Source: Lytechinus pictus (taxonomy: Eukaryota). Taken from it: DNA of 64,000 nucleotides. Below are positions 1-64,000 of this stretch, one piece after another. A model generated the notes under the pieces. The model saw only the letters and a list, made by a program, of their open reading frames with translations, had not been told where the DNA came from and ran no database searches. Position 1 is the first letter of the stretch, and each line of letters starts with the position of its first letter. The position numbers were made by a program, and so were the translations under genes. Location of the stretch: NCBI RefSeq assembly GCF_037042905.1, contig NC_087259.1, forward strand, positions 9,796,001-9,860,000, in the 5' to 3' direction.

Positions 1-583
1 CAATCTATCAAATTTAGTAAAGCAATCGCGGTATTACCCATTTGCTGTTAACCTATCTTAATGATGACTGCTGATATGAGTCGTCATCAATAATCCAATT
101 GAAAAAGGTGTAATGATGCTTTTATTTATTCTTTCTTTTTTTTAACATTTTTTTCATTGCTACATTAACTTGTGTTTTTATGTGAGAGATTGTAATGCGT
201 TATTTTCCGGGGTAACAGATGCTTGGAAAAATAAACAAGAAAAAGCAGAATATGTTTTGACTCAATACCATTCACGAGAAAATCTAAGCAAATAATAATT
301 GAAAGCCTTTAACCTATAGTCAGGTTCAATATTGGGCATTTCATTGGCGTTTCATCTCGTGTTCGAACGTAACAAAAGTAAAGAAAGCATTAATTTTGGT
401 CATCCATTGATTCTACCGTACAATGATTTTTTTTTTCAGTTTTAAATAATGATGATATTTAGGACTCTCTCTCAGTAATGTTTTCGTGTTTTTTTTTGAA
501 GAAGAAGACTATTTGAACACTTGTTGAAATGACGGAGGCTTTGTGCGACGTTGTGTCCGTATTTAACGAAATGGTCTCCCTTC

Positions 584-1887
584 TCAGCTGTTGGAGGTGC
601 CGCTTTGGTTGTCTTCCCCATTCCCCTCTTGCCTATCTTCAAGTTTTCGACTCTCCCACAATTTCTTCAAGGTAATCCCAACAAAACTAGTGATGATCAC
701 GAAGGTTCCGATCGCTGTAATATAGTTCGGCATGACACCGAAGAACAAATATTCTAAGGTGAATGAGAAGAGGATGTCGCATGAGTGGACAAGAGCAACA
801 GTTTGAGCCCGTTCCGTTTTAAGGGCGAGGTAGATTAGGATTTGGGAGGAGAAGTTACTAACTCCATTGGCAAGGAGAATGATGCGATCCCCTCCGCATC
901 CAGGCAGTGTCCATTGCTGTAAGACGGTCGTGAGAAATGCGGATAAGAATAACCCACAAATTGAATAGAAAATAAGCACGACCAACGAAGGAACCTTATA
1001 AAACCCAGGTTTTCGCATGAGGATCAAGATGGTCGGGGAAAGGAAAGCGCTTAAGAGGCTAAGTACCGAACCAAGAACTCTCGCATCAAAAGCTATGCCA
1101 TCCCATTCGGGATTCCCGAAGAGAAACGGCGGCTGTGCGATCAGGAAAACACCAGCGAGAGTCAGAAAAGAGAAAAGAGTGTCCAAAAATGAGCAGGATT
1201 CCTTTAAAAATATCCAACCAAGAAGTCCTGCAAACACAGGAGCGCTGTACTGAATAGATTTTTAGAACTTGAAACCTGCATGATTTGATAGATTATGTAT
1301 ATCAGGGATGTATTAATTGCGCCAAGAATAGATCGAAGGAAAAGTAGACCGTACTCTTTGCGGCTGTGTGAAAAGGAAACCCTGTTGAGAGCACTCAACG
1401 GCAGGCAAAAGAGGAGCTGTATAGTTGTCCGGGAAAATAGAAGCTGGTTCGGACCCAGTGTTCCTGAGAGGTACACCACGATCATGCCAGAGAGTGACAG
1501 GATCACAGCTGATGTAATTGTATACACAATTCCTATATGAGGGATCTGGTTCTACTCCATCTTGAGCCACCGCACTCTTTTGGTTTGTTCTCATCCGCAA
1601 GGTCGGTCTTCTGGATTACAGAAGATATGTCAGAATGTTCTTTCTTGGTGGCGATTTGCGTATCCTCAGAATCCTGGATAGATTCTTCATCGTTTTCAAA
1701 TCCAGCATTCCGTTTGCCTCGAACGAGAGAACAATCTGATCTTGTCAATGTATCCTCGCATCTTCTCGAAGACATAGTCACGTCGTGGATAGATCCTTCA
1801 TCGTTTTTAAAATCCATCATCCCGTTTGCCTCCAACAAAAGAACAATCTGCCGGAGCCTCTGTACCCTCGCCTCTTTTCGAAGACAT
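584..1887 (-). pseudogene. SLC35G1-like EamA/DMT transporter, disrupted duplicate (copy A')
   Basis: Near-identical to 12893-14206 but split over ORFs 584-1237, 1204-1527, 1533-1973 and 1807-2061. Relative to the intact copy there are indels at ~1259-1264 (+2), ~1549-1551 (-1) and ~1804-1812 (+1, creates TAA), a 12-nt in-frame deletion (AEDC), and A->P and L->P changes in or next to a TM helix. The 5' part is displaced to 6414-6484 by a transposon. Confidence 0.85.
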
Positions 1888-1888
1888 A

Positions 1889-4800
1889 TGGGGCGTTGCA
1901 AGAAAGTTATGTTGCAATTGATTGCAAATCGACTGCAACTTTGCAGCCGATTCCGATCGACTGCAACTAGCAATCAATCGCCAATTTGCGTTGCAAGAAA
2001 AAGGCTTGCAATTGAACGCAAGTTGCAGCTGATTTGCAGCTGCAAACAGGGTCTGCAGCACAAGACTAGCTGATGAAGCAAAATAATCCTTGCGATAATC
2101 GTGATTGTGGAAGAGAGTAAGTAGAAAATATTCATTTTTCAGAGCTTTCTTTCTCCATTATGTATGTTTTCAGAGAATTTATATGTTTTAGACCTATGCC
2201 AGGGAAAAAATTATTTTGTAAAAAGTGAAAATGTATCTTTATCGCCAGTCGAAATTTCACCTTCAAAATTTTTTTTACCACACAGTTTAAACCCAGTCCC
2301 ACACTTGACTTTTTGTGTCGGTAATGCACTGTTGTACCAACAACACGGCAGGACATTGCCGGTGCAGTGCTGTTAAAAATCACCCTGAAGCAAGTAAATT
2401 TGTAGGCTCTAATTATGTATGAAACATCGAAAATGACCTAAAAAGATTATTATTGTTCATATTTGAAATGATTTTTAAGTTATATCAGTTTCAACGGCGA
2501 ATAACCATCCAGTAAATGGATTCAATGCAGTCGAATGGCCACAACTTTTGAGAAACACTCGACAGAAAGCAATTTTTTGTTTTTAACTAAAGGATTTTTA
2601 ATTTAATGATAGGCTCTAAATCAAAGACTACCATTATTAGATCCTCTCCATTAGTCTCTCTTTTTTAAGAGTCTGTCTAACCTCCCTTTTTATGACTTTC
2701 CTTGGCCTTGCCTGGGATAGAATGAAAATTTTGCTCTTGACTTTGGAGGATTTTTTGTATTTATCATTATTTTATTTATTTATTCATTTTTTTTTGGAGG
2801 GGTTCTCCACATTTTTCGCCAGGCCAAAAAATAACAAAGGTATAGGGGGTCTACATGTATATTATTAATTATTTTCAAAGATGTTATTGGGCTAACCTTT
2901 TGGCCACATCTGCCACATTCTTGGGGAAGTTTTAACATTGAATAGGGAGTTGCCAGCCCAGGGCTCTTTGAAAAAAAATTACGGGCAGATTGCACAAAAA
3001 GTTATTTGCAAGGACAGTCTATTTGTGTCATTGATTTGTAATGATGTGCTGTATGAGTCACATTTTTAATATCCATCACATATTAGATATACATGTAAAT
3101 ACATTTTTTTTAGATTTAATATGTAGATCTACTATTCCGGGGGGGGGGTACTTAGATTTGGTTTGGACAAAGGTGTGCGGTTGAAGGCTCAAAACCCATA
3201 CCCATATTTACATGTAATTTTGGCTAAAAAGGTACCCATTAGGAATTAATTACAGGGCAGATCCAGGATTTTCAAACGGGGAGGGCACATTTTCCCCTGG
3301 AAAATTTGACAAGCAAAAAAAAAAAGGTTATCACCCAAAATGTAAGGTCAATTCGTATTTGCACCTAAGAAAATGGAGTAGAATATGGACCCATATTTAA
3401 AGCCATGCAGTATCTAAAAATTGGGCCATGTTTAGGGATTTTTCAGCATAAATCCATACCCCATGTTTAGGGATTTCTTCCCAAAAAGCAACCCATTCCA
3501 GCGGCACATCCCTGTATGCCTTATTTCGTGAGTACCCCCCCCCCCTATTATGTAGCTGACTTTTAAATTGATTTTTATACAAGCACATGAATGGATGATT
3601 ACAATGCTTTTCCAAGTGCTTTCAGTAAAAGGGTGTCTCATATGGTGCATCATTACGAATGCATAATCATGATTTTTTTTTACATCAAGCATAATGCTCG
3701 TGGGGGGCATATGGTCCTACTTGACATTTTTCAGAATAAATCTGCCACTCAAAATTTGATTACGGCACCGCTGACTGACGTTTTACTTTCAAGTCTCACA
3801 CAACTTTTGAGACCAAATTTCCAATGCCAAAGGTGCAGGGTTAGGAAATTGTGCAACATTGTGTTTAAGTACATGTCAGACAAAAACATGAATACATGTA
3901 AAAAGTCAATATTCATAATTGGGTATTTTTTTTATTGACAATAGTAATTTAATGTCACTGATGATCTTTGTCTGAAAAAAAGATAGAAAAATGCTTTTAA
4001 GAAATAAAAAAAAAAGATTAAAAAAACATGAAAGGAATTTATTTTGATACCAGATTTTTAAAGTAAAGTTGTTAGGAATGCTCTAGAAAGGAACATGTAC
4101 ACCAAAGTATACCATTACGGGCTTTTTTTTTGTAAATTAAAGCAAAAGGTATGATTTCATAAATTATTCAATTGTGTCACCCATGGCTGAGGAACCATAA
4201 TGCCCCTCCCCAGGCCAGAAGTGACTATGATCAAAACACCCTAGGACTACTATAATGGTTAACACACTGGCAACTGAGCTTAACTTGTATATTAATTTCA
4301 TGAACATGTTTTATCTCTTTGCTTTTTGTTTTTAATTGCTTACTACAGTTTAATGGATACGATGACAAAGAAGTCTGGAATAAACAAAAAACCTCAGAAC
4401 CTCCATAACTGTGTCTGCTACAATGTATGTTCTTGCAACCAGCTGATTGATTCATTTTATCAAATGGTAGGTTAAATGTAAACTGTATTATTACCATGAT
4501 CGAAATGGGGTTGGGGATGAAATCTGTACCAAGGATAATGCAAAATGAAAAAAGGCAAAAACAAATCCCTATCTTGACTGGAAATTTCTCAGCAATGAAG
4601 ACACGTCATTGATGGGGGGGGGGTGGTTGTTGTGCTCATCGTCCAAGGTGTACTGTATGAAAGTGTATATTTTGCTTTCATTGATTTAATTTATTGCGTA
4701 TTTTAATTTCATGATTTATTGATTTGGGGAAAAACAATCGGCTCACACTTTTTTTTAGATTACATCATGGCAACTTGCCAATTATAATGGTCTCAGAACT

Positions 4801-6410
4801 AAGCCACTATCCCTCTATCATATCATGTCGGTGCAAACAACGCCCTTAGCAGCACGCATAATGGCATTTCTGCACCGATGGGGTGCATAAAATGTTTTGC
4901 TAAGGGCGTTCTTGCACTGAAAGGACAAAATTGAACCAACCCAAGCTATGTATAGTTATGGGCTTGCATTATTTCCTATATTATTATTTATTTATGAACA
5001 GGTTGATTATCAGAACTGAATTCAGAGCTGCTCCTGTCTGTAGTAACATCATTATTGAAGTGGACTTCAGAATAAGGGTTTTGCTGGTTTAAAAACTTCA
5101 CTCCATGGAGCTCTCCAAATTCATCTCAAATTAGACTGCTTCTGGAAACCAGATTTGTTCCTTCAAGCAGAGACGCTTGTCGCTTTCCTGACTGGACTTC
5201 TATGGATTCCTCATGCCAACCTTAAGGACTGGTCTTCTGCATGATACACGTCAATTCCAAACAAGACATTCTGTGGTGAAACACTCGATGGAGATGAAAT
5301 TATATAACTGAATCTCAGAAGTAATTCCTCGGGAGCAAGAAACAATGAAAAATAGAAATAAAAGGTCCATCAATTATGAATTTCTTGAGCAGTGTTCTTT
5401 TTTGTGCACAAATCAATGGATCATTTCAATTCCAAGCAGGTATGTAGTCAATGCTGACCTCGAGGCAACAGTTTGCTGGCCTTGGTCTGAGTCACTTTAC
5501 AGAATCTATGGGAAGTTCTCTCAAGCTGCCTCATGACTCGGAAGAATCAGCCTCGACCTCATCCCTGTATGCAAATGTGATATATATCTACGATGCAATC
5601 TCACGATTAAAGAGAAACAAGAGAGCTTCGATTTTGAAGTGTAGCAATCTCTTGAAATTTATGTTTTATTTGAAAATCAAACTACAATAACTTAATTAGG
5701 CATGTTATTCATTATATTTATGAATGAAAGCATTGAAACAATTTGGTGCTCTTGCAAAACAAATTCTGAATTGTATTTACTGCAAACCCTCAGAAATATT
5801 TTTGAGAATTTGCCAGTGCATGAAGTGTTTTGATAAAGAGTGGCTTTTGTGCCTATGGAAAGTTATTATTTCTTCAACATTTCTTCATACAAATTATTTA
5901 AGAAATCACAATTTGAATATTCCATGACCGCTGATAACAAGAGCAGAATATTTTGGGTGATTGACACACTTTAAAATGATATTAGAAGAGAATGTAGTGA
6001 AGTTTTGTGAAAACAATGGCATAATTGCTGTATAGAGGCCTATGAAGGTTGAAAATAACATTATTTTAAGTTTTTCTTGAAAAAAACCCATGGGAAATTG
6101 AAACTGGTATAATTTACAAAAGTTAAAAAAAAAAAAGCCTATGTTTACAAGCCTATGGTCAATCAATTGAACGTAAATCAAGCGCAAATTTTGCGCGTCC
6201 TCCAAAATCTCACACAAGTTACGTTCGATTTGCAATCAATTGCAAAGCTTGCGCTTGATCTACGTTCAATTGATCAAACGCAACTTCTTGCAACAGGGTT
6301 GAACGTAACTTGCGTTCAATTGCAGATTTGCGTTTAATCGGAGGACTTACGCTCAATTTTGGGAGTTGCGTTCGATTTGCGTTCAATCGCAAGTTTCTTG
6401 CAACACCCCA
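1889..6410. mobile_element. 4.5-kb non-autonomous DNA transposon, PIF/Harbinger-like
   Basis: TIRs TGGGGCGTTGCAAGAAA / TTTCTTGCAACACCCCA; subterminal TTGCAA/TTGCGTTCAAT repeat arrays at both ends; 3-bp TSD ATA (1886-1888, 6411-6413). The empty site is visible in the paralog (GAAGACATAGTCATATC at ~14200-14216). No transposase-sized ORF. Confidence 0.85.
3137..3546. mobile_element. Nested short DNA element with GGGGGGTAC...GTACCCCCC ends
   Basis: Inverted G-run/C-run termini (CCGGGGGGGGGGTACT ... AGTACCCCCCCCCC) inside the 4.5-kb element; no TSD resolved. Confidence 0.4.
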
Positions 6411-6413
6411 ATA

Positions 6414-6484
6414 ATCATATCATTATGATAGGATATTTTTAACAAGACATGTGTCATGCGTTTTCCCTTAGGTTGATGAGTCAT
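6414..6484 (-). pseudogene. Displaced 5' end of SLC35G1-like copy A'
   Basis: Encodes MTHQPKGKRMTHVLLKISYHNDM, homologous to MTRQPERKRMTNGLLKTPYHNDM at 14278-14210 of the intact copy. Homology continues to ~7255 (vs ~15105). Confidence 0.75.
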
Positions 6485-7387
6485 AATGCGATAACGAGAT
6501 CCATTGTGTACATTAACCAGGGCTATATTTCCATGTCTTAGAAGACGTATCCATGGTAAATGGGCGATAATGTTGTTGTCAAACATGTCAAATGGCAATT
6601 CAAACAATCAAGGACTCCGTCAAATACTTATTATAAAGGGCATTTTCTCAAATCCAAATGCGTATGCTGCTGTTAAAAAAAAGCAATTCAAATAACCAAG
6701 AACTTCGTGAATCCTTTGCTGTAGACAGGTAAATGTTTAATATGCTGTAACACGGTAATTTGATTGAGATGTCTGAAATTGTATCTTTACCTCAATTTCC
6801 CATGGTTGTAAATTTGGACTATTGGCCCTTCAGATCATGAAATATTGATACCCGGTTTTCTTGATGAGAGGTGATTTGACATGACAGTGTTTGTCTTTGC
6901 ACAAAGGACATTACCCTTGGAGTTAACCAATCTTTAAAAGTTATAGAATCCAAAAATGGCAGAATAAATCATATAGGACATTGCAGCCGAAAATACAAAG
7001 ACTATGATACCCTTTATTTCAATTACTTTATCACCAAGATTTTTCTTTTAAATAAGGCCCTAGTATTCCTCAAAGTTCGGAATTTCTGTTGTTTTTCATG
7101 CTCTTAAATGGTATAATCTTTTATTAACATTTAGAAGATGTAATTTATTACAATTTGGTATCAGTTCAAAACGGATATTTTTTGCTTACTCGCTTCGCCC
7201 TTCCGCATTTATTTTTCAATATTCAATAATATTACAAATTATGAATAATGTTAATAAATGTCAAGTGTCTTTGTAATTACGATTTGATAAATCACCGAAA
7301 AATCATAGTTTTTTTTTCCGGCACGGACTGTATAATAACTATACGTCATTACCTGTTAAAGTTCTCCAAGTTCTTGTCATCAATGTA

Positions 7388-8692
7388 TTATGCCTCTCTT
7401 GAACTTGTTATCGACACGTTGTCACCACTGAATCCTTCATTGAGTTCTGGTTTTGGCGTCTGCTCTTCAGAAGCTTTTGCCGATGCCTTCTTTTCCGTTT
7501 GCCACTTGTGAAGGGTGATTCCAACGAGACTGCCAACGATCAACAGCGCGCCAGATATCGTTATGGCATTTGGGATAATCGCGAAGAACAAATAGTCTAG
7601 GATAAACGTAAAAAGGACGTCGCACGTCCTGATGAGAGAGACGGTCGTAGCTTTCTCGTATCTCAGCGCCAGAGTTAGACAGATTTGGGACATCAACAGG
7701 AGAGCTCCTGTGAGAATAAGCAGTATACGGTCTCTGCCACATCGTGGTATGACCCACTCGCGGAGGGCACTAGAAAGAACTGCACTCATTACCATTCCAA
7801 CGGACGAAAAATATATCAAGATCACAATTGGATGGATCCGATACGATCCGATCTTCCGAAGGCTAATGAAGACAAGACCGGCCAAAGCTGCAACAATGAG
7901 GCAAAATATCGGTCCTAGGATGTTCGTGGATGTCTGTTCTCCTCCGAATATAAAAGGCGGCTGGATGACCAATAGAACACCGGACAGTGTCAAGGCGGAT
8001 AACAGAATGTCCAAGGCAGGGCAAGCTTCATGAAGCAATATGCAACTGAAGAGTCCGGTGAATACTGGTGAAGTGTAGATGATCGCTTTAGCGTTGCCGA
8101 TTGGCATTACCTGAAAAGCAAAGAAAGCCAGTGTCGTGCCGATTGATCCCATTATAGAGCGAACCAAGACAAGGTAGAGAGCCTTCCCTGAAAGAATAAC
8201 AGACACCCTTTCTAGGGTGGCTAATGGCAAGCACAGCAACAATTCAACAAGCATCTGTGCAAAGACCACCTCGTTGGATGACACTCTTCCACTTAGGAGT
8301 GCCACCGTTAATGTCGCAAAAGACAGGATTATTGTTGAAAGCAGGGCTAGTGTCACGCCTTTATAACGATTTATCGAGCAAGCAACCTGTGTAGAGACTG
8401 ACTCATTATCACTCTTAGATGAGTGACTTTTGTTCGAGCTATTAAAGTCTGAAGGATCGCTCCAATCTGAAGTCAAATTTTTAGCGTTGATTTCATCAAG
8501 CTCCCCAAAAGTTTCGTATACTGCGTTGCAAATCGTTGAAGGGGTAAAAGGTCCATTCGGGTTTAGGCAAGGATCACTTCTGGTCCGATTTTGTGAATCA
8601 AGAGTTCTTGAGATTACTAATGAAGAACGGTGTCTCAAGATCTCACTTTGGCTTCGAGTTCTTTCAGTCTTGGGAAGATTATGAACGTCCAT
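7388..8692 (-). CDS. SLC35G1-like: SLC35G1-like EamA/DMT transporter (copy B), intronless, 434 aa from first ATG
   Basis: Long ORF with a Ser-rich hydrophilic N-terminus and ~10 hydrophobic helices. Motifs MPIGNAKAIIYTSPVFTGLFSCILLHE, GVLLVIQPPFIFG, WVIPRCGRDR and ALRYEKATTVSLIRTCDVLFTF are typical of SLC35G1/TMEM20. The ORF track starts at a TTG; the first ATG is at 8692. Confidence 0.88.
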   Translation of the reverse strand: MDVHNLPKTERTRSQSEILRHRSSLVISRTLDSQNRTRSDPCLNPNGPFTPSTICNAVYETFGELDEINAKNLTSDWSDPSDFNSSNKSHSSKSDNESVSTQVACSINRYKGVTLALLSTIILSFATLTVALLSGRVSSNEVVFAQMLVELLLCLPLATLERVSVILSGKALYLVLVRSIMGSIGTTLAFFAFQVMPIGNAKAIIYTSPVFTGLFSCILLHEACPALDILLSALTLSGVLLVIQPPFIFGGEQTSTNILGPIFCLIVAALAGLVFISLRKIGSYRIHPIVILIYFSSVGMVMSAVLSSALREWVIPRCGRDRILLILTGALLLMSQICLTLALRYEKATTVSLIRTCDVLFTFILDYLFFAIIPNAITISGALLIVGSLVGITLHKWQTEKKASAKASEEQTPKPELNEGFSGDNVSITSSREA

Positions 8693-9619
8693 GATTATTA
8701 CACTCCGAGTCAAAAGCGATGGATATATCGATGCTAGAGTGAGAGGTATTTCTATAAGTACAATGCAAAAAAATAAATGATGGTTAATGTATTACTTTCA
8801 TTGGCGGCGTCAAGGTACTTGATCAGGGAGCAAGATGATTTTAATAAAGGTGACGTCATTTTAATGGGCAGATGGGAGTATTACTCTTCTATCTCCTATT
8901 TCTTCATTTACCGACAAAACAATTTTACCATGTTGTATCAATATCAAAAGCTTAACCGAGGTTAAAATTTTAAAATATCATCGAAATTTTGAAAGTACAA
9001 TGACTTATTTTATGAAACCTAAATGATAATAATAGCAAAGGTGCAAAAACAGACTGAATCTTTGTGACTTCTTTTAGACCGATGGTGGAGTTCCTAAAAA
9101 AGAATACCAAATCCACAGGTTGATTGCCTTTTATATCCTTTTTGCTAGTGATCACTTTTCCTATTAGTCCGTTGGTCTGTTACATCAGATTAACATCGGA
9201 TCTGATTTAGTTCCTAAGAAAGGGTCACCAGTCCATCGTAAGTCACGAACAGCTTTATGAAACACCCACCAGGTCTACATCGACAAGAAGATTAATAAAT
9301 GATATAATCCCTGATTTGTATGCAAATGATTAGCAAGTTATGATACACAATCTTAAAGTTTATATAAATATATTAAATTCAAATATCAAAGACATTCAAA
9401 TATGTGTTGTCTTTTTTACTCCATTTAAACAGAAAATAATAATAATAATATTTTTCATCAAAAAGTAATCTTCAGAATTGCGTGTCATTGGGATTCATTT
9501 ATCTATTGATAATCTGTAATATAACTATTTATGTTATCGTTAAGAGTTAGATATCTTTCATCATCTATACATTGGATATGATCACTATTTTATCCTAATT
9601 ATTTCAATACTATCAATAT

Positions 9620-9960
9620 CATAATTATTATGATTACTGTAGCAGTCGTAGCAGCAGCAGCAGTGGTAATAGTATTGTAGCAGCAGGCGTAGTAGTAGTA
9701 GTAGAAGTAGTAGAAGTAGTAGTAGAAGAAGTAGAAAACGTATTAGCCATGTAGTAGTAAATAGTTGTAGTAGTATAGTGGTGGTGGTGATGGTAGTGGA
9801 AGTTGTATTAATAGTAATAGTGTTAGTAGAAGGAGAAGTGGTAAAAGTATTAGTGGTAGTTGTACAGTAGTAGCAGTAGTAGTAGAAGTTGTCTTTCAAG
9901 AAGAAATGGTGGCAGTAGTCGTTGTCGTCGTCGTAGTATTAGTAGAAGAAGTAGGTGTTG
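9620..9960. repeat. Degenerate (TAG/CAG/TGG/AAG)n trinucleotide microsatellite
   Basis: Runs of agtagtagt, gcagcag and gtggtg. Confidence 0.8.
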
Positions 9961-11059
9961 ATGCTTGTATTAGTGATGGTATAGTTATAATGGTAGAAGT
10001 GCAAATAATATGGGTAGAAATGGTAATTCGCTTCTTAATGGCATCCACTCCTTATCAATCTATATCATAGCCATGATAGTGAGATGACAGAATTATTTAT
10101 GTTGATGTCTCTGTAACTCCGTTCTTCTAAAAATAAATACTATTTTGATCAAAGCTACCTGGATTAGGATATGTTGGTATATTGTATCGTCTTCTTCACG
10201 CTCTTCTGCTTATTCAACCGGTTTGTGAAACAGTTGTAGATTCTGAGCACGAACATGCATGCCTGTTTAATTCAACAGAGTTTTGAATTGTATGACATTC
10301 AAAATAAACAGCAATGCAGAATAAAGTATGACGTCATAATTGATAAGGTATCTGTAAAATGCGATGAAATTCAAAGCTTTACACAAATCGAAATCGGGAT
10401 TTTAGACTTTTCATTTTTACCTGGAATAGCCATATCAAGCCGATGCAAAACCCACCTTTTTTAGTCAAGACTCATCAATTAAAACTGTACCTTTTCGTAT
10501 ATCGTCAAAATCTGCGCACGAAGGGCACGACAAGTGTAGGGACTGCTGATCATTTACAGCGTTTGTTGAATGATTAATCACGTAAGATTATGTCTTGTTA
10601 TCGACGCAATCCTTGATGTGGCTGCCCAATGCACTAAACTTTGGACTTCATATTGAAACAGACAACATGTTCATGACGATGTATTCTTGATCATTTGTCT
10701 AATTAGGCTGAATGTTATCTTTGAATGTCGTAAGAATCAAATAATAAACACCCTTTAAATGATAAAATGGTGCTTTATCAATAATAACTTATGATTATGG
10801 CATTATTTCGCTCAATTTATGAACAGTATTCCGATCACCGCCTTTAACGACATTTTATCTGTATTCCGTTGTTTTGAATTAATGTTTTAATCATTAATTC
10901 CTCCCTAGTCACGTTCTATCATCAAAGTAGCAGAAGTAGACTACATAAAACTCCTTTAAGCAATCTGTCTGTATACTCTATTTCAAGAAATAATGTTCAA
11001 ATTAGACTAAACGCACCCCCACCACCACTACCGCAAATACGCCCATGCCTATCCACATA

Positions 11060-11300
11060 CCTCTCATATTGTCGGATCCTCGATGACACACTCACACATG
11101 CGCACACTCAGCCTCCCACACACACACCGACATGCACACTCACACCCATCAACATCATTAATACCAATCAGGCACGAATACCACAACCCAACCACTTCCC
11201 TCCCTCTTTCACACACACACACACGCACACATACACCCTCATAACACCACACACACACACACATCCACCCACACCCTCATCACACACACACACGCACCCT
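11060..11300. repeat. Degenerate (CA)n microsatellite
   Basis: Long interrupted cacacac runs. Confidence 0.8.
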
Positions 11301-11462
11301 TACCCACCATCAAACCGTTAGTTGGATGAAACGAATATGAATAGAGACCAAAATTATTTTCAAAAAATGTTCATTTGGTATTGAAAATACTGTATTCTTG
11401 CAAATCCAGAATTTGTCTCGGTTTTCGGGACATTATCATTGTATTGATTTCCTGATACTATA

Positions 11463-12266
11463 CAGTGCGTCCCACAAAAAACGTAACCAAGATTTATCGA
11501 TGATTTATCATAACTTAATCACAAATACAATAGACAAATGACCTACCATTTTAAAGCTTAGAATCTCTTCTTTCATCTGAAATTACTAAGATTATTTCTC
11601 ATTCATGCATGAGTGAGCAAATCAATTTGAAGTGGGGATACCAAAAAGTCATTTGGTGGGCTGTATCGGGGTTTCAAAAAGAAAAGGATCAATATCTGCT
11701 CTTTAATTTGATACCTCAATTACAGAAAATGGTTAAGAAAGAACAAAGTTCTAGTTATATGAAATAAGGCTTGAATTTCAATAAATTCATAAAATGAAGA
11801 GGCCTTACAGGCTAGCGTTCAAACTCACTCGACACTCCGTTTTGTTGACGATCAGCCATGCATTAAGTCTTTTGTTAACCATGCGATAGCTTCTGTGGGA
11901 AACCGGTGAAAACACGTTTATTTAATGAAATTATGGAAATACAAGCATTGTTTCGAGGGAACATAACTTTTTTACTTCTTGACCATTTGTTGTGATTAAT
12001 GTATCAAATAAAAGAGCCGATATTGAAGTTTTTAGGCATGTGATTTTCTTTTTGAAATTCAGATACCCCCGCCAAATGAGTTTTTGGTATCCTTTCTTCA
12101 AATTGTTTTTGCTCACTCATGCGTGAATGAGGAATAATCTAAGTAATATCAGATGAAAGAAGAGATTCTAAGCTTTACATTGGTAGGTCATTGGTCTACT
12201 GTATTTGTGATTAAGTTATGATAAATCATCGCTTAATCTCGGTTTCGTTTTTTCTGGGACGCACTG
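11463..12266. mobile_element. Tc1/mariner-type MITE with long TIRs
   Basis: TA|CAGTGCGTCCCA...TGGGACGCACTG|TA; inverted homology extends ~290 bp from each end. Confidence 0.85.
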
Positions 12267-12892
12267 TATAGGTGGTAAACGACATCAAGTGCTATCGTGC
12301 CGGTTTCTTAAACAGAATGACACACATGCATGTATACAACAAATCCATACCGATTCATCACTCTATCAAATTTAGTAATGCAATCAGCCATTTGCTGTTA
12401 ACCTATCTCAATTATGACTGCTGATAGGTGTAATGATGTCTTATTTATTCTTTCATTTTAATATTGTTTTCATTGCTACATTAACTTGGGTTTTTATGTG
12501 GGCGTATGTAATGCATTATTTTCCGGTGGGGGGCAATTGCTTGGAAAAATGAACAAGAAAAAGCAGAATATGTTTTGACTCAATACCATTCACGAGAAAA
12601 TCATAGCAAATAATAATTGACGGCCTTTTGAACCTTTATTAAGGTTCATTATTAGGCATTTCTTTGGAGTTACATCTCGTGTTCAACTTAACAAAAGTAA
12701 AGATAGCATTAATTTTGGTCATCCATTGATTCTTCCGTACAATGATTTTTTTTCAAGTTTTAAATAATGATATTTAGGACTCTCTCTCAGTAATGTTTTC
12801 GTTTTCTTTGAAGAAGACTATTTGAACAATTGTTGAAATGACGGAGGCTTTGTGCGACGTTGTGTCCGTATTTAACGAAATTGACTCCCTTG

Positions 12893-14278
12893 TCAGCTGT
12901 TGGAGGTGCCGCTTTGGTTGTCTTCCCCATTCCCCTCTTGCCTATCTTTAAGTTTTCGACTCTCCCACAATTTCTTCAAGGTAATCCCAACAAAACTAGT
13001 GATGATCACGAAGGTCCCGATCGCTGTAATATAGTTCGGCATGACACCGAAGAACAAATATTCTAAGGTGAATGAGAAGAGGATGTCGCATGAGTGGACA
13101 AGAGCAACAGTTTGAGCCCGTTCCGTTTTAAGGGCGAGGTAGATTAGGATTTGGGAGGAGAAGTTACTAATTCCATTGGCAAGGAGAATGATGCGATCCC
13201 CTCCGCATCCAGGCAGTGTCCATTGCTGTAAGACGGTCGTGAGAAATGCGGATAAGAATAACCCACAGATTGAATAGAAAATAAGCACGACCAACGAAGG
13301 AACCTTATAAAACCCAAGTTTTCGCATGAGGATCAAGATGGTCGCGGAAAGGAAAGCGCTTAAGAGGCTCAGTACCGAACCAAGAACTCTCGCATCGAAA
13401 GCTATGCCATCCAATTCTGGATTCCCGAAGAGAAACGGTGGCTGCGCGATCAGGAAAACACCAGCGAGAGTCAGAAAAGAGAAAAGAGTGTCCAAAAATG
13501 AGCAGGATTCCTTTAAAAATATCCAACCAAGAAGTCCTGCAAACACAGGAGCGCTGTACTGAATAGATTTTGAACTTGAAACCGGCATGATTTGATAGAT
13601 TATGTAAGTCAGGGATGTATTGATTGCGCCAAGGATAGACCGAAGGAAAAGAAGACCGTAGGCTTTGCGGCTGTGTGAAAAGGAAACCCTGTTGAGAGCA
13701 CTCATCGGCAGACAAAAGAGGAGCTGTATAGTTGTCCGGGAAAATAGAAGCTGGTTCGGACCCAGTGTTCCTGAGAGGTACACCACGATCATGCCAGAGA
13801 GTGACAGGATCACAGCTGATGTAATTGTATACACAATTCCTATATGAGGGATCTGGAATCTACTCCATCTTGAGCCACCGCACTCTTTTGGTTTGTTCTC
13901 ATCCGCAAGGTCGGTCTTCTGGATTACAGAAGATATGTCAGAATGTTCTATCTGGGTGGCGATTTGCGTGTCCTCACAATCCTCAGCAGAATCCTGGATA
14001 GATTCTTCATCGTTTTCAAATCCAGCATTCCGTTCGCCTCGAACGAGAGAACAATCTGATCTTGTCAAGGTATCCTCGCATCTTTTCAAAGACATAGTCA
14101 CGTCCTGGATAGATCTTTCATCGTTTTCAAATCCATCATCCCGTTTGCCTTCAACAAAAGAACAATCTGCCGGAGTCTCTGTTCCCTCCCCTTTTTTCGA
14201 AGACATAGTCATATCATTATGATAGGGTGTTTTTAACAATCCATTTGTCATACGTTTTCTCTCAGGTTGTCGAGTCAT
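12893..14278 (-). CDS. SLC35G1-like: SLC35G1-like EamA/DMT transporter (copy A), intronless, up to 461 aa
   Basis: Uninterrupted ORF with ~10 TM helices. Motifs IQYSAPVFAGLLGWIFLKE, GVFLIAQPPFLFG, WTLPGCGGDR and ALKTERAQTVALVHSCDILFSF. First in-frame ATG is at 14278; the true start could be downstream (e.g. 14206, MSSKK). Confidence 0.88.
   Translation of the reverse strand: MTRQPERKRMTNGLLKTPYHNDMTMSSKKGEGTETPADCSFVEGKRDDGFENDERSIQDVTMSLKRCEDTLTRSDCSLVRGERNAGFENDEESIQDSAEDCEDTQIATQIEHSDISSVIQKTDLADENKPKECGGSRWSRFQIPHIGIVYTITSAVILSLSGMIVVYLSGTLGPNQLLFSRTTIQLLFCLPMSALNRVSFSHSRKAYGLLFLRSILGAINTSLTYIIYQIMPVSSSKSIQYSAPVFAGLLGWIFLKESCSFLDTLFSFLTLAGVFLIAQPPFLFGNPELDGIAFDARVLGSVLSLLSAFLSATILILMRKLGFYKVPSLVVLIFYSICGLFLSAFLTTVLQQWTLPGCGGDRIILLANGISNFSSQILIYLALKTERAQTVALVHSCDILFSFTLEYLFFGVMPNYITAIGTFVIITSFVGITLKKLWESRKLKDRQEGNGEDNQSGTSNS
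13985..14206 (-). repeat. Two 111-bp (37-aa) coding tandem repeats in the N-terminus of copy A
   Basis: MSSKKGEGTETPADCSFVEGKRDDGFENDERSIQDVT / MSLKRCEDTLTRSDCSLVRGERNAGFENDEESIQDSA; GACATAGTCA at 14091 and 14202. Confidence 0.8.
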
Positions 14279-15587
14279 AATGCGATAACGAGATCCATTG
14301 TGTACATTAACCAGGGCTATATTTTCCTCTCTTAGAAGACGTATGGGTGGTAAATGGACGATAATGTTGTTGTAAAAAGACAAATCAAATAATCAAGGTC
14401 TCATCAAATACTTCAATTGCACTGGTCTACGTGTATGGCGTCAATATATTATAAAGGGCATTTTCTCAAATCCAAAGGCGTATGCTGCTGTAAAAAAAAA
14501 GCAATTCAAATAACCAAGAACTTCGTGAATCCTTTTCTGTAGACATGGTAGATGTTTATTTTGCTGTAACACGGTAATTTGATTGAGATGTCTGAAATTG
14601 TATCTTTACCTCAATTTGCCATGATTGTAAATTTGGACTATTGGCCCTTGAGATCATGAAATTTTGATACCCGATTTTCTCCATGAGATGTGATTTGACA
14701 TGACAGTATATCGCCGTTTGTTTATTCATAAGATCAATGTGTTTGTCTTTGCACAAAGGGCATTACCATTGGAGTTAACTAATCTTTAAAAGTTATAGAA
14801 TCCAACAATGGCAGAATAAAACAAAGTAAATTGCAGCCAAAAATACGAAGACTATAATTCTCTTCATTTTAATCCGTTTATCACCCATATTTTTTTTTAA
14901 TAAGGCCCTAGTATTCCTCAAAGTTCGGAATTTCCGTTTGTCTTTCATGTTCTTAATTGATATAATCTTTTATTAACATTTAGGAGATGTAATTTATTAC
15001 AATTTGGTATAAATTGGATACGGATCATTTTTAGCTTACTCGCTTCGCCCTTCCGCATTTATTTTTCAATATTAAATAATAATATAAATTATTAATGATG
15101 TAAATATATCATATCTAAGCTGTCGAAAACAAGCAATTGCGTATGAATGGGGAGGGGTACATCCGGCGCGACCACCCCCCCCCCCCCCCCCCCCATTTAC
15201 GAGTCTACCATCTGTTTGTTTTCTGTTTTATATTTTTCCGTAACAAACCAGCCTCCTCTCTTACAAATCATTCCCAGGACACTGATAATCTGACTTTTGA
15301 CTCTCAAACTGTATTAAACCGTGTGATGGCGCCACCCATGTCAAAGTGGAATTATAATTGAATTTACTTGTGCATCTCTGGGAATAACACAGATTAAAAG
15401 AGAGGTGAAATAGATAGAGCATGAACGTACTTTGTATGTGCCATTGGTAGTGAAAGATGACGAAATAAGATTAGTGTTGGAAAAAAAGAGGTTTAATTTT
15501 CAATCGTGTATATACTTCTATTTCTCCTTCTACTTCTACTGTACGACGATACTTAGCAGGATCCATTAGTCAGGATGTAGTGCTCTA

Positions 15588-17347
15588 CAGTGCGTCTCAA
15601 AAAAAAACTATACACTTTTGAAATGGCTACCAAACAAAAAATATGTCACTATGGGGGAAAATACCTATATATATGGAAAGCCAATAAAGTCAATTTTGAG
15701 ATGACACAAAAAAGTTGGAAAACTATTTATGCTTGAGTGAGCACTACCCACTTAAACAAAGGGTATGGAAATTAGGGTGGGCAGGAATTTGCCTTCCAAT
15801 TTCTTTCAGTTTTTGGATGTGAGTCCCTTGGAACTTGCAAAGTTGAGGGTGTTCTAATAAATCAATGATCAAGCATTTATCAATTTAGGTTTTTAGAGCA
15901 AATTTCAAGAATAATTAAATTGCAATTAAAGCATGAGAGAAGTTCAGAGAACATGAAATACAATTTTTAACTTTTCACCACGTGGATCTCAGCAATGTGA
16001 TCATGGAAGGGTTAGGACTTAGGTGAGGGAAGCAGGTTGATGGGATAAGGGTCAACAGATCACTTAACCCCCCCCCCTCCCTCCCTCTCTCCCTCTCCCT
16101 ACACCTTTCACCCCTCCTGAGAGACTTGCCTTTGCTAAGGGGAGCAGGAATTGGCCTTCTAGGGTTTTTCAGAGGTGAGTCCTTTGGAACTTGCAAAGTT
16201 AAGGGAAGGGTGTTATGCTAAATTACTGATGAATTTAGATCAGTTTTGGTTTCTTACGCAAATTTCATGAGTTACGAAATTGAAATGTAATACATGAGTA
16301 AAAAGGATTTGTAATTTTAGTGTAGCATTTTTAGTTTATTATGTGGATCTTAGCAAGTGTGCTTGTGAGAGTCAGAGTAATGTTATTGTACCTCTTACAT
16401 GCAAGGGGGTGAGATAGGGTAAGACTGGGTTTAAGGGGCATTCTTCTTTGTGTTCTCTTACAAATTACATGTCATGTACTCGCCCTCCACCCCTTTCTTT
16501 CTCCTGGATGGTATTAAAAACTTAAATGCCTCGTGACTTACGGTTGATGGGTCTTTCTTTTCCATTGAATGATTATTAAGAGCTTGACTAATTATGGTGA
16601 TTTATGAAATAATTTATTGAAAAAGCTGAATGTTTGATTGATAATTTATTGAAAAAGGTGAATATTGATTGATCACATTGATTGATTTACTAACGTACTG
16701 TTGATTGAACGATTGATAAGTGAAAGTTGATGACCTAATTTTCAGAATTTATTATCAAATTGACAGTCCACTCTAGACTTAATGCGTGCATGTAATAGCA
16801 ATCAATCTCAAACTCACAGGAGGGAGGGGGGGAGGAACGGAGCTGAAGTGGGGAGGCTAAACGTTCTGTTGACCCCTTTCCCATCAGCTTACTTCACCCA
16901 CTGAAGTCCTATCTTACCCCTATTCTCCTGACTCCAATGAACACACTGCTGAGATCCTGATTGTAAAGCATGCTGCACTAAAGATTGCAATTCACGCTCA
17001 CTCATGCATGAAATTTCAATTTGATAATTCATTAAATTTGCTCCAACAATTTAAATCGATCATGAATGAACATTAATTTAATTTAAATTAAATTAAGTTT
17101 GCAAGTTCCGAGGGACTCGCCTCTCAAAAACTGACAGAAATCGAAAGGCTAATTCCTGCCCACCCTAATTTTCATACCCTTTGTTTAAGTGGGTACTGCT
17201 TACTCAAGCATGAATAGTTTTTCAACTTTTTGGTGTCATCTGAAAGTTGAATTCATTGGCTTTCCATATATATAGGTATAGTCCCCCAAAGTGATTTTTT
17301 GTTTGGTAGCCCTTTCAAAAGTGTATAGTTTTTTTTTAGACGCACTG
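15588..17347. mobile_element. Tc1/mariner-type non-autonomous element with long TIRs
   Basis: TA|CAGTGCGTCT...AGACGCACTG|TA; several hundred bp of inverted homology, plus an internal direct repeat (~15800-16000 vs ~16150-16370). Confidence 0.85.
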
Positions 17348-19717
17348 TAGTGTATATAGTTTCTATTATGCCAGATGTTATTTAGTGGTGGAGAAAGGTG
17401 TTCAATTGTCCAGCGTGAAAGAAGTCTTGTATTAGTGTCTTTATGCCAGACTTAATTGAAATGCATTCATTACTTTGTGTTTAGGATTTTTCAGATTGGA
17501 ATATGCAAATTACGTTTGACCACCTTGCTTCCTTCGAACATGTAGAAAAGTGCTCTTGGGGCAGACACCCCCAGCCAGCTAGAGAAGAAGAAGATGAATT
17601 GGGCATGGGTCCTCAGCCGATTTTATTTTCATTGATTTCATCATTTCTATAGTTTTGTATAGTTTCTATCATCAAACATGTCAAAAGTTTTCAAGTATGA
17701 GAATGGAGAACCTGTTTTTGACAGGGTATTTCAACAATAATTCTGTACAAGCATTGTTTTAATTCCGCATCACCGGTGAGTTAATTTTGTAGATTTGTTT
17801 AAGTAACATAACTATGTGAATTCAATACTGATTTATAATCAAGTAATTTCTTTGTTATAGCAATGCATCGTAAATTCTTTATGAACAATTTATAAAATGT
17901 TTGAGTAAGTCCTTAGTGTCATTTGAACTTTTGAGAAAAACTCATTTTTGACAGTGTTTCAGCATCTCTATGCATGCACCAAATTCGTATCTATTACATA
18001 ATCATTCCGTCAAATTCCATAATGCAGTCTGGTGTAAAATTTCCCATGAAATCTGACACCAGACTGCTAACGGTAGATTATAAATATCAAATATTTACAA
18101 AATGTAATATTATGGAATTCTTAGGCCCCGTTGGTGAGCTTAGATGACCGAAATTTTCATTGGCAAAATATAGGCCTAAATTTTGGTGTTACCCAGGACA
18201 GTTCACTCAGCCCTCTTTTATTTATTTTCTAAAAAAGTGACCTTAAATATATTACAATATATTAACTTGTACTTATTTTGGTCAGTGATTTGAATTTGCT
18301 TTATTCGCTTTATAATCATGATAATCTGATTAATGTGTGGATCAATTCATATAATAGGGTAATAGATAAACAGTTAGCTGTTGTAAAAAAAAAACAATAA
18401 GAGCATACTTTCAGCGATCCCGTTTGACAACACTCACAGCAGCTTTGCTAAGCGACGCGGACGTATTGCAAGGTTAGCCCTTATGAGTTAAAACATTTAT
18501 TCTTATTTCCTCGCCTGGTACCAAGATATGCAATTCTCAATGTCGAGAATTTTATTTCTTGATGTGAAAAAAAATGAATTCCCCATATACATTATATAAA
18601 AACAATTATTGATATATCAATAATTGTATTTCGTCATATATTATGAAGAGAGTTAAAGGGGCTTGTCGTACCCCCGCGTCTCTGAAAGTCCCTGTTCGTA
18701 GGCTCGCTGAGCAAGACCTCGCTATTGAGTTGTTACCATCTGACAATCATGATGTGTCTGATTTTTAAGGAGTCTATTTTTGCTCATGAACCATCCATAA
18801 TTGAATGATTCGTTTGGTATGCTAGTCTCCGAGATCAAAGGATTGTTTGTATTAGATTCCATTATCACATTTATCTGTTAATATTTGACGAACAATACAT
18901 CTATATGAATAATCACACAATGCACAAATTCCAAGATCGCACATGTTTCCTTGGTATCGTACATCCATATAAAAAGGTAATATACATATAGAGTTAATGT
19001 CTAACATAGTGTGTGTACAATCTGTTTCCAACATAGGGCGTAACAATTCATCTCCCGCCCATTTCCTTTTCTGTAATTGACCTCTTGTAGACTTGAACCA
19101 CCATTATTAATTTCATACGTCAACAAGAGCTGCGTTTTAAAGAGAGTCTAATGGTCAGGGCCAAAACCGTGAGCAAAAAAAAAACGCAAAAAGTACCATC
19201 TGATTATGACTTTTTGCATGGTCACCCCCCCCCCCCTCACTTTCAAAACCGTTGAGTTGTTACCATATGACAATCATGACCTGATGATTGTCGATAAAGG
19301 GTTATTAAGATTATTACTATTAGTGAAAAAAATGCAATAAATTCAGTCTTCCTTCTCATATCACCCCCCCCCCCCCATACAGTGATGGTGTCTGGTTCCA
19401 TTCATGCAAGTCTTTGATGGAAAAATAAATACAAGGCACAGCTTTTAACACCTAAAATTGTGAGTTCACGTTTCAAAATAAGTAATCAGCGGCATAACGG
19501 CCTTTTTTTGGGGGGGAGGGGGCAGAACGTGGCGTATAGGGCAAAATATTTTTGGCTTTGGGAGTGACCTAAAGTTTAGAATTTTTTAATTCCCCTCTCT
19601 CCCATCCTTGCTCAGATAATAGCCACCAAAATATATATATATATGAAAGAAAGCATGATAGTGCAAAATTATCCTGGCCACACACCTTCTCACCCACACA
19701 TAAAATATACTCCCACC

Positions 19718-19777
19718 CAGTGGCGTACCTAGGGTTTTCCACAGGGGGGGCAAAATCGGCCGCCAAAAAATTTGACA

Positions 19778-19816
<39 letters not shown>

Positions 19817-20046
19817 TCTTCAATAAAAATATAAAGGTTTTTGTACCAGAAAAAAAAATTGACAAGCAAAAAAAAAAAAAAAAAAAAGGTCTTCAAGCTC
19901 ATTAAGGGGGAGGGGGGCAATAAAGGTCTTAAAGCTCGTCAGGGGGGGTGGCAAAAAAGGGGCAGGTATATGTCTTTTGTATGGGTTGTGGCTCGTCAGG
20001 GGGGCAGAGTGTCCCCCCTGCCCCCCCCCCCGTAGGTACGCTAGTG
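19718..20046. mobile_element. hAT-like MITE (CAGTGGCGTACCTA family)
   Basis: Termini CAGTGGCGTACCTA / TAGGTACGCTAGTG; 8-bp TSD CTCCCACC (19710-19717, 20047-20054); internal poly-A repeats; second copy at 50248-50648. Confidence 0.85.
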
Positions 20047-20397
20047 CTCCCACCCCTATCACCCACTCACGTTCTTTCTCTCTGTCACACCATGGACCTA
20101 CTAGCTAGTAGGTCCATGCACAAACAAACACCACCACACTCATTCAATCCCATATACCCTCACCTATATATCTCACACACAAACTCACGCCCACAAGGGG
20201 GTGCGAAATGCTCATATTATATCTATATATATATATATATATATACTGTATATACATTTTCTCTCTCTGGCAGGATCGATTCTACGAATCTTTCGCACGT
20301 GGAACTGCCTGAAACCTTCATTAGTTGGGATAACCAAGTTTGGAGCCAATTCACAGTGCCCTTAACACATGTAATAGGCAGTTCATCTCGACACGTG

Positions 20398-21278
20398 GGC
20401 CCGTATTCTGAACTCTGGTTTAACTTATACCGTTGTCTCTGTGCTAAAATTATGGGTAGCCAAACATGTCATGTTTTTTATGTTTACTGTGCTATTTCAT
20501 AATTCTTGAATGGTGAATAGAATTATCTCATTTATCCTTCCCAGACAGTTAAGAAAGCTGACACTATGAACCTCTACTGTGAGAGATTTGTGTCACAATT
20601 GCGGGCTATCCATAGTTAAAGGACAAGTCCACCCCAACAAAAAGTTGATTGGAATAAAAAGAGAAAAATCCAACAAGTATAACACTGAAAATTTCATCAA
20701 AATCGGATGTAAAATAAGAAAGTTATGACATTTCAAAATTTTGCTTAATTTCACAAAATAGTTATATGCACATCCTGGTCGGTATGCAAATGAGGGAACT
20801 GATGACATCACTCACTCACTATTTCTTTTGTATTTTATTATATGAAATATGAAATATTTTGATTTTCTCATCATTGTCATGTGAAATTAAGTTTCATTCC
20901 TCCCTGAACATGTGGAATTCCATTATTTTAACATTTTGTGCTTCAGGCAAGGAGGTCCTAATCGTCAAATTCGCAAAAATTGAAATTTTGTATAATTCAA
21001 ACAATAAAAAACAAAAGAATTAGTGAGTGAGTGACATCATCGACTCTCTCATTTGAATGTAACTGGCTCGTTCATATAACTATTTTGTTAAAAATAAGCG
21101 AAACTTTGAAATGTCATAACTTTCTTATTTTACATCCGATTTTGATGAAATTTTCAGCATTGTGCTTGTCTGATTTTTCTCTATTGATTCAAATCAACAT
21201 TTTTCTGAGGTGGACTTGACCTTTAAACCACAAGTTTAGACCAGACTTTAAAATGAACCCAACTTCAGAATACGGGCC
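20398..21278. mobile_element. Harbinger-like MITE hosting a nested TTAA element
   Basis: TIRs GGCCCGTATTCTGAA / TTCAGAATACGGGCC; TSD not resolved. Confidence 0.6.
20620..21222. mobile_element. TTAA-flanked (Kolobok-like) MITE
   Basis: TTAA|AGGACAAGTCCACC...GGTGGACTTGACCT|TTAA with long imperfect TIRs; same family as 59023-59625. Confidence 0.85.
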
Positions 21279-23149
21279 TCAGTCTATATGTCTGCGGGCA
21301 TGTCTGCTATCTGTTCCAAACATCGACGGTTTAATTAAAACAATAACAAGCACTATCATCAACAATGAGCAACATTTTGAATTTTCTTGACCCACCCCTC
21401 CTCTCATTTCATCATTGCTCCTATCCCGATCTTTCCATTTTAGACTCATTTTCTTTCAGTGTAATCCTTTTCGTTTTACTCTCTTTCGTCTTGATCCTTC
21501 TCTGACACGGCTCTGTTCGTCCTCTTCTCTTTGTTTCAGGTTAACTTGCTTGAAGTTTTTTTTAGGGGGGGGGTCATATTAAATCCAATATTGAGCTCTT
21601 GCTTCTAATAAACTCGATAGGGAAGTAAAATGTTTAATAATCCCTTTTCCCTGCAGATTTCGATAGCAGGTACAAATATGGATTTCTTCGTAATGAACCA
21701 AGATCATTAGCCCCATTAAAACCAGGGTAAACTGACCGGCATGCCTTACACAAGTTTGCTTGAAACTTCAAAAGACGTTTTTTTTTTCTAATTATGCTTC
21801 CCCACCCCCGAGAAAATGTTCCCCAAACGGCACTGCAAATGGCCGATCTGTAGGCCTACACAGGGCGCAAACGAAGTACAACATTTAATGGTAAGATAAA
21901 CAATTTAGAAAGAAAACGGAACTCAGGTTCTATTAGTTGCAATGTTTATTGTCTCAAAAGAAAAGAAAGATTTAGTAAATTTGATTGGCTGATAGTATAT
22001 TTCATAGAAATTGTGCATTTGTTATCTAAACAAGTCTTTATAAAACGCGGGCCCAGGATTAGAATGTCAAGAAAAATGATCTTCCAGTGCTCTCATATTG
22101 AAACTGTGACGAGCAAAAATTAAAACTGTCGATGTAGGCCTCGTACCATACATGCTTGCATTGCATGCGACTTTCTGTAGTGATGAGTCAATTTGTTTGT
22201 ATGGCAATTATATGGCCTTCCAGAAATCAAGTATTCAGGAGTATTCAATAAGCGTTTCATTATTACCTTGAGACGGGTTTTTTCCTCATTATTCATATCC
22301 GCAGTCCATAACCAGTATAAAATATTATATCTGATTATATTACAAAAAATAGGATAAAGAATTTATATACTTTTATAAAATAAAAAACCTTTAGTTAAAG
22401 AAATATTGTGTATGTTTTTGTTTTCATCGGGGATGATGGAAAATTACCTGCCATATATCACGTCTACACCAGTTAATAATTTTTGTTTGGGCAAGTGCAC
22501 TGAACATATTAACAATGACATAGATCAAGTGTTTTTTTCTTCTACTTCATCATCATATCCCTCCTTTTCTACTTCATCTTCTTTTTTATCTCTTTCATCT
22601 TCTTCTCCTTCTGTTTCTTCTTTTTTATTATTCTGTTCTTCCTCCTTCTTCTTTCGCTTCTAATCAGAGACGTTGATAGTGGGTAAAAATATGTCATCAT
22701 TAAAAAGCCAGGGTATCTGTAATAATCTGGAGCAAACATTTGCGCAAGGTTGACCGCCTCGGAAAGGGTGGGTTAGTGGACTAGTATTTGCTCCAACCCC
22801 CCCCCCCCCACACTTCCCCCTCCTTCTATTCTAAGTATATACTGCATTTTGAGTTCCATCGAGAATGAATGTACGAAAAGTACACGGACGTTATGAAATG
22901 ATTGGTAATAGAAAAAAATAAAATAAAGAAGACATTTGAATACAGTGAAATCTTGCATAAAATACATTTTACAAGTAAAAATAATACGGCCTTGGTGACA
23001 TATCTGAACAAAATTATAATATCTCTGAATGACGATATTTTTTGTATACACAAGGTTTATGCAAAAGTTTATATATTGGGCTCCGCGTTCACGGTTAGAA
23101 ATCATCGCCGATCAGTGAGAACTTATTGTAACTTATAATCTTCAGAAAC

Positions 23150-23295
23150 TTAATCACGGGGTACATACAGCAGACGGTTTTCGGTGTCAGAAGGTAGATC
23201 ACTAATAGCATTCTTGGTCGATGTGTCGATCAGGGTCGCCTTAATATCAGCAGGTGAAAGGTTGGGATTCTTAGCTAGCAGTAGTGCTACAGCGC
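23150..23295 (-). CDS. Subtilase left copy exon 8 (terminal)
   Basis: ttccacag|GC GCT...; (G)[47 protein letters not shown]. Confidence 0.9.
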
Positions 23296-26200
23296 CTGTG
23301 GAATAACCATTAAAAAAATTGAGAAAAGAATGCTTGATTTTGGTTAAAAAGTGAGATATAGTAGCGTATTTCAGCATCCACTTCGGTGACGCATTCTGCA
23401 ACGTTCAGAATCTATTAATTGAAAATGCCGGTCAAATCACAGATAAGAAAATAGGTCATTGTCGAAGGTTGGTCGCCTCATCGCTCCCCAGCCGAGTCAA
23501 ACCAAAATGTAAGACCTGCTGGCTTCTTGCTAGGCGCTCAGCATTTAGATTGGAGATTGGTTATAATAACATGGTATGTAATGCCGGGCCCGTCAGAAGA
23601 ACATTTTTTTTAATTGAAATGTCTACCCTGGGTAAATAAATTATTATTTTTATTACAAAATCCCTCATGCTACGGGAGGTGTTACTGAATATCAAGTTGG
23701 GTTACTGATGAATTATATATTGGTTACATTTTCAAAGGCATGTATGTATATATATTGCCACTAAGTAAGCATGATCATGGTGCATTAAGGTCATCACCCA
23801 CCCCCCCCCCCCTCCCCCCGTCCATGTCCAACTCGTAATAATCTGACCCGCAAGGGTGTCACTATAGGTCCCATAAAACTCACCGGTAACGTGAGTGGTA
23901 GACACAGATGTACCACTTTGGGTCCGCGTGTCATCCGGTTTTCCAATCCATAGGCTTTTTATATCGTTACCAGGAGCAAATAAATCCACGCACGTCCCGT
24001 AGTTGGAGTAATCAGCCCTTCTGTCATTGATATCTGTTGCACCAACGGTTATAGCCTAAACAGTTAAAGATAAATGCCACCGAGTTTTGGTCACGATTTC
24101 GAAATGTATTTCGTACATAATCGAATCAAATTGACCATAGCCAACATAACAAAAACACGAAATATGCCAAAGGATTTTCGAAGAAATTGTGTAATTGCTG
24201 AGAAATTAGCAAACAAGAATGAAATTCGAGCAAACCACCCTTTTTCTTGAAAATCGGTGTTTTTGATACCCTTAACGAGTCCACGCGCGGACCGCGTCCA
24301 AAATTGAAAAAACACCCCTATAAACGCGTTTTTTTTGGTCACGCGTGTGTACATCAATATATTTGACTGCCCCCCCCCCCCCCCGGGCACGATGCCGGGT
24401 CTTTTTCCAAGCAATAGTGAGACACTGACCCTCATGTTTTGGCGATCTTCATGATAGATTTCATGATTCAATCAGTGAGCTTGCACCAAACAAGAGACCT
24501 TAAAGGAGAATGAAACTCTTGGAGCAAGTTAGCTTTTGTGAAAGCAGAAAAATCAAAGAATAAGATCAACAAAAGTTTGAGTAAAATGGGACTAGCAATA
24601 AAAGAGTTATGAGCAATTGAATGTCGAGATCACTAATGCTATGGAGATCCTACCATTGGCAATGCGACCAAGATCTATGATGTAACAGATGAACAACTCT
24701 CCCCTTTTGGACACTGAAAATATACCCCAAAACATCTCTTTTTGCTCATTCTAATCATATGACAAACGATTCATCAATGATATAATGTTGTGAAACCTCT
24801 GTACTTGTCCTCTCATAAAGAGAACACATCACCTTGTGATAGACTCAATAAAAGTGAGAATATAAGTGAAATAAGTACTAAAGTAATGAGGGAGTTGTAC
24901 GTGTGTGACATCACAGATCTTGGTCGCATTGCCAATTGGAGGATCTACATGCATGACATTAGTGATCTCAATATTCAAATGCTCATAACTTTCTTATTAT
25001 TCATTCAATCTTCCTCAAACTTTCAACAATATGTTTCTTTGATTTTTCTCTTTGATATGGATTCAGCTGGTTTCAAGGGTTTCATTCTCCTTTAATTGTC
25101 TTGGTCAACAGAACGACTAGATGAAAAAGAGGAGTTAGGAATACTTATTCTTATATTTTCACAGATGAATAAAGGAGAATAGGGAGTAATGAAGGAAGTG
25201 GTAGTTAATACACAAAAAAAATAATAATGAATGTGATATGACCTTAACTGTATGTATTGTTTTAGGTGTCACGGTGGTGATAGATGCGGGCGAACCCCTT
25301 GCCATTTTAAAACATAATGGTGCAACCCATAGGATACTTTCATTGCGCACCCCGTAAAATTGAGCGGTGACATTTTTTGTCAATATTTTTTTGAAAAATT
25401 CACTGCCCGTAAGAGTTCGATCTGATCCGCAACTATAATCATACAATGGGACCAAGATTTTGTCCAAGAATTCGAGTTCTCATTTCAGTGGAATCCGGGG
25501 GGGGGGGTGTTTCACAAAGATTTAAGCATATGACTTAGAGTCGCACTTAAATGTCTGTTTGCGTGCGGTATAAAAGGCATGACCGCATTGGTCAGATCAT
25601 CAGAAGAGGACGCGCTCTACTGCGTATTGATCAATAAGAGTGCGCTTTGTATAATATCTTGTATCTTAAGTGCGAAATAAGTCATACTTGCATCTTTGTG
25701 AAACACCCCCGGGTTACACTGTGAATGGGTCGGGTGTAAATAGAACCAACCTCTTGTACACCAGCAGGTGAAGAGGAGCAGGCACTGGTAGGACTATTGG
25801 CATTACGAGCTGATGCAACAACGGATATACCAGACTGAATAACTCTTTGAACGGCCTCGTCGGCTGCCGTGTTAGCAGGACCTCCAATGGACATCGAGGC
25901 AACTGCCGGCTTCACTCCAAAATTCACAAGGTAATCGCAGGCTGAAAGTATGACCAGAGAAAAGAGTAACATCCGATTAATCAATGTCATCCGATAGTTC
26001 ATCCATCAGATACGAAATTATACAACATGTGGTCCATAAACCCGTTGGGGTCGGGCTGTAAATTACACAGAGTATTTGTATGTGTCTTAGGAAGAGGGGT
26101 GGGCAAGTAATATAGGCCTACCAAAATTAAACAATTCCTACCTGGCGCAACAAGCATAGTTTTTTTCGTTACGTCATGGATGAAGTCTTTCGTTAACTAG

Positions 26201-29200
26201 GCCCATCATCACTTTGTAATTTCGCCGTTTTTTTAGATTGCAAATTATACATTTTGGTAAAGGTATGAGGAATTAGGAAAACAATGTTTCCTAGATGGCC
26301 GCCATCTTGGATTTTACAAAATGGCTTTCAAAAACAGGGTTTTCGATATTATCTCGGCTTCTAAGTAACCTAGAGTCCTAGACTCGTAATTTTTGGCACC
26401 TATAACTCATCGTTTCTGAGGTCAAGGAATCTATTGGTATCAATAAAATAAAATTTTACGAAATTCTTCGAGTTACCAGACTAGGAACTCACATAAAAGT
26501 TCAAATTTAATGTTGCAAATTTATAGCGACCTGATCATACCTTTCCTTAAGGCAAATATATAGCCAGTGTGTTATACATGTTTATATGGCATGTATTTCA
26601 GGTCACATGATCAAGGTCAATTGTCATTTAGGGTCAAAGAACTTTAAACATGTGGGGGTATCAACTTGAAATCTTTACCAATTATTTTTTTAAGTCATCA
26701 TAACTTGACGAGCGTATGGGTAATTAAATAATGAAGTATCAATTTTCATCTTGCATGAGTGTCAGATCATATGACCAAAGTCAAACTTCGTTTAGGGTCA
26801 ATGAACTTTTGACAATGTTATTGTATCAGAATCTAAACTTAATCAAGGCTAAGATTTAACCTTCTTATAATGGTCATGAATTAGTCCTATCGGGAAATGG
26901 ATGAATGGATTTTGGGTCAACTCAATATTCATATCAATTGAAATTGATAAAAAAAGGTTAGGATTTTACATTTTATACATAATTTTGAAATTCAAGATAA
27001 ACAAAATACAAACAAGGGAAACATGAATATAATGGTTATCAGATATCAAAATTTAGATGAGTATAATTTCAGCAGGGAGTTGTGAGGAGGCAACTCCCTG
27101 ATTTCAGGTTCTGGTACAAGGTCAAGAACATTTCTGATCCATTAAGTTGGGTTTAAAAAATATACTTTGTTAAGAAATTTTTCTTCAAATTGATCGTTTT
27201 CAACTGGGCATGGAAACAAAAATATATAAAAACCTCGAAATGCCCGAAATTACATTTTGTGCACTTTGGTTTCGCTCTTGTCTAATGTGCAGTGGGCCAT
27301 GAATATGGGGTGCCCAATTGACGAAATCGTATGGATCAAAACTTGCACGATGAATCAATCCGAAATTGCACGAATGATGACGCCATTGTAAAATTTACTA
27401 AATGATCAATATCAAACAACCAATCAAATTACAATGATCTATTTAGGTGTCATATAATCCTTGATATGTACCTGCTATAAGGGAACTCCATTGACCAGAG
27501 CCGCTGCAATCAAGTACCCTCAACCCATATATATTTACATTTGGTGCTACTCCGTACATGCTCGCTCCTATTGTTCCTGCACAGTGTGTGCCGTGTCCAA
27601 GACAGTCTATCCCCTAAAATGAAAAAGTCGTATTTCATGTGACGATTTTTAAAAAATAGATTTTTATCATCAAAGAATTTAATGTATCAATAACTTTCCA
27701 TAGCATGTAAAATTTGAGACCATTACGTCATATCTGATAATAAACATAATAATAATAATTACACATGTATATTGCACAATTTCTATATTCATATACTCAA
27801 CTGCGCATTACCATATTATTATTACCCCGCTATAGCCCTGCTGCCTACAGGCGCTCTGGCATTCAAGGAATTTCTTCCTACAGGGTACCCATTCACCTCA
27901 CTTGGATTGAGTGCAGCACAATGCGGGTAAATTTCTTGCTGAAAGAAAACACGCCATGGCTGGGAATCGAACCCACGTCCCTCATATGAAAGACGAGAGC
28001 CATAACCACTAGACCACGTCGCCACCACAAAATATCGATAAGTAAGATATTTAAAAAAAATGCGATAGAGTAAGACGACCGCCCCGGGGCGCTTTTGCGT
28101 CTGCTAAAGAGAAATTTTCCAAAAAAATCGTGCACACTTCTGCTGATTATTGTGAAAAAAATTAAGGTTTTCATTATTTCGGTGGGGTCCCTTTCTGCCC
28201 CCCCCCCCCCCGCTGCTAATGACCATGCAACCAACCACAGCAAGTCGGCCGCTGGTCCATAGCCATATAATAGCCCGGTAAAAATATTCGACGAGAAAAT
28301 ATCCGACTAATACTATCGTACTTTGGCAAGAGGAAGCAAGTTACAAAAGTATAATTTGTTGTAAATGAGCAATGTGTGTATATGTTCGTCATTTACAAAG
28401 GCGTCAATGCAATTACCTTTCCATAGAACGATAATTTCCTCCAAATATTTTGCCTGAACGTGCAATTCAAATTCAAATTCAAATTTATTTCCACAGTCAA
28501 AATATACATATATACAAATCAATAACATTAATAGATATATTACACGTGGAGGGGTCAAAGAAAGCACAACTGCTCGTTGGCCCCAATGTAAGAAAAAAAA
28601 ATCATAATAATACATGTAAAATGAACAATAACAATATAGCAACATACAAAGGGTGCTTCAGAAAAAACAATAACTCAAATTTGACTGATGTGTCACTTGC
28701 TTCCTTTTGCCAAAGTTGGGCAGAATAGACCTTATGCATTAACGTCATCGCACCGTCATCTTAGAGGCTGAATTGACCATTGCCTTGCATGCAATGCCAG
28801 CTGGTGCATGCATCTGTGACAAATCCTCTGATGGAGGGCGCTACGAGATCATGACGTCATATGCATATGGTCGATCAACTGTAATAACTTACAAACGGTC
28901 TACCGTCGTTGACTGCATCAAACGCAGGGGAGGCTCGTCCTTCATAGTACAAATGGTCTGGGTAGATTCCTGAATCGACGACATATACATTAACACCTGA
29001 TCCACAACCTGTATGAAAAAATAAAAATGTAAATGAATACATAGCCTTCAGCTTCATCCCTTTATGGAAGGTATCCTTATTTGCCGACAACTAATTTGTG
29101 CAATATCAGAACAGTCATGGCATTCGATAGACAGATAGACAATATGCATATGACGTCATTATTTCATTGCGCCCTCCCTCGGATAATATAGGAAGTTGTC

Positions 29201-32200
29201 AAGAGATACACCAGCTGAAGATATCACCGACGCATCGTGGTCTAGGCAATGGCTTCAGCCTCCAAGATGGCGGTGCGATGACGTCAATACATAAGTTCTA
29301 TCATGGTTAGACTCCTGCAAAATGAGCGGAGCAATTCACTGTTTACGGGATGACGATGTGGAAACTATGCCATGTACCAGAGAAATGATTGCCAATCTGT
29401 ATTTTAATAAGCCTGAAGATCGCCACCAGACTGAAATCAATGGGAGCAGACAGGTTAACAGTAAGTCCAGATGAACATATTTATTTTCTGTTCGTCATTT
29501 ATATTTATATATTGTAACAAAATAAAAGGTTTATTTCATGTCAAGCATCGTTTTTGGAACGGTCAAGTACATAGAATTATTTTTAATCCATTGATATATA
29601 TAATTGCTTGGAAATCTAGTAATCCTTTGTAATCGATTCCAAAGGGTTTTTGCTTAAAATATACATTATCACAACTATTTTTTTAAATACAAGTGCACAC
29701 CTAGTTACCGAGAATGCGTATAGCATTTCCATTTATTTTAATGCAGGATTAAAGAGCACTGTCGATTGAATGCCTTGCTCAGGGGCATAGGTGCCGCGGC
29801 CGGGGATCGAACCCCGGACTTTTCATGGATATTCAGACGCCTTAGACCAATCGGCCACGACACCTCCACTAATACAGCGAAACATCGATGTTAATACTTT
29901 ATAATTACGTTGAATATGTATGTCTAATTATTCTTCACGGTTTTCGTATAAAGAGAAATTATATTAGCATTAACGCTAAAACATTTAATTCCTTTATGAC
30001 CATTTACTATTTACGGCCTAACAATTATTAAGCGACATCTTGAATCGTTGAGCCTGATCGATCATGCAATTCAAATTTCAAATTCAAATTCAAATTTATT
30101 TATTTCACTTCCATCAACAAATATTTGTATCCGTTGCAAAAAAAAAATTATTATACATATGTTGTGAAAAAAAAACCACTTAGACAATTTGGGCAACACA
30201 TTGTAGGTTTTAAATACATGTATGTATACTATTTTTCAATAGAAATTAAATTAAGATGAAAATGGAGGGACCCACTAATCTTGTTTCATGTTAGACCGTT
30301 TGCCGAGCATTAAAGCTAAATGAAAGTATAGTTGCAGTAAAACACTGATTTCGTGAGAAAGTCTGTAAAACCAAGGTTAAGTATTACTATATCATCGTGG
30401 ATCTAGATCTGGTACAGTTACATAAACTGAACTTTGTGAAATCATAAAATCCAAGCTGAAAAAAACGATCACACTGGAGATCGCCAACACAGATAGGCAC
30501 ACGTGGGACAGTGTATATTATTATTGCTGTAATAAAGACCCGACGGAAGTGCCCGAATCCGCGCTTATTTTGTTTATTTCTCAGAAATTACACAATTTCT
30601 TCAAGAATCCTCCGGCACATATTTTGTATTCATACAAACAGACACTTGGGTGGTCATTACATTGTATTCTGTAAAAAGTCATTTTGAGATCGTTACCACA
30701 ACTGGCCTTTATCTTTAAAGGGATGGTCCGGGCTGAAAGTATTTATAGCTCAATAAATATAGTAGAATTCACTGAGCAAAATGCTGAAAATTTCATCAAA
30801 ATCGGGAACAAAGTTATTGAATTTTTAAGTTAAGCAATATTTTGTGAAAACAGTCGTCATGAATATTCATTAGGTGCTGGGGTGATGGTGTCACATCCCC
30901 ACTTGTTCTTTTGTATTTTATTATATGAAATTAGGTTTATTCAAAAATTTTCCTCCAAGAACTAGAAAAATTGGATTGACAACTGATTTAGTGCATTAGA
31001 TATTTATTGCTGCAACTTATTTCATTATAAGGGAGACATATTATTCACACAAGTATGAAATAATGAAAATATTATGATTTTATGTAATAACATAAGAAAA
31101 CGGAAAGTGGGATGTGACATCATCAGCCCACCTAATTAATATTCATGATGACTATTTTCACAAAATATTGCTAAACTTTAAACTTCAATAACTTTATTAT
31201 TTGTTATCCAATTTTGATGAAATTTTCGGCATTTTGCTCAGTGAATTCTTCTCTATGTATTAAGATATAAATATTTTCAGCTCGGACCATCCCTTTAAGT
31301 GTGCCTTCGGAGGATTTGCGCTCGAAATTCTGTCCCATAATTATCGCAATCTGCGCGACAGGGTAAGCACGTTCTATATAGTTTTATTTGAAGACATAAT
31401 AATATTTCGGCTATATGCGTGTAATTATTTATTTATTCAAACTGAGCGACGGGATACATGGTTGAGGAAGTAGGAGGACCTGAATGTCAGAAACAGAGGA
31501 AAGTTTAAAATGATACTGGCAATAATACTGGTAGGACTGAGATAGCTGCATTACTGGAAATACTGGAATTACTGGGAAGGGTAGAATTACTGGATAGGCG
31601 TATTGAGTGAGAAGTACCGTGTATGGGCGGTAAATTGCCAGTTCGTCCACTGCCAACTCGTCCATTAACCACAATGGTATATCATCATTTAGTCTAATGC
31701 CTTTTTGTCCATCAACGTTTCGTCTAACAACCATTTGGTCCAATCATCACTTCGTCTAATCACCATTTCGTCTATTACCATTTCGTCTAATAACCAGTTG
31801 GTATAATACCCATTTACTTGACATTCATTTTGCACAATCAACGCTTTAGTTTAATTAGACCAAAATGTAAATGGACTAAATGGCTATTGGACCAACTGGT
31901 TATTAGACGGAATGGCATAAGACTAAATGAAAGTAGACCATGTGGTGAGTAGACGAACTGATGATAGACCAAATGGTAGTAGACGAGTTGGCATTTGGAC
32001 GAATTGGCATTAGACGAATTGGAGATAAACCGTATCAGTCTATCTGCAAGCCCCTGTGTTAATGAGCAAATGAGCAAGATTTATCCAAGTCCTCTCGTGG
32101 CTGAATTCATGTCCCTGCAAAATCTCGTGAATTGTGAGACTTTGTTTCTCAAAGAATTTAACCACTTTTTCCTTGAGTAAAATTAATTATTTTTCTACCA

Positions 32201-35200
32201 TTTGAAAGAGTAAACATTACTTTTTTATACTGATTATTTCTTTTGAATAAAATATTTTGATAAATAAGTGAATTTTAAGCATGAAAAGATGCCTCAAACA
32301 TAATTTTCTTCCTCTTTTTTCTCTTGCAAATTGTGCAAAATTGTGTGTTTTAGGCACAAACATTATTTATATCATCAGAACGCTCAAACTCTGTACTTTC
32401 TTACTATGTCACTTTTGATATGTGGCACCTTTTAGATGGGTCAGCAGCCAGCTTTTTCCAACAAAATGCAAGACGAGATTTCTGAAATTTCTGAGTAGCA
32501 TAAAATCCAGAGTTCTGATTGGTTGATTAGTGTTTTCAAAACACCAGGCGCGGGTAATTTGATAAGATTACCACATGGTGAGTGTGACCTTGCAGAGGCC
32601 CAGTGTGGGAACATTGGAATTTGCGTGGGTGTGTGGTTTCTATGACCAATCAGAGCGCAGTGTTCTTGTTTTTAAACTGCTAAATGTACTTGGCCTATGA
32701 GAAGCTGGCTACTGACCTATCTAAGATACCTCTTCTTATAAAAATTATATCATATTAAAGCTTAGATCTTCAGCTTTATCATTGTCTAAAAATTATTAGG
32801 GCACAACCAGTAATTAAGTGTAAAAACAACAAGTTTTGTTGCATGAAAATAATTATTTTGTTTCATGTTTTAGATCAATGGTTTCACCTATGTTACAAAA
32901 TTGTTTTAAAAATCCAGACACGTGACCTAAAAGAATGATATTTCTTCTTTATAATGATACCAAAAACATGAAATTTGGTCAATATTTAGAGCAGCAATGG
33001 CCGAATAAAAAAGGTGTTTTCATCCCCACCAAGCTCATTAACAATGCAAAACCCCTCTAGTTATGAATATCACTTGGATAAAAGAAGCTACTTTTTGAGG
33101 GCTTGCCGACTGACTGGTATGGGCGTCCTCGCATCCCCATAAAATAAGCGGTATGCGGTCTTGACATGGTTGTGTGGCGTTCATCGGATTTGTTTGGGCA
33201 TGTCGGTTTTGCGATTCCGTGAGATTTGATCTGGCTAGGAGCGAAGAGTCAGAAGTGAAATAGAAAAGTTCTACCCCAACTGGTTGTATATTGCAACCGG
33301 AACGAACCGCTTCGTCAGGAAAAAGGGACGGTTCGGCTAAATGTGTATGTATAATTATGTATGTGTGCGTGTGTTCGTGTGTGAAGGAGAGGGTGAGTTG
33401 AAGACATATGAATATATAATTTATATATGTCTATATATGTATAATATGTCAATATAGAAATCCTCTCAAAAAAGAGTGAAATTCCACTTGTTCAAGTAGT
33501 TAGATGGAGAACAATCCCTTTTCGAGTGAAAAGCAGAGTGAACACGATATCACTCGGATGCCTGAAGACTTCAGGAGTTCTTCCCAATGGGTTTGTATTC
33601 GCCATGTTGATGCGATGCGCGATTCTCGAGCAATGGCGTGCCCACTTGTGATTGGTTATAAGTGCGAAATTCGCTTGCTTCGTATTGGTCAAGTTCTCCT
33701 TGGTCACACACTCGACAACACGAGTGATATTGAGCGAAAGATCGGCTGTGTACAGTAAGGAAAATTGACCACTCGGAAGACGAGTGAGGTAGCGGACGAC
33801 GAAATATAGTGCTGAACACTCGGATCAGAGTGAATAACCGCTCAATGAGGAGTGAACGTTTGTTCGTTACAATAACATCGAGTGACGAACTCGCTCGTTT
33901 ACATTTAGAGAGATATAATGTTTGTGTGGGAGGGTTGCGATAGTGTGCTAGAAAGAGAGCATGGAGAGGGGGAGAGCTAGCCAGGGAGAAAGTTTTTAAT
34001 TGCAACAAGATGAAGGCTCTTAGATTAATTAAAAAGGGATGGTCCGGGCTGAAAGCATTTATATCTAAACAAATAGAGTAAAATTCACAAAGCAAAATGC
34101 TGAAAATTTCATCAAAATCGTAAGAGAAATTACAAAGTTATTGAATTTTAAGGTTTATCAATATTTTGTGAAAACAGTTATATATGCACATCTTCATGAA
34201 TATTCATTAGATGGGCTGATGACAGGGGCTGCGGAATGGTTTTCAAAGTGGGGGGGGGGCTGAGCCAAAAGTGGGAGGGGGCTGACCTTGCAAAAAATCA
34301 CAATCTTATGGTCATTTTTACGTTTTTGTACACGGTTTTAGAAAAAAAAGTGGGGGGGGGGGGCTGAAGCCTCCACCTAGCCCCCCGCTTCCGCGGCCCC
34401 TGGATGATGTAACATCCCCACTTTCTTTGTTCTTATGTTATTACATAAAATCATCAATGTTTCATTTTTCATAAATGTGTAAATGATGTGTCTCCAATAT
34501 GATAAAATAAGTTGCGGCAATAATACATATTGCACTTAATCAGTTGTCAATCCAATTGTTTTAGTTTTTGGTAGAAAAAAATGAATAAACCTAATTTCAT
34601 ATAATAAAATACAAAAGAACAAGTAGGTATATGACACTCATCATTAAGACATACCTCGAACTGTTTCACCGGAATAATGAAAATCTTTAAAATTCAATAA
34701 CTTCGTTATTTGCTGTCCGATTTTGATCAAATTTTCAGCACTTTGCTTTGTCAATTTTACTTTATTTATTGAGATATAAAAATTGTCATCCTGGACCATC
34801 CCTTTAAAGAAAAATATGTCAATCTTTGGAACTTAAAAATACCCTTGGCCTTGTAAGCTCCATCCAGAGGCAATGAACGTTGATCTATTCGATCCAGACC
34901 CCACGACGCAACAGCCGCAGGGTGAATTTCTCCATCTTCAGTTATGTACTTGATCTCCTCTCGGGCCAGAAGCTATTAAAAGATATAAATAATGACTGTG
35001 AAAAATGTTTTTGTGCCCAAAATACAATAAGACTTTCATGTATATTTCGCCATGACTTGTGTTCGTTATTTATGTTGCATGGTCAAATAAATAAGGACAT
35101 ATCCCAGTTATCTATTTTCAACTCATATCACTTTTCAGTTTTCGCTTGAAACTGACGGCATCATAGGTCGCCACCAAAGGCTACAGTGCACATTATGTAT

Positions 35201-38200
35201 TCTTTCGTACTTCTGTAGAAATTGGAAGCTATTTGCATATCGTTGTCTCTCCATTCTTTTTACCTCCATGGTTCAATTATCAACTAAGTGCGTGGGGACA
35301 CGTAATGATTCCAAGCACTGATCTGATAGTATTCAGATCAGCAATCTGTATACAGATCAATGATTATAAGTTGCTAATTCATTTCATGACAACGAACGTA
35401 CAGGGCGTCAACCCATTGTTGTCGGTGTTGCTGCCCTCTACGTTTGTTGTTTCATGATTTCAAGTTGGTTATGCATATATTCATTTCCATTGATTATACC
35501 TTTTGAAGAGCTGTGTTGGTCAGTTTAGCTGAAAACCCATTGATGGCAGCAGTGTAGGTGTGCTTGATAGAAACATCGCCGAAACGTCCCGAGAGGTCAG
35601 TCAGAAGAAGTTTCTTGATCACTTCTACGTCATAACCGGGCTGCATGATCAAATAAACAATCAATACTTTTGATAATATTTGATTTTACAATAACATAAT
35701 TTTAACGATTTTTTTAGTATTTCACAATAATATATTGAAACGAAAAAAATGTAATGTTTCACACTTAAAATTCTGCATGACGTCACATTTCATTTTTCTT
35801 TTTTATATTCATCGATCATTATATTATACCTCGAAGGAACATGATTAAACAACATCCACACTCCAAGTTTGGTAGGTATATGTAAACGTGACACCAGATA
35901 ATATTATGACCACATGATTTCCTTACACTTACATACAGAGGGAGGGGGTGGCTTTCGGGCCACGTATACCCACACATTATTTTCCAAGACAAAGAAAAGT
36001 TGCACAACAAAAAGAGAAAAGCAAAGGGTGAAATACGGAAATCCATCCCAAAATTTCATGTTTGTATTATTAAAGGTTAATGTTTGTTGCTCGTTAGCAG
36101 GGTTTTTATAACATATCCCCCATACGCTATGTCTGGGTCCTGACATTGTTGTGCTCATTTAGTCACCGATTCCTGTTTAGCCCAATTGAAATCCTTTCTG
36201 TAATATTTCCCTGGTTCTAAAAGATATAATGGTGATACAATTCATAATTTATAAATCTTCATCACACATACTCATGACCATCTGAAATTGAATTCCGTTT
36301 TTCCTTCTTTTGGAATTACAAATGGGCAGTGGCGTAACAGGCGGGGGGGGGCAGAGCTCACCGGGAAAAAAAACCGGGAAAAAGAAAAAAAAAAGGGGGA
36401 AGAAAGGGAAAGGGAAAGGAAAGAAAAAAGGGGGAAGGGAAAGGAAAAGGGAAAAGAAAACTAAGAAAAAACATAAAAAAGGGAAAACGGAAAGATAACG
36501 GGAAAAGGAAGGAAAAAAAAACAAGTGACAAAGAACAATTCGCCCCGATATACAAATACATTAGCATGATTAGTAAGACAGGGAAATAAATTAAAGATGA
36601 CAAAAAGGCAAACAAAAGCGGGAAATAAAGGCAGAATGGAATTAGCCAAAATCTAAATTGGAAAATAAAGAATAGGGACAAGATAACGTACACTACCGGG
36701 CTGCCGAGGATTGAGATAACGAGCGGGAAGAAAAACGGATGGTATATAGCATAATGTCGTATGAAAGTCTATCATAAACTTGCTAAATCTCCTAAGGCTC
36801 TGTCCAAGAGTCAAGACCCCGTGCAGTGGGGGCTCTTCATCTGTAACCTTTAATGGGTTCTATAACGGGCCCTTATATGGACCCTTCCTGCATTAAGCTT
36901 TACGTTGAAGCACTGGCGTACCGGGGGGTGGTTCCACAGCCAAGGGGAAATAAAAGAAAATAAAGGAGGCAGCGAAATGAGATGAATGAAAAGAAATATA
37001 TGACATGATATTTGCTATAATAATGTAAAAATCTATCACATAATTAGAATTTCATTTCAACAGGCCTTTTTTTTTTGGCTCGCTTCGCTCGCTGGCGACT
37101 TTTTACAAATTTTCCCACATTTGCTATGGTGTGCCCCTCACAATATTTGGATGATTACGATACACAATTGCATTGAATTTATGTGTTGTGTTAAAGTTAT
37201 ATAAATATACACGCAATTTGATTAAAATAAGTGGCCATCTGTAAGGTTTAAAATGGCTTTGATATCAAGAGGTTCCGGGGCTCTGCCCTGGAGCCACCCA
37301 TAAAGCACTGTTATATGGATGAGTTTGGACCATGGCCCCCAAAAGTTCTACAACCAAACAAACAAAATGAGGAAAGAAAGGAAAGTGTATTATATTTTTC
37401 TGAATATCACGTTAAAATCTATCTTCATGTTAGATTCTCATGAAAAGGTGATTTTTTATCTCGCTCGCTTCGCTCGCTCGGGACCTATATTAAGCTACTT
37501 CTTGCCAAAAGCGCCATACTCGGCCCCCTCAAGCATATAGAGCTTCGCCCTGATGCTCACAATCATAAGTTCATAACAAAAATCCTGTTCACCGTGGCGT
37601 ACAAAAAAAAGAGAGAAAAAGAGGAAAGAGAGGAGGGTGAATATGATATCATCTTTTTAACATTATGTCAAAATCTATCACAAAATTGGATTTTTTGCAA
37701 TAAAGATGTCAAAAATATTTTGCTCGCTCACTTCGCTCGCTCGCTTATATATATATATACATTTGCCCGATACGCCATATCGCCCCCTCAAAATTTTTGC
37801 CTTATGACGCCATTGCCTGTTCAATGATATGAACGGAAAATGTTTGGTTTAGTATCTGCGCTATATAGATGGTCCATATTATTATTATTATAAAATGTCG
37901 AATGATTTCTGAAATGACCCGGTCGATCGACACATAATTTTCTGTTCAGATATGAAATATCAGATATCAACTGGTAGTGAACAGCTGTCCCTTTAAAGGA
38001 GAAATATATTGAAAATCGTAAAAATGGAGAATCATATATCAAATCAAAGGAGAAAATAAGGAGAACACGATGGTGTACATCATTTATCATGGAGACCGAT
38101 GGAACTCAGTTAATTGATAGTTTAAAGTTCTCTCTCTGAATGCTTCAAACACGCAGAATTACGTCCGCGAAATTGGGGATTTTTTATGACGTCACTTTCT

Positions 38201-41200
38201 GTACGAGAGGCGTGATTGGCCCTCCCACGTGAAGCTCCACTTGCATGCAAAACCTGTTGCGAGGGTACGTTTTCTCCACATTGTCACTGAATACTTCGAT
38301 CACGAAATGAAAGAAAACCCAGAATTTTATCTAGATTTGGATTTTCAAATTGATGATTTTGAAGATGAAGAGAATGATGATGAAGTGCACAAAGTGACGT
38401 AGTTGGGGGTAAATTGGGGGAATCGATGATGAGGAGTCGGACAATTCAACTTGCAACACGATCACATGCCGATTCGCTACCAACTCATGCAGCTGCTAAG
38501 TGCTAGCTGCACCGCGCGTGCCAAATTGAATTCACGAAAATGACTTACCACACTGTCCAGACAGAGTCTCTTACTTCTGTGACTATGAAGAAGGAAAATA
38601 ATGATAAAACTGTACTTACAAATAAGTGAATGTAATCCGAACCTGAAGGCAAATCAACTCAACGAATAGCAGCAGACGATATGCACCGATGATAAACTTC
38701 ATGTGGCTGGGATAGATTGTCACTCGTTCTGTTAGATGTAATTTTTATCTCATTAATTTGACAAAATTACGAAACTCGGGGAATTATTTATCTATATAAA
38801 AATATAGTAACATCTCGTATAATTTTTAAATTACGATAAAACGTTTTTTGAAGGAAAACGTTGAGGTAAAATTAAATTAGACGTAAAAGATCCCCAACAT
38901 GCGTAGCTTGATTGAGAGCTGTGCAACACGTGCATAGATCTACTCTCTCAGCCACTGGCGAGCAAGCAATACGGCATGTTTGTGATTTTGATTACGATCA
39001 CATATACGAGCTTTTAAAAGGTTTTATCGTAATTTAAAAAATAATACGAGATGTTACTATATTTTTATATAGATAAATAATTCCCCGAGTTTCGTAATTT
39101 TGTGAAATTAATGAGATAAAAATTACATCTAACAGAACGAGTGACAATCTATCCCAGCCACATGAAGTTTATCGTCGGTGCATATCGTCTGCTGCTATTC
39201 GTTGAGTTGCCTTCAGGTTCGGATTACATTCACTTGTTTGTAAGTACAGTTTTATAATTATTTTCCTTCTTCATAGTCACAGAGGTAAGAGACTCTGTCT
39301 GGACAGTGTGGTAATTCATTTTCATGAATTCAATTTGGCCCGCGCGGTGTAGCTAGCACTTAGCAGCTGCATGAGTTAGGTAGCGAATCGGCATGTGATC
39401 GTGTTGCAAGTTGAATTGTCTGACATCATCGGCGTAATTCCCCAATTTTACCTCCAACTACGTCACTTTGTTGTTCATTTCATCATCATTCTCTTCATCT
39501 TCAAAATCATCAATTTGAAAATCCAAATCTAGATAAAATTCTGGGTTTTCTTTCATTTCGTGATCGAAGTATTCAGTGACAGTGTGGAGAAAACGTACCC
39601 TGGCATTAGGTTTTGCATGCAAGTGGAGCTTCACGTGGGAGAGCCAGTACGCATCTCGTACAGAAAGTGACGTCATTAAATTCAAGTCAATTCAGAGACC
39701 GATGCGAGGCATATTTCGGAGAGGCATTTTGAGCGTTTTTTAATCGGCGATTTTCACCTTATGTATTATTTTCGTTATTTTTGAATGACCCACTGATAAT
39801 CCCCACATCATTACCTTTCCATTGACATATAATAAGACCACATTCATAATCAATATAGTTCTCCTTTAATATCATCCCAACGTGTTAAATTGATTTTAAG
39901 TGCAATTTTAACACTCGTGTCGCATGGAGACATTCTTAACGCGTATGAGACTTTCATATGGTTGTGCTACACAAACAGCGAAAGTGGACTGTTCTCAAAG
40001 CCGACGTCGGAATTTTGTGTATCACCAATTTTTCTTCTTGTTGTTGTTCCTTTATTTTATTTTATTTTATTTTTATTTTTTTTTATTGCTGGACTGACGC
40101 CGCCTCGGACTGAGTCCACATTTGGAAGTTGTTTGAAGGCGCCTTTAGTTCTACAGTTGGTATGTGTATCACCTCCAAGTGGACTCATGTCGGCTTTGAT
40201 CACTGAACTAGAAATAGCAAACAACAGTTATTGCTAACGAAATATGGAAAATGTTGGCGTGAAAAGAACGGCGACTCGTGTCACGTAAATAGGCGTCATC
40301 GGGGCCTGCTTTACGTGCATCAGGGAATATTGATCTCGAAGCGGCTTATTGTGTCCACTTTCGGCGTAAGTGTAACGCCACCAACAGTGCAGGCGCGAAG
40401 GTGGCTTGATAGGCGGGGTCGGAGACGGCTTGAAACCAGGCGAATGTGTATCAGCGGCCGTAGTGACCTACATATAGAGCTTCTTAAACTGACGCCAGCA
40501 TTGTTACGTGTCTTTTTATTATTTTTCCAGGGTTTTTTTTTTTGCATTTCATTGATTTTGATTTTAGACCTTGAGATCCCATGAGCTTCGAAGAGCGATC
40601 CGATCTTTCCTTACTGAAACTCTAAACCGTGATCTGCATAAAATCTGATTTTCGGTTTAATTCGATCCGATTTTCATTTAATTCTCAAAATCCCTTCATT
40701 GTTCATGCTACAAACAGCTCGGGTCTTATCTATATGTCGCTGCTTAGCCTCTTTTCCCGGCCGCGATTTTTCTTTTGTCGAGACTTGTGCACCCGATGCG
40801 AGTGGGTTTATTTAATCAGACTACGCCTCATGAATATTCATGGCTCGACTCGATTGGTGTGGCTCAATCAGTAAACCAATCCTGCAGTCGGTCTCAAGGA
40901 CGCAGGTTCGAGTCTCGAATGGAACGCCTTTTCACAGTTTTTGTTTTCATTAAAAGAAAATAAAAAGTCCAAGATTTGTGGTCTGATTCAAAGCCCATAC
41001 GAAACAGCCTATTATTATCGTCATTCCCACTGCCCTCTCGCGTCGGGTGCACAAGTACTGATGAAGAAAAAAAAATCGCATCCCGACTCCTTTTCGCCTT
41101 CTGCATACACTTGACGTCATGCCCTGGAACATCTCCATCTTAACATTTCCTTTGCATTTTCTCGGGATTAATTATTTATCGATACGATAATTTCAGTTTG

Positions 41201-44200
41201 GTGATAATTATTTAGCTATACGTATATATACAAAGTACTAGGCGTGCTGCAACGCTTTTAGAATGGGGGAACGAAGCTATAGGGGGCCGGGGGGGGGGGG
41301 CTTTCTGATGAAGTATAATATTTGCGTTTAGAGAGCATTTATAATAATTTTCTTTGGATTTAACCTTACTTAAAATTCACTGCGAAGAACTATTATCGTA
41401 TCTGACGAAAACTGTTCATTTTACTAAGTACGCACAGAGCGAGCGATCGTTAATGAGCTCTCAGAGTCTATCCGATTAGAAACTAATGTTTACATCAAAA
41501 TGATATCTCAGTTATACTTTCCTACCGTTTTGAGGGCGTTCCACGGTAAGAATGAGGTCCATGCCATTTTCATCAAATTCGACAGAGAGTAAAGATTAGA
41601 ACCTAAATATTCCATGAATAAAAAAGATAACACGAGTACACGTGCTTGATTTTTGTTTCTTTATTTCTTGCTATCGAGCTCTGAGGTTCACCCAATTGAG
41701 AGTTCTCGAGAATTACCCAATCAAAATAACTGGGCATATTTTTACACCTCACGAGATCACAAGGTTGAGTTTAAACCTCTATTACTCTAGTTAAAATCCA
41801 TTTGAATCTCATCACATTTTACAGTTCAGGATTGTATACCAAAGATGGCAAATCCATTTAATAATATTCATTTGCCATGTTCGCTCTTTTAAGGCTAGCA
41901 GCACCTTTATTTACGAAAAAAAATAGGTGAAAGATAACAAAAATACATCCTAAATATTCGAAATTTCTATAACGAATTAAAGAAGTACAATTAATGCTGC
42001 ACCTTCTTGAAAAACAATGCCATTTTCACCAAAAATTTGCAAAGTTCATGTGCTTGTTTGAATCACCTGTTCATTCATTGTGACATCATTGCGCATTGTG
42101 TGAAATGTGCATTCCCAGTCAGGATCGTTGCCCCCCCCCCCCGAAATTTTGAAAACTGAAAACAGTATAGTAAATGATGCCATAAGTATCCTACTCAAGA
42201 TGTAAAGTGCTCCAAAGCAGCATTTTTATCTCTTCAAATTTTAAAATGTACCCATCCGGTCACTGTTGGCTTCCAACACTATTTGTCACTAAGTCTACAT
42301 TGACTTGAATTATCTGACTATTATGTGCATCATTTGAGCTTAAAACTGCTTTATAATGCAATGTTTTACCATTGAAAAATAATACAATTTTCTAGCTATA
42401 CAACACCGCTTCCTCGTAGACATGGTAGATAAGCAATTTAATTTTTTTTTACTAGCTATGAGGTACCACAAATTCCTGTTTCCCTGATTTATATACTTAT
42501 CTAATTTTCAAAAAAAAAGAAAACGGATACATCTACAATACTATTTTTTTTTCTAAAAGCACACAACTTTTTTTAGATAGAAATAATCCTCACTCCGTCT
42601 AATAGAATTATTCCTGTCCCTAAAAAATATATTTGTTTGTTATGTATGAAAAAATAAAATATGAAAAGAAGACAGATATTAATTAGAAATGAGTTAATTC
42701 GGTTGTTTTCAAGGGGGTGGGATCCAGAGCGCTTCGCCTCTCCCCAATTGGCGGTGCCAAACAGTGAATGAGAGGAAGAAGAAAAGGAAGATAAGGAGTA
42801 AGAACAGTAAATGAAATAAAGGGAGGGGAATGATTGGAAATTGGATATATTTTTTCGCGTTAATATATAAAAATCAAAATTTCGCGCGCGCAGTGGCTGA
42901 TGTTGAATGATATAAATAAAAGGTCTGCTCAATAGGCCGGATAAAACGGAGCTTACTTATAAATCAAATTAAGCAAAAAATCATACACAAATGATTCTTC
43001 TCGCGTCTCGAGTTTGCATTATTTGTTTTTAGCGTAATGCGCATCCTGCACTATTTTATTCATATTTACAAAATAGTTACAAAATTTTCAGCTCGCGCTA
43101 CGCACTGGCATCAGCTGTTTAGTTAGATACCCTGTTCATGGTTACTAAAAACGTTCGGAAAGTCCAGCTATTATCTCAGAATATCAACAATTTTTAGCCC
43201 ACGCGTCGCACTCGCATTATTTATTTGGTAAGATATTATTTTCATTATTCACTGCAAACAGTCATTAACATGTTTCTTTTCAGGTCAGTATATCAACAAT
43301 TTGAGCTCCTGCTTCGCTCTCGACTTTTTGAACATGCAAAAAAAATTCGTGTCCGCCTTTGCCACTCTCTAAATATTCTTCTGCCCCACTTGCCTCTCCC
43401 CTAGTTCATATTATAAAAAAAAATCCTGGTGTTGCCACAGTATATCTCTTTGTATCAACGATTTACACGCTTTTCACATTCGTAGTTATTGAATTCAACA
43501 ATCGTAATAATTGTATATTACCCAGTTGTTGTGTGTCCGGACAGGTTGTGTGTCCGGACGATCAATTTTAGAAAGTCATTCGGAAAAAAATACAAGCGAA
43601 GTTTCATCAATTTTTAGTACAAAATGTTAGGAAATATTATAGAGAACAAAATAGTAGATGATTACAACTATTGAATTCACATTTTTAGTGTAATCCAAAG
43701 ACAAAAAAGAAGGCTTCAAAAATATAGTGTCCGGACACCCGACCCCCATCCTACTGTATATGCTAATAAATGGATATAGTTCTTCGATGATTATATATCA
43801 TGTTTATACCTTAATAATCAGTATCAATGCGTAATTATATATAGATTCAATGATCCCTCCAGACTACATGTAGCGTGCAAAGAGTCACACATTTCCATTT
43901 CGGTCTATTCTTAATTGTCACGAGCCTAATTGCAACATGAACGCACAAGATATTTATTCTACCGATATTTTATTTCTTACAAACAGGTTATTTACAAAAG
44001 AGTATTCATATGATTCGCCATTAACACTAAGGAATGGCTAGCACCGATCATCCTATTCCAATATGGTGAAGAAATATCACTGAACATTTGGAGCTACTTG
44101 TCTGGCGGAAGAATTAGAAATATTTTATTGTTCAGGTGATGAATTTGATCCCGTCAGGAGATGTCGTCATAAAAGTCGAATTCGTTTTTTTTTTAATGAA

Positions 44201-45465
44201 CGGGTCGAGGTACCTTTTTCTGGTCGAATATGGAACGTCAGATATGTAGCCTATCCACTGGTAATAAATTCTAGACCGTCTCATATCAGTATTATTTTAA
44301 TGATTTTTTAATGTGCCGTTTTATCACACGGGTCTAAGAAATATTATTTGCACGAGTGGCACCGATTGTTTGTCTCCTCGGTCCGAAGTGCATAAACTAG
44401 TATATTTGTTTCATTTATTGGTTTCTGCAACACTTTTCATAAACACATTAACAAAGAAAATACAATAATAATATATGCATAACTGACAAGCAAAACATTG
44501 AACAAATTTGCATTTTCTATTAATACATATCGATTTTAGAAGGTTGCAGGGGTTGCCACTATAAGCTAAGATTGACTGCGTGGCAACCACACACATTAAT
44601 CACGTTGTTTAAACACGCCACTCTAACAACTATAGTTAAAAGTTCTAAGCAGGTTATTTAAAGTTATTAACAATTTGTCTTAAAAATTTCCAAAAAATAA
44701 TCATTAAAAAATTTAAACAACTTGATAGAGTGGTGGGGTTAAACAATGTGATTAATAATAGTTAATAAAATTTAATGCGTAAATTATATAGCGTTATCAT
44801 TGAGGCTCATCAAAAGAGTATTAAAGAGCACTCGTGACGTCGTCATTTCATTTTAATGTAGGGCCTACACTTTAGATGTAACAGTCTTACAAGTTGTAAG
44901 ATTGTTGAATCAAAAGTGTGCAATAAAACAAAATTCATGATGAGGGACGTAATATGAAATAAATAGTTCAGAGTTCATTGAACCATAATATCTCATCACT
45001 AGTCTTGGTTAAGTATTATTCGTTGTATGTCCACTTTGATATATCATTACCATTATTCAAACTTCATATCAAATCACTTGATAATATACATAATTAAAAG
45101 GAAAAATGTCAAACTAGCTTGAGAATGACTCGGCGCACGTTAGTAAACAATCTTTAATTTCCGACATAAAAAAAAGTTCTGACATAATATGTACACTAAA
45201 AGAAACCATCCCTAATGTCATATTAGACAGCTTTAAGATGATTTTGGGGATCAGAATGGCTTCGGATGAGACTCTGCTTGTCTTAGAAACGGGGGTATAA
45301 TGAAGAAGGTGGGATCGACAAGGGAATGTAGTCTGAGCGACACTGACTCACCTTCAGTACAACTATGTAATGGTCTTTAATTGCCTCTTCCACCGTGTAG
45401 AATGTTGCATTTTTAGCACTTGTGGCTACCACTAAAGCTGACAAAATTACGACAATCAACTTCAT
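23150..45465 (-). CDS. Secreted proteinase K-family subtilase (peptidase S8A with I9 propeptide), left copy, 8 exons, 383 aa
   Basis: join(45465-45352, 35640-35500, 34972-34843, 29008-28893, 27613-27472, 25941-25751, 24055-23884, 23295-23150) = 1152 nt. All introns are GT-AG, with consistent phases 0,0,1,0,1,0,1. Motifs: signal peptide, [22 protein letters not shown] (Asp), GHGTHCAG (His), SGTS (Ser). Confidence 0.92.
23884..24055 (-). CDS. Subtilase left copy exon 7 (catalytic Ser)
   Basis: tttag|...|gtgagt; [57 protein letters not shown](G). Confidence 0.92.
24504..25091. mobile_element. TTAA-flanked (Kolobok-like) MITE
   Basis: TTAA|AGGAGAATGAAAC...GTTTCATTCTCCT|TTAA with ~190-bp imperfect TIRs. 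Confidence 0.8.
25503..25710. mobile_element. Harbinger-like palindromic MITE
   Basis: GGGGTGTTTCACAAAGAT...ATCTTTGTGAAACACCCC. Confidence 0.7.
25751..25941 (-). CDS. Subtilase left copy exon 6 (oxyanion Asn)
   Basis: tttcag|...|gttggt; (A)[63 protein letters not shown]. Confidence 0.92.
27472..27613 (-). CDS. Subtilase left copy exon 5 (catalytic His)
   Basis: ttttag|...|gtacat; [47 protein letters not shown]. Not in the ORF track; translated by hand. Confidence 0.92.
27745..28026 (-). mobile_element. tRNA-derived SINE
   Basis: On the minus strand: A box TGGTCTAGTGG, B box GGTTCGATTCC, core TTCAGCAAGAAATTTACCC...AATGGGTACC and an (ATT)n tail; homologous to 52580-52876. Confidence 0.8.
28720..28876. 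mobile_element. ~160-bp ATAGAC...GTCTAT MITE just downstream of exon 4 (left copy)
   Basis: Inverted copy of 29134-29301; carries TGACGTCATATGCATA. Confidence 0.7.
28893..29008 (-). CDS. Subtilase left copy exon 4 (catalytic Asp)
   Basis: catacag|...|gtaagt; (G)[38 protein letters not shown]. Confidence 0.92.
29134..29301. mobile_element. ~160-bp ATAGAC...GTCTAT MITE upstream of exon 4 (left copy)
   Basis: Short TIRs containing TGACGTCA; matching copy at 61537-61707. Confidence 0.75.
29700..29867 (-). mobile_element. tRNA-derived SINE (second family)
   Basis: Minus strand GGAGGTGTCGTGGCCGATTGGTCTAAGG...GGTTCGATCCC...GCCCCTGAGCAAGGCA. Confidence 0.7.
30314..30714. mobile_element. TTAAAG...CTTTAA-bounded element
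   Basis: Bounded by TTAA at both ends; its right end is related (inverted) to a fragment at ~24064-24217. Confidence 0.55.
30719..31294. mobile_element. TTAA-flanked (Kolobok-like) MITE
   Basis: TTAA|AGGGATGGTCCG...CGGACCATCCCT|TTAA; same family as ~34035-34804. Confidence 0.85.
31628..32032. mobile_element. Palindromic MITE built of ~20-bp TAGACCAAATGG/TTCGTCTA subrepeats
   Basis: CGGTAAATTGCCAGTTCGTC ... GACGAATTGGAGATAAACCG; related arrays at ~59930-60570. Confidence 0.6.
34035..34804. mobile_element. Kolobok-like MITE with a nested CAGGGGC...GCCCCTG element (~34223-34402)
   Basis: AGGGATGGTCCGG...CTGGACCATCCCT|TTAA; the insertion interrupts GGGCTGATGATGTCACATCCC, which is intact in the 30719 copy. 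Confidence 0.8.
34843..34972 (-). CDS. Subtilase left copy exon 3 (propeptide/mature junction)
   Basis: taatag|...|gtattt; [43 protein letters not shown](G). Confidence 0.92.
35500..35640 (-). CDS. Subtilase left copy exon 2 (I9 propeptide)
   Basis: atgcag|...|gtataa; [47 protein letters not shown]. Confidence 0.9.
36327..37815. mobile_element. hAT-like element (CAGTGGCGTAAC...TGACGCCATTG), left arm only
   Basis: Inverted termini, a purine-rich tract and GCTCGCTTCGCTCGC repeats; absent from the mirrored position (~55690); no intact TSD. Confidence 0.6.
37997..39865. mobile_element. 1.87-kb TTAA-flanked (Kolobok-like) element with an internal ~660-bp inverted repeat, left arm only
   Basis: TTAA|AGGAGAAATATATTGA...TCAATATAGTTCTCCT|TTAA. 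The empty site GATGATATTAAAGGGAC is at ~52479-52495 in the other arm. Internal arms 38187-38850 / 39015-39676. Confidence 0.88.
45352..45465 (-). CDS. Subtilase left copy exon 1 (signal peptide and start of I9)
   Basis: [38 protein letters not shown]|gtgagt. Confidence 0.9.
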
Positions 45466-46323
45466 CTTGCTTCTTCGCTGTTCGATCCTTGCTCGCCAAA
45501 GACGATTTAAAATCTTGCTCATGAACAATCTATATTTATGCGTGAAAGTTTTAGCGGTATCACTGACTAAAGGTATAATCCAAGTGTTACAAAAAGAATT
45601 ACAAACCTGGCACAATTCGAATCGGCTTTCACGCATCGGTGGGAGCTAATGATCGGTAAACCCCCTATCCGCATGATCCGCCAGAAGTGTTATTATCCAT
45701 TTTATTCTACATTTATCAATTCTGTATCAATTTTGATCCATAAGTTTCTTATGGATCGATAATCCTAAGGAAATGACACTCGCATGATTGTTTTGGACAA
45801 ATCTCAGATCAGATTACATTAAGATTTAAAAAACGGCTTAAACGAAGGATTGATCTATATTCACCTTTGCTCTTTGGATTTCCAATGTCTGCCGAGGACT
45901 TTGTCCCATTTTGTAGAGCACTGTTCTTTGTCACTTTTCTGACAGACCATTCAATGTAAGCTGCTTTTAATCTTAATGTGATATGATCTGAGATTATTCC
46001 AAGATAATCTTGCAAGACCGATTTATCGATTTCCCTTATAAAAAAACAACTTATGGCCCAAATTAAATACAAAATTGATAAATGTATAATAAAATGGATA
46101 AGAACATGCACTCCTGTCGGGTAGGGGGGGGTCACCGATCATTAGCTCCCACCAATGCGTGAAAGCCGATTCGAATTGTGCCAGGTTTGTAATTCTTTTT
46201 GTAACACTGGGATTATCTTTAGTCAGTGACACCGCTGAAACTTTCACGCATAAATATAGATTGTTCATGAGCAAGATTTTAAATCGTCTTTGGCGAGCAA
46301 GGATCGAACAGCGAAGAAGCACG
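45466..46323. promoter_or_regulatory. Shared bidirectional promoter/5' region of the two subtilase genes
   Basis: 858 bp lie between the divergent ATGs, with mirrored TATA-like CATAAATA at 46249-46256 (+) and 45533-45540 (-), ~70 nt upstream of each ATG. Confidence 0.6.
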
Positions 46324-46437
46324 ATGAAGTTGATTGTCGTAATTTTGTCAGCTTTAGTGGTAGCCACAAGTGCTAAAAATGCAACATTCTACACGGTGGA
46401 AGAGGCAATTAAAGACCATTACATAGTTGTACTGAAG
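46324..46437 (+). CDS. Subtilase right copy exon 1
   Basis: The 114-nt CDS is identical to the reverse complement of 45352-45465; donor gtgagt. Confidence 0.9.
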
Positions 46438-49400
46438 GTGAGTCAGTGTCGCTCAGACTACATTCCCTTGTCGATCCCACCTTCTTCATTATGCCCCCGT
46501 TTCTAAGACAAGCAGAGTCTCATCCGAAGCCATTCTGATCCCTAAAATCATCTTAAGGCTGTCTGATATGACATTAGGGATGGTTTCTTTTAGTGTACAT
46601 ATTATGTCAGAACTTGTTTTTATGTCGGAACTTAAAGATTGTTTACTAACGTGCGCCGAGTCATTCTCAAGCTAGTTTGACATTTTCCCTTTTAATTATG
46701 TATATTATCAAGTGATTTGATATGAAGTTTGAATAATGATAATAATATACCAAAGTGAACATACAATGAATGATACTTAACTAAGACTAGTGATGAGATA
46801 TTATGGTTCAATGAACTCTGAACTTAGTTCAGAGTTCTTTATTTCATATTACGTCCCTCATCATGAATTTTGTTTTATTGCACACTTTTGATGCAACAAT
46901 CTTACAACTTGTAAGACTGTTACATCTAAAGTGTAGGCCCTACATTAAAAGGAAATGACGACGTCACGAGTACTCTTTAATACTTTTTTGATGAGCCTCA
47001 ATGATTTTAAGCAAACGCTATATAATTTACGCATTAAATTTTATTAACTATAATTAATCACATTGTTTAACCCCACCACTCTATCAAGTTGTTTAAATTG
47101 TTAAATGATTGTTATTTCTTGTAAATTGTTTTTAAGACAAATTGTTAATAACTTTAAATAACCTGTTTAGAACTTTTAACAATAGTTGTTAGAGTGGCGT
47201 GTTTAAACAACGTGATTAATGTGTGGGGTTGCCACGCAGAAAATGCAAATTTGTTCAATGTTTTGCTTGTCAGTTATGCATATATTATTATTGTTTTTTC
47301 TTTGTTAATGTGTTTATGAAAAGTGTTGCAGAAATCAATAAATGAAACAAATATACTAGTTTATGCGCCTCGGACCAAGGAGACAATCAATCAGTGCCAC
47401 TCGTGCAAATAATATTTCTTAGACCCGTGTAATAAAACGGCACATTAAAAAGTCATTAAAATAATGCTGAAATTAGACGGTCTAATATTTATTACCAGTG
47501 GATAGGCTACATATCTGACGTTCCATATTCGACCAGAAAAAGGTACATCGACCCGCTCATTAAAGAAAAAACGAATTCGACGTTTATGAAGATATCTCCT
47601 GACGGGAGCAAATTCATCACCTGAACAATAAAATATTTCTAATTCTTCCGCCAGACAAGTAGCTCCAAATGTTCAGTAAATATTTCTTCACCATATTGGA
47701 ATAGGATGATCGGTGCTTGCCATTCCTTAGTGTTGATGGCGAATCATATGAATACTCTTTTGTAAATAACCTGTTTGTAAGAAATAAAATATCGGTAGAA
47801 TATAAATATCTTGTGCGTTCATGTTGCAATTAGGCTCGTGACAATTAAGAATAGACCGAAATGGAAATGTGTGACTCTTTGCACGCTACATGAAGTCTGG
47901 AGAGATCATTGAATCTATAATTACGCATTGATACTGATTATTAAGGTATAAACATGATATATAATCATCGAAGAACTATATCAATTTATTAACATACACA
48001 GTATAGGTTAGAGGGGGAAATTTATATACAATTATTGCGATTGTTGAATTCAATAACTACGAATGTGAAAAGCGTATCAATCGTTGATACAAAGAGATAT
48101 ACTGTGGCAACACCAGGATTTGTTTTATAATATGAACTAGGGGAGAGGCAAGTGGGGGCAGAAGAATATTTAGGGAGTGGCAAAGGCGGACACGAATTTT
48201 TTTGCATGTTTCACAAAGTCGGGAGCGAAGCATGAGCTCAAATTGTTAATATACTGACCTGAAAAGGAACCTGTTAATGACTGTTTGCAGTGAATCATGA
48301 AAGTAATATCTTACCAAATAAATAATGCGAGTGCGACGCGTGAGCTGAAAATTGTTGATATTCCGAGATAATAGCTGGACTTTCCGAACGTTTTCAGTAA
48401 CCATGAACAGGGTATCTAACTTAACAGCTGATGCCAGTGCGTAGCGCGAGCTGAAAATTTTGTAACTATTTTGTAAATATGAATAAAATAGTGCAGGATG
48501 CGTATAACGCTAAAACAAATAATGCAAACTCGAGACGCGAGAAGAATCATTTGTGTGTAATTATTTTTTTTTTTAATGGATTTATAAGTAAGCTCAGTTT
48601 TATCCGGCCTATTGAGCAGACCTTTTATTTATCTCATTAAACATCAGCCACTGCGCGCGCGAAATTTTGATTTTTATATATTTACGCGAAAAATATATCC
48701 AATTTCCAACCATTCCCCTCCCTTTATTTCATTTACTGTTCTTACTCCTTATCTTTCCTTTTCTTCTTCCTCTCATTCACTGTTTGGCGCCACCAATTGG
48801 GGAGAGGCGGAGCGCTCTGGATCCCATGCACCCCCTTGAAAACAACAGAATTAACTCATTTCTAATTAATATCTGTCTTCTTTTTATATTTTATTTTTTT
48901 CATACATAATAAACAAATATATTTTTTAGGGACAGGAATAATTCTATTAGACGGAGTGAGGATTATTCCTATCTAAAAAAAGTTGTGTGCTTTTACAAAA
49001 AAAACATAGTCTTGAAGATGTATCCGTTTTCTTTTTTGAAAGTTAGATAAGTAGATAAATCAGGGAAATAGGAATTTGTGGTACCTCATAGCTAGTAAAA
49101 AAAATTAAATTGCTTATCTACCATGCCTACGAGGAAGCGGTGCTGTATATAGAAAATTGTATTATTTTTTTTATGGTAAAACATTGCATTGTAAAGCAGT
49201 TTTAAGCTCAAATGATGCACATAATAGTCAGATAAATCAAGTCAATGTAGACTTAGTGACAAATAGTGTTGGAAGCCAACAGTGACCGGATGGGTACATT
49301 TTAAAATTTGAAGAGACAAAAATGCTGTTTTGGAGCACTTTACATCTTGAGCAGGATGCTTATGGCAGCATTTACTATATTGTTTTCAGTTTTCAAAATT

Positions 49401-52400
49401 TGGGGGGGGCAACGATCCTGACTGGGAATGCACATTTCACGCAATGCGTAATGATGTCACAATGAATGAACAGGCTGCAGAATGAGAGTTGTTTGGAATT
49501 TGGCGCGTTTATGATATTTTTTTAAACTTTGATCCAACAAAAGTGCGGGGGGGGGGGCAACGATCCTGGCTGGGAATTCACATTTCACGAAATGCGCAAT
49601 GATGTCACAATGAATGAACAGGCTGCAGAATGAGAGTTGTTTGGAATTTGGCGCGTTTATGATATTTTTTTTACTTTGATCCAACAAAAGTGCTGGTAGT
49701 GTGAAAACAAGCACATGAGCTTTGCAAATATTTGGTGAAAATGGCATTGGTTTTTAAGAAGGTTCAGCATTACTTGTACTTCTTTAATTCGTTATAGAAA
49801 TTTTTAATATTTAGGATGCATTTTTGTTATCTTTCACCTATTTTTTCGTAAATAAAAGAGCGAACATGGCAAATGAATATTATTAAATGGATTTGCCATG
49901 TTTGGTATACAATCCTGAACTGTAAAATGTGATGAGATTCAAATGGATTTTAACTAGAGTAATAGAGGTTTACACTCAACCTTGTGATCTCGTGAGGTGT
50001 AAAAATATGCCCAGTTCTCTCGATTGGGTAATTTTCGAGAACTCTCAATTGGGTGAACCTCAGAGCTCGATAGCAAGAAATAAAGAAAAAAATCAAGCAC
50101 GTGTACTCATGTTATCTTTTTTATTTATGGAATATTAAGGTTCTAATCTTTACTCTCTGTCAAATTTGATAAAAATGGCATGGATATCATTCTTACCGTG
50201 GAACGCCCTTAAAACGGTAGGGAAGTATAACTGAGATGTCATCCATGCACTAGCGTACCTACGGGGGGAGGGGGGGGGGGGGCAGGGGGGGCACTCTGCC
50301 CCCCCTGACGAGCAACAACCCATACAAAAGACATATACCTGCCCCCCCCCTGACGAGCTTAAAATACCTTTTTGCCCCCCCCCCCCTGATGAGCTTGAAG
50401 ACCTTTTTTTATTTTTTTTATTATTATTTTTTTTTTTGCTTGTCAAATTTTTTTCTGGTACGAAAACCTATATTTTTGTATTGAAGACCTTTTTTTTTTT
50501 TTTTTTTTTTTTTGCTTGTCAATTTTTTTTCTGGTACGAAAACCTATATTTTTTTATTGAAGACCTTTTTTTTTTTTTTGGCTTGTCAAATTTTTTGGCG
50601 GCCGATTTTGCCCCCCCCCCCCTGTGGAAAATCCTAGGTACGCCACTGCATCCATGTAACTTATATCTGTTCAAATGTTTGTAATTATTATTTTGTTCAT
50701 GATTTATACTCTATTGTTTTATGTTTTTCAACTTTTATGTACGGACTTGCTGAAAAACAGCCTTGCGGCTGAAAGCAGGATTTTTATCCCGTAATCAAAT
50801 AAATAAAACATACATACATACATACATTTTGATGTATACTTTAGTTTCTATTCGGATAGACTCTGAGAGCTCTGCGCGTACAGTGTACTTAGTAAAATGA
50901 AAAGTTTTCTTTGGATACGATAATAGTTCTTCGCGGCAGTGAATTTTAAGTCAGGTTAATTCCAAAGAACTTTATTATAAATGCTCTCTAAACGCGAATA
51001 TTATAATTCATTAAAAAGTCCCCTCCCCCCCCCCCCCCCCCGTGTTAGCTTCGTTCCCCCAATACTAAAAGTGTCCCGGTACGCCTAGTATTTTGAATAT
51101 ATACGTATAACTAAATAATCATCACCAAACTAAAATTATCGTTTTGATAAATAATTAGGAAATGCAAAGAAAGTGTTAAGATGGAGATGTTCCAGGGCAT
51201 GACGTCGAGTGTATGCCGAAGGCGAAAAGGAGTCGGGATGCGATTTTGTTTTTTCGTCAGTACTTGTGCACCCGACGCGAGAGGGAAGTGGGAATGACGA
51301 TAATAATAGGCTGTTTCGTATAGGCTTTGAATCAGACCACAAATCTTGGACTTTCTATTTTCTTTTAATGAAAACAAAAACTGTGAAAAGGTGTTCCATT
51401 CGAGACGCGAACTTGCGTCCTTGAGACCGACTGTGGGATTGGTTTACTGATTGAGCTACACCAAATGAATCGAGTCGATTGATGTGTCAGAAATTGCGAT
51501 GTAATTAACGTTTCGTGTCAATGAATATTCATGAGGCGTAGCCTGACTAAATGTCCCGACAAAAGAAAAATCGCGGCCGGGAAAAGAGGCTTAATAATTA
51601 AGCAGCGACATAATAAGACCCAAGCTGCTTGTAGCATGAATAATGAAGGGATTTTGAGAATTAAATGAAAATCGGATCGAATTAAACCGAAAATCAGATT
51701 TTATGCAGATCACGGTTAAGAATTTCAGTAAGGAAAGGGAAGAGTAAAGAACAAGAAAGGTTGGATCGCTTTTAGTAGCTTATGGGATCTTAAGGTCTTA
51801 AATCAAAATCAATGAAATGCAAAAAAAAAACCTGAAAAAAAATAACAAGAACTTCTATCTATCCAACCAGACACGTAACACAGCTCTATTATGAAGGTCA
51901 CTGCGGCCGCTGATACACATTCGCCTGATTTCAAGCCGCCCCCGACGCCGCCTTTGAAGCCACCTTCGCGCCTGCATTGTTGGTGGCGTTACACTTTATA
52001 GCCGAAAGTGGACACAATAAGCTGCTTCGAGATCAATAGCCCCCTGATATACGTAAGCAGGCCCCATGTCGCCTATTAACGTGACACGAGTCGCCGTTCT
52101 TTTCACGCCAATATTTTCCATTGTTCGCTAGCAATTACTATTGCTATATGATCTATATCTAGTTCAGTGATCAAAGCCGACATGAGTCCACGAGGTGATA
52201 CACATACCAACTGTAGAACTAAAGGCGCCTTCATACAACTTCCAAATGTGGACTCAGTCCGGGGCGGCGTCAGTCCAGCAATAAAAAAACACAAAACAAA
52301 ACAAAATAAAGGAACAACAACAAGAAGAAACATTGGTGATACACAAAATTCTGACGTCGGCTTCAGTCCACTTTCGATGTTTGTGTAGCACAACCATATG

Positions 52401-55400
52401 ACAATCTCATGCGCGTTAAGAATGTCACCATGCGACACGAGTGTTAAAATTGCACTTAAAATCAATTTAACAAGTTGGGATGATATTAAAGGGACTGCTC
52501 TTCACTACCAGTTGATATCTGAACAGAAAATTATGTGTCGATCGACCGGGTCATATCAGAAATCATTCGGCATTTTATAATAATAATAATAATATGGACT
52601 ATCTATATAGCGCAGATAATATATTAATATACTCTAATGCGCTTAAAAATTGGTATCATAATTATTATTATCCCGGCTGTAGCCGAGCCGCCATACAGGC
52701 GCTCAAGCATTCGATGAAAATCCTTCCTACCGGGTACCCATTCACCTCACCTGGGTTGAGTGCAGCACAATGTGGGTAAATTTCTTGCTGAAGGAAAACA
52801 CGGCATGGTTGGGATTAGAACCACGTCCCTCAGATCGCAAGACGAGAGTCGTATAACCCCTAGACCACGACGCCCCCATCTTATAAAAACATCTCCTGGG
52901 GCCCGTAACACAAAGCTTAGCAATGGTCGTAGAAAATTTGTCTACGATTGATTGCATTGACTACAGTGTACAATCAATCGTGAAAATCATGCGTACGATC
53001 AATTGCTAACCTTTGTGTTGTGGGACCCTGATGAGATCTAATTGAAACGGTGAAATAGCCTCAATTACACAGACAGTAACATAGTTTCAAAAGCTAAGTG
53101 ATATTTTTTTTCCCATTTGGGTTAAGGAAGTTCAGTGACATCGGCGGATCCAGGGGGGTGGCGCAGGGGGCGCGCGCCCCCCCTAATATTTGAGCGGCGC
53201 CGCTCCAAATAAATAATAAAAGAAAAGTAAAAGAAAGAAAAGGCGCGCCGCTTGAAAAAATAAAAATAAAGGAAAGAAAAGAAAAGGCGCTTCTTAAAAA
53301 AATATACACTGGTATAACATTAGAAAAAGTAAAGAAAAGACTATCCACCAGCAAAGCACAATCATATCATCTTCCTTATCTTTTCTTTTAACTACCTTTT
53401 TACCAATAACTTCGCCGGTAGCAGTGCGCTGCCTGCATCTCACTGGCGCCAATCAAGAATAATCAGCGCCACCTAAATCTAAATCGGCGCCGGACAAGAA
53501 TAATCGGCGCCATCTGGTTATAAATCGGCGCTGCCTTAGTCTTAACCGGCGCCGATCAAGAATAATCAGCGCCACCTAAATCTAAATCGGCGCCGGACAA
53601 GAATAATCGGCGCCATCTGGTTATAAATCGGCGCTGCCTGAGTCTAAACCGGCGCCGATCAACTTAAATAATCAGCGCCACCTAAATCTAAATCGGCGCC
53701 GGACAAGAATAATCGGCGCCATCTGGTTATAAATCGGCGCCGGTAAAGAGAAATTGGCGCTGCCTGCGTTCTTAACCGGCGCCGATCAAGGATAATCAGC
53801 GCCACCTATATCTAAATCGGGGCTGGTCAAGAATAACCAGCGCCATCTGGTTGTAAATCGACGCTGCCTGAGTCTTAACCGGCGCCGATCAACTTAAATA
53901 ATCAGCGCCACCTAAATCCAAATCGGCGCCAGACAAGAATAATCAGCATCACCTGGTTAAAAATCGGCGCCAGTCAAGAATAATCGGCGCCTCCTAGTTC
54001 TAAATCGACGCATATATTGCCGCTGCCTGAATCTTATGTGACGTCGGTAAAAAATAATCAGCACTACTTGTTTAAATCGGCGCCGGTCAAGACAAATCGG
54101 CGCTGCATTTGTCGTAACCGGCGCCACCTAAATCTAGATCGGCGCCAGTCAAGAATGATAAGCGGCACCTGGTTATACATTGTATTGTTGAATGGTCATA
54201 ACGAATAACTGGGGCGGGACAGTTGCCCACAGATGTCATGAAATCTTTAATTTTTTATTTTAAAAAATCCCAGAATCATACAAAAGTGTAGAGCAAATCC
54301 TTTAATTTTGATCTTATTTTCCAATGCTTTAGTAAGAAAAGGTGAGATTGAGCTTCACAACTCGTTCTTTATTTAAAATCGTGCTCAAATTGTCCGCTTT
54401 TCAGATTGGAATATAAAAAATTTCAGCTCGCGCTTCGCGCTCGCATCATTTCTGTAGCAAACCCCCATACTTTTCATGATTAAATAGGTGAATAGAATGT
54501 CTCGTTTTCAGTTCTGAACCTCAAAAGAACTCCCGCTTCTATTTGCAATGATCTATTGTTGGATATAATCTTGTTCTATATCAAAAACGTACATTGAACT
54601 TTTTTTTTTTTTCAGATCGAAATATCAAAATTTTAAGCTCGCGCTTTGCGCTCGCATCTATTGTTTTTTTTGTTGTAGATACCCATCTTAATCATTGGTA
54701 CCAAAAATGCTTAGAATATCGAGCATTTAATTTTGCCAGAATATAAAGAAATTTCAGCTCGCCCTCGGCACTCGCATTATCTGTGTAGTGAGATATGTAT
54801 CCTCCTCATGAGTTACTACAAACAGTCCTAAAAAGGCACCTTTTTCCTGCTTTCAGGTCAGTATACTTAAAAAATTTCAGCTCGCGCTTCGCGCTCGCAT
54901 TAATTTGTTGGTGAGATTTGTGTCTCTATCTCATGAGTCATATAAATAAATCGCACATAACATGCATAATTTGTGTTACTTTTTGCTTGTTACTTTCTTT
55001 GTTAAGTTTTTCTATCCCTCTCTATATATCTTTTAGAAAGATTATACTTATGTATATTTTCTGTTATAATGAGATTTAAGTGGACTTCAGGGAATGGCTG
55101 TACGCAGCAAGGGGGAAGGGGGGGGGCAAATTCGCGATCAGCTGTTGTGAAAAACAATTTTTTCCCCTTAACATTTCATGAAAACTATGAAAAATGTGCA
55201 CCAAATACTTATATTACACTTGTAAAAAAAAAATCGTCCCATTGAGCAGCTCGGTCCGTTTACTCTTTCGTTTTTTGTTTGTTTGTATTTTTCTAAAATT
55301 TGTTCTAGTCTCGTCCCCTCCCGGAAATATTATCTTCGTGTGGTCATGCAAAATGTCATGACTTGAAATCCTACATTTTGAAAAGGACATTTGACAGGGT

Positions 55401-58364
55401 CAGACTTTACCCCTTTTTCAACATTTTCTTTTATGGCGCCGGTGAAGTGCAAAAATATGTGCGCCGCTCGGCAGTGCGCCCCCCCCTTTCGCCAAAAGCT
55501 GGATCCGCCTATGAGTGATTTGCCCTTCCTAAAATCAATGTTAGATGGCAAATCACATACATACACTTTTGTCATTCACCTATGTATTGGCTCGAATGAA
55601 TATCTTTCCCTTCCTGATGTAATCGTGGTACCCCTAAACCGTAAACTGCCGGTAGAAATAGCAGAAAGATATCAGCTAGCCGATAATGTTGGCCCATTTG
55701 TAATTCCAAAAGAAGGAAAAACGGAATTCAATTTCAGATGGTCATGGGTATGTGTGATGAAGATCTATAAATTATGAATTGTATCACCATTATATCTTTT
55801 AGAAACAGGGAAATATTCCAAAAAGGATTTCAATTGGGCTAAACAGGAATCGGTGACTAAATGAGCACAACAATGTCAGGACCCAGACATAGCGTATGGG
55901 GGATGTGTTATAAAACCCTGCTAACGAGCAACAAACATTAACCTTTAAAAATACAAACATGAAATTTTGGGATGGATTTCCGTATTTCACCCTTTGTTGT
56001 GCAACTTTTCTTTGTCTTGAAAAATAATGTTTGGGTCCGTGGCCCGAAAGCCACCCCCTCCCCTCTGTATGTAAGTATAAGGAAATCATGTGGTCATAAT
56101 ATTATCTAGTGTCACGTTTACATATACCTACCAAACTTGGAGTGTGGATGTTGTTTAATCATGTTCCTTCGAGGTATAATATAACGATCGATGAATATAA
56201 AAAAGAAAAATGAAATGTGACGTCATGCGGAATTTTAAGTGTGAAACACTACTTTTGTTTTGTTACAATATATTATTGTGAAATACTAAAAAAATCGTTA
56301 AAATTATGTTATTGTAAAATCAAATATTATCAAAAGTATTGATTTTTCATTTGATCATGCAGCCCGGTTATGACGTCGAAGTGATCAAGAAACTTCTTCT
56401 GACTGACCTCTCGGGAAGTTTCGGCGATGTTTCTATCAAGCACACCTTCACTGCTGCCATCAATGGGTTTTCAGCTAAACTCAACAACCAGGCTCTCGAA
56501 AAGGTATGTGTATCACATAATCAATGTAAATTAATACATTGGCCTGTTGCGACTCTAGAAATCAAATGCAACTTGATTTTGAGTCAGTCATAGGCGAATA
56601 TTCGAAGTTATTGTGCTTGATCTTTAGAGCGGCGTTTAAACGCAACTCTCTGTAACGGACCCTGGAACTGATAAAGAGAAACAGGGTCGACATGATTTAC
56701 CTAATTGTACACAATTTTGCAGCCCACAAAACCAGAAAAAATGCATTATGAACTTAAAATCATGAAACGAAAGAAAATACAAGTCAGCAACGCCAGGAGC
56801 AATGCGTTGTTGTGAAGTGGATTTCCAATTTGGAATCATTGGTCTGTATACAGATCAGTGCTTGGAACCATTAAGAGATTCTCCTTGTCACTTATACCAT
56901 GGTCATATTTGCTCTACGGCGGCCGTACGGCGAGTCGAAAACAGCCGTTTCAACATTTTTTGGACCAACTACATATAGGTGGTTTGAATTAAAATTAATA
57001 AAACGGCTGTTTTCGACTCGCCGTACGGCCGCCGTAGAGCAAATATGACCAAGGTATTAGTTAGTAATTGAACGCTTTTCGGATTTACTGAGAAAACAAG
57101 CCTTCGTGTAGCTTACCTACATGGCAGAGCACTGAGAACGGCGATTTTTTATCCCAACACACCCGCTTCCCAGGGACACGCTATATTTATTTTCTTATTT
57201 ATTTATTTCTGATATTTTGACAGGGTAGCCCATTCACCAATAAGTAGTGGTCTTCCATGGGGCCCTGAATAAACATATTTACAAAATGCATAACGTATGT
57301 ACAGAATGTTACGGCATTAAGATTCACATTAGGATTTGAATGTAAAACGAAACATTAACAAACTTAGCAGCAAGTACAAAACGCAGACGGGCACTCGTTT
57401 GACGTATAATCAAATATCATTAAAATCAAATTAACTAAGAACGACATCTTGAAAATACTGATAATATACACCAAATCATCAAGGTCATGCTAACACAAAA
57501 TACGCACAACAGTGGATGTTCCGCAAGTTATTTATAAATTACAAGTTCTTTTAAACATTCTCTTAAATGAAATGACAGAAGGAGCTGTTCTAATTGAATT
57601 ATCAAGCTTATTCCATTCCAATATTGAAGAAACAATTGGACATGTCCAATACATATTGCTCTATGGTTTTCGAGCTAATAATGTTTTGCTCTTAAATTTT
57701 ACTCTTAATTAACATATTTCACTCTCGGGCAAAAACATTTGTCACAGTCATATTTGATGTATTATCTCTTGATAGCTTTTGGCCCGAGAGGAGATCAAGT
57801 ACATTACGGAAGATGGTGAAATTCACACTGCGGCTGTTTCGTCTTGGGGTCTGGATCGCATAGATCAGCGTTCATTGCCTCTGGATGGAGCTTACAAGGC
57901 CAAGGGTAAGTTTTATTTTCTTTTTTTATATGATGAATATAATAACCCTTTTAAAGGTATTGTTTAACTTTGTGAGCAGCCGATTTAAAAAATGCTCAAA
58001 CCAAGATGAAACATGTGTACAAGTGCATGTATTAGAACTAATAAACCCTGAAAACAACCATTATTGAGAATGAAAAACTAAAACTACAAGGCAAACCCCG
58101 ATTTTGTAAATAGGCGTCTTATAGACGCCTAAATAGTACACATAAGTGTATGGGATGAAATTAAGATGGTGTTTTCGGTCACTTTATATTTCAATTTTTT
58201 AAGCACTAAATAATTATTTTAGAACGCAATTTTTTTCTGGGATTCATTTTTGTAACATATCACAGACACAGGTGACAAGTCTGACCTTCTAGCTCAGATT
58301 TTTTAAAAGTCAAACCAATGTTAACCAATCACTTTAACTGTTGCAATCATATCTTCCTTCCTTG

Positions 58365-58403
<39 letters not shown>

Positions 58404-61400
58404 ATCTAACACACACCCCCACAACCCACATATCTACATGTATATGTGAGAAACAGTCTTGGCAACTCTTTTTTTTCTGAATATGTTGTAAACAAAAATT
58501 AATGAAGAGAAAAGGGGTAGGCGAAGCTTAAATCAAGGTTTCCCAGAGCTACCTACCCTTTTGAAACTTTGGTGAGACCGAAAAAATGTATCTGCCGGGA
58601 ATCGAACCATGGCCCCCAGCTTAACTAGAATGCCGGTACCTCAACTACTAGACCACAGAGATGGGTTACCAGCAAGGGCGAAACAAACCCAATTGACCGT
58701 CAGAGAAAAGGATTTTCGACGCCACCAATAAGATTTCCTTTTTCGGGTATAAATGAGTTTTGAACAATGACAAGCCACCATGCCTCAGCTGGATTAAAAC
58801 AAATACTTAGATACTCAAACTGTTGCCAAAGCTGTTGTTCATGTATAATTTGTTCCATACATGTGCTGTATATTATTGTAATAGTTTCATTAAATACTGG
58901 CCTATATATTTTTTGTGTTATTTCCGCGTTTTACTGGAATTGTCGAAGAGAATTTCATTCTAGATTTTGAAGTAAAAAATAATAAATTGAAAAAGATAAA
59001 TATCAAGCTATTGGATAATTAAAGGTCAAGTCCACCCCAAAAAATTGTTGATTTGAATCGATAGCGAAAAATCAAACAAACATAACGCTGCAAATTTCAT
59101 CAAAATCGGATGTAAAATAAGAAAGTTATGACATTTTTAAGTTTCGCTTATTTTTCACAAAACAGTTCGATGCGCAACTCAGCGATATGCAAATGAGAGA
59201 GTCGATGATGTTCATCACTCACTATTTCTTTTGTTTTTTATTGTTTGAATAATACAATATTTCAATTTTTACAGATTTGACAATAAGGACTAACTTAAAT
59301 TAACCATAAACTGTTAAAGTAATGGTAATTGCACATGTTCAGGGAGAATTAAAACTTTGTTTCACTTGACAAGGAGTAGAAAATTAGAATAATTCATATT
59401 TCATATAATAAAATACAAAAGAAATAGTGAGTGGATGACGTCATCAGTCTGCCGATTTGCACACTGACCAGGATGTGCATATAACTGTTATGTGAAATTA
59501 AGCGAGACTTTAAAATATCATAACTTTCTTATTTTACATCCGATTTTGATGAAATTTTCAGTGATTTGCTTGTTGGATTTTTCTCCTTTTTTCAAATCAA
59601 CTTTTTGTTGGGGTGGACTTGTCCTTTAACTAATTTCCCTTTAAAATAGCCATCGAAAGAAACTTCACGATAAGTGATGATTACAGTCAAGTTATATATT
59701 GAAAGGTCTAGTCTTGTTATACACAAATATGTCACTAAAGAGTCTCATAGATGCCATGGAAATGCGAGAGATACAGAGACACTTCCCGGCCCTGTTGCAC
59801 CACAAATTGTCGCCCCTGCACAAATTGCCGCATAATTTAGGTGACAATTTGTGGAGGAGGGGACACCACAATTTGTCGCCCCATTTTACTTCACACTTAA
59901 GAAAAAAAAAATTGGTCATGTCGTGTTGCAATTGCAAATAGACCATTCGACTATTAGACGAATTAGTCACTAGACCAAATGAGAATTAGACCAAGTATAT
60001 ATTAGACCAATTGCAAATTAGACCAAATTATCAGTAGACCAAATTGGTTAAGCCCATGTGTTGTTAGACCATGTGGATAAAAACCGAATTTTCCACAGGC
60101 TCTGCTGCTGATCTCTATATTAGCCTCCCCAAAGGTAAATTGCCAGTTGGTCTAAACCCGATTTGACTAATGGCCATTTAGCCTCATCCTATATACATGG
60201 TTTAATTCCATTACGTCTACAACCAGTTCACCTTTTGATCTAATTGTCATTTTACCTATTTACCATTCCGTCTAATTTCAATTTGGTCTAATTTCTAATT
60301 GGTCTAACACCACTTGGTCAATTCATGTAACTGGTCGACTGGAAATATTTATTTGGGATTTAAACGAAAAGGCGATTAGACCATATGGCTATTCCACGAT
60401 TCGGCAGTATTATACCGACCAATTGTTTACGACCAAGTCCTATACATTAGACCAAGCGGAAGTTAGACCAGACTGTTACCAGAGCAAATGGGTTTAGCTC
60501 GTATTGTATTAGACGATCAGAGAGTTTGACCAACTGCCACTGCTAGACCAAATGGATATACCCCCAACTAATAATTAAAAAAATAATAATGCACACATAT
60601 ACACACACGCACACAACCTTAGCACAAACAACGACACACACTGCACATACACTACACTCCAGACTGGTGATTGAAGACAATTTGTGTAACTGTGTAATGG
60701 GCGACAATTTGTGGTTCTAGGTTTCCTTTTACCTACACAAATTGGCTCAATATGCTTACAAATTGAGATCGGCACAAAATTGTCGCGGGGCGACAATTTG
60801 TGGTGCAACGTACAGGCCCCCTGAGCGGTCGCAAACAGTCTTAATGATGACGTCACAGACTACACCACCGACCTGCTCCCCGCGTAATGTATGCATGCAT
60901 CTAAACCCCTCCCTGATTTGTTTTTTCTTCAAGTTTTTACCGTTTGTTCCGTGTACCTGGATATTCAATTCCTGGTTCATACATCTTCAAACACTATAGT
61001 GAACAGAAGTTGTGTTATTTTAGACGTTTTTATTGAATTATAAACTGAAAAGACCGAGTTAGGACTTCGAAATATTCGCTATTTTGCACCAGTACAGTGC
61101 AGTGTTTGTTGAAAACTGCAAGCTATTGCGGTGCCTGTATTATGCCAGTTGCAGTGGCACTGCGATGGAGCCGATGCTGCGGTATTTGATCTCGTTCATC
61201 GTCAACGGCGGGTACTTCCGCTTGTAATTCTCCTCCTTCAAGCTAAATATCCGAACTTCTCAACAAACATTTTGTTGCAAGTAGAAATCATCAAAAGCGT
61301 TAGTAACACGTACGTGGTACTAATTGACCAATTGTATAACATTTTGCTATCTGATATAAATATTCCACCTTCTGAGCTCGACTTTTTTGTTTAAATCACC

Positions 61401-61949
61401 ACAAAACTTTTGTCCGAGAAGTATACTATTTTCAGAATGGTTTTCAATTATTTCTCGCGTACATGACATGGTTTCCAATATCGTCATCCCGTGAACATTG
61501 AATTGCTTCGACCCCGACCATCATGCAGAAGTGTACTATAGACCTTATGTATGACGTCCTCGCACTGCCATCTTGGAGGCTGATGCCATTGCCTCGGATG
61601 CGTTGGCAATCTGCAGTTGGTGCTTGACAAACGTTTACGCGTATTCCATAATTATCCGAGGGAGAGCGGGCGCAATGAGACAATGACGTCATATGCATAT
61701 TGTCTATAGGCCTTTCAAATGCCATGACTTTTCTGATGTGACAAAAATGTATAGTCTGCAAATTACGATATCCTCCTAAAAGGCATGACACTGAGGTTTA
61801 TGTATTATTATTATTATTTTATTTTTAATACAGGTTGTGGAGCAGGTGTTAATGTGTATGTCGCCGATACAGGAATTTACACAGACAGTTTGTTTTTTGG
61901 AGGTCGAGCCTCCCCTGTCTTTGATGCATCCGACGATGGTCCACCATTA
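46324..61949 (+). CDS. Secreted proteinase K-family subtilase, right copy, exons 1-4 (3'-partial, continues beyond the window)
   Basis: join(46324-46437, 56363-56503, 57776-57905, 61834-61949); exon lengths and phases are the same as in the left copy. Confidence 0.9.
49402..49693 (+). repeat. 148-bp tandem duplication, right arm only
   Basis: AACGATCCTG at 49411 and 49559 start two near-identical units. Confidence 0.8.
50248..50648. mobile_element. hAT-like MITE (same family as 19718-20046), right arm only
   Basis: CACTAGCGTACCTA...TAGGTACGCCACTG; 8-bp TSD CATCCATG (50240-50247, 50649-50656). Confidence 0.88.
50649..50825 (+). mobile_element. 5'-truncated LINE 3' end with (CATA)n tail, right arm only
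   Basis: AT-rich body, AATAAA and (CATA)n; absent from the mirrored left-arm site (~41495-41510). Confidence 0.55.
52580..52876 (-). mobile_element. tRNA-derived SINE (same family as 27745-28026)
   Basis: A/B-box-like head at ~52810-52876, shared core and GCGCTATATAG...(ATT)n tail. Confidence 0.8.
52897..53029. mobile_element. Short palindromic Harbinger-like MITE
   Basis: GGGGCCCGTAACACAAAG...CTTTGTGTTGTGGGACCC. Confidence 0.65.
53139..55513. mobile_element. 2.4-kb non-autonomous DNA element carrying two minisatellites
   Basis: TIRs CATCGGCGGATCCA / TGGATCCGCCTATG, flanked by a 5-bp direct repeat AGTGA (53134-53138, 55514-55518). Confidence 0.7.
53440..54175. repeat. GGCGCC-core minisatellite, ~20-21-bp monomers in a ~103-106-bp higher-order repeat
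   Basis: AATCAGCGCCACCTAAATCT recurs at 53461, 53564 and 53670; five monomer types per unit. Confidence 0.85.
56363..56503 (+). CDS. Subtilase right copy exon 2
   Basis: atgcag|[47 protein letters not shown]|gtatgt. Confidence 0.9.
56895..57056. mobile_element. Tourist/Harbinger MITE
   Basis: ~55-bp near-perfect TIRs TACCATGGTCATATTTGCTCTACGGCGGCCGTACGG...; TSD TTA on both sides. Confidence 0.88.
57185..57715 (-). mobile_element. LINE (CR1/L2-like) 3' fragment
   Basis: The minus strand encodes ...SSILEWNKLDNSIRTAPSVISFKRMFK..., the typical WNxL...S...FK ORF2 C-terminus, followed by a 3' UTR and an A-rich tail. Confidence 0.7.
57776..57905 (+). CDS. Subtilase right copy exon 3
   Basis: tgatag|[43 protein letters not shown](G)|gtaagt. 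Confidence 0.92.
57955..58333. mobile_element. TTAAAG...CTTTAA-bounded element
   Basis: TTAA|AGGTATTGTTTAAC...GTTAACCAATCACT|TTAA. Confidence 0.6.
59023..59625. mobile_element. TTAA-flanked (Kolobok-like) MITE
   Basis: TTAA|AGGTCAAGTCCACCCC...GGGGTGGACTTGTCCT|TTAA; family of 20620-21222. Confidence 0.85.
59788..60818. mobile_element. DNA element with CACAAATTGTCGCCCC subterminal repeats, containing a nested TAGACCA-repeat array
   Basis: GGCCCTGTTGCACCACAAATTGTCGCCCC ... GGGGCGACAATTTGTGGTGCAAC..GGCC. Confidence 0.6.
61537..61707. mobile_element. ATAGAC...GTCTAT MITE upstream of exon 4 (right copy)
   Basis: Same position as 29134-29301 relative to exon 4; a partial inverted partner lies at ~61978-62030. 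Confidence 0.75.
61834..61949 (+). CDS. Subtilase right copy exon 4 (catalytic Asp)
   Basis: atacag|(G)CGAGVNVYVADTGIYTDSLFFGGRASPVFDASDDGPPL|gtaagt. Confidence 0.92.
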
Positions 61950-62145
61950 GTAAGTTGCGCGCAAGCCATAAAGTTGGTCGACCTTAAGCATATGACGTCA
62001 TGATGTCATAGCGCATTTTATCAGATGATTAAAATTAGATAAAATTATGATTAAATAAAATTATAATTAAGATTAACGTATTCATATAATCGTCGCCATT
62101 TGGATTAACGTCCAATGGGCTTTCCCGTCGCGGAAGCCCTACTAA

Positions 62146-63990
62146 AGGCCTGGTCACACCGCCCGAGCGTTGTTGGAGCGGTCGCGGAGCGGAGAGAAAA
62201 AATCACCGCTCGCTACCATTCACCACCGTTTAACCAAAGTTGGCCTCCGTTAAGGCAACGCCGAATACGCTCGGCCACCACTGATGGTCCCTCCTACCGC
62301 TCCGAAAGTTTTGAGCTGCTCAAAATATTGCGAGCGGTGAGGAGCGGGCAATTTTCCGCTCCAGCAAAGTTGACTACCGCTCTGACAACGCCCAGTCAAA
62401 GTTTGGCACCGCTAGACGAAAGTTCGTGAACGCTTGGGTCCGCTAGGCCAACGCAGAAATCTTGAACGCTGGACAACCGCTGCTTCGCCAGCGTTGCCCG
62501 GCCGGTGATTAAACGGTTCACAAACTTTGGTGGAGCGGTTGTAAGCGTTTTCCGAGCGGACATGGGATTGCTGGAACGGTGCTGGGCGTTAAAGTAGCGA
62601 TCCATTGCGGTGATGAAACTTGGTTTAGCGTTGGTATGGAGGTGTCGGAGCGGTACCAGAATTTGGCTATAAATACGGGGAAAAATGAATAAGGAGCTCA
62701 TTTGGAATCGAAATGGGCTGATAATCCATGTTTTTTGCATTTACATGAGAAACGTTTTGATTTCCGTGGATTTCCGTTTAAATTCTATCATCATCATTTC
62801 GCCCGGTGTCTAAGCTTTAAGTCAATACCAAATTTAGCTGCCCGTTTTGCCCGTTTTTATGTTAGAGCCGATTTTACTTGAGACATCACCCCAAAAACCT
62901 GTTCAAAAACGGTCATTTTTATACCGTGCAGTCATCGCAGCGCACCGTGTGGGGTGTACATTGCCGTTCATTTTTGCAATTTTGCACGGCGGGGACGATT
63001 CCCCTTCCATTCCATGAAATTCCGGGCATAATTAATGTAAACAAAATAAAGGTTGATAACGCATATAAGGGCTACCCAGCCCTCTTCCAGAGAGAAAAGT
63101 TAATTGTAGAATAATTTCAGCCAAAAACCCTCATCATAGTAAAACATTCGTTGTGTTATATACTCTGCGTTTTAACCAAGTCTACACAGCTTGATAAAGC
63201 ACGGTTAATATTTTTCAGATTTTAAAGTATTTTTTAAATCTACTATGATCATTTTGATGCCATAAAATTATTTTCAGGATCTCACACACACTTTTTAGGC
63301 ATGTGAGAAGCATAAACCAACATTCACTTTGATCAATCTTAAAGTAACACATAACACAAAGTTAATATACTTTACATTGTTTAGCGTAATTTTTCTTTTC
63401 ACAGATAGGTTTTAAGCAGCCAATCAAAATTTGGTATCAAAGTGACGTCATATGGGCTTTAAATTATGTTCAGTCGATTCTACGCCCAAAATTACCCTTA
63501 ATCTACATGTTAAAGTAAAAATATAACACGGAAAATAATTTTGGCGCACTTTCAACTCATTTTGGCCCACTGTGCGACGCCCGCATGCGCAGAACTCCGC
63601 TCTATCAACGCTCGAGTCACCGCTAAACCAGCGCTCGCGACCGCTCGCCACCGTTAAACCAACGCTAAAGCTACGCTGGCTTCAGCGGTGCACCGCTAAG
63701 GCAACACCCATGTTTTCGATTTTTTTTCCCCCAATTTTGTGAGCGGTGACGAGCGTTGTCGAAATTCGACCCTCTCTCCCTACCGCTCCACGACCGCTCC
63801 AACAACGCTCGGGCGGTGTGACCAGGGGGGGCGTTTCATCAATATTTTTGTCCGACAAGTTGTCAGATCTGACATCTTTTCTTGATTTTGATTGGCTGAG
63901 AGGCACTGTTACTATGGTAACTGTCGGATAAAACAGGACTTGTCGGATAAAACATCCGACAAGTCCTTTCATGAAACGGTCCCAAGGCCT
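62146..63990. mobile_element. Harbinger-like non-autonomous element (~1.7 kb) with a MITE inserted in its right TIR
   Basis: TIR AGGCCTGGTCACACCGCCCGAGCGTTGTTGGAGCGGTCG is mirrored at ~63791-63825 and completed by AGGCCT at 63985-63990; flanks TAA/TTA. Confidence 0.75.
63826..63983. mobile_element. Harbinger-like MITE
   Basis: GGGGCGTTTCATC...ATGAAACGGTCCC with internal TCCGAC/GTCGGA repeats; flanked by CAG/AAG. Confidence 0.7.
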
Positions 63991-64000
63991 TTACGAAGGC

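What the first reader, a model, noticed from the sequence alone, without database searches (positions are those of the whole stretch)
23150..45465. The subtilase appears to share six intron positions with vertebrate PCSK9 but lacks the Cys/His-rich C-terminal domain
Seen: intron phases 0,0,1,0,1,0,1. Exon 3 starts at [13 protein letters not shown], exon 5 is 142 nt ([10 protein letters not shown]...SSLIA), and exon 7 runs AITVGAT...HVT(G). Recalled from knowledge, not checked here: human PCSK9 exon 3 starts at ALKLPHVDYIEED, exon 5 is 142 nt (ASKCDSHGTH...TLIG) and exon 7 runs VITVGAT...HVA(G), with the same phases. The Cys pairs DC..VLDC and AC..GTCVD also match; only intron 1 differs in position. 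Inference: although the protein resembles bacterial aqualysin/fungal proteinase K (WGLDRIDQR), it is a vertically inherited member of the PCSK9 lineage with a minimal signal-I9-S8 architecture, a view of the pre-PCSK9 enzyme.
Basis: partly seen in the sequence, partly recalled or inferred. Interest (0 to 1): 0.7.

Follow-up and report, generated by a model that had tools for sequence, protein, structure and literature searches.

The report
Sea-urchin protease gene sharing PCSK9 introns
This is an ordinary-looking, expressed sea-urchin gene for a secreted proteinase-K/aqualysin-type protease whose introns sit where introns 2-7 of the human cholesterol regulator PCSK9 sit, so the two genes share an intron-bearing ancestor; the gene family itself is already known.

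Summary
On the minus strand, 45465-23150, lies an 8-exon, 383-aa gene with all GT-AG introns in phases 0,0,1,0,1,0,1. It encodes signal peptide + I9 propeptide + S8A catalytic domain and stops where mature aqualysin ends. NCBI's Lytechinus pictus model has the same exons (99.2% identical protein). Spliced transcript contigs confirm introns 4-7 and read through the stop.

Papers fix human PCSK9 introns at codons 69/70, 133/134, c.657/658, c.799/800 and codon 394. Introns 3 and 6, and the phase of intron 7, I only recall. Anchored on invariant motifs, six of the seven sea-urchin introns coincide with PCSK9 introns 2-7; intron 1 does not.

The same 8-exon structure occurs in four other echinoderm classes and a hemichordate. 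No PCSK9 C-terminal module was detected in the genome, but that search had no positive control.

The family is already described: "PK-like" convertases (62 loci in S. purpuratus), and sea-cucumber members named PCSK9, one an active gut collagenase. This copy is a young echinoid duplicate, head-to-head with a paralog, with altered active-site surroundings, so it is a poor portrait of the ancestor.

I could not import a PCSK9 sequence, so no joint phylogeny was run. The scan found the same pattern earlier on other DNA of this genome (s1-311594).

The parts
23150..45465 (-). Whole coding span of the 8-exon PK-like subtilase gene (383 aa; ATG at 45465, TAA at 23152-23150)
   Evidence: model. (99.2% identical to NCBI L. 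pictus P0152:20-402 with the same exon structure). (spliced contigs).
45352..45465 (-). Exon 1 (114 nt): signal peptide (about aa 1-17) and start of the propeptide, ending ...YIVVLK. Followed by intron 1, phase 0, 9711 nt. This intron is NOT at the PCSK9 intron 1 position.
   Evidence: The AlphaFold model has an N-terminal helix 2-14 at low pLDDT. Human intron 1 lies at codon 69/70, which by my recalled numbering is about 14 codons upstream of the equivalent VVVLK motif.
35500..35640 (-). Exon 2 (141 nt), I9 propeptide. Followed by intron 2, phase 0, matching PCSK9 intron 2 (codon 133/134), 8 residues before the Y-I-x-E-D motif.
34843..34972 (-). Exon 3 (130 nt): end of I9, the expected autocleavage region and the WGLDRIDQR motif. 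Followed by intron 3, phase 1, in the Gly codon 11 residues before catalytic Asp140.
   Evidence: The human position (codon 175, 11 residues before D186) is recalled, not tool-verified.
28893..29008 (-). Exon 4 (116 nt) with catalytic Asp140 (28976-28974). Followed by intron 4, phase 0, 6 codons before catalytic His.
   Evidence: The junction is seen in an X1 contig. Human c.657/658 = codon 219/220, 6 codons before H226 (the H226 numbering is established knowledge).
27472..27613 (-). Exon 5 (142 nt) with catalytic His174 (27595-27593) and the Cys171/Cys203 pair. Followed by intron 5, phase 1.
   Evidence: Human exon 5 = c.658-799 = 142 nt. Hemichordate exon 5 is also 142 nt.
25751..25941 (-). 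Exon 6 (191 nt) with oxyanion Asn261 (25804-25802) in a derived context (SARN instead of AAGN, plus a 2-residue insertion) and Cys269. Followed by intron 6, phase 0, directly before AITVGAT.
   Evidence: Human c.996/997 is recalled. PDB ranges put the start of exon 7 at PCSK9 residue 333.
23884..24055 (-). Exon 7 (172 nt) with Cys300 and catalytic Ser328 (23908-23906) in a derived motif ([12 protein letters not shown]). Followed by intron 7, phase 1, in the Gly codon 8 residues after Ser.
   Evidence: Human exon 8 starts in codon 394 = S386+8.
23150..23295 (-). Exon 8 (coding part 146 nt): end of the catalytic domain, then stop TAA. The mRNA continues into the 3' UTR. No C-terminal domain.
   Evidence: An X1 contig runs across the stop. 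The piece aligns to residues 232-273 of the 276-residue mature aqualysin-1.
46324..61949 (+). First four exons of the head-to-head paralog (46324-46437, 56363-56503, 57776-57905, 61834-61949), with the same intron positions and phases. The rest lies beyond the window. It corresponds to NCBI P0158.
   Evidence: Its exon 7 lies at C15:9865539-9865709.
35496..56507 (.). Near-palindrome of about 21 kb centred near 45,900. The arms are 85-97% alike and cover both promoters, both exon 1 copies (100% identical), both first introns and most of exon 2. Similarity between the introns is lost downstream of exon 2.

Best explanation
The region is a real, transcribed sea-urchin (Lytechinus pictus-type) gene for a secreted zymogen of the proteinase-K/aqualysin branch of subtilases (MEROPS S8A; the 'PK-like' family).

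Proposed mechanism. The protein has a signal peptide, an I9 propeptide that should act as folding chaperone and inhibitor and be removed autocatalytically just upstream of the WGLDRI motif, and a catalytic domain. That domain carries Asp140/His174/Ser328, oxyanion Asn261 and the two aqualysin-type Cys pairs. There is no further domain. It most likely acts as an extracellular serine endopeptidase (digestive or matrix-degrading), as was shown biochemically for a sea-cucumber relative.

Evolution. It is one of at least 49 family loci in this genome. It forms a head-to-head pair with a paralog, and the 5' halves of the pair are being homogenised by gene conversion. The family's 8-exon structure (phases 0,0,1,0,1,0,1) is conserved across echinoderms and hemichordates. 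Six of its seven introns coincide with introns 2-7 of vertebrate PCSK9. PCSK9 and this family therefore descend from one intron-bearing PK-like gene present no later than the deuterostome ancestor. PCSK9 is the fast-evolving derivative; whether it gained its Cys/His-rich domain later or this family lost one cannot be told from these data.

What is shown: gene model, splicing, domains, conservation of the structure in Ambulacraria, and coincidence with five literature-fixed PCSK9 intron sites (four of them shared).

What is inferred: protease activity, autoprocessing, secretion, and the common-ancestor scenario.
For: - Gene model and phases. Identity to the NCBI model.
- Spliced contigs at depth 100-185 covering introns 4-7 and reading through the stop.
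- Pfam Peptidase_S8 (4.5e-41) and Inhibitor_I9 (8.1e-09).
- D140, H174, N261, S328, C171, C203, C269 and C300 are invariant in a 45-sequence alignment.
- AlphaFold model with pLDDT 89.9.
- Foldseek top hits are Meiothermus keratinase and aqualysin I (48% identity, TMt 0.95). PCSK9 pro+catalytic constructs give TMq 0.81 at 29% identity.
- The same 8 exons and phases occur in Patiria, Anneissia, Amphiura and Apostichopus and in Ptychodera.
- Human exon limits. Exon 7 maps to PCSK9 333-393.
- The bacterial top hits are separated from all ambulacrarian sequences by a 100* branch.
- dN/dS is 0.36 against the L. variegatus ortholog.
- An active collagen-degrading intestinal member exists in sea cucumber (Yan 2014, as cited in PMC5897022).
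Against: - No PCSK9 sequence could be aligned or placed in a tree here. Human introns 3 and 6 and the phase of intron 7 are recalled only.
- Intron 4 is not fixed within the family. It lies 6 codons before His in this gene, Ptychodera and human, but 7 in Apostichopus P0173 and 8 in Patiria, Anneissia and Amphiura. The exact match there could partly be luck within a 2-codon range.
- The protein is far closer to bacterial aqualysins (48%) than to PCSK9 (about 31%).
- The active-site surroundings are unusual: Gly to Arg before the oxyanion Asn, a 2-residue insertion, and loss of Met and Pro in the SGTSMAxPH motif. dN/dS is 0.54 over residues 250-345, so full activity is not assured.
- Three 2026 RNA runs show almost no junction reads. 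The tissue of run X1 is unknown.
Confidence: 0.75

Rival explanations
1. This copy, with its L. variegatus ortholog, is drifting away from proteolysis towards a binding or otherwise re-specialised role. It may keep only self-cleavage, in parallel to what happened in PCSK9.
For:: AAGN becomes SARN (L. pictus) or AALN (L. variegatus), with a 2-residue insertion after the oxyanion Asn. SGTSMA[CT]PHV becomes [10 protein letters not shown] or SGTSMSTVHV. All other family members and the bacteria sampled keep the consensus. dN/dS is 0.54 in residues 250-345 against 0.36 overall.
Against: The triad, the oxyanion Asn and both Cys pairs are intact. dN/dS is well below 1. The confident AlphaFold model keeps the subtilase fold. 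DSG instead of DTG is normal for subtilisins. There are no functional data either way.
Confidence: 0.15
2. The gene is a bacterial aqualysin-type gene acquired by horizontal transfer in the echinoderm or ambulacrarian lineage and unrelated by descent to PCSK9. The intron matches would then be parallel gains at preferred sites.
For: The best structural and sequence matches are Thermus/Meiothermus enzymes at 45-49% identity. NCBI names the proteins 'aqualysin-1-like'. PK-like genes are absent from 15 of 23 animal genomes surveyed (10.1101/802215).
Against: Six of seven introns coincide in position with PCSK9; the phases are literature-fixed for introns 2, 4 and 5 and recalled for 3, 6 and 7. The chance estimate is about 6e-13. 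The structure is fixed across Ambulacraria. Bacteria do not interleave with the animal sequences. PK-like genes are also reported in Capsaspora and Acanthamoeba.
Confidence: 0.03
3. This particular gene is the one-to-one sea-urchin ortholog of PCSK9 (a 'proto-PCSK9'), as opposed to one of many co-orthologous or paralogous family members.
For: Exact agreement of intron 4 (6 codons before His) and of the 142-nt exon 5 with human.
Against: At least 49 loci match exon 7. The same features are present in the hemichordate gene. The gene sits in an echinoid-only clade that arose by recent duplications. No synteny or joint tree was obtained.
Confidence: 0.05

Closest known systems
Vertebrate PCSK9 (proteinase-K-like proprotein convertase 9)
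   Same: Signal peptide + I9 prodomain + S8A catalytic domain. Introns 2-7 fall at equivalent codons (introns 3 and 6 recalled). The pro+catalytic fold superposes at TMq 0.81.
   Different: No Cys/His-rich C-terminal domain and no hinge exon. Only about 29-33% identity. Intron 1 lies elsewhere. The sea-urchin protein keeps a near-consensus protease core and belongs to a family of at least 49 loci, whereas PCSK9 is a single-copy, non-proteolytic LDLR regulator (established knowledge).
Bacterial aqualysin I (Thermus aquaticus, 4dzt) and Meiothermus keratinase (5wsl)
   Same: Highest sequence and structural similarity: 48% identity, TMt 0.95. Same catalytic motifs, same two Cys pairs, same C-terminal end of the mature domain.
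   Different: This is an animal gene with seven spliceosomal introns conserved across Ambulacraria. It has no bacterial-type C-terminal pro-sequence. Bacterial sequences form a separate side of the tree.
Echinoderm 'PK-like' convertase family / sea-cucumber 'PCSK9' proteases
   Same: Same family: 62 PK-like loci are reported in S. purpuratus (10.1101/802215). Two 'PCSK9' paralogs are described in Stichopus (Ren 2016, cited). A collagen-degrading intestinal serine proteinase is known from A. japonicus (Yan 2014). The A. japonicus protein named PCSK9 (P0226) clusters with P0173, whose gene has the same 8 exons.
   Different: This copy is an echinoid-specific, head-to-head duplicated member with derived oxyanion and Ser motifs. 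I found no paper reporting the shared intron positions with PCSK9 (searches limited to the held library).
Fungal proteinase K (Tritirachium/Parengyodontium album)
   Same: Same S8A subfamily and fold (39% identity, TMt 0.90), with an I9 propeptide.
   Different: Proteinase K has a different disulfide pattern (established knowledge, not tested here) and lower identity than the aqualysin group.

Membership tests
PK-like (proteinase K-like) S8A subtilases | Peptidase_S8 (PF00082) catalytic domain | tested here: met
   E = 4.5e-41, residues 150-384 of P0152 (= 131-365 of the window protein).
PK-like (proteinase K-like) S8A subtilases | N-terminal Inhibitor_I9 (PF05922) propeptide | tested here: met
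   E = 8.1e-09, above the curated cut-off.
PK-like (proteinase K-like) S8A subtilases | Asp-His-Ser triad in subtilase order plus the oxyanion Asn | tested here: met
   D140, H174, N261 and S328 are invariant columns in the 45-sequence alignment. Their contexts are shown.
PK-like (proteinase K-like) S8A subtilases | Closest solved structures belong to the proteinase K/aqualysin subfamily | tested here: met
   ranks 1-7 are keratinase, aqualysin I, proteinase-K-like and Vibrio-type enzymes. Searches agree exon by exon.
PK-like (proteinase K-like) S8A subtilases | Proteolytic activity after autocatalytic propeptide removal | not testable with these tools
   Only inferred. A sea-cucumber relative is active. 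This copy has a derived active-site neighbourhood.
PCSK9 (vertebrate type) | Exon-intron structure of the prodomain and catalytic domain (introns 2-7) | tested here: met
   Introns 2, 4, 5 and 7 match literature-fixed human sites. Exon 7 maps to residues 333-393. Introns 3 and 6 match sites I recall. Intron 1 differs.
PCSK9 (vertebrate type) | [quoted passage not shown] | tested here: not met
   Stop at 23150 directly after the catalytic domain. Transcripts read through it. No PF18459, PF18464 or PF18463 hit in the genome (no positive control rang).
PCSK9 (vertebrate type) | Orthology shown by phylogeny or synteny | not tested
   No vertebrate PCSK9 sequence or locus could be obtained, because similarity-ranked lists are filled by echinoderm and bacterial proteins.
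PCSK9 (vertebrate type) | Self-cleavage only, retained prodomain, binding of LDLR EGF-A | not testable with these tools
   Biochemical property; no data here.
Bacterial aqualysin | Bacterial gene without introns, with a C-terminal pro-sequence | tested here: not met
   There are seven spliceosomal introns confirmed by transcripts. The protein ends at the mature-domain end. The tree separates the bacteria sampled.

The most novel reading that the evidence does not exclude
The whole deuterostome PK-like family, PCSK9 included, could go back to a bacterial aqualysin-type gene taken up before the chordate-ambulacrarian split. It would then have gained its seven introns and expanded in ambulacrarians, while chordates kept one copy that became PCSK9. 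The high identity to Thermus/Meiothermus enzymes (48%, against 39% to fungal proteinase K) and the patchy animal distribution do not exclude this. Reports of PK-like genes in Capsaspora and Acanthamoeba argue against it.
Probability: 0.08. Interest if true: 0.7.

Novelty: new member of a known kind. Interest (0 to 1): 0.4.

Why it matters
PCSK9 is a major drug target whose protease fold no longer cuts anything but itself. Working, minimal-architecture relatives in sea urchins and acorn worms carry the same introns. That gives concrete genomic evidence that PCSK9 descends from an ordinary secreted aqualysin-like protease. It also provides natural comparators for asking which changes abolished trans-proteolysis, and whether the Cys/His-rich domain was gained in the chordate line or lost here.

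The gain is incremental. The kinship of PCSK9 with proteinase K and the existence of echinoderm 'PK-like' or 'PCSK9' genes are already published. This particular copy is a derived duplicate.

Tried and rejected
1. The spliced 383-aa protein has no single reference, so I searched exon pieces. The representative-library search with exon 6 gave no self hit, only relatives at 60% identity or less.
2. An alignment of exon pieces with full-length relatives (A1) then recovered the near-identical NCBI protein P0152.
3. I found no way to obtain a vertebrate PCSK9 sequence or locus. Every similarity-ranked list (150 or 120 rows) is filled by echinoderm and bacterial S8A proteins. The other top unnamed hits proved bacterial or S. 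purpuratus. So there is no joint alignment, tree or direct intron mapping of a vertebrate gene. I judged a length-filter trick unlikely to work and did not spend a search on it.
4. PDB searches with the exon 5, 6 and 8 pieces did not list PCSK9 among the rows shown. Only exon 7 did.
5. Paper searches for HGVS names fixing human introns 3 and 6 (c.523+, c.524-, c.996+, c.997-, c.1180+) found nothing for PCSK9. The supplement of PMC10643364 did not list exon sizes. Cameron 2008 is not held.
6. The PCSK9_C1/C2/C3 searches of the own genome were blank, but the control genomes also rang nowhere. This is weak evidence of absence.
7. RNA runs X9-X11 show almost only intronic repeat reads and 1-2 junction reads, so they say little about expression. 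The last paper search was badly posed and gave nothing on echinoderm aqualysin-like enzymes.
8. My exact spliced mapper failed on the Ptychodera model P0263, because that NCBI model mixes two tandem copies. A tolerant mapper solved copy 1.
Full report
WHAT IS THERE

The window has no N and is 34-44% G+C. On the minus strand I rebuilt an 8-exon gene by reading every junction and checking it by script.

The exons are 45465-45352, 35640-35500, 34972-34843, 29008-28893, 27613-27472, 25941-25751, 24055-23884 and 23295-23150. Their lengths are 114, 141, 130, 116, 142, 191, 172 and 146 nt. Every intron is GT..AG, the phases are 0,0,1,0,1,0,1, and the product has 383 aa ending in TAA at 23152-23150.

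One point needs correcting. The exon 8 acceptor is cacag|GC, so the 'YSTG' of the open frame upstream is intronic.

INDEPENDENT SUPPORT FOR THE MODEL

A profile made of the exon pieces plus full-length relatives found P0152, 'extracellular serine proteinase-like [Lytechinus pictus]'. Residues 20-402 of P0152 equal my model except for three substitutions. The genome is therefore L. pictus or something very near it, and NCBI's annotation uses the same exons. NCBI starts at an upstream ATG that adds 19 residues before the signal peptide; the L. variegatus orthologs start at MKLIVV.

In run X1, one 477-nt contig (depth 185) joins 23150-23294, 23883-24054 and 25750-25909. Another (depth 120) joins exon 5 to exon 4 and exon 6 to exon 5. 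A third runs across the stop codon into the 3' UTR. Introns 4-7 and the stop are thus seen in transcripts. Three 2026 RNA runs show only one or two junction reads, so expression depends on the sample.

WHAT IT ENCODES

Pfam finds Inhibitor_I9 and Peptidase_S8 and nothing else. In a 45-sequence alignment, Asp140, His174, Asn261, Ser328 and the Cys pairs 171/203 and 269/300 are invariant. AlphaFold gives a confident model (pLDDT 89.9).

Foldseek ranks Meiothermus keratinase, aqualysin I and proteinase-K-like enzymes first (48-49% identity, TMt about 0.95). Fungal proteinase K follows at 39%. PCSK9 pro+catalytic constructs cover the most of the model (TMq 0.81) but at only 29% identity, and the PCSK9 catalytic chain alone reaches 31-33%.

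The last exon aligns to residues 232-273 of the 276-residue mature aqualysin, so the protein ends with the catalytic domain. The next ORFs downstream on the minus strand are multi-pass membrane proteins, not a Cys/His-rich domain. Searches of the whole genome with PCSK9_C1, C2 and C3 found nothing. No control genome rang either, and split exons weaken such searches.

THE COMPARISON WITH PCSK9

I could not bring any PCSK9 sequence into the session (see Tried and rejected), so the human side rests on papers, one PDB result and recall.

- PMC10643364 (NM_174936.4) states that exon 2 encodes residues 70-133 and exon 8 residues 394-452. [quoted passage not shown]
- PMC8330577 lists c.657+1G>T as a splice donor and c.658-2A>C as a splice acceptor.
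- PMC8891005 lists c.799+3A>G and c.799+64C>A.

Human introns are therefore fixed at codons 69/70, 133/134, 219/220 (phase 0), after c.799 (phase 1, making exon 5 142 nt) and within codon 394. Introns 3 (c.523/524) and 6 (c.996/997) and the phase of intron 7 are from my memory of the RefSeq exon table. They fit the published frame statement.

I anchored the comparison on invariant motifs, with the catalytic residues numbered D186, H226 and S386 as in the literature. The sea-urchin introns lie as follows:

- Intron 2: 8 residues before Y-I-x-E-D.
- Intron 3: in the codon 11 residues before the catalytic Asp.
- Intron 4: 6 codons before the catalytic His.
- Intron 5: in the codon 41 residues after His.
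- Intron 6: directly before ITVGAT.
- Intron 7: in the Gly codon 8 residues after the catalytic Ser.

These are the positions of human introns 2-7. phmmer aligns residues 2-56 of the exon-7 piece to 334-392 of the full-length PCSK9 chain 2p4e_P, which is the extent of human exon 7.

The literature-fixed sums also agree in frame. Exons 3+4 are 246 nt here against 258 in human, exon 5 is 142 against 142, and exons 6+7 are 363 against 381. All differences are multiples of three. Intron 1 differs: it follows YIVVLK here, while human intron 1 lies at codon 69/70, about 14 codons upstream of the equivalent motif by my recalled numbering. A rough chance estimate for six exact hits is about 6e-13 (inference).

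HOW OLD IS THE STRUCTURE?

I fetched five loci of named relatives and mapped their proteins exactly onto the DNA. Patiria (sea star), Anneissia (crinoid), Amphiura (brittle star) and Apostichopus (sea cucumber) all have 8 exons with phases 0,0,1,0,1,0,1 at the same motifs. So does the hemichordate Ptychodera, which has two tandem copies and a 142-nt exon 5. The L. variegatus ortholog and the in-window paralog agree as well.

One nuance concerns intron 4. It lies 6 codons before His in this gene, Ptychodera and human, 7 in Apostichopus P0173, and 8 in the clade holding the Patiria, Anneissia and Amphiura genes. It always stays in phase 0. This intron sits in a variable loop and has slid by one or two codons in some paralogs.

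FAMILY AND TREE

At least 49 loci in this genome match exon 7 over its full length. A quick maximum-likelihood tree of 56 sequences puts the 11 bacterial top hits on one side of a 100* branch. It also shows several paralog clades that each contain more than one echinoderm class. The window gene lies in an echinoid-only clade, sister to L. variegatus P0156. The neighbouring paralog P0158 is sister to L. variegatus P0160, so the head-to-head duplication predates the split of the two Lytechinus species. The L. variegatus locus has the same head-to-head arrangement.

IS THIS COPY A GOOD 'PRE-PCSK9'?

Not particularly. Compared with every other family member and with the bacteria, this ortholog pair has changed AAGN to SARN (L. 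pictus) or AALN (L. variegatus). It has inserted two residues after the oxyanion Asn. It has also changed SGTSMA[CT]PHV to [10 protein letters not shown] or SGTSMSTVHV.

dN/dS against L. variegatus is 0.36 overall and 0.54 for residues 250-345. The gene is constrained, but loosely. Conservative members such as the hemichordate gene are better proxies for the ancestor.

WHAT IS ALREADY KNOWN

- A preprint defines 'PK-like' convertases as S8 + I9 + a proteinase-K-like catalytic domain. It counts 62 loci in S. purpuratus, notes their absence from 15 of 23 animal genomes, and cites PCSK9 homologs in amphioxus, sea cucumber and gastropods (10.1101/802215).
- Ren et al. 2016 described two 'PCSK9' paralogs in a sea cucumber (cited in PMC11574266).
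- Yan et al. 2014 purified a collagen-degrading intestinal serine proteinase of this kind (cited in PMC5897022).
- NCBI names one A. japonicus member 'PCSK9 preproprotein' (P0226).

I found no paper that combines PCSK9 with 'intron positions', so the exon-structure argument may be unpublished. The scan itself made the same observation earlier on three other genes of this genome (s1-311594).

VERDICT

The shared ancestry of gene structure with PCSK9 is well supported, though not yet closed for two human introns and not tested by phylogeny. The gene is an ordinary, already annotated member of a known family. The specific 'proto-PCSK9' reading is only partly supported.

Noticed in passing
window 35496-56507 (centre about 45,900): The two PK-like genes sit head to head inside a near-palindrome of about 21 kb. 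The arms are 85-97% alike from a spacer of about 130 bp out to exon 2. Exon 1 is 100% identical at the DNA level. Exon 2 is 92.9% identical, with 7 of its 10 mismatches in the last 22 bases. Exon 4 is only 80% identical. This looks like ongoing gene conversion of the 5' halves of a duplication older than the L. pictus/L. variegatus split.
   Followed up: partly
window 584-1237, 7388-8713, 12893-14383 (minus strand): Three tandem, apparently intron-less ORFs (217, 441 and 496 aa) encode related multi-pass membrane proteins. From their hydrophobic repeats they look like EamA/drug-metabolite-transporter-like proteins. No family search was run on them.
   Followed up: no
proteins P0154 and P0162: Two NCBI entries labelled 'Salmonella sp.' carry I9 + S8 + CUB domains and score like echinoderm CUB-type PK-like proteins. 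They are very probably mislabelled animal (echinoderm-like) sequences.
   Followed up: no
L001:1001-13910 (Ptychodera flava): The locus holds two tandem copies of the gene (about 1001-5206 and 9625-13907). The NCBI 'isoform X1' model P0263 spans both, and no single copy translates exactly to it.
   Followed up: partly
window 24500-25100 and 27700-28100 (introns 6 and 4): Intronic repeats are covered at very high depth on both strands in all RNA runs, and reads continue into unlike sequence at their edges. They are members of abundant transcribed repeat families, not part of this gene's mRNA.
   Followed up: no
window 45466-45522: An in-frame upstream ATG, used by NCBI's models P0152 and P0158, would add 19 basic residues in front of the signal peptide. 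The L. variegatus orthologs start at MKLIVV, which is the more plausible start.
   Followed up: partly
L002-L005 versus the window, exon 5 acceptor: Intron 4 has shifted by one or two codons between paralog clades: 6, 7 or 8 codons before the catalytic His, always phase 0. This is a small case of intron sliding or acceptor shift in a variable loop.
   Followed up: yes

What the first reader, a model, noticed from the sequence alone, without database searches (positions are those of the whole stretch)
35500..56503. Head-to-head protease pair on a ~21-kb palindrome with only a ~110-bp spacer
Seen: two subtilase genes diverge from ATGs 858 bp apart, and reverse-complement homology runs from ~45842/45953 out to exon 2, covering both ~10-kb first introns. 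Established: long inverted repeats with short spacers are recombinogenic and can be maintained by arm-to-arm conversion (as in mammalian Y palindromes). Inference: a palindromic two-gene module with one mirrored promoter, which may also flip orientation between haplotypes. This is the best candidate for an undescribed system in this window.
Basis: partly seen in the sequence, partly recalled or inferred. Interest (0 to 1): 0.75.

Follow-up and report, generated by a model that had tools for sequence, protein, structure and literature searches.

The report
Mirror-image protease gene pair, partly homogenised
Two neighbouring sea-urchin protease genes that point away from each other look like a 21-kb palindrome because about 10 kb of one gene's front end was copied, in mirror image, over the other's after the species split from its sister species; this is a clean but ordinary case of gene conversion between inverted duplicates.

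Summary
Two complete 8-exon secreted subtilase genes (I9 propeptide plus S8 domain) diverge from ATGs 859 bp apart. Here they are called SubL (- strand, 383 aa) and SubR (+ strand, 381 aa). Mirror homology runs from 45840/45957 out to 35475/56539, around a roughly 130-bp unique centre.

It is not a palindrome kept identical by ongoing conversion. The arms are 94% identical, with differences spread evenly, and each arm carries its own young transposon insertions. Mirror homology continues over both whole genes at only 67-79%, so the inverted duplication is old.

The genome is Lytechinus pictus. L. variegatus has the same head-to-head pair (ATGs 858 bp apart), but its near-identical arms are only about 620 bp long. 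Both L. pictus arms are collinear with the L. variegatus SubR-side intron 1 (JC distances 12.8% and 13.4%) and are 5.6% from each other. Just outside the arm, SubL returns to orthology with the L. variegatus SubL gene.

So one long, non-reciprocal SubR-to-SubL transfer occurred in the L. pictus lineage. It ends inside exon 2 (35520-35563) and stops about 200 bp short of the centre. The centre has evolved by orthology and has the same orientation in both species. No read data spans the centre, and transcript evidence exists for SubL only. This is a new member of a known kind, and not a new system.

The parts
23150..45465 (-). SubL gene, CDS start to stop (383 aa). Exons: 45465-45352, 35640-35500, 34972-34843, 29008-28893, 27613-27472, 25941-25751, 24055-23884, 23295-23150.
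   Evidence: tblastn of homologues. GT-AG splice sites were read from the sequence. The open spliced ORF carries the D/H/S triad. It is 99.2% identical to P0152 'extracellular serine proteinase-like [Lytechinus pictus]'.
46324..64000 (+). SubR gene, 5' part (381 aa in all). Exons in the window: 46324-46437, 56363-56503, 57776-57905, 61834-61949. Exons 5-8 lie beyond the window at 64792-64933, 66461-66645, 69539-69710 and 70536-70681 (L001).
   Evidence: It is 98.2% identical to P0151 'aqualysin-1-like [Lytechinus pictus]'. Pfam PF00082 and PF05922 match individual exons.
35475..45840 (.). Left arm of the high-identity inverted repeat. The converted (recipient) tract is about 35540-45690.
   Evidence: It is collinear with the L. 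variegatus SubR-side intron 1 at 79-91%, but only about 72% to its own orthologue.
45957..56539 (.). Right arm of the high-identity inverted repeat, the donor type.
   Evidence: It is collinear and on the same strand as the L. variegatus SubR-side intron 1.
45833..45962 (.). Unique centre (spacer), about 130 bp. It is single-copy in the genome.
   Evidence: Orthologues are more alike here than paralogues: LpL-LvL 79% and LpR-LvR 82%, against 64-66% for paralogues.
45700..45832 (.). Innermost left arm: decayed, unconverted homology (68-74% to the right side).
   Evidence: Informative sites follow orthology.
45963..46100 (.). Innermost right arm: decayed, unconverted homology.
45352..45640 (-). 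Left copy of the conserved core, comprising the 5'UTR or proximal promoter block (with a TATA-like CATAAATATAG about 65-75 nt upstream of the ATG and an upstream ATG) plus exon 1.
   Evidence: 278 of 300 alignment columns (93%) are invariant across the four sequences of the two species, and all 5 informative sites are of the concerted type. A 170-bp perfect arm-to-arm match starts at the base before the ATG (45466/46323) and covers exon 1 plus about 55 nt of intron 1.
46150..46437 (+). Right copy of the conserved core (5'UTR or proximal promoter block plus exon 1).
35520..35563 (-). Outer breakpoint interval of the conversion tract, inside SubL exon 2. This is a 44-nt stretch nearly identical in all four sequences. 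Its equivalent in SubR is 56440-56483.
   Evidence: In the four-way alignment the last SubR-type site is at 35564 and the first SubL-type site is at 35519. Outside the arm, 34403-35460 is 84.5% identical to the L. variegatus SubL side.
36350..37847 (.). Transposon copy private to the left arm (about 1.5 kb).
   Evidence: It is 93-97% identical to at least 15 copies elsewhere in the genome and absent from the right arm.
37993..39860 (.). Foldback-like transposon private to the left arm (about 1.87 kb). It has internal inverted arms of about 670 bp (38182-38847 and 39016-39680).
   Evidence: It is 96-98% identical to at least 20 genomic copies.
53139..55514 (.). Transposon copy private to the right arm (about 2.4 kb).
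   Evidence: It is 98-99% identical to 4 other genomic copies.
23125..23358 (-). Exon 8 region, a possible second, short conversion patch.
   Evidence: It is 92.7% identical at the nucleotide level to 70473-70703, against 67-79% around it, with dS 0.05. The four-way test is mixed (C 6, O 18, with the O sites mostly in the flanks), so this is inconclusive.

Best explanation
An old inverted (head-to-head) duplication of a whole 8-exon proteinase-K/aqualysin-like secreted subtilase gene predates the split of Lytechinus pictus and L. variegatus. The ancestral pair already had a short mirrored core of about 600 bp per side (5' region plus exon 1) around an asymmetric centre.

In the L. pictus lineage, one long non-reciprocal recombination event (long-tract gene conversion or break-induced copying) then copied about 10 kb of present-day sequence from the SubR side onto the SubL side. 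The copied tract runs from about 200 bp off the centre, through the 5'UTR, exon 1 and all of intron 1, into exon 2. It overwrote SubL's own intron 1 and ended in a 44-nt stretch of exon 2 that is nearly identical in all copies.

The two arms have since diverged by about 5.6% and each has collected its own transposon insertions. As a result the two proteases share the signal peptide and the first half of the propeptide (aa 1-66, apart from one later substitution at residue 57) and a near-identical 5' region, but keep diverged catalytic domains.

Shown: the structure, the gene models, the direction and limits of the tract, and its timing relative to the species split. Inferred: the molecular mechanism, and any regulatory consequence.
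For: 1. Divergence is a mosaic. Inner arms are 94.2% identical. The outer gene halves and 3' flanks are 67-79%. dS is 0.07 for exons 1-2, 0.25 for exon 3 and 0.34 for exons 4-7.

2. L. variegatus orthologues P0153 and P0154 lie head-to-head on CM031029.1 with ATGs 858 bp apart. Their high-identity arms are only about 620 bp long (90%), and their first introns are otherwise unlike each other.

3. Both L. pictus arms are collinear along their whole length with the L. variegatus SubR-side intron 1 (79-91%). Inside the arm, the left arm matches its own orthologous intron at only about 72%. Just outside the arm it matches at 84.5%.

4. A three-way count over 4,893 columns gives JC distances of LpL-LpR 0.056, LpL-LvR 0.128 and LpR-LvR 0.134. 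At 444 sites the two L. pictus arms agree and differ from L. variegatus; 107 changes are private to the left arm and 130 to the right. The arms therefore coalesce at about 0.43 of the species divergence.

5. Informative sites in the first 750 bp either side of the centre (5'UTR, exon 1 and the start of intron 1) give 37 concerted-type and 0 orthology-type outside the central ~330 bp. Within the centre they give 27 orthology-type and 3 concerted-type. Exons 3-7 give 90 orthology-type and 7 concerted-type.

6. The breakpoint maps to 35520-35563 in exon 2.

7. Against an artefact: the arms differ at 370 sites and carry private transposon insertions. The arrangement recurs in an independent assembly of another species. 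L. pictus proteins P0151 and P0152 come from another annotation, differ from the window by 1-2%, and show the same shared N-terminus. A 583-nt contig of run X2 matches 45815-45352 without mismatch and stops exactly at the exon-1 donor site.
Against: - No read or contig spans the centre. Only Logan contigs were available.
- Donor and direction rest on a single sister species, with no third species to polarise the change.
- Even spacing of differences favours a single event but cannot exclude a burst of shorter conversions that then stopped.
- The exon 1 region is more alike than the rest of the arms (170-bp perfect run), so later short conversions or selection also act there.
- The exon 8 patch is unresolved.
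Confidence: 0.85

Rival explanations
1. This is a true maintained palindrome of the mammalian sex-chromosome type. Frequent ongoing arm-to-arm conversion keeps the 10-kb arms alike, and the spacer may flip between haplotypes.
For: It has long arms, a short spacer, and proven concerted evolution relative to L. variegatus. The exon 1 region is 99-100% identical.
Against: Arm identity is 94.2%, with mismatches spread evenly at 92-97% per 500 columns. Outside exon 1 the longest perfect run is 91 bp. Private transposon insertions of 1.5-2.4 kb persist in each arm. The centre has the same orientation in both species.
Confidence: 0.06
2. The long palindrome is ancestral. L. variegatus lost it through turnover of the SubL-side intron 1, and L. 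pictus simply retained and kept converting it.
For: Only one comparison species is available. L. variegatus first introns are larger (19.3 and 13.3 kb), which shows turnover.
Against: The L. variegatus SubL-side intron 1 still shows collinear homology of about 66-85% to the arms. This is roughly the level seen between the outer halves of the paralogues (67-79%), as expected for an unconverted SubL-type intron. The L. pictus arms coalesce well after the species split, so post-split conversion is needed in any case.
Confidence: 0.06
3. It is an assembly artefact, either a fold-back chimera or two haplotypes joined head-to-head.
For: Sea-urchin heterozygosity is of the same order as the arm divergence (my own knowledge). 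No read spans the centre.
Against: A fold-back chimera would give identical arms. Each arm continues in frame into a different, complete paralogue whose outer exons follow orthology with two separate L. variegatus genes. L. variegatus has the same head-to-head layout with the same ATG spacing. The centre is orthologous base for base.
Confidence: 0.02

Closest known systems
Inverted paralogue pairs evolving in concert by gene conversion (textbook example from my own knowledge: Drosophila Hsp70Aa/Ab)
   Same: Two complete genes sit in head-to-head orientation. Over a defined tract the paralogues are more alike within a species than orthologues are between species. The tract has sharp phylogenetic switch points.
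   Different: The tract here is very long (about 10 kb, mostly intron) and covers only the 5' third of the coding sequence. The catalytic domains stay diverged, and the donor and direction can be named.
Large palindromes of primate, mouse and willow sex chromosomes with arm-to-arm conversion (PMC8600007, PMC8981503, PMC7023750, bioRxiv 10.1101/800185)
   Same: Arms are 10 kb or longer around a short spacer, carry genes, and have converted arm to arm.
   Different: Those arms are more than 99% identical because conversion is frequent and ongoing. Here identity is 94% and fits one past event. The locus is in a sea urchin, and the arms hold only gene 5' parts. Chromosome type was not determined.
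Proteinase-K/aqualysin-type subtilases (MEROPS S8A) with an I9 propeptide, expanded in echinoderms
   Same: Pfam PF05922 plus PF00082 match. The Asp/His/Ser triad and a signal peptide are present, and length is about 380 aa. NCBI names for the L. pictus and L. variegatus proteins are 'aqualysin-1-like' and 'extracellular serine proteinase-like'.
   Different: SubL has altered residues next to the oxyanion Asn and the catalytic Ser (AAGN to SARN; GTSMATPHV to GTSVSTTHV). No activity was tested.

Membership tests
Maintained large palindrome (sex-chromosome type) | Inverted arms of 8-10 kb or more around a short spacer | tested here: met
   Arms of about 10.4 and 10.6 kb around a unique centre of about 130 bp.
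Maintained large palindrome (sex-chromosome type) | Arm-to-arm identity above 99%, maintained by ongoing conversion | tested here: not met
   Identity is 94.2% over 6,367 positions with differences spread evenly, and each arm has private transposon insertions.
Maintained large palindrome (sex-chromosome type) | Spacer inversion polymorphism or arm exchange | not testable with these tools
   Between species the centre has the same orientation. No population or long-read data were available.
Inverted paralogues under concerted evolution by gene conversion | Two complete paralogues in inverted orientation | tested here: met
   Both spliced ORFs are open, at 383 and 381 aa.
Inverted paralogues under concerted evolution by gene conversion | Within a tract, paralogues of one species are closer than orthologues; outside it, orthology holds | tested here: met
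   JC distance between the arms is 0.056, against 0.128-0.134 to L. variegatus. Core sites are C 37 / O 0. Exons 3-7 are O 90 / C 7.
Inverted paralogues under concerted evolution by gene conversion | Identifiable tract limits, donor and recipient | tested here: met
   The outer limit is 35520-35563 and the inner limit is about 45680-45707. Both arms are of the SubR type.
Peptidase S8 (subtilase) with I9 propeptide | Pfam PF00082 and PF05922 matches | tested here: met
   PF00082 scores above cut-off on exons 5 and 7. PF05922 scores E = 8e-4 on exon 2 alone. Both domains are precomputed for P0151-P0154, which are 98-99% identical to the models.
Peptidase S8 (subtilase) with I9 propeptide | Catalytic Asp, His and Ser in their motifs | tested here: met
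   The motifs are [13 protein letters not shown] and GTSMA/GTSVS in the translations. Activity was not tested.
Bidirectional promoter pair | Two divergent transcripts starting less than 1 kb apart | tested here: inconclusive
   The ATGs are 859 bp apart. A run X2 contig covers 45815-45352 and ends at the exon-1 donor site, which fits a spliced SubL RNA. No comparable evidence exists for SubR, and contigs cannot show transcript starts.
Assembly artefact (fold-back or haplotype misjoin) | Identical arms, or arms that are alleles of one locus, with no independent support | tested here: not met

The most novel reading that the evidence does not exclude
The conserved head-to-head core (mirrored 5' region plus exon 1 around an asymmetric centre that never converts) might act as a recurrent seed for conversion spreading outward. 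This would repeatedly homogenise the signal peptide, propeptide and 5' regulatory parts of paired subtilase genes while leaving the catalytic domains free to diverge. If so, it would be a general mode of evolution in this expanded echinoderm protease family. A second head-to-head pair on C12 shows the same profile: identity rises from 74% to 96% towards the centre, then drops at the centre itself.
Probability: 0.15. Interest if true: 0.55.

Novelty: new member of a known kind. Interest (0 to 1): 0.4.

Why it matters
This is an unusually well-resolved natural example of a single, very long (about 10 kb) conversion between inverted paralogues. The donor, direction, both end points (one inside an exon) and relative age are all readable from two genomes.

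It shows how an autosome-style palindrome can arise secondarily from an old inverted duplication. It also shows that a diverged centre of about 330 bp persists unconverted.

For annotation, it explains why the two proteases share an identical N-terminus. Exons 1-2 and intron 1 cannot be used to tell the paralogues apart in expression or population data; exons 3-8 must be used. It does not reveal a new kind of genetic system.

Tried and rejected
- **Reads.** Only Logan contigs were served, so nothing spans the centre. Run X1 is patchy and looks genomic. It covers SubR exon 1 but says nothing about transcription. Organism B's 143-nt contig on 45904-45998 (5 mismatches and 1 gap) equals the L. 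variegatus centre sequence seen, so it is the sister species and not a repeat.
- **Spacer as a repeat.** Rejected, because the centre is single-copy in the genome.
- **Ectopic conversion from a third paralogue as the cause of outer divergence.** Rejected. The nearest other paralogue (C2:65.84 Mb) matches only exons, at 74-83%, with no intron homology. The 88% aa match of its exon 7 to SubR is not accompanied by flanking similarity.
- **Faster evolution of one copy.** Tajima's test is not significant (23 against 18 private changes, p = 0.43).
- **Rfam.** No RNA family hit in the window.
- **Fragment alignment A1.** MAFFT smeared the exon fragments. The alignment served only to pull in candidates.
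- **Looking up P0152 in other assemblies.** It is not on record.
- **Literature.** No description of this locus was found, and no usable Lytechinus divergence date, so timing is given only relative to the species split.
- **The search of protein representatives.** It gave family members but no orthologues. It was used only to map exons.
Full report
**1. Observation**

The window is G000:C15:9796001-9860000 of an 812-Mb genome. The repeat finder and BLAST self-comparison show a large inverted repeat. The left arm is 35475-45840 and the right arm is 45957-56539, at 91-97% identity per block. A global alignment of the arms gives 94.2% over 6,367 aligned positions (370 mismatches, 205 of them transitions). 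The mismatches are spread evenly, at 92-97% per 500 columns.

The centre is a unique segment of about 130 bp (45833-45962) that is single-copy in the genome. The innermost ~170 bp of each arm are only 68-74% alike. From about 300 bp outward, identity is 97-100%.

Each arm is broken by a non-homologous block. The left arm holds a 1.5-kb element (36350-37847) and a 1.87-kb foldback-like element (37993-39860). The right arm holds a 2.4-kb element (53139-55514). Each element is 93-99% identical to many copies elsewhere in the genome.

**2. The genes**

Exons were mapped with homologues, and splice sites were read directly from the sequence. This gives two complete 8-exon genes.

- SubL (- strand, 45465 to 23150) encodes 383 aa.
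- SubR (+ strand, 46324 to 70681) encodes 381 aa. Its exons 5-8 lie beyond the window, in L001.

Both have a signal peptide, an I9 propeptide and an S8 domain with Asp, His and Ser in place. The ATGs are 859 bp apart.

**3. The palindrome is the young core of an older inverted duplication**

Mirror homology continues over both whole genes and their 3' flanks, but only at 67-79%.

| Region | dS between the two genes |
|---|---|
| Exon 1 | 0 |
| Exons 1-2 | 0.07 |
| Exon 3 | 0.25 |
| Exons 4-7 | 0.34 |
| Exon 8 | 0.05 |

The nearest other paralogue (C2:65.84 Mb) shares only exon similarity and no intron homology. SubL and SubR are therefore sister genes, and the outer divergence is not due to ectopic conversion. 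Neither copy evolves significantly faster than the other (23 against 18 private changes, p = 0.43).

**4. Species and sister-species comparison**

A profile search returned four close proteins.

| Window gene | L. pictus protein | L. variegatus orthologue |
|---|---|---|
| SubR | P0151 'aqualysin-1-like', 98.2% | P0154, 87.9% |
| SubL | P0152 'extracellular serine proteinase-like', 99.2% | P0153, 88.8% |

Other L. pictus proteins in NCBI sit on a contig of 32,129,000 bp, the exact length of G000:C12. The genome is therefore L. pictus.

In L. variegatus (GCA_018143015.1, CM031029.1) the two orthologues also lie head-to-head, with ATGs 858 bp apart. That species has only about 620 bp of high-identity arm per side (90%). 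Its first introns (19.3 and 13.3 kb) are otherwise unlike each other.

**5. Direction, limits and age of the transfer**

- **Direction.** Both L. pictus arms are collinear along their whole length with the L. variegatus SubR-side intron 1 (79-91%). The left arm matches its own orthologous SubL-side intron only at the old paralogue level of about 72%. Immediately outside the arm (34403-35460), SubL is again 84.5% identical to the L. variegatus SubL side.
- **Age.** Over 4,893 three-way columns, the JC distances are LpL-LpR 0.056, LpL-LvR 0.128 and LpR-LvR 0.134. At 444 sites the two L. pictus arms agree and differ from L. variegatus; 107 changes are private to the left arm and 130 to the right. 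The arms therefore share an ancestor well after the species split, at about 0.43 of that divergence. That ancestor was of the SubR type, so SubR was the donor and SubL the recipient.
- **Outer end.** It lies in exon 2 between 35564 (last SubR-type site) and 35519 (first SubL-type site). The stretch between these sites is nearly identical in all four sequences.
- **Inner end.** It lies about 200 bp from the centre. Informative sites from the centre out to about 45707 support orthology (27, against 3 concerted-type). From about 45680 outward they support concerted evolution (37, against 0).
- **Centre.** It was never converted and has the same orientation relative to the two genes in both species.
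- **Rest of the genes.** Exons 3-7 follow orthology (90 sites against 7). Exon 8 is mixed.

**6. What this means**

However, the picture is of one long past event followed by decay and private transposon insertions. It is not a palindrome kept identical.

The exon 1 region is an exception. A 170-bp perfect match starts at the base before the ATG and covers exon 1 plus about 55 nt of intron 1. The roughly 290-bp block of upstream sequence plus exon 1 is 93% invariant (278 of 300 columns) across all four sequences, against about 13% divergence in the arms' intron sequence. This points to constraint, to later short conversions, or to both.

This block contains a TATA-like motif 65-75 nt upstream of each ATG. 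It also contains an upstream ATG. In L. pictus that ATG is in frame with the main ORF, and the L. pictus protein models in nr (P0151, P0152) start there. In L. variegatus a 7-bp insertion shifts it out of frame. MKLIVV... is therefore the likelier true start.

**7. Expression and assembly evidence**

Only Logan contigs were available. Run X2 has a 583-nt contig (depth 23.8) that matches 45815-45352 with no mismatch. It stops exactly at the exon-1 donor site, with 119 further nt lying elsewhere. This fits a spliced SubL RNA whose 5' end reaches to within about 20 bp of the spacer.

Run X1 covers SubR exon 1 but looks genomic. Nothing spans the centre. Whether the promoters sit at the centre, in the conserved block of each arm, or in both places remains open.

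An artefact is very unlikely, for four reasons.

- The arms differ at 370 sites and carry private insertions.
- Each arm continues in frame into a different gene whose outer exons are orthologous to separate L. variegatus genes.
- An independent assembly of another species has the same layout and spacing.
- A second L. pictus annotation (P0151, P0152) shows the same shared N-terminus.

**8. Comparison with known systems and verdict**

Large palindromes with arm-to-arm conversion are well described on sex chromosomes (PMC8600007, PMC8981503, PMC7023750). Concerted evolution of inverted paralogues is textbook knowledge. This locus fails the '>99% maintained' criterion of the former and meets the criteria of the latter.

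It is a new, well-resolved member of a known kind, with moderate interest. A second head-to-head subtilase pair on C12 has a similar identity profile. That leaves open a more general 5'-homogenising tendency in this gene family, which was not tested further.

Noticed in passing
L009/L010 (G000:C12:5526001-5546000): This is a second head-to-head subtilase pair. Mirror identity rises towards the centre (74%, 82%, 90%, 95%, 96%) and drops to 78% at the centre itself, the same profile as in this window. A third pair (C1:16.92-16.95 Mb, L011-L013) shows only 75-84%.
   Followed up: partly
window 45520-45522 and 46267-46269: An upstream ATG sits 57 nt before each main ATG. In L. pictus it is in frame, and protein models P0151 and P0152 start there, adding 19 residues. 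In L. variegatus a 7-bp insertion puts it out of frame, as an overlapping uORF. The annotated L. pictus start is therefore probably wrong, or the upstream ATG is a regulatory uORF.
   Followed up: partly
window 25751-25941 and 23884-24055 (SubL exons 6 and 7): SubL has changes next to the oxyanion Asn and the catalytic Ser (AAGN to SARN; ISGTSMATPHV to [11 protein letters not shown]). Exon 6 has dN/dS 1.84, on small counts. The L. variegatus orthologue P0153 is intermediate (AALN; GTSMSTVHV).
   Followed up: partly
window 37993-39860: This is a foldback-like transposon with internal inverted arms of about 670 bp. At least 20 near-full-length copies at 96-98% are spread over many chromosomes, so the family was active recently.
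   Followed up: partly
window 53139-55514: This is a 2.4-kb element that is 98-99% identical to four other copies, two of them 36 kb apart on C13. It is a very young insertion.
   Followed up: no
G000:C2:65842703-65842873 (L007): Exon 7 of a more distant paralogue is 88% identical in protein to SubR exon 7, though its other exons are only 50-76% identical. No flanking intron similarity was found, so the cause is unclear (constraint, or an old short conversion).
   Followed up: partly
L015/L014 (L. variegatus SubR-side intron 1; /scratch lv coordinates 52608-54685 and 55090-57157): This is a tandem duplication of about 2.1 kb inside the L. variegatus intron. L. pictus has a single copy of this segment.
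   Followed up: no
SubR exons 3, 4 and 8 (window 57776-61949; L001): The seven residues that differ between the window's SubR and the other L. pictus SubR protein (P0151) include several where P0151 carries the SubL state (for example IHP, NDG, LLAKNP). This may be ordinary polymorphism or short conversion tracts still segregating.
   Followed up: no
whole genome: About 97 exon-level PF00082 matches were found, and about 48 loci hold the Ser-containing exon. Proteinase-K-like subtilases are therefore a large expanded family here, mostly in clusters on C1, C12, C13, C19, C20 and C21.
   Followed up: no

What the first reader, a model, noticed from the sequence alone, without database searches (positions are those of the whole stretch)
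35500..35640. Sharp identity step inside exon 2 marks a likely gene-conversion boundary
Seen (hand counts): exon 1 CDS differs at 0 of 114 nt. Exon 2 differs at 3 of the first 119 nt, then 7 of the last 22. Exon 3 differs at 9 of 130 (7 synonymous) and exon 4 at 23 of 116. Intron 1 aligns almost throughout, apart from insertions and deletions, whereas introns 2-3 align only in patches. A single duplication event would not give this step. Inference: an old inverted duplication whose promoter, signal peptide and most of the propeptide were later homogenised while the catalytic domains diverged, giving the same regulation and secretion with different enzymes.
Basis: partly seen in the sequence, partly recalled or inferred. 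Interest (0 to 1): 0.7.

Follow-up and report, generated by a model that had tools for sequence, protein, structure and literature searches.

The report
Gene conversion between mirrored protease genes
Two head-to-head, mirror-image copies of a secreted proteinase-K-like protease gene share a 10-kb block (core promoter to the middle of exon 2) that was copied from one copy to the other long after they duplicated; the edge is real and sharp, but this is an ordinary kind of gene conversion.

Summary
Exon 1 differs at 0/114 nt, exon 2 at 3/119 then 7/22, exon 3 at 9/130 (7 synonymous) and exon 4 at 23/116.

The two genes, A (minus strand) and B (plus strand), are intact 8-exon S8A subtilases. Each has a signal peptide and an I9 propeptide. 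Their ATGs lie 858 bp apart at the centre of a palindrome with arms of about 25 kb.

A maximum chi-squared scan puts the break at 35522|35521 (B: 56481|56482). Chi2 is 353, against a maximum of 30 in permutations.

A second, centre-side break lies 192 bp upstream of the ATG. The 10.1-10.3 kb block at about 95% identity is therefore flanked on both sides by DNA at about 76-83% identity. That pattern indicates a non-reciprocal transfer inside an older inverted duplication.

Two further short high-identity tracts cover the start of exon 6 and exon 8.

RNA contigs show both genes spliced as predicted, and they branch exactly at the step. Contigs of a related species suggest the arms coalesce after the species split, but the cross-species tree test could not be completed.

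This is a known kind of event, comparable to globin genes, opsin genes and palindrome arms. Interest is modest.

The parts
35500..35640 (-). Exon 2 of gene A (141 nt, I9 propeptide). The identity step lies between 35522 and 35521, i.e. exon positions 119|120.
56363..56503 (+). Exon 2 of gene B. The step lies between 56481 and 56482.
35522..45657 (-). Homogenised tract, arm A (10.1 kb). It covers 192 bp upstream of the ATG (with a TATA-like motif), exon 1, intron 1 and exon 2 nt 1-119. Mismatch to arm B is 5.2%.
46134..56481 (+). Homogenised tract, arm B (10.3 kb).
45658..46133 (.). Palindrome centre, not homogenised. 45688-45840 matches 45957-46106 at only 75%, and the middle ~120 bp do not align. 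It is unique in the genome.
45352..45465 (-). Exon 1 of gene A (114 nt: start codon, signal peptide, start of the propeptide).
   Evidence: An RNA contig joins it to exon 2.
46324..46437 (+). Exon 1 of gene B, identical to A's in all 114 nt.
23150..34972 (-). Exons 3-8 of gene A: 34972-34843, 29008-28893, 27613-27472, 25941-25751, 24055-23884, 23295-23150. This is the end of the propeptide plus the S8 catalytic domain, and it lies in the old, diverged part of the arm.
57776..61949 (+). Exons 3 and 4 of gene B (57776-57905, 61834-61949). Exons 5-8 lie beyond the window, at window-equivalent 64792-64933, 66461-66645, 69539-69710 and 70536-70681 (locus L001).
25827..25981 (-). Short extra high-identity tract: the last 40 nt of intron 5 (0 mismatches) plus the first ~115 nt of exon 6. 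7/155 differences.
23026..23340 (-). Short extra high-identity tract: exon 8 with flanking intron and 3' flank. 10/217 differences; exon 8 dS is 0.05.
36328..37849 (.). Insertion specific to arm A inside intron 1. 36560-37849 is a 1.29-kb dispersed element with at least 40 full-length copies at 92-98% identity.
52622..55691 (.). Insertion specific to arm B inside intron 1. It contains a 2.4-kb element whose other copies are 98-99% identical.
56547..56681 (.). Old dispersed repeat (at least 40 copies at 71-86%) in intron 2 of B, about 45 nt past exon 2 and absent from A. It is a possible homology barrier just outside the tract.
20900..35521 (-). Outer, old part of arm A. Alignable patches are 74-86% identical to B, apart from the exon 3 (92.5%) and exon 8 (93.9%) blocks. 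The partner in B runs from 56482 to about 73330, beyond the window.

Best explanation
An ancient inverted duplication of about 25 kb produced two head-to-head proteinase-K-like (S8A) protease genes. The duplication is dated by neutral divergence of at least 0.20 in alignable introns and dS of 0.34 in exons 4-7.

Much later, at K of about 0.05, one or a few non-reciprocal transfers between the arms (interlocus gene conversion, possibly long-tract) overwrote a 10-kb block in one copy with the sequence of the other. The block runs from 192 bp upstream of the ATG, through exon 1 and the whole 9.7-kb intron 1, to nt 119 of exon 2.

The distal end of the tract lies where local divergence was high (7 differences in the next 22 nt), just before an indel or repeat heterology in intron 2. 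Shorter transfers also homogenised the start of exon 6 and exon 8.

Shown here: the two sharp edges, the old-level divergence on both sides of the tract, two intact genes, and both genes transcribed and spliced. Inferred: the transfer mechanism, its direction, why the tract stops where it does, and that the two enzymes differ in function.
For:
- The break at 35522|35521 has chi2 353 against a permutation maximum of 30.
- A second break at 45658|45657 has chi2 116 against 34, with 23.8% mismatch on the centre side and 3.5% on the tract side. The centre's own inverted match is only 75%.
- dS(A,B) is 0 in exon 1 and 0.07 in exon 2a. It is 0.26-0.71 in exons 3, 4, 5 and 7. Exons 1-2a against pooled exons 4, 5 and 7 gives P = 3e-6.
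- Intron 1 of A has no colinear similarity to intron 1 of the next paralogue C (dS to A and B about 1.1), so constraint cannot explain 95% identity over 10 kb.
- The 805 bp next to the step exist in only two copies in the genome. No paralogue is closer than A and B are to each other in exon 2 or exon 7.
- The arm-specific insertions checked are young transposable elements.
- RNA contigs of run X1 contain the A exon 2-3 joint (depth 677), the B-type exon 2 end joined to exon 3 (depth 501), and a contig joining exon 1 to exon 2 that ends exactly at 35522.
- A related species' DNA contig over 35534-35845 differs from A at 22 sites, while A and B differ at 12 there. It carries the B letter at 6 or more of those 12 sites.
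Against: - The cross-species test is incomplete. The table of the relative's letters was truncated, so its distance to arm B is only bounded (about 12-22 against 12 for A-B).
- No DNA run of the window's own species was on offer, so the assembly at the palindrome could not be checked with genomic reads.
- Identity inside the tract is heterogeneous (88.8-97.8% per 500 columns, P = 3e-17). 'One event' is therefore not established.
- There is no GC enrichment in the tract (35.8% against 34.9%). This neither supports nor excludes biased conversion.
Confidence: 0.85

Rival explanations
1. A younger partial inverted duplication, by fold-back or break-induced replication starting at the palindrome centre, replaced the inner part of one arm. 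On this view the event was not a conversion tract lying within the arms.
For: The high-identity block is long (10 kb) and lies next to the centre of a palindrome.
Against: The centre-side 172 aligned columns show 23.8% mismatch, and the centre's inverted match is 75%. The block is therefore flanked by old DNA on both sides. A fold-back copy should be young right up to its turning point. In outcome this rival is still a non-reciprocal transfer.
Confidence: 0.07
2. Chimeric origin: the step arose because the 3' part of A or B was imported from a third, divergent paralogue, rather than because the 5' part was homogenised.
For: The genome holds about 50 loci of this protease family. In exon 7, B is closer in protein sequence to paralogue C than to A.
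Against: - dS(B,C) in exon 7 is 1.27 against dS(A,B) of 0.43, so the B-C protein similarity reflects fast change in A, not recent transfer.
- The outer introns of A and B are colinear and alignable at 74-86%.
- No closer third copy exists.
- The centre also carries the old divergence.
Confidence: 0.04
3. Assembly artefact: the inner arms are two haplotypes of a single-copy region, wrongly laid out as an inverted repeat.
For: Arm divergence of about 5% is in the range of allelic divergence in very polymorphic marine animals (own knowledge). No genomic reads of this species were available.
Against: - There are no N gaps.
- The joins are seamless and in frame inside exon 2 in both copies.
- Each arm carries its own young transposable-element insertions.
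- Independent RNA contigs show two transcripts that share exon 1 and exon 2a and then continue into A-type or B-type exon 2b, exon 3 and exon 4. Both genes therefore need, and have, this 5' part.
Confidence: 0.03
4. Purifying selection alone, with no transfer, keeps the promoter, exon 1, intron 1 and most of exon 2 similar.
For: Identity is highest (98-99.5%) around exon 1 and the core promoter.
Against: Ten kilobases of intron stay at about 95%, while intron 1 of the same gene family's next paralogue shares nothing alignable with it. Synonymous sites in exons 1-2a are also nearly identical. The change happens within about 20 nt.
Confidence: 0.01

Closest known systems
Head-to-head RH2A-alpha/beta opsin genes of cichlids, and human red/green opsin genes (PMC3514295)
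   Same: The paralogues are head-to-head. Some introns are highly similar while neighbouring introns and coding parts stay distinct. That paper reads this as intronic gene conversion with selection keeping the proteins different. It also cites rodent genome work showing that head-to-head duplicates convert as readily as head-to-tail ones.
   Different: Here the converted block is 10 kb and includes the promoter and two exons. Its edge lies inside an exon, and the pair forms a true palindrome with a short centre.
Human fetal globin genes HBG1/HBG2 (Slightom et al. 1980; own knowledge, not checked here)
   Same: The 5' part of the duplicated genes (promoter, first exons, part of an intron) is homogenised, with a sharp boundary and an older, diverged 3' part.
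   Different: The globin genes are in tandem (direct) orientation, the tract is about 1.5 kb, and the boundary sits at a simple-sequence stretch in an intron.
Arm-to-arm gene conversion in Y-chromosome palindromes (Rozen et al. 2003, listed in the references of PMC3194840; details from own knowledge)
   Same: Inverted arms lie around a short spacer and carry genes, and intrachromosomal non-reciprocal transfer keeps the arms alike.
   Different: Y palindrome arms are more than 99.9% identical over their whole length. Here only an internal 10-kb block is at 95%, and the centre and outer 15 kb have decayed to about 76-83% identity.
Proteinase K / aqualysin subfamily of S8A subtilases with an I9 propeptide
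   Same: - Pfam Peptidase_S8 and Inhibitor_I9 match the exon translations.
- The best solved relatives are keratinase, aqualysin-1 and proteinase K.
- The Asp, His and Ser motifs are present in both genes.
   Different: These are animal-like intron-rich genes (8 exons, first intron of 10 kb) in a family of about 50 loci. Gene A has unusual residues next to the catalytic Ser and the oxyanion Asn.

Membership tests
Interlocus (ectopic) gene conversion tract | A discrete block of raised identity between paralogues, bounded by sharp changes and flanked on both sides by lower identity. | tested here: met
   Breaks at 35522|35521 (chi2 353) and 45658|45657 (chi2 116). Mismatch is 5.2% inside, against 17-24% outside.
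Interlocus (ectopic) gene conversion tract | The raised identity holds at neutral sites (introns, synonymous sites), so it is not due to constraint. | tested here: met
   6.1 kb of aligned non-coding columns in the tract, mostly intron 1, lie within a block at 5.2% mismatch. dS is 0.036 in exons 1-2a against 0.34 in exons 4-7. There is no intron 1 similarity to paralogue C.
Interlocus (ectopic) gene conversion tract | Tree incongruence: paralogues group within species inside the tract and by orthologue outside it. | tested here: inconclusive
   Only contigs of a relative laid on 34700-36330 were available. Over 35534-35845 the relative differs from A at 22 sites and A from B at 12. The relative's distance to B is bounded at about 12-22 because the table was truncated.
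Interlocus (ectopic) gene conversion tract | No other source (a third copy, a mobile element) accounts for the shared block. | tested here: met
   The 805 bp beside the step have exactly two copies in the 811-Mb genome. The closest other paralogue is 70% identical in exon 2 protein.
Palindrome kept uniform by arm-to-arm conversion (Y-chromosome type) | Inverted arms around a short spacer. | tested here: met
   The arms are colinear from about 45840/45957 out to about 20900/73330.
Palindrome kept uniform by arm-to-arm conversion (Y-chromosome type) | Near-identity along the whole arms. | tested here: not met
   The outer 15 kb and the centre are at about 76-83% identity overall.
Peptidase S8A, proteinase K subfamily, with I9 propeptide | Subtilase fold signature and I9 propeptide detectable by profile. 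| tested here: met
   PF00082 matches exon 5 (34 bits) and exon 7 (31 bits) above the 21.8-bit cut-off, and exon 8 at 19.8 bits, just below it. PF05922 matches exon 2 at 22.7 bits against a cut-off of 21.2. The top PDB matches are keratinase, aqualysin-1 and proteinase K.
Peptidase S8A, proteinase K subfamily, with I9 propeptide | Catalytic Asp, His and Ser in that order, within their motifs. | tested here: met
   DSG/DTG, HGTH and GTS motifs are present in both translated genes. This was read from the sequence and not mapped on a structure.
Peptidase S8A, proteinase K subfamily, with I9 propeptide | Proteolytic activity and secretion. | not testable with these tools
   The N-terminal hydrophobic stretch in exon 1 looks like a signal peptide.

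The most novel reading that the evidence does not exclude
The tract edges may be held in place by selection rather than by chance. On this reading, recurrent conversion keeps a common 'regulation and secretion cassette' identical in both genes (core promoter, signal peptide, first two thirds of the propeptide), and also keeps the C-terminal exon identical. Selection for different substrate-binding regions rejects conversion of the middle exons. The result would be a constant-ends, variable-core design that might recur across the roughly 50-member protease family of this genome.
Probability: 0.15. Interest if true: 0.5.

Novelty: new member of a known kind. Interest (0 to 1): 0.3.

Why it matters
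This is a clean, well-bounded natural example of a long conversion tract between head-to-head paralogues. Both edges are mapped to about 20 nt, and the old divergence is preserved on both sides.

In practice, trees or duplication dates for this protease family will disagree between the 5' exons, the middle exons and the last exon. dN/dS scans across the pair will also be distorted.

Biologically, the two diverging secreted proteases have near-identical core promoters, signal peptides and most of the propeptide. This makes the pair a convenient system for asking how co-regulated paralogues diverge in specificity. It does not open a new question.

Tried and rejected
- **Six-frame Pfam I9 search of the genome** found nothing, because the exon pieces are too short. 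The exon 2 translation alone does pass the I9 cut-off.
- **The search of protein representatives with exon 2** returned only four short ORF fragments and one weak unrelated hit, with no full-length relatives. The contig behind one fragment gave no information about the organism.
- **The search for homologous proteins with the exon 2 ORF** found no candidate, probably because its length filter excludes the 383-aa spliced proteins.
- **Full-length protein search was not done.** The spliced 383-aa protein has no reference and long letters may not be typed. The full-length search and the protein-level cross-species tree were therefore left out.
- **One scan of metagenome contigs** with a 26-nt exon 2 pattern found nothing.
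- **Raw RNA run X21** showed no reads on the exons, so that sample is silent for these genes. It gave no transcription start sites.
- **Are the three differences in exon 2a fixed between the paralogues?** In run X1, one contig covers exon 1 and exon 2a with A's letters at a depth close to the sum of A and B. Contig assembly can drop single-letter variants, so no conclusion was drawn.
- **GC-biased conversion:** no GC difference between the tract and the outer DNA.
- **Positive selection:** exon 6 has dN 0.19 and dS 0.10. The low dS comes from the short converted stretch at its start, so no claim is made.
- **Relative-rate test against paralogue C:** no overall asymmetry (23 against 20 unique changes, P = 0.76). 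Changes are clustered by region only.
- **Literature searches** found analogues but nothing on this locus or family.
Full report
**What is there**

The window is G000:C15:9796001-9860000 of an 811-Mb eukaryotic genome. The interval 35500-35640 is exon 2 of a gene on the minus strand, which I call gene A. The exon is 141 nt, in phase 0, and has an AG acceptor and a GT donor. Its translation passes the Pfam cut-off for the I9 subtilase propeptide.

An inverted-repeat scan and blastn show a large palindrome centred near 45898. Its arms are colinear from about 45840/45957 out to about 20900/73330. The right arm runs past the end of the window and was fetched as L001.

By comparing conserved frames and splice sites I built both gene models.
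- Gene A (minus strand) exons: 45465-45352, 35640-35500, 34972-34843, 29008-28893, 27613-27472, 25941-25751, 24055-23884, 23295-23150.
- Gene B (plus strand) exons: 46324-46437, 56363-56503, 57776-57905, 61834-61949, then 64792-64933, 66461-66645, 69539-69710 and 70536-70681 beyond the window.

Both reading frames are open (383 and 381 aa) and all introns are GT-AG. Each protein has an N-terminal hydrophobic signal-like peptide, the I9 propeptide and an S8 catalytic domain with the Asp, His and Ser motifs. The best solved relatives are keratinase, aqualysin-1 and proteinase K.

The two start codons are only 858 bp apart. Intron 1 is 9.7 kb in A and 9.9 kb in B.

**Checking the observation**

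| Exon | Differences A vs B |
|---|---|
| 1 | 0/114 |
| 2, nt 1-119 | 3/119 |
| 2, nt 120-141 | 7/22 |
| 3 | 9/130 (7 synonymous) |
| 4 | 23/116 |
| 5 | 30/142 |
| 6 | 24/185, plus a 6-nt gap |
| 7 | 39/172 |
| 8 | 6/146 |

Within exon 2, 3/119 against 7/22 gives P = 8e-5.

On a chain of 10,350 aligned columns, the maximum chi-squared break falls between A 35522 and 35521 (B 56481|56482). This is exactly exon 2 position 119|120.
- Mismatch is 5.7% inside and 17.1% outside.
- Chi2 is 353, against at most 29.9 in 1000 permutations.
- The support interval is about 20 nt.

Sliding windows stay at 95-97.5% for the last kilobase up to the break and drop to 80-88% just beyond it.

The unaligned parts of intron 1 are arm-specific insertions. 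The two large ones I checked are young, high-copy transposable elements, with other copies at 92-99% identity. It is not met.

1. **The block has a second edge.** Going from the centre outwards, the first 172 aligned columns show 23.8% mismatch and the next 1328 show 3.5%. The break lies at A 45658|45657 and B 46133|46134, which is 192 and 190 bp upstream of the two ATGs. Chi2 is 116 against a permutation maximum of 34. The central 472 bp are unique in the genome, and their own inverted match is only 75%. The 10.1-10.3 kb block at about 95% therefore sits inside an older palindrome that is about 76-83% identical on both sides. This is what a transfer between existing arms predicts. It argues against a newer fold-back copy made from the centre.

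2. **Neutral sites agree.** dS(A,B) by segment:

| Segment | dS(A,B) |
|---|---|
| exon 1 | 0 |
| exon 2, nt 1-119 | 0.07 |
| exon 3 | 0.26 |
| exon 4 | 0.32 |
| exon 5 | 0.71 |
| exon 7 | 0.43 |

Exons 1-2a against pooled exons 4, 5 and 7 gives P = 3e-6.

3. **Constraint cannot explain the block.** The nearest other paralogue, C, lies on contig C2. It has the same eight exons, with identical lengths for exons 1-5 and 7, and its dS to A and B is about 1.1. It shares only exons and dispersed repeats with gene A, and nothing colinear in intron 1.

4. **There is no third donor.** The 805 bp on the inner side of the step occur exactly twice in the genome. No paralogue is closer than A and B are to each other in exon 2 or exon 7. 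B's exon 7 protein is closer to C than to A. However, dS(B,C) there is 1.27, so this reflects rapid amino-acid change in A rather than an import.

5. **The outer part is itself a mosaic.** A segment scan with permutation finds two more near-identical stretches.
   - A 23340-23026 covers exon 8 with its flanking intron and 3' flank. It has 10/217 differences (P < 0.002), and exon 8 dS is 0.05.
   - A 25981-25827 covers the last 40 nt of intron 5 (no mismatch, P = 4e-4) plus the start of exon 6. It has 7/155 differences (P = 0.002).
   - Synonymous counts support both stretches (P = 2e-4 and 6e-4).
   - Exon 3 is not significantly different from the outer background (P = 0.10 and 0.20).

**Transcripts and a related species**

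No genomic run of the window's own species was on offer.

Contigs of run X1, from the same species, cover exons 2 and 3 but not intron 2. They carry three informative features.
- The joint 34972 to 35500, which is gene A's exon 2-3 splice, at depth 677.
- A second joint in which 13 letters replace A's exon 2 end. These letters are gene B's exon 2 end, at depth 501.
- A 234-nt contig made of exon 1 joined to exon 2. It matches A without a difference and stops exactly at 35522, where the two genes begin to differ.

Both genes are therefore transcribed in one sample at similar depth and spliced as modelled, including across the 10-kb intron. The step is visible in independent RNA data. A raw-read RNA run (X21) showed no expression.

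DNA contigs of a related species (organism B) align to intron 1 and exon 2a.
- Over 35534-35845 one contig differs from A at 22 sites, whereas A and B differ at 12 sites there.
- At 6 of the listed sites the relative carries B's letter.
- If the interior of the table is complete, the relative is about 18-22 differences from B as well. The two arms would then be closer to each other than to the relative, with the arm differences split between derived changes in A and in B. That is as expected if the arms last shared a sequence after the species split.
- Because the table was truncated, the bound on the relative's distance to B is 12-22. I count this as suggestive only.

**Mechanism**

The best reading is an old inverted duplication followed by non-reciprocal transfer between the arms.

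Divergence in the block is about 5% (JC about 0.05), against at least 0.20 in alignable outer introns and dS of 0.34. The last homogenisation therefore dates to roughly a sixth to a quarter of the age of the duplication.

Identity within the block is uneven: 88.8-97.8% per 500 columns, highest around exon 1 and the core promoter. Some of the low stretches are small replaced segments. More than one event is therefore possible.

The distal edge lies just before a very mismatch-dense 22 nt. It is also about 65 nt before an old dispersed repeat that is present in B's intron 2 and absent from A. Dense mismatches and heterology are known to stop heteroduplex extension. That this is the cause here is inference.

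The direction of transfer cannot be told from one genome.

**The 'same regulation and secretion, different enzymes' claim**

Each arm's homogenised part contains about 190 bp upstream of the ATG, including a TATA-like motif, the signal peptide and 40 of the 47 codons of exon 2. Both transcripts occur together.

In the catalytic part, dN is 0.19 at dS 0.34. Changes are regionally clustered: gene A's lineage changed mainly in late exon 6 and exon 7, next to the catalytic Ser and the oxyanion Asn, and gene B's mainly in exons 4-5.

That the enzymes differ in function is plausible but untested.

**Comparison with what is known**

Conversion between duplicated genes with a sharp boundary is textbook. 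Examples are the fetal globin genes, the red/green opsin genes and Y-chromosome palindrome arms.

A close analogue is the head-to-head RH2A opsin pair of cichlids. There, some introns are nearly identical and others divergent while the coding sequences stay distinct. The same paper cites genome-wide rodent work showing that head-to-head duplicates convert as readily as head-to-tail ones (PMC3514295). Inverted duplicates make up 20-40% of linked young duplicates in animals (PMC3194840).

This case is a new member of that kind. It is notable only for how cleanly it is bounded: two mapped edges, a 10-kb tract and the old divergence preserved on both sides.

**Verdict**

Novelty is low (new member of a known kind) and interest is about 0.3.

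Noticed in passing
whole genome G000: The genome carries about 50 loci matching the exon 7 peptide of this proteinase-K-like S8A family. Many sit in clusters, for example on contigs C1, C12, C20 and C21. That is a large expansion for what looks like a marine animal genome.
   Followed up: partly
window 23884-25941 (gene A exons 6-7): Gene A has lineage-specific replacements right next to the catalytic Ser and the oxyanion Asn, while B and paralogue C keep the usual motifs. Of A's 23 unique changes, 13 fall in exon 7. The triad itself is intact.
   Followed up: partly
G000:C2:65828762-65844481 (loci L004-L006): The nearest paralogue, C, has the same 8-exon structure, with identical lengths for exons 1-5 and 7, but a 4.6-kb first intron. 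Its dS to A and B is about 1.1.
   Followed up: yes
window 38217-39646: The A-specific insertion in intron 1 contains nested inverted repeats: three pairs of 176-177 nt arms at 95-98%. It looks like a fold-back type element.
   Followed up: no
window 36560-37849 and 53139-55514: Two young transposable-element families. One is a 1.29-kb element with at least 40 near-full-length copies at 92-98% and thousands of first-look candidates. The other is a 2.4-kb element with copies at 98-99%.
   Followed up: partly
window 20613-21226, 59019-59632, and 74051-74352 beyond the window: A ~600-bp dispersed repeat occurs in the 3' flank of gene A, in intron 3 of gene B and in the 3' flank of gene B, at 86-87%. 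It could be mistaken for arm homology.
   Followed up: partly
run X9: A seawater metatranscriptome run holds 23% of the sampled words of gene A's exon 7-8 stretch. RNA of this organism, or of a very close relative, therefore occurs free in seawater samples, for example as larvae or plankton.
   Followed up: no
window 40451-40511 / 51853-51912: Inside the otherwise ~95% identical tract, one 60-nt stretch shows 34 mismatches. It is a small replaced or rearranged segment.
   Followed up: no
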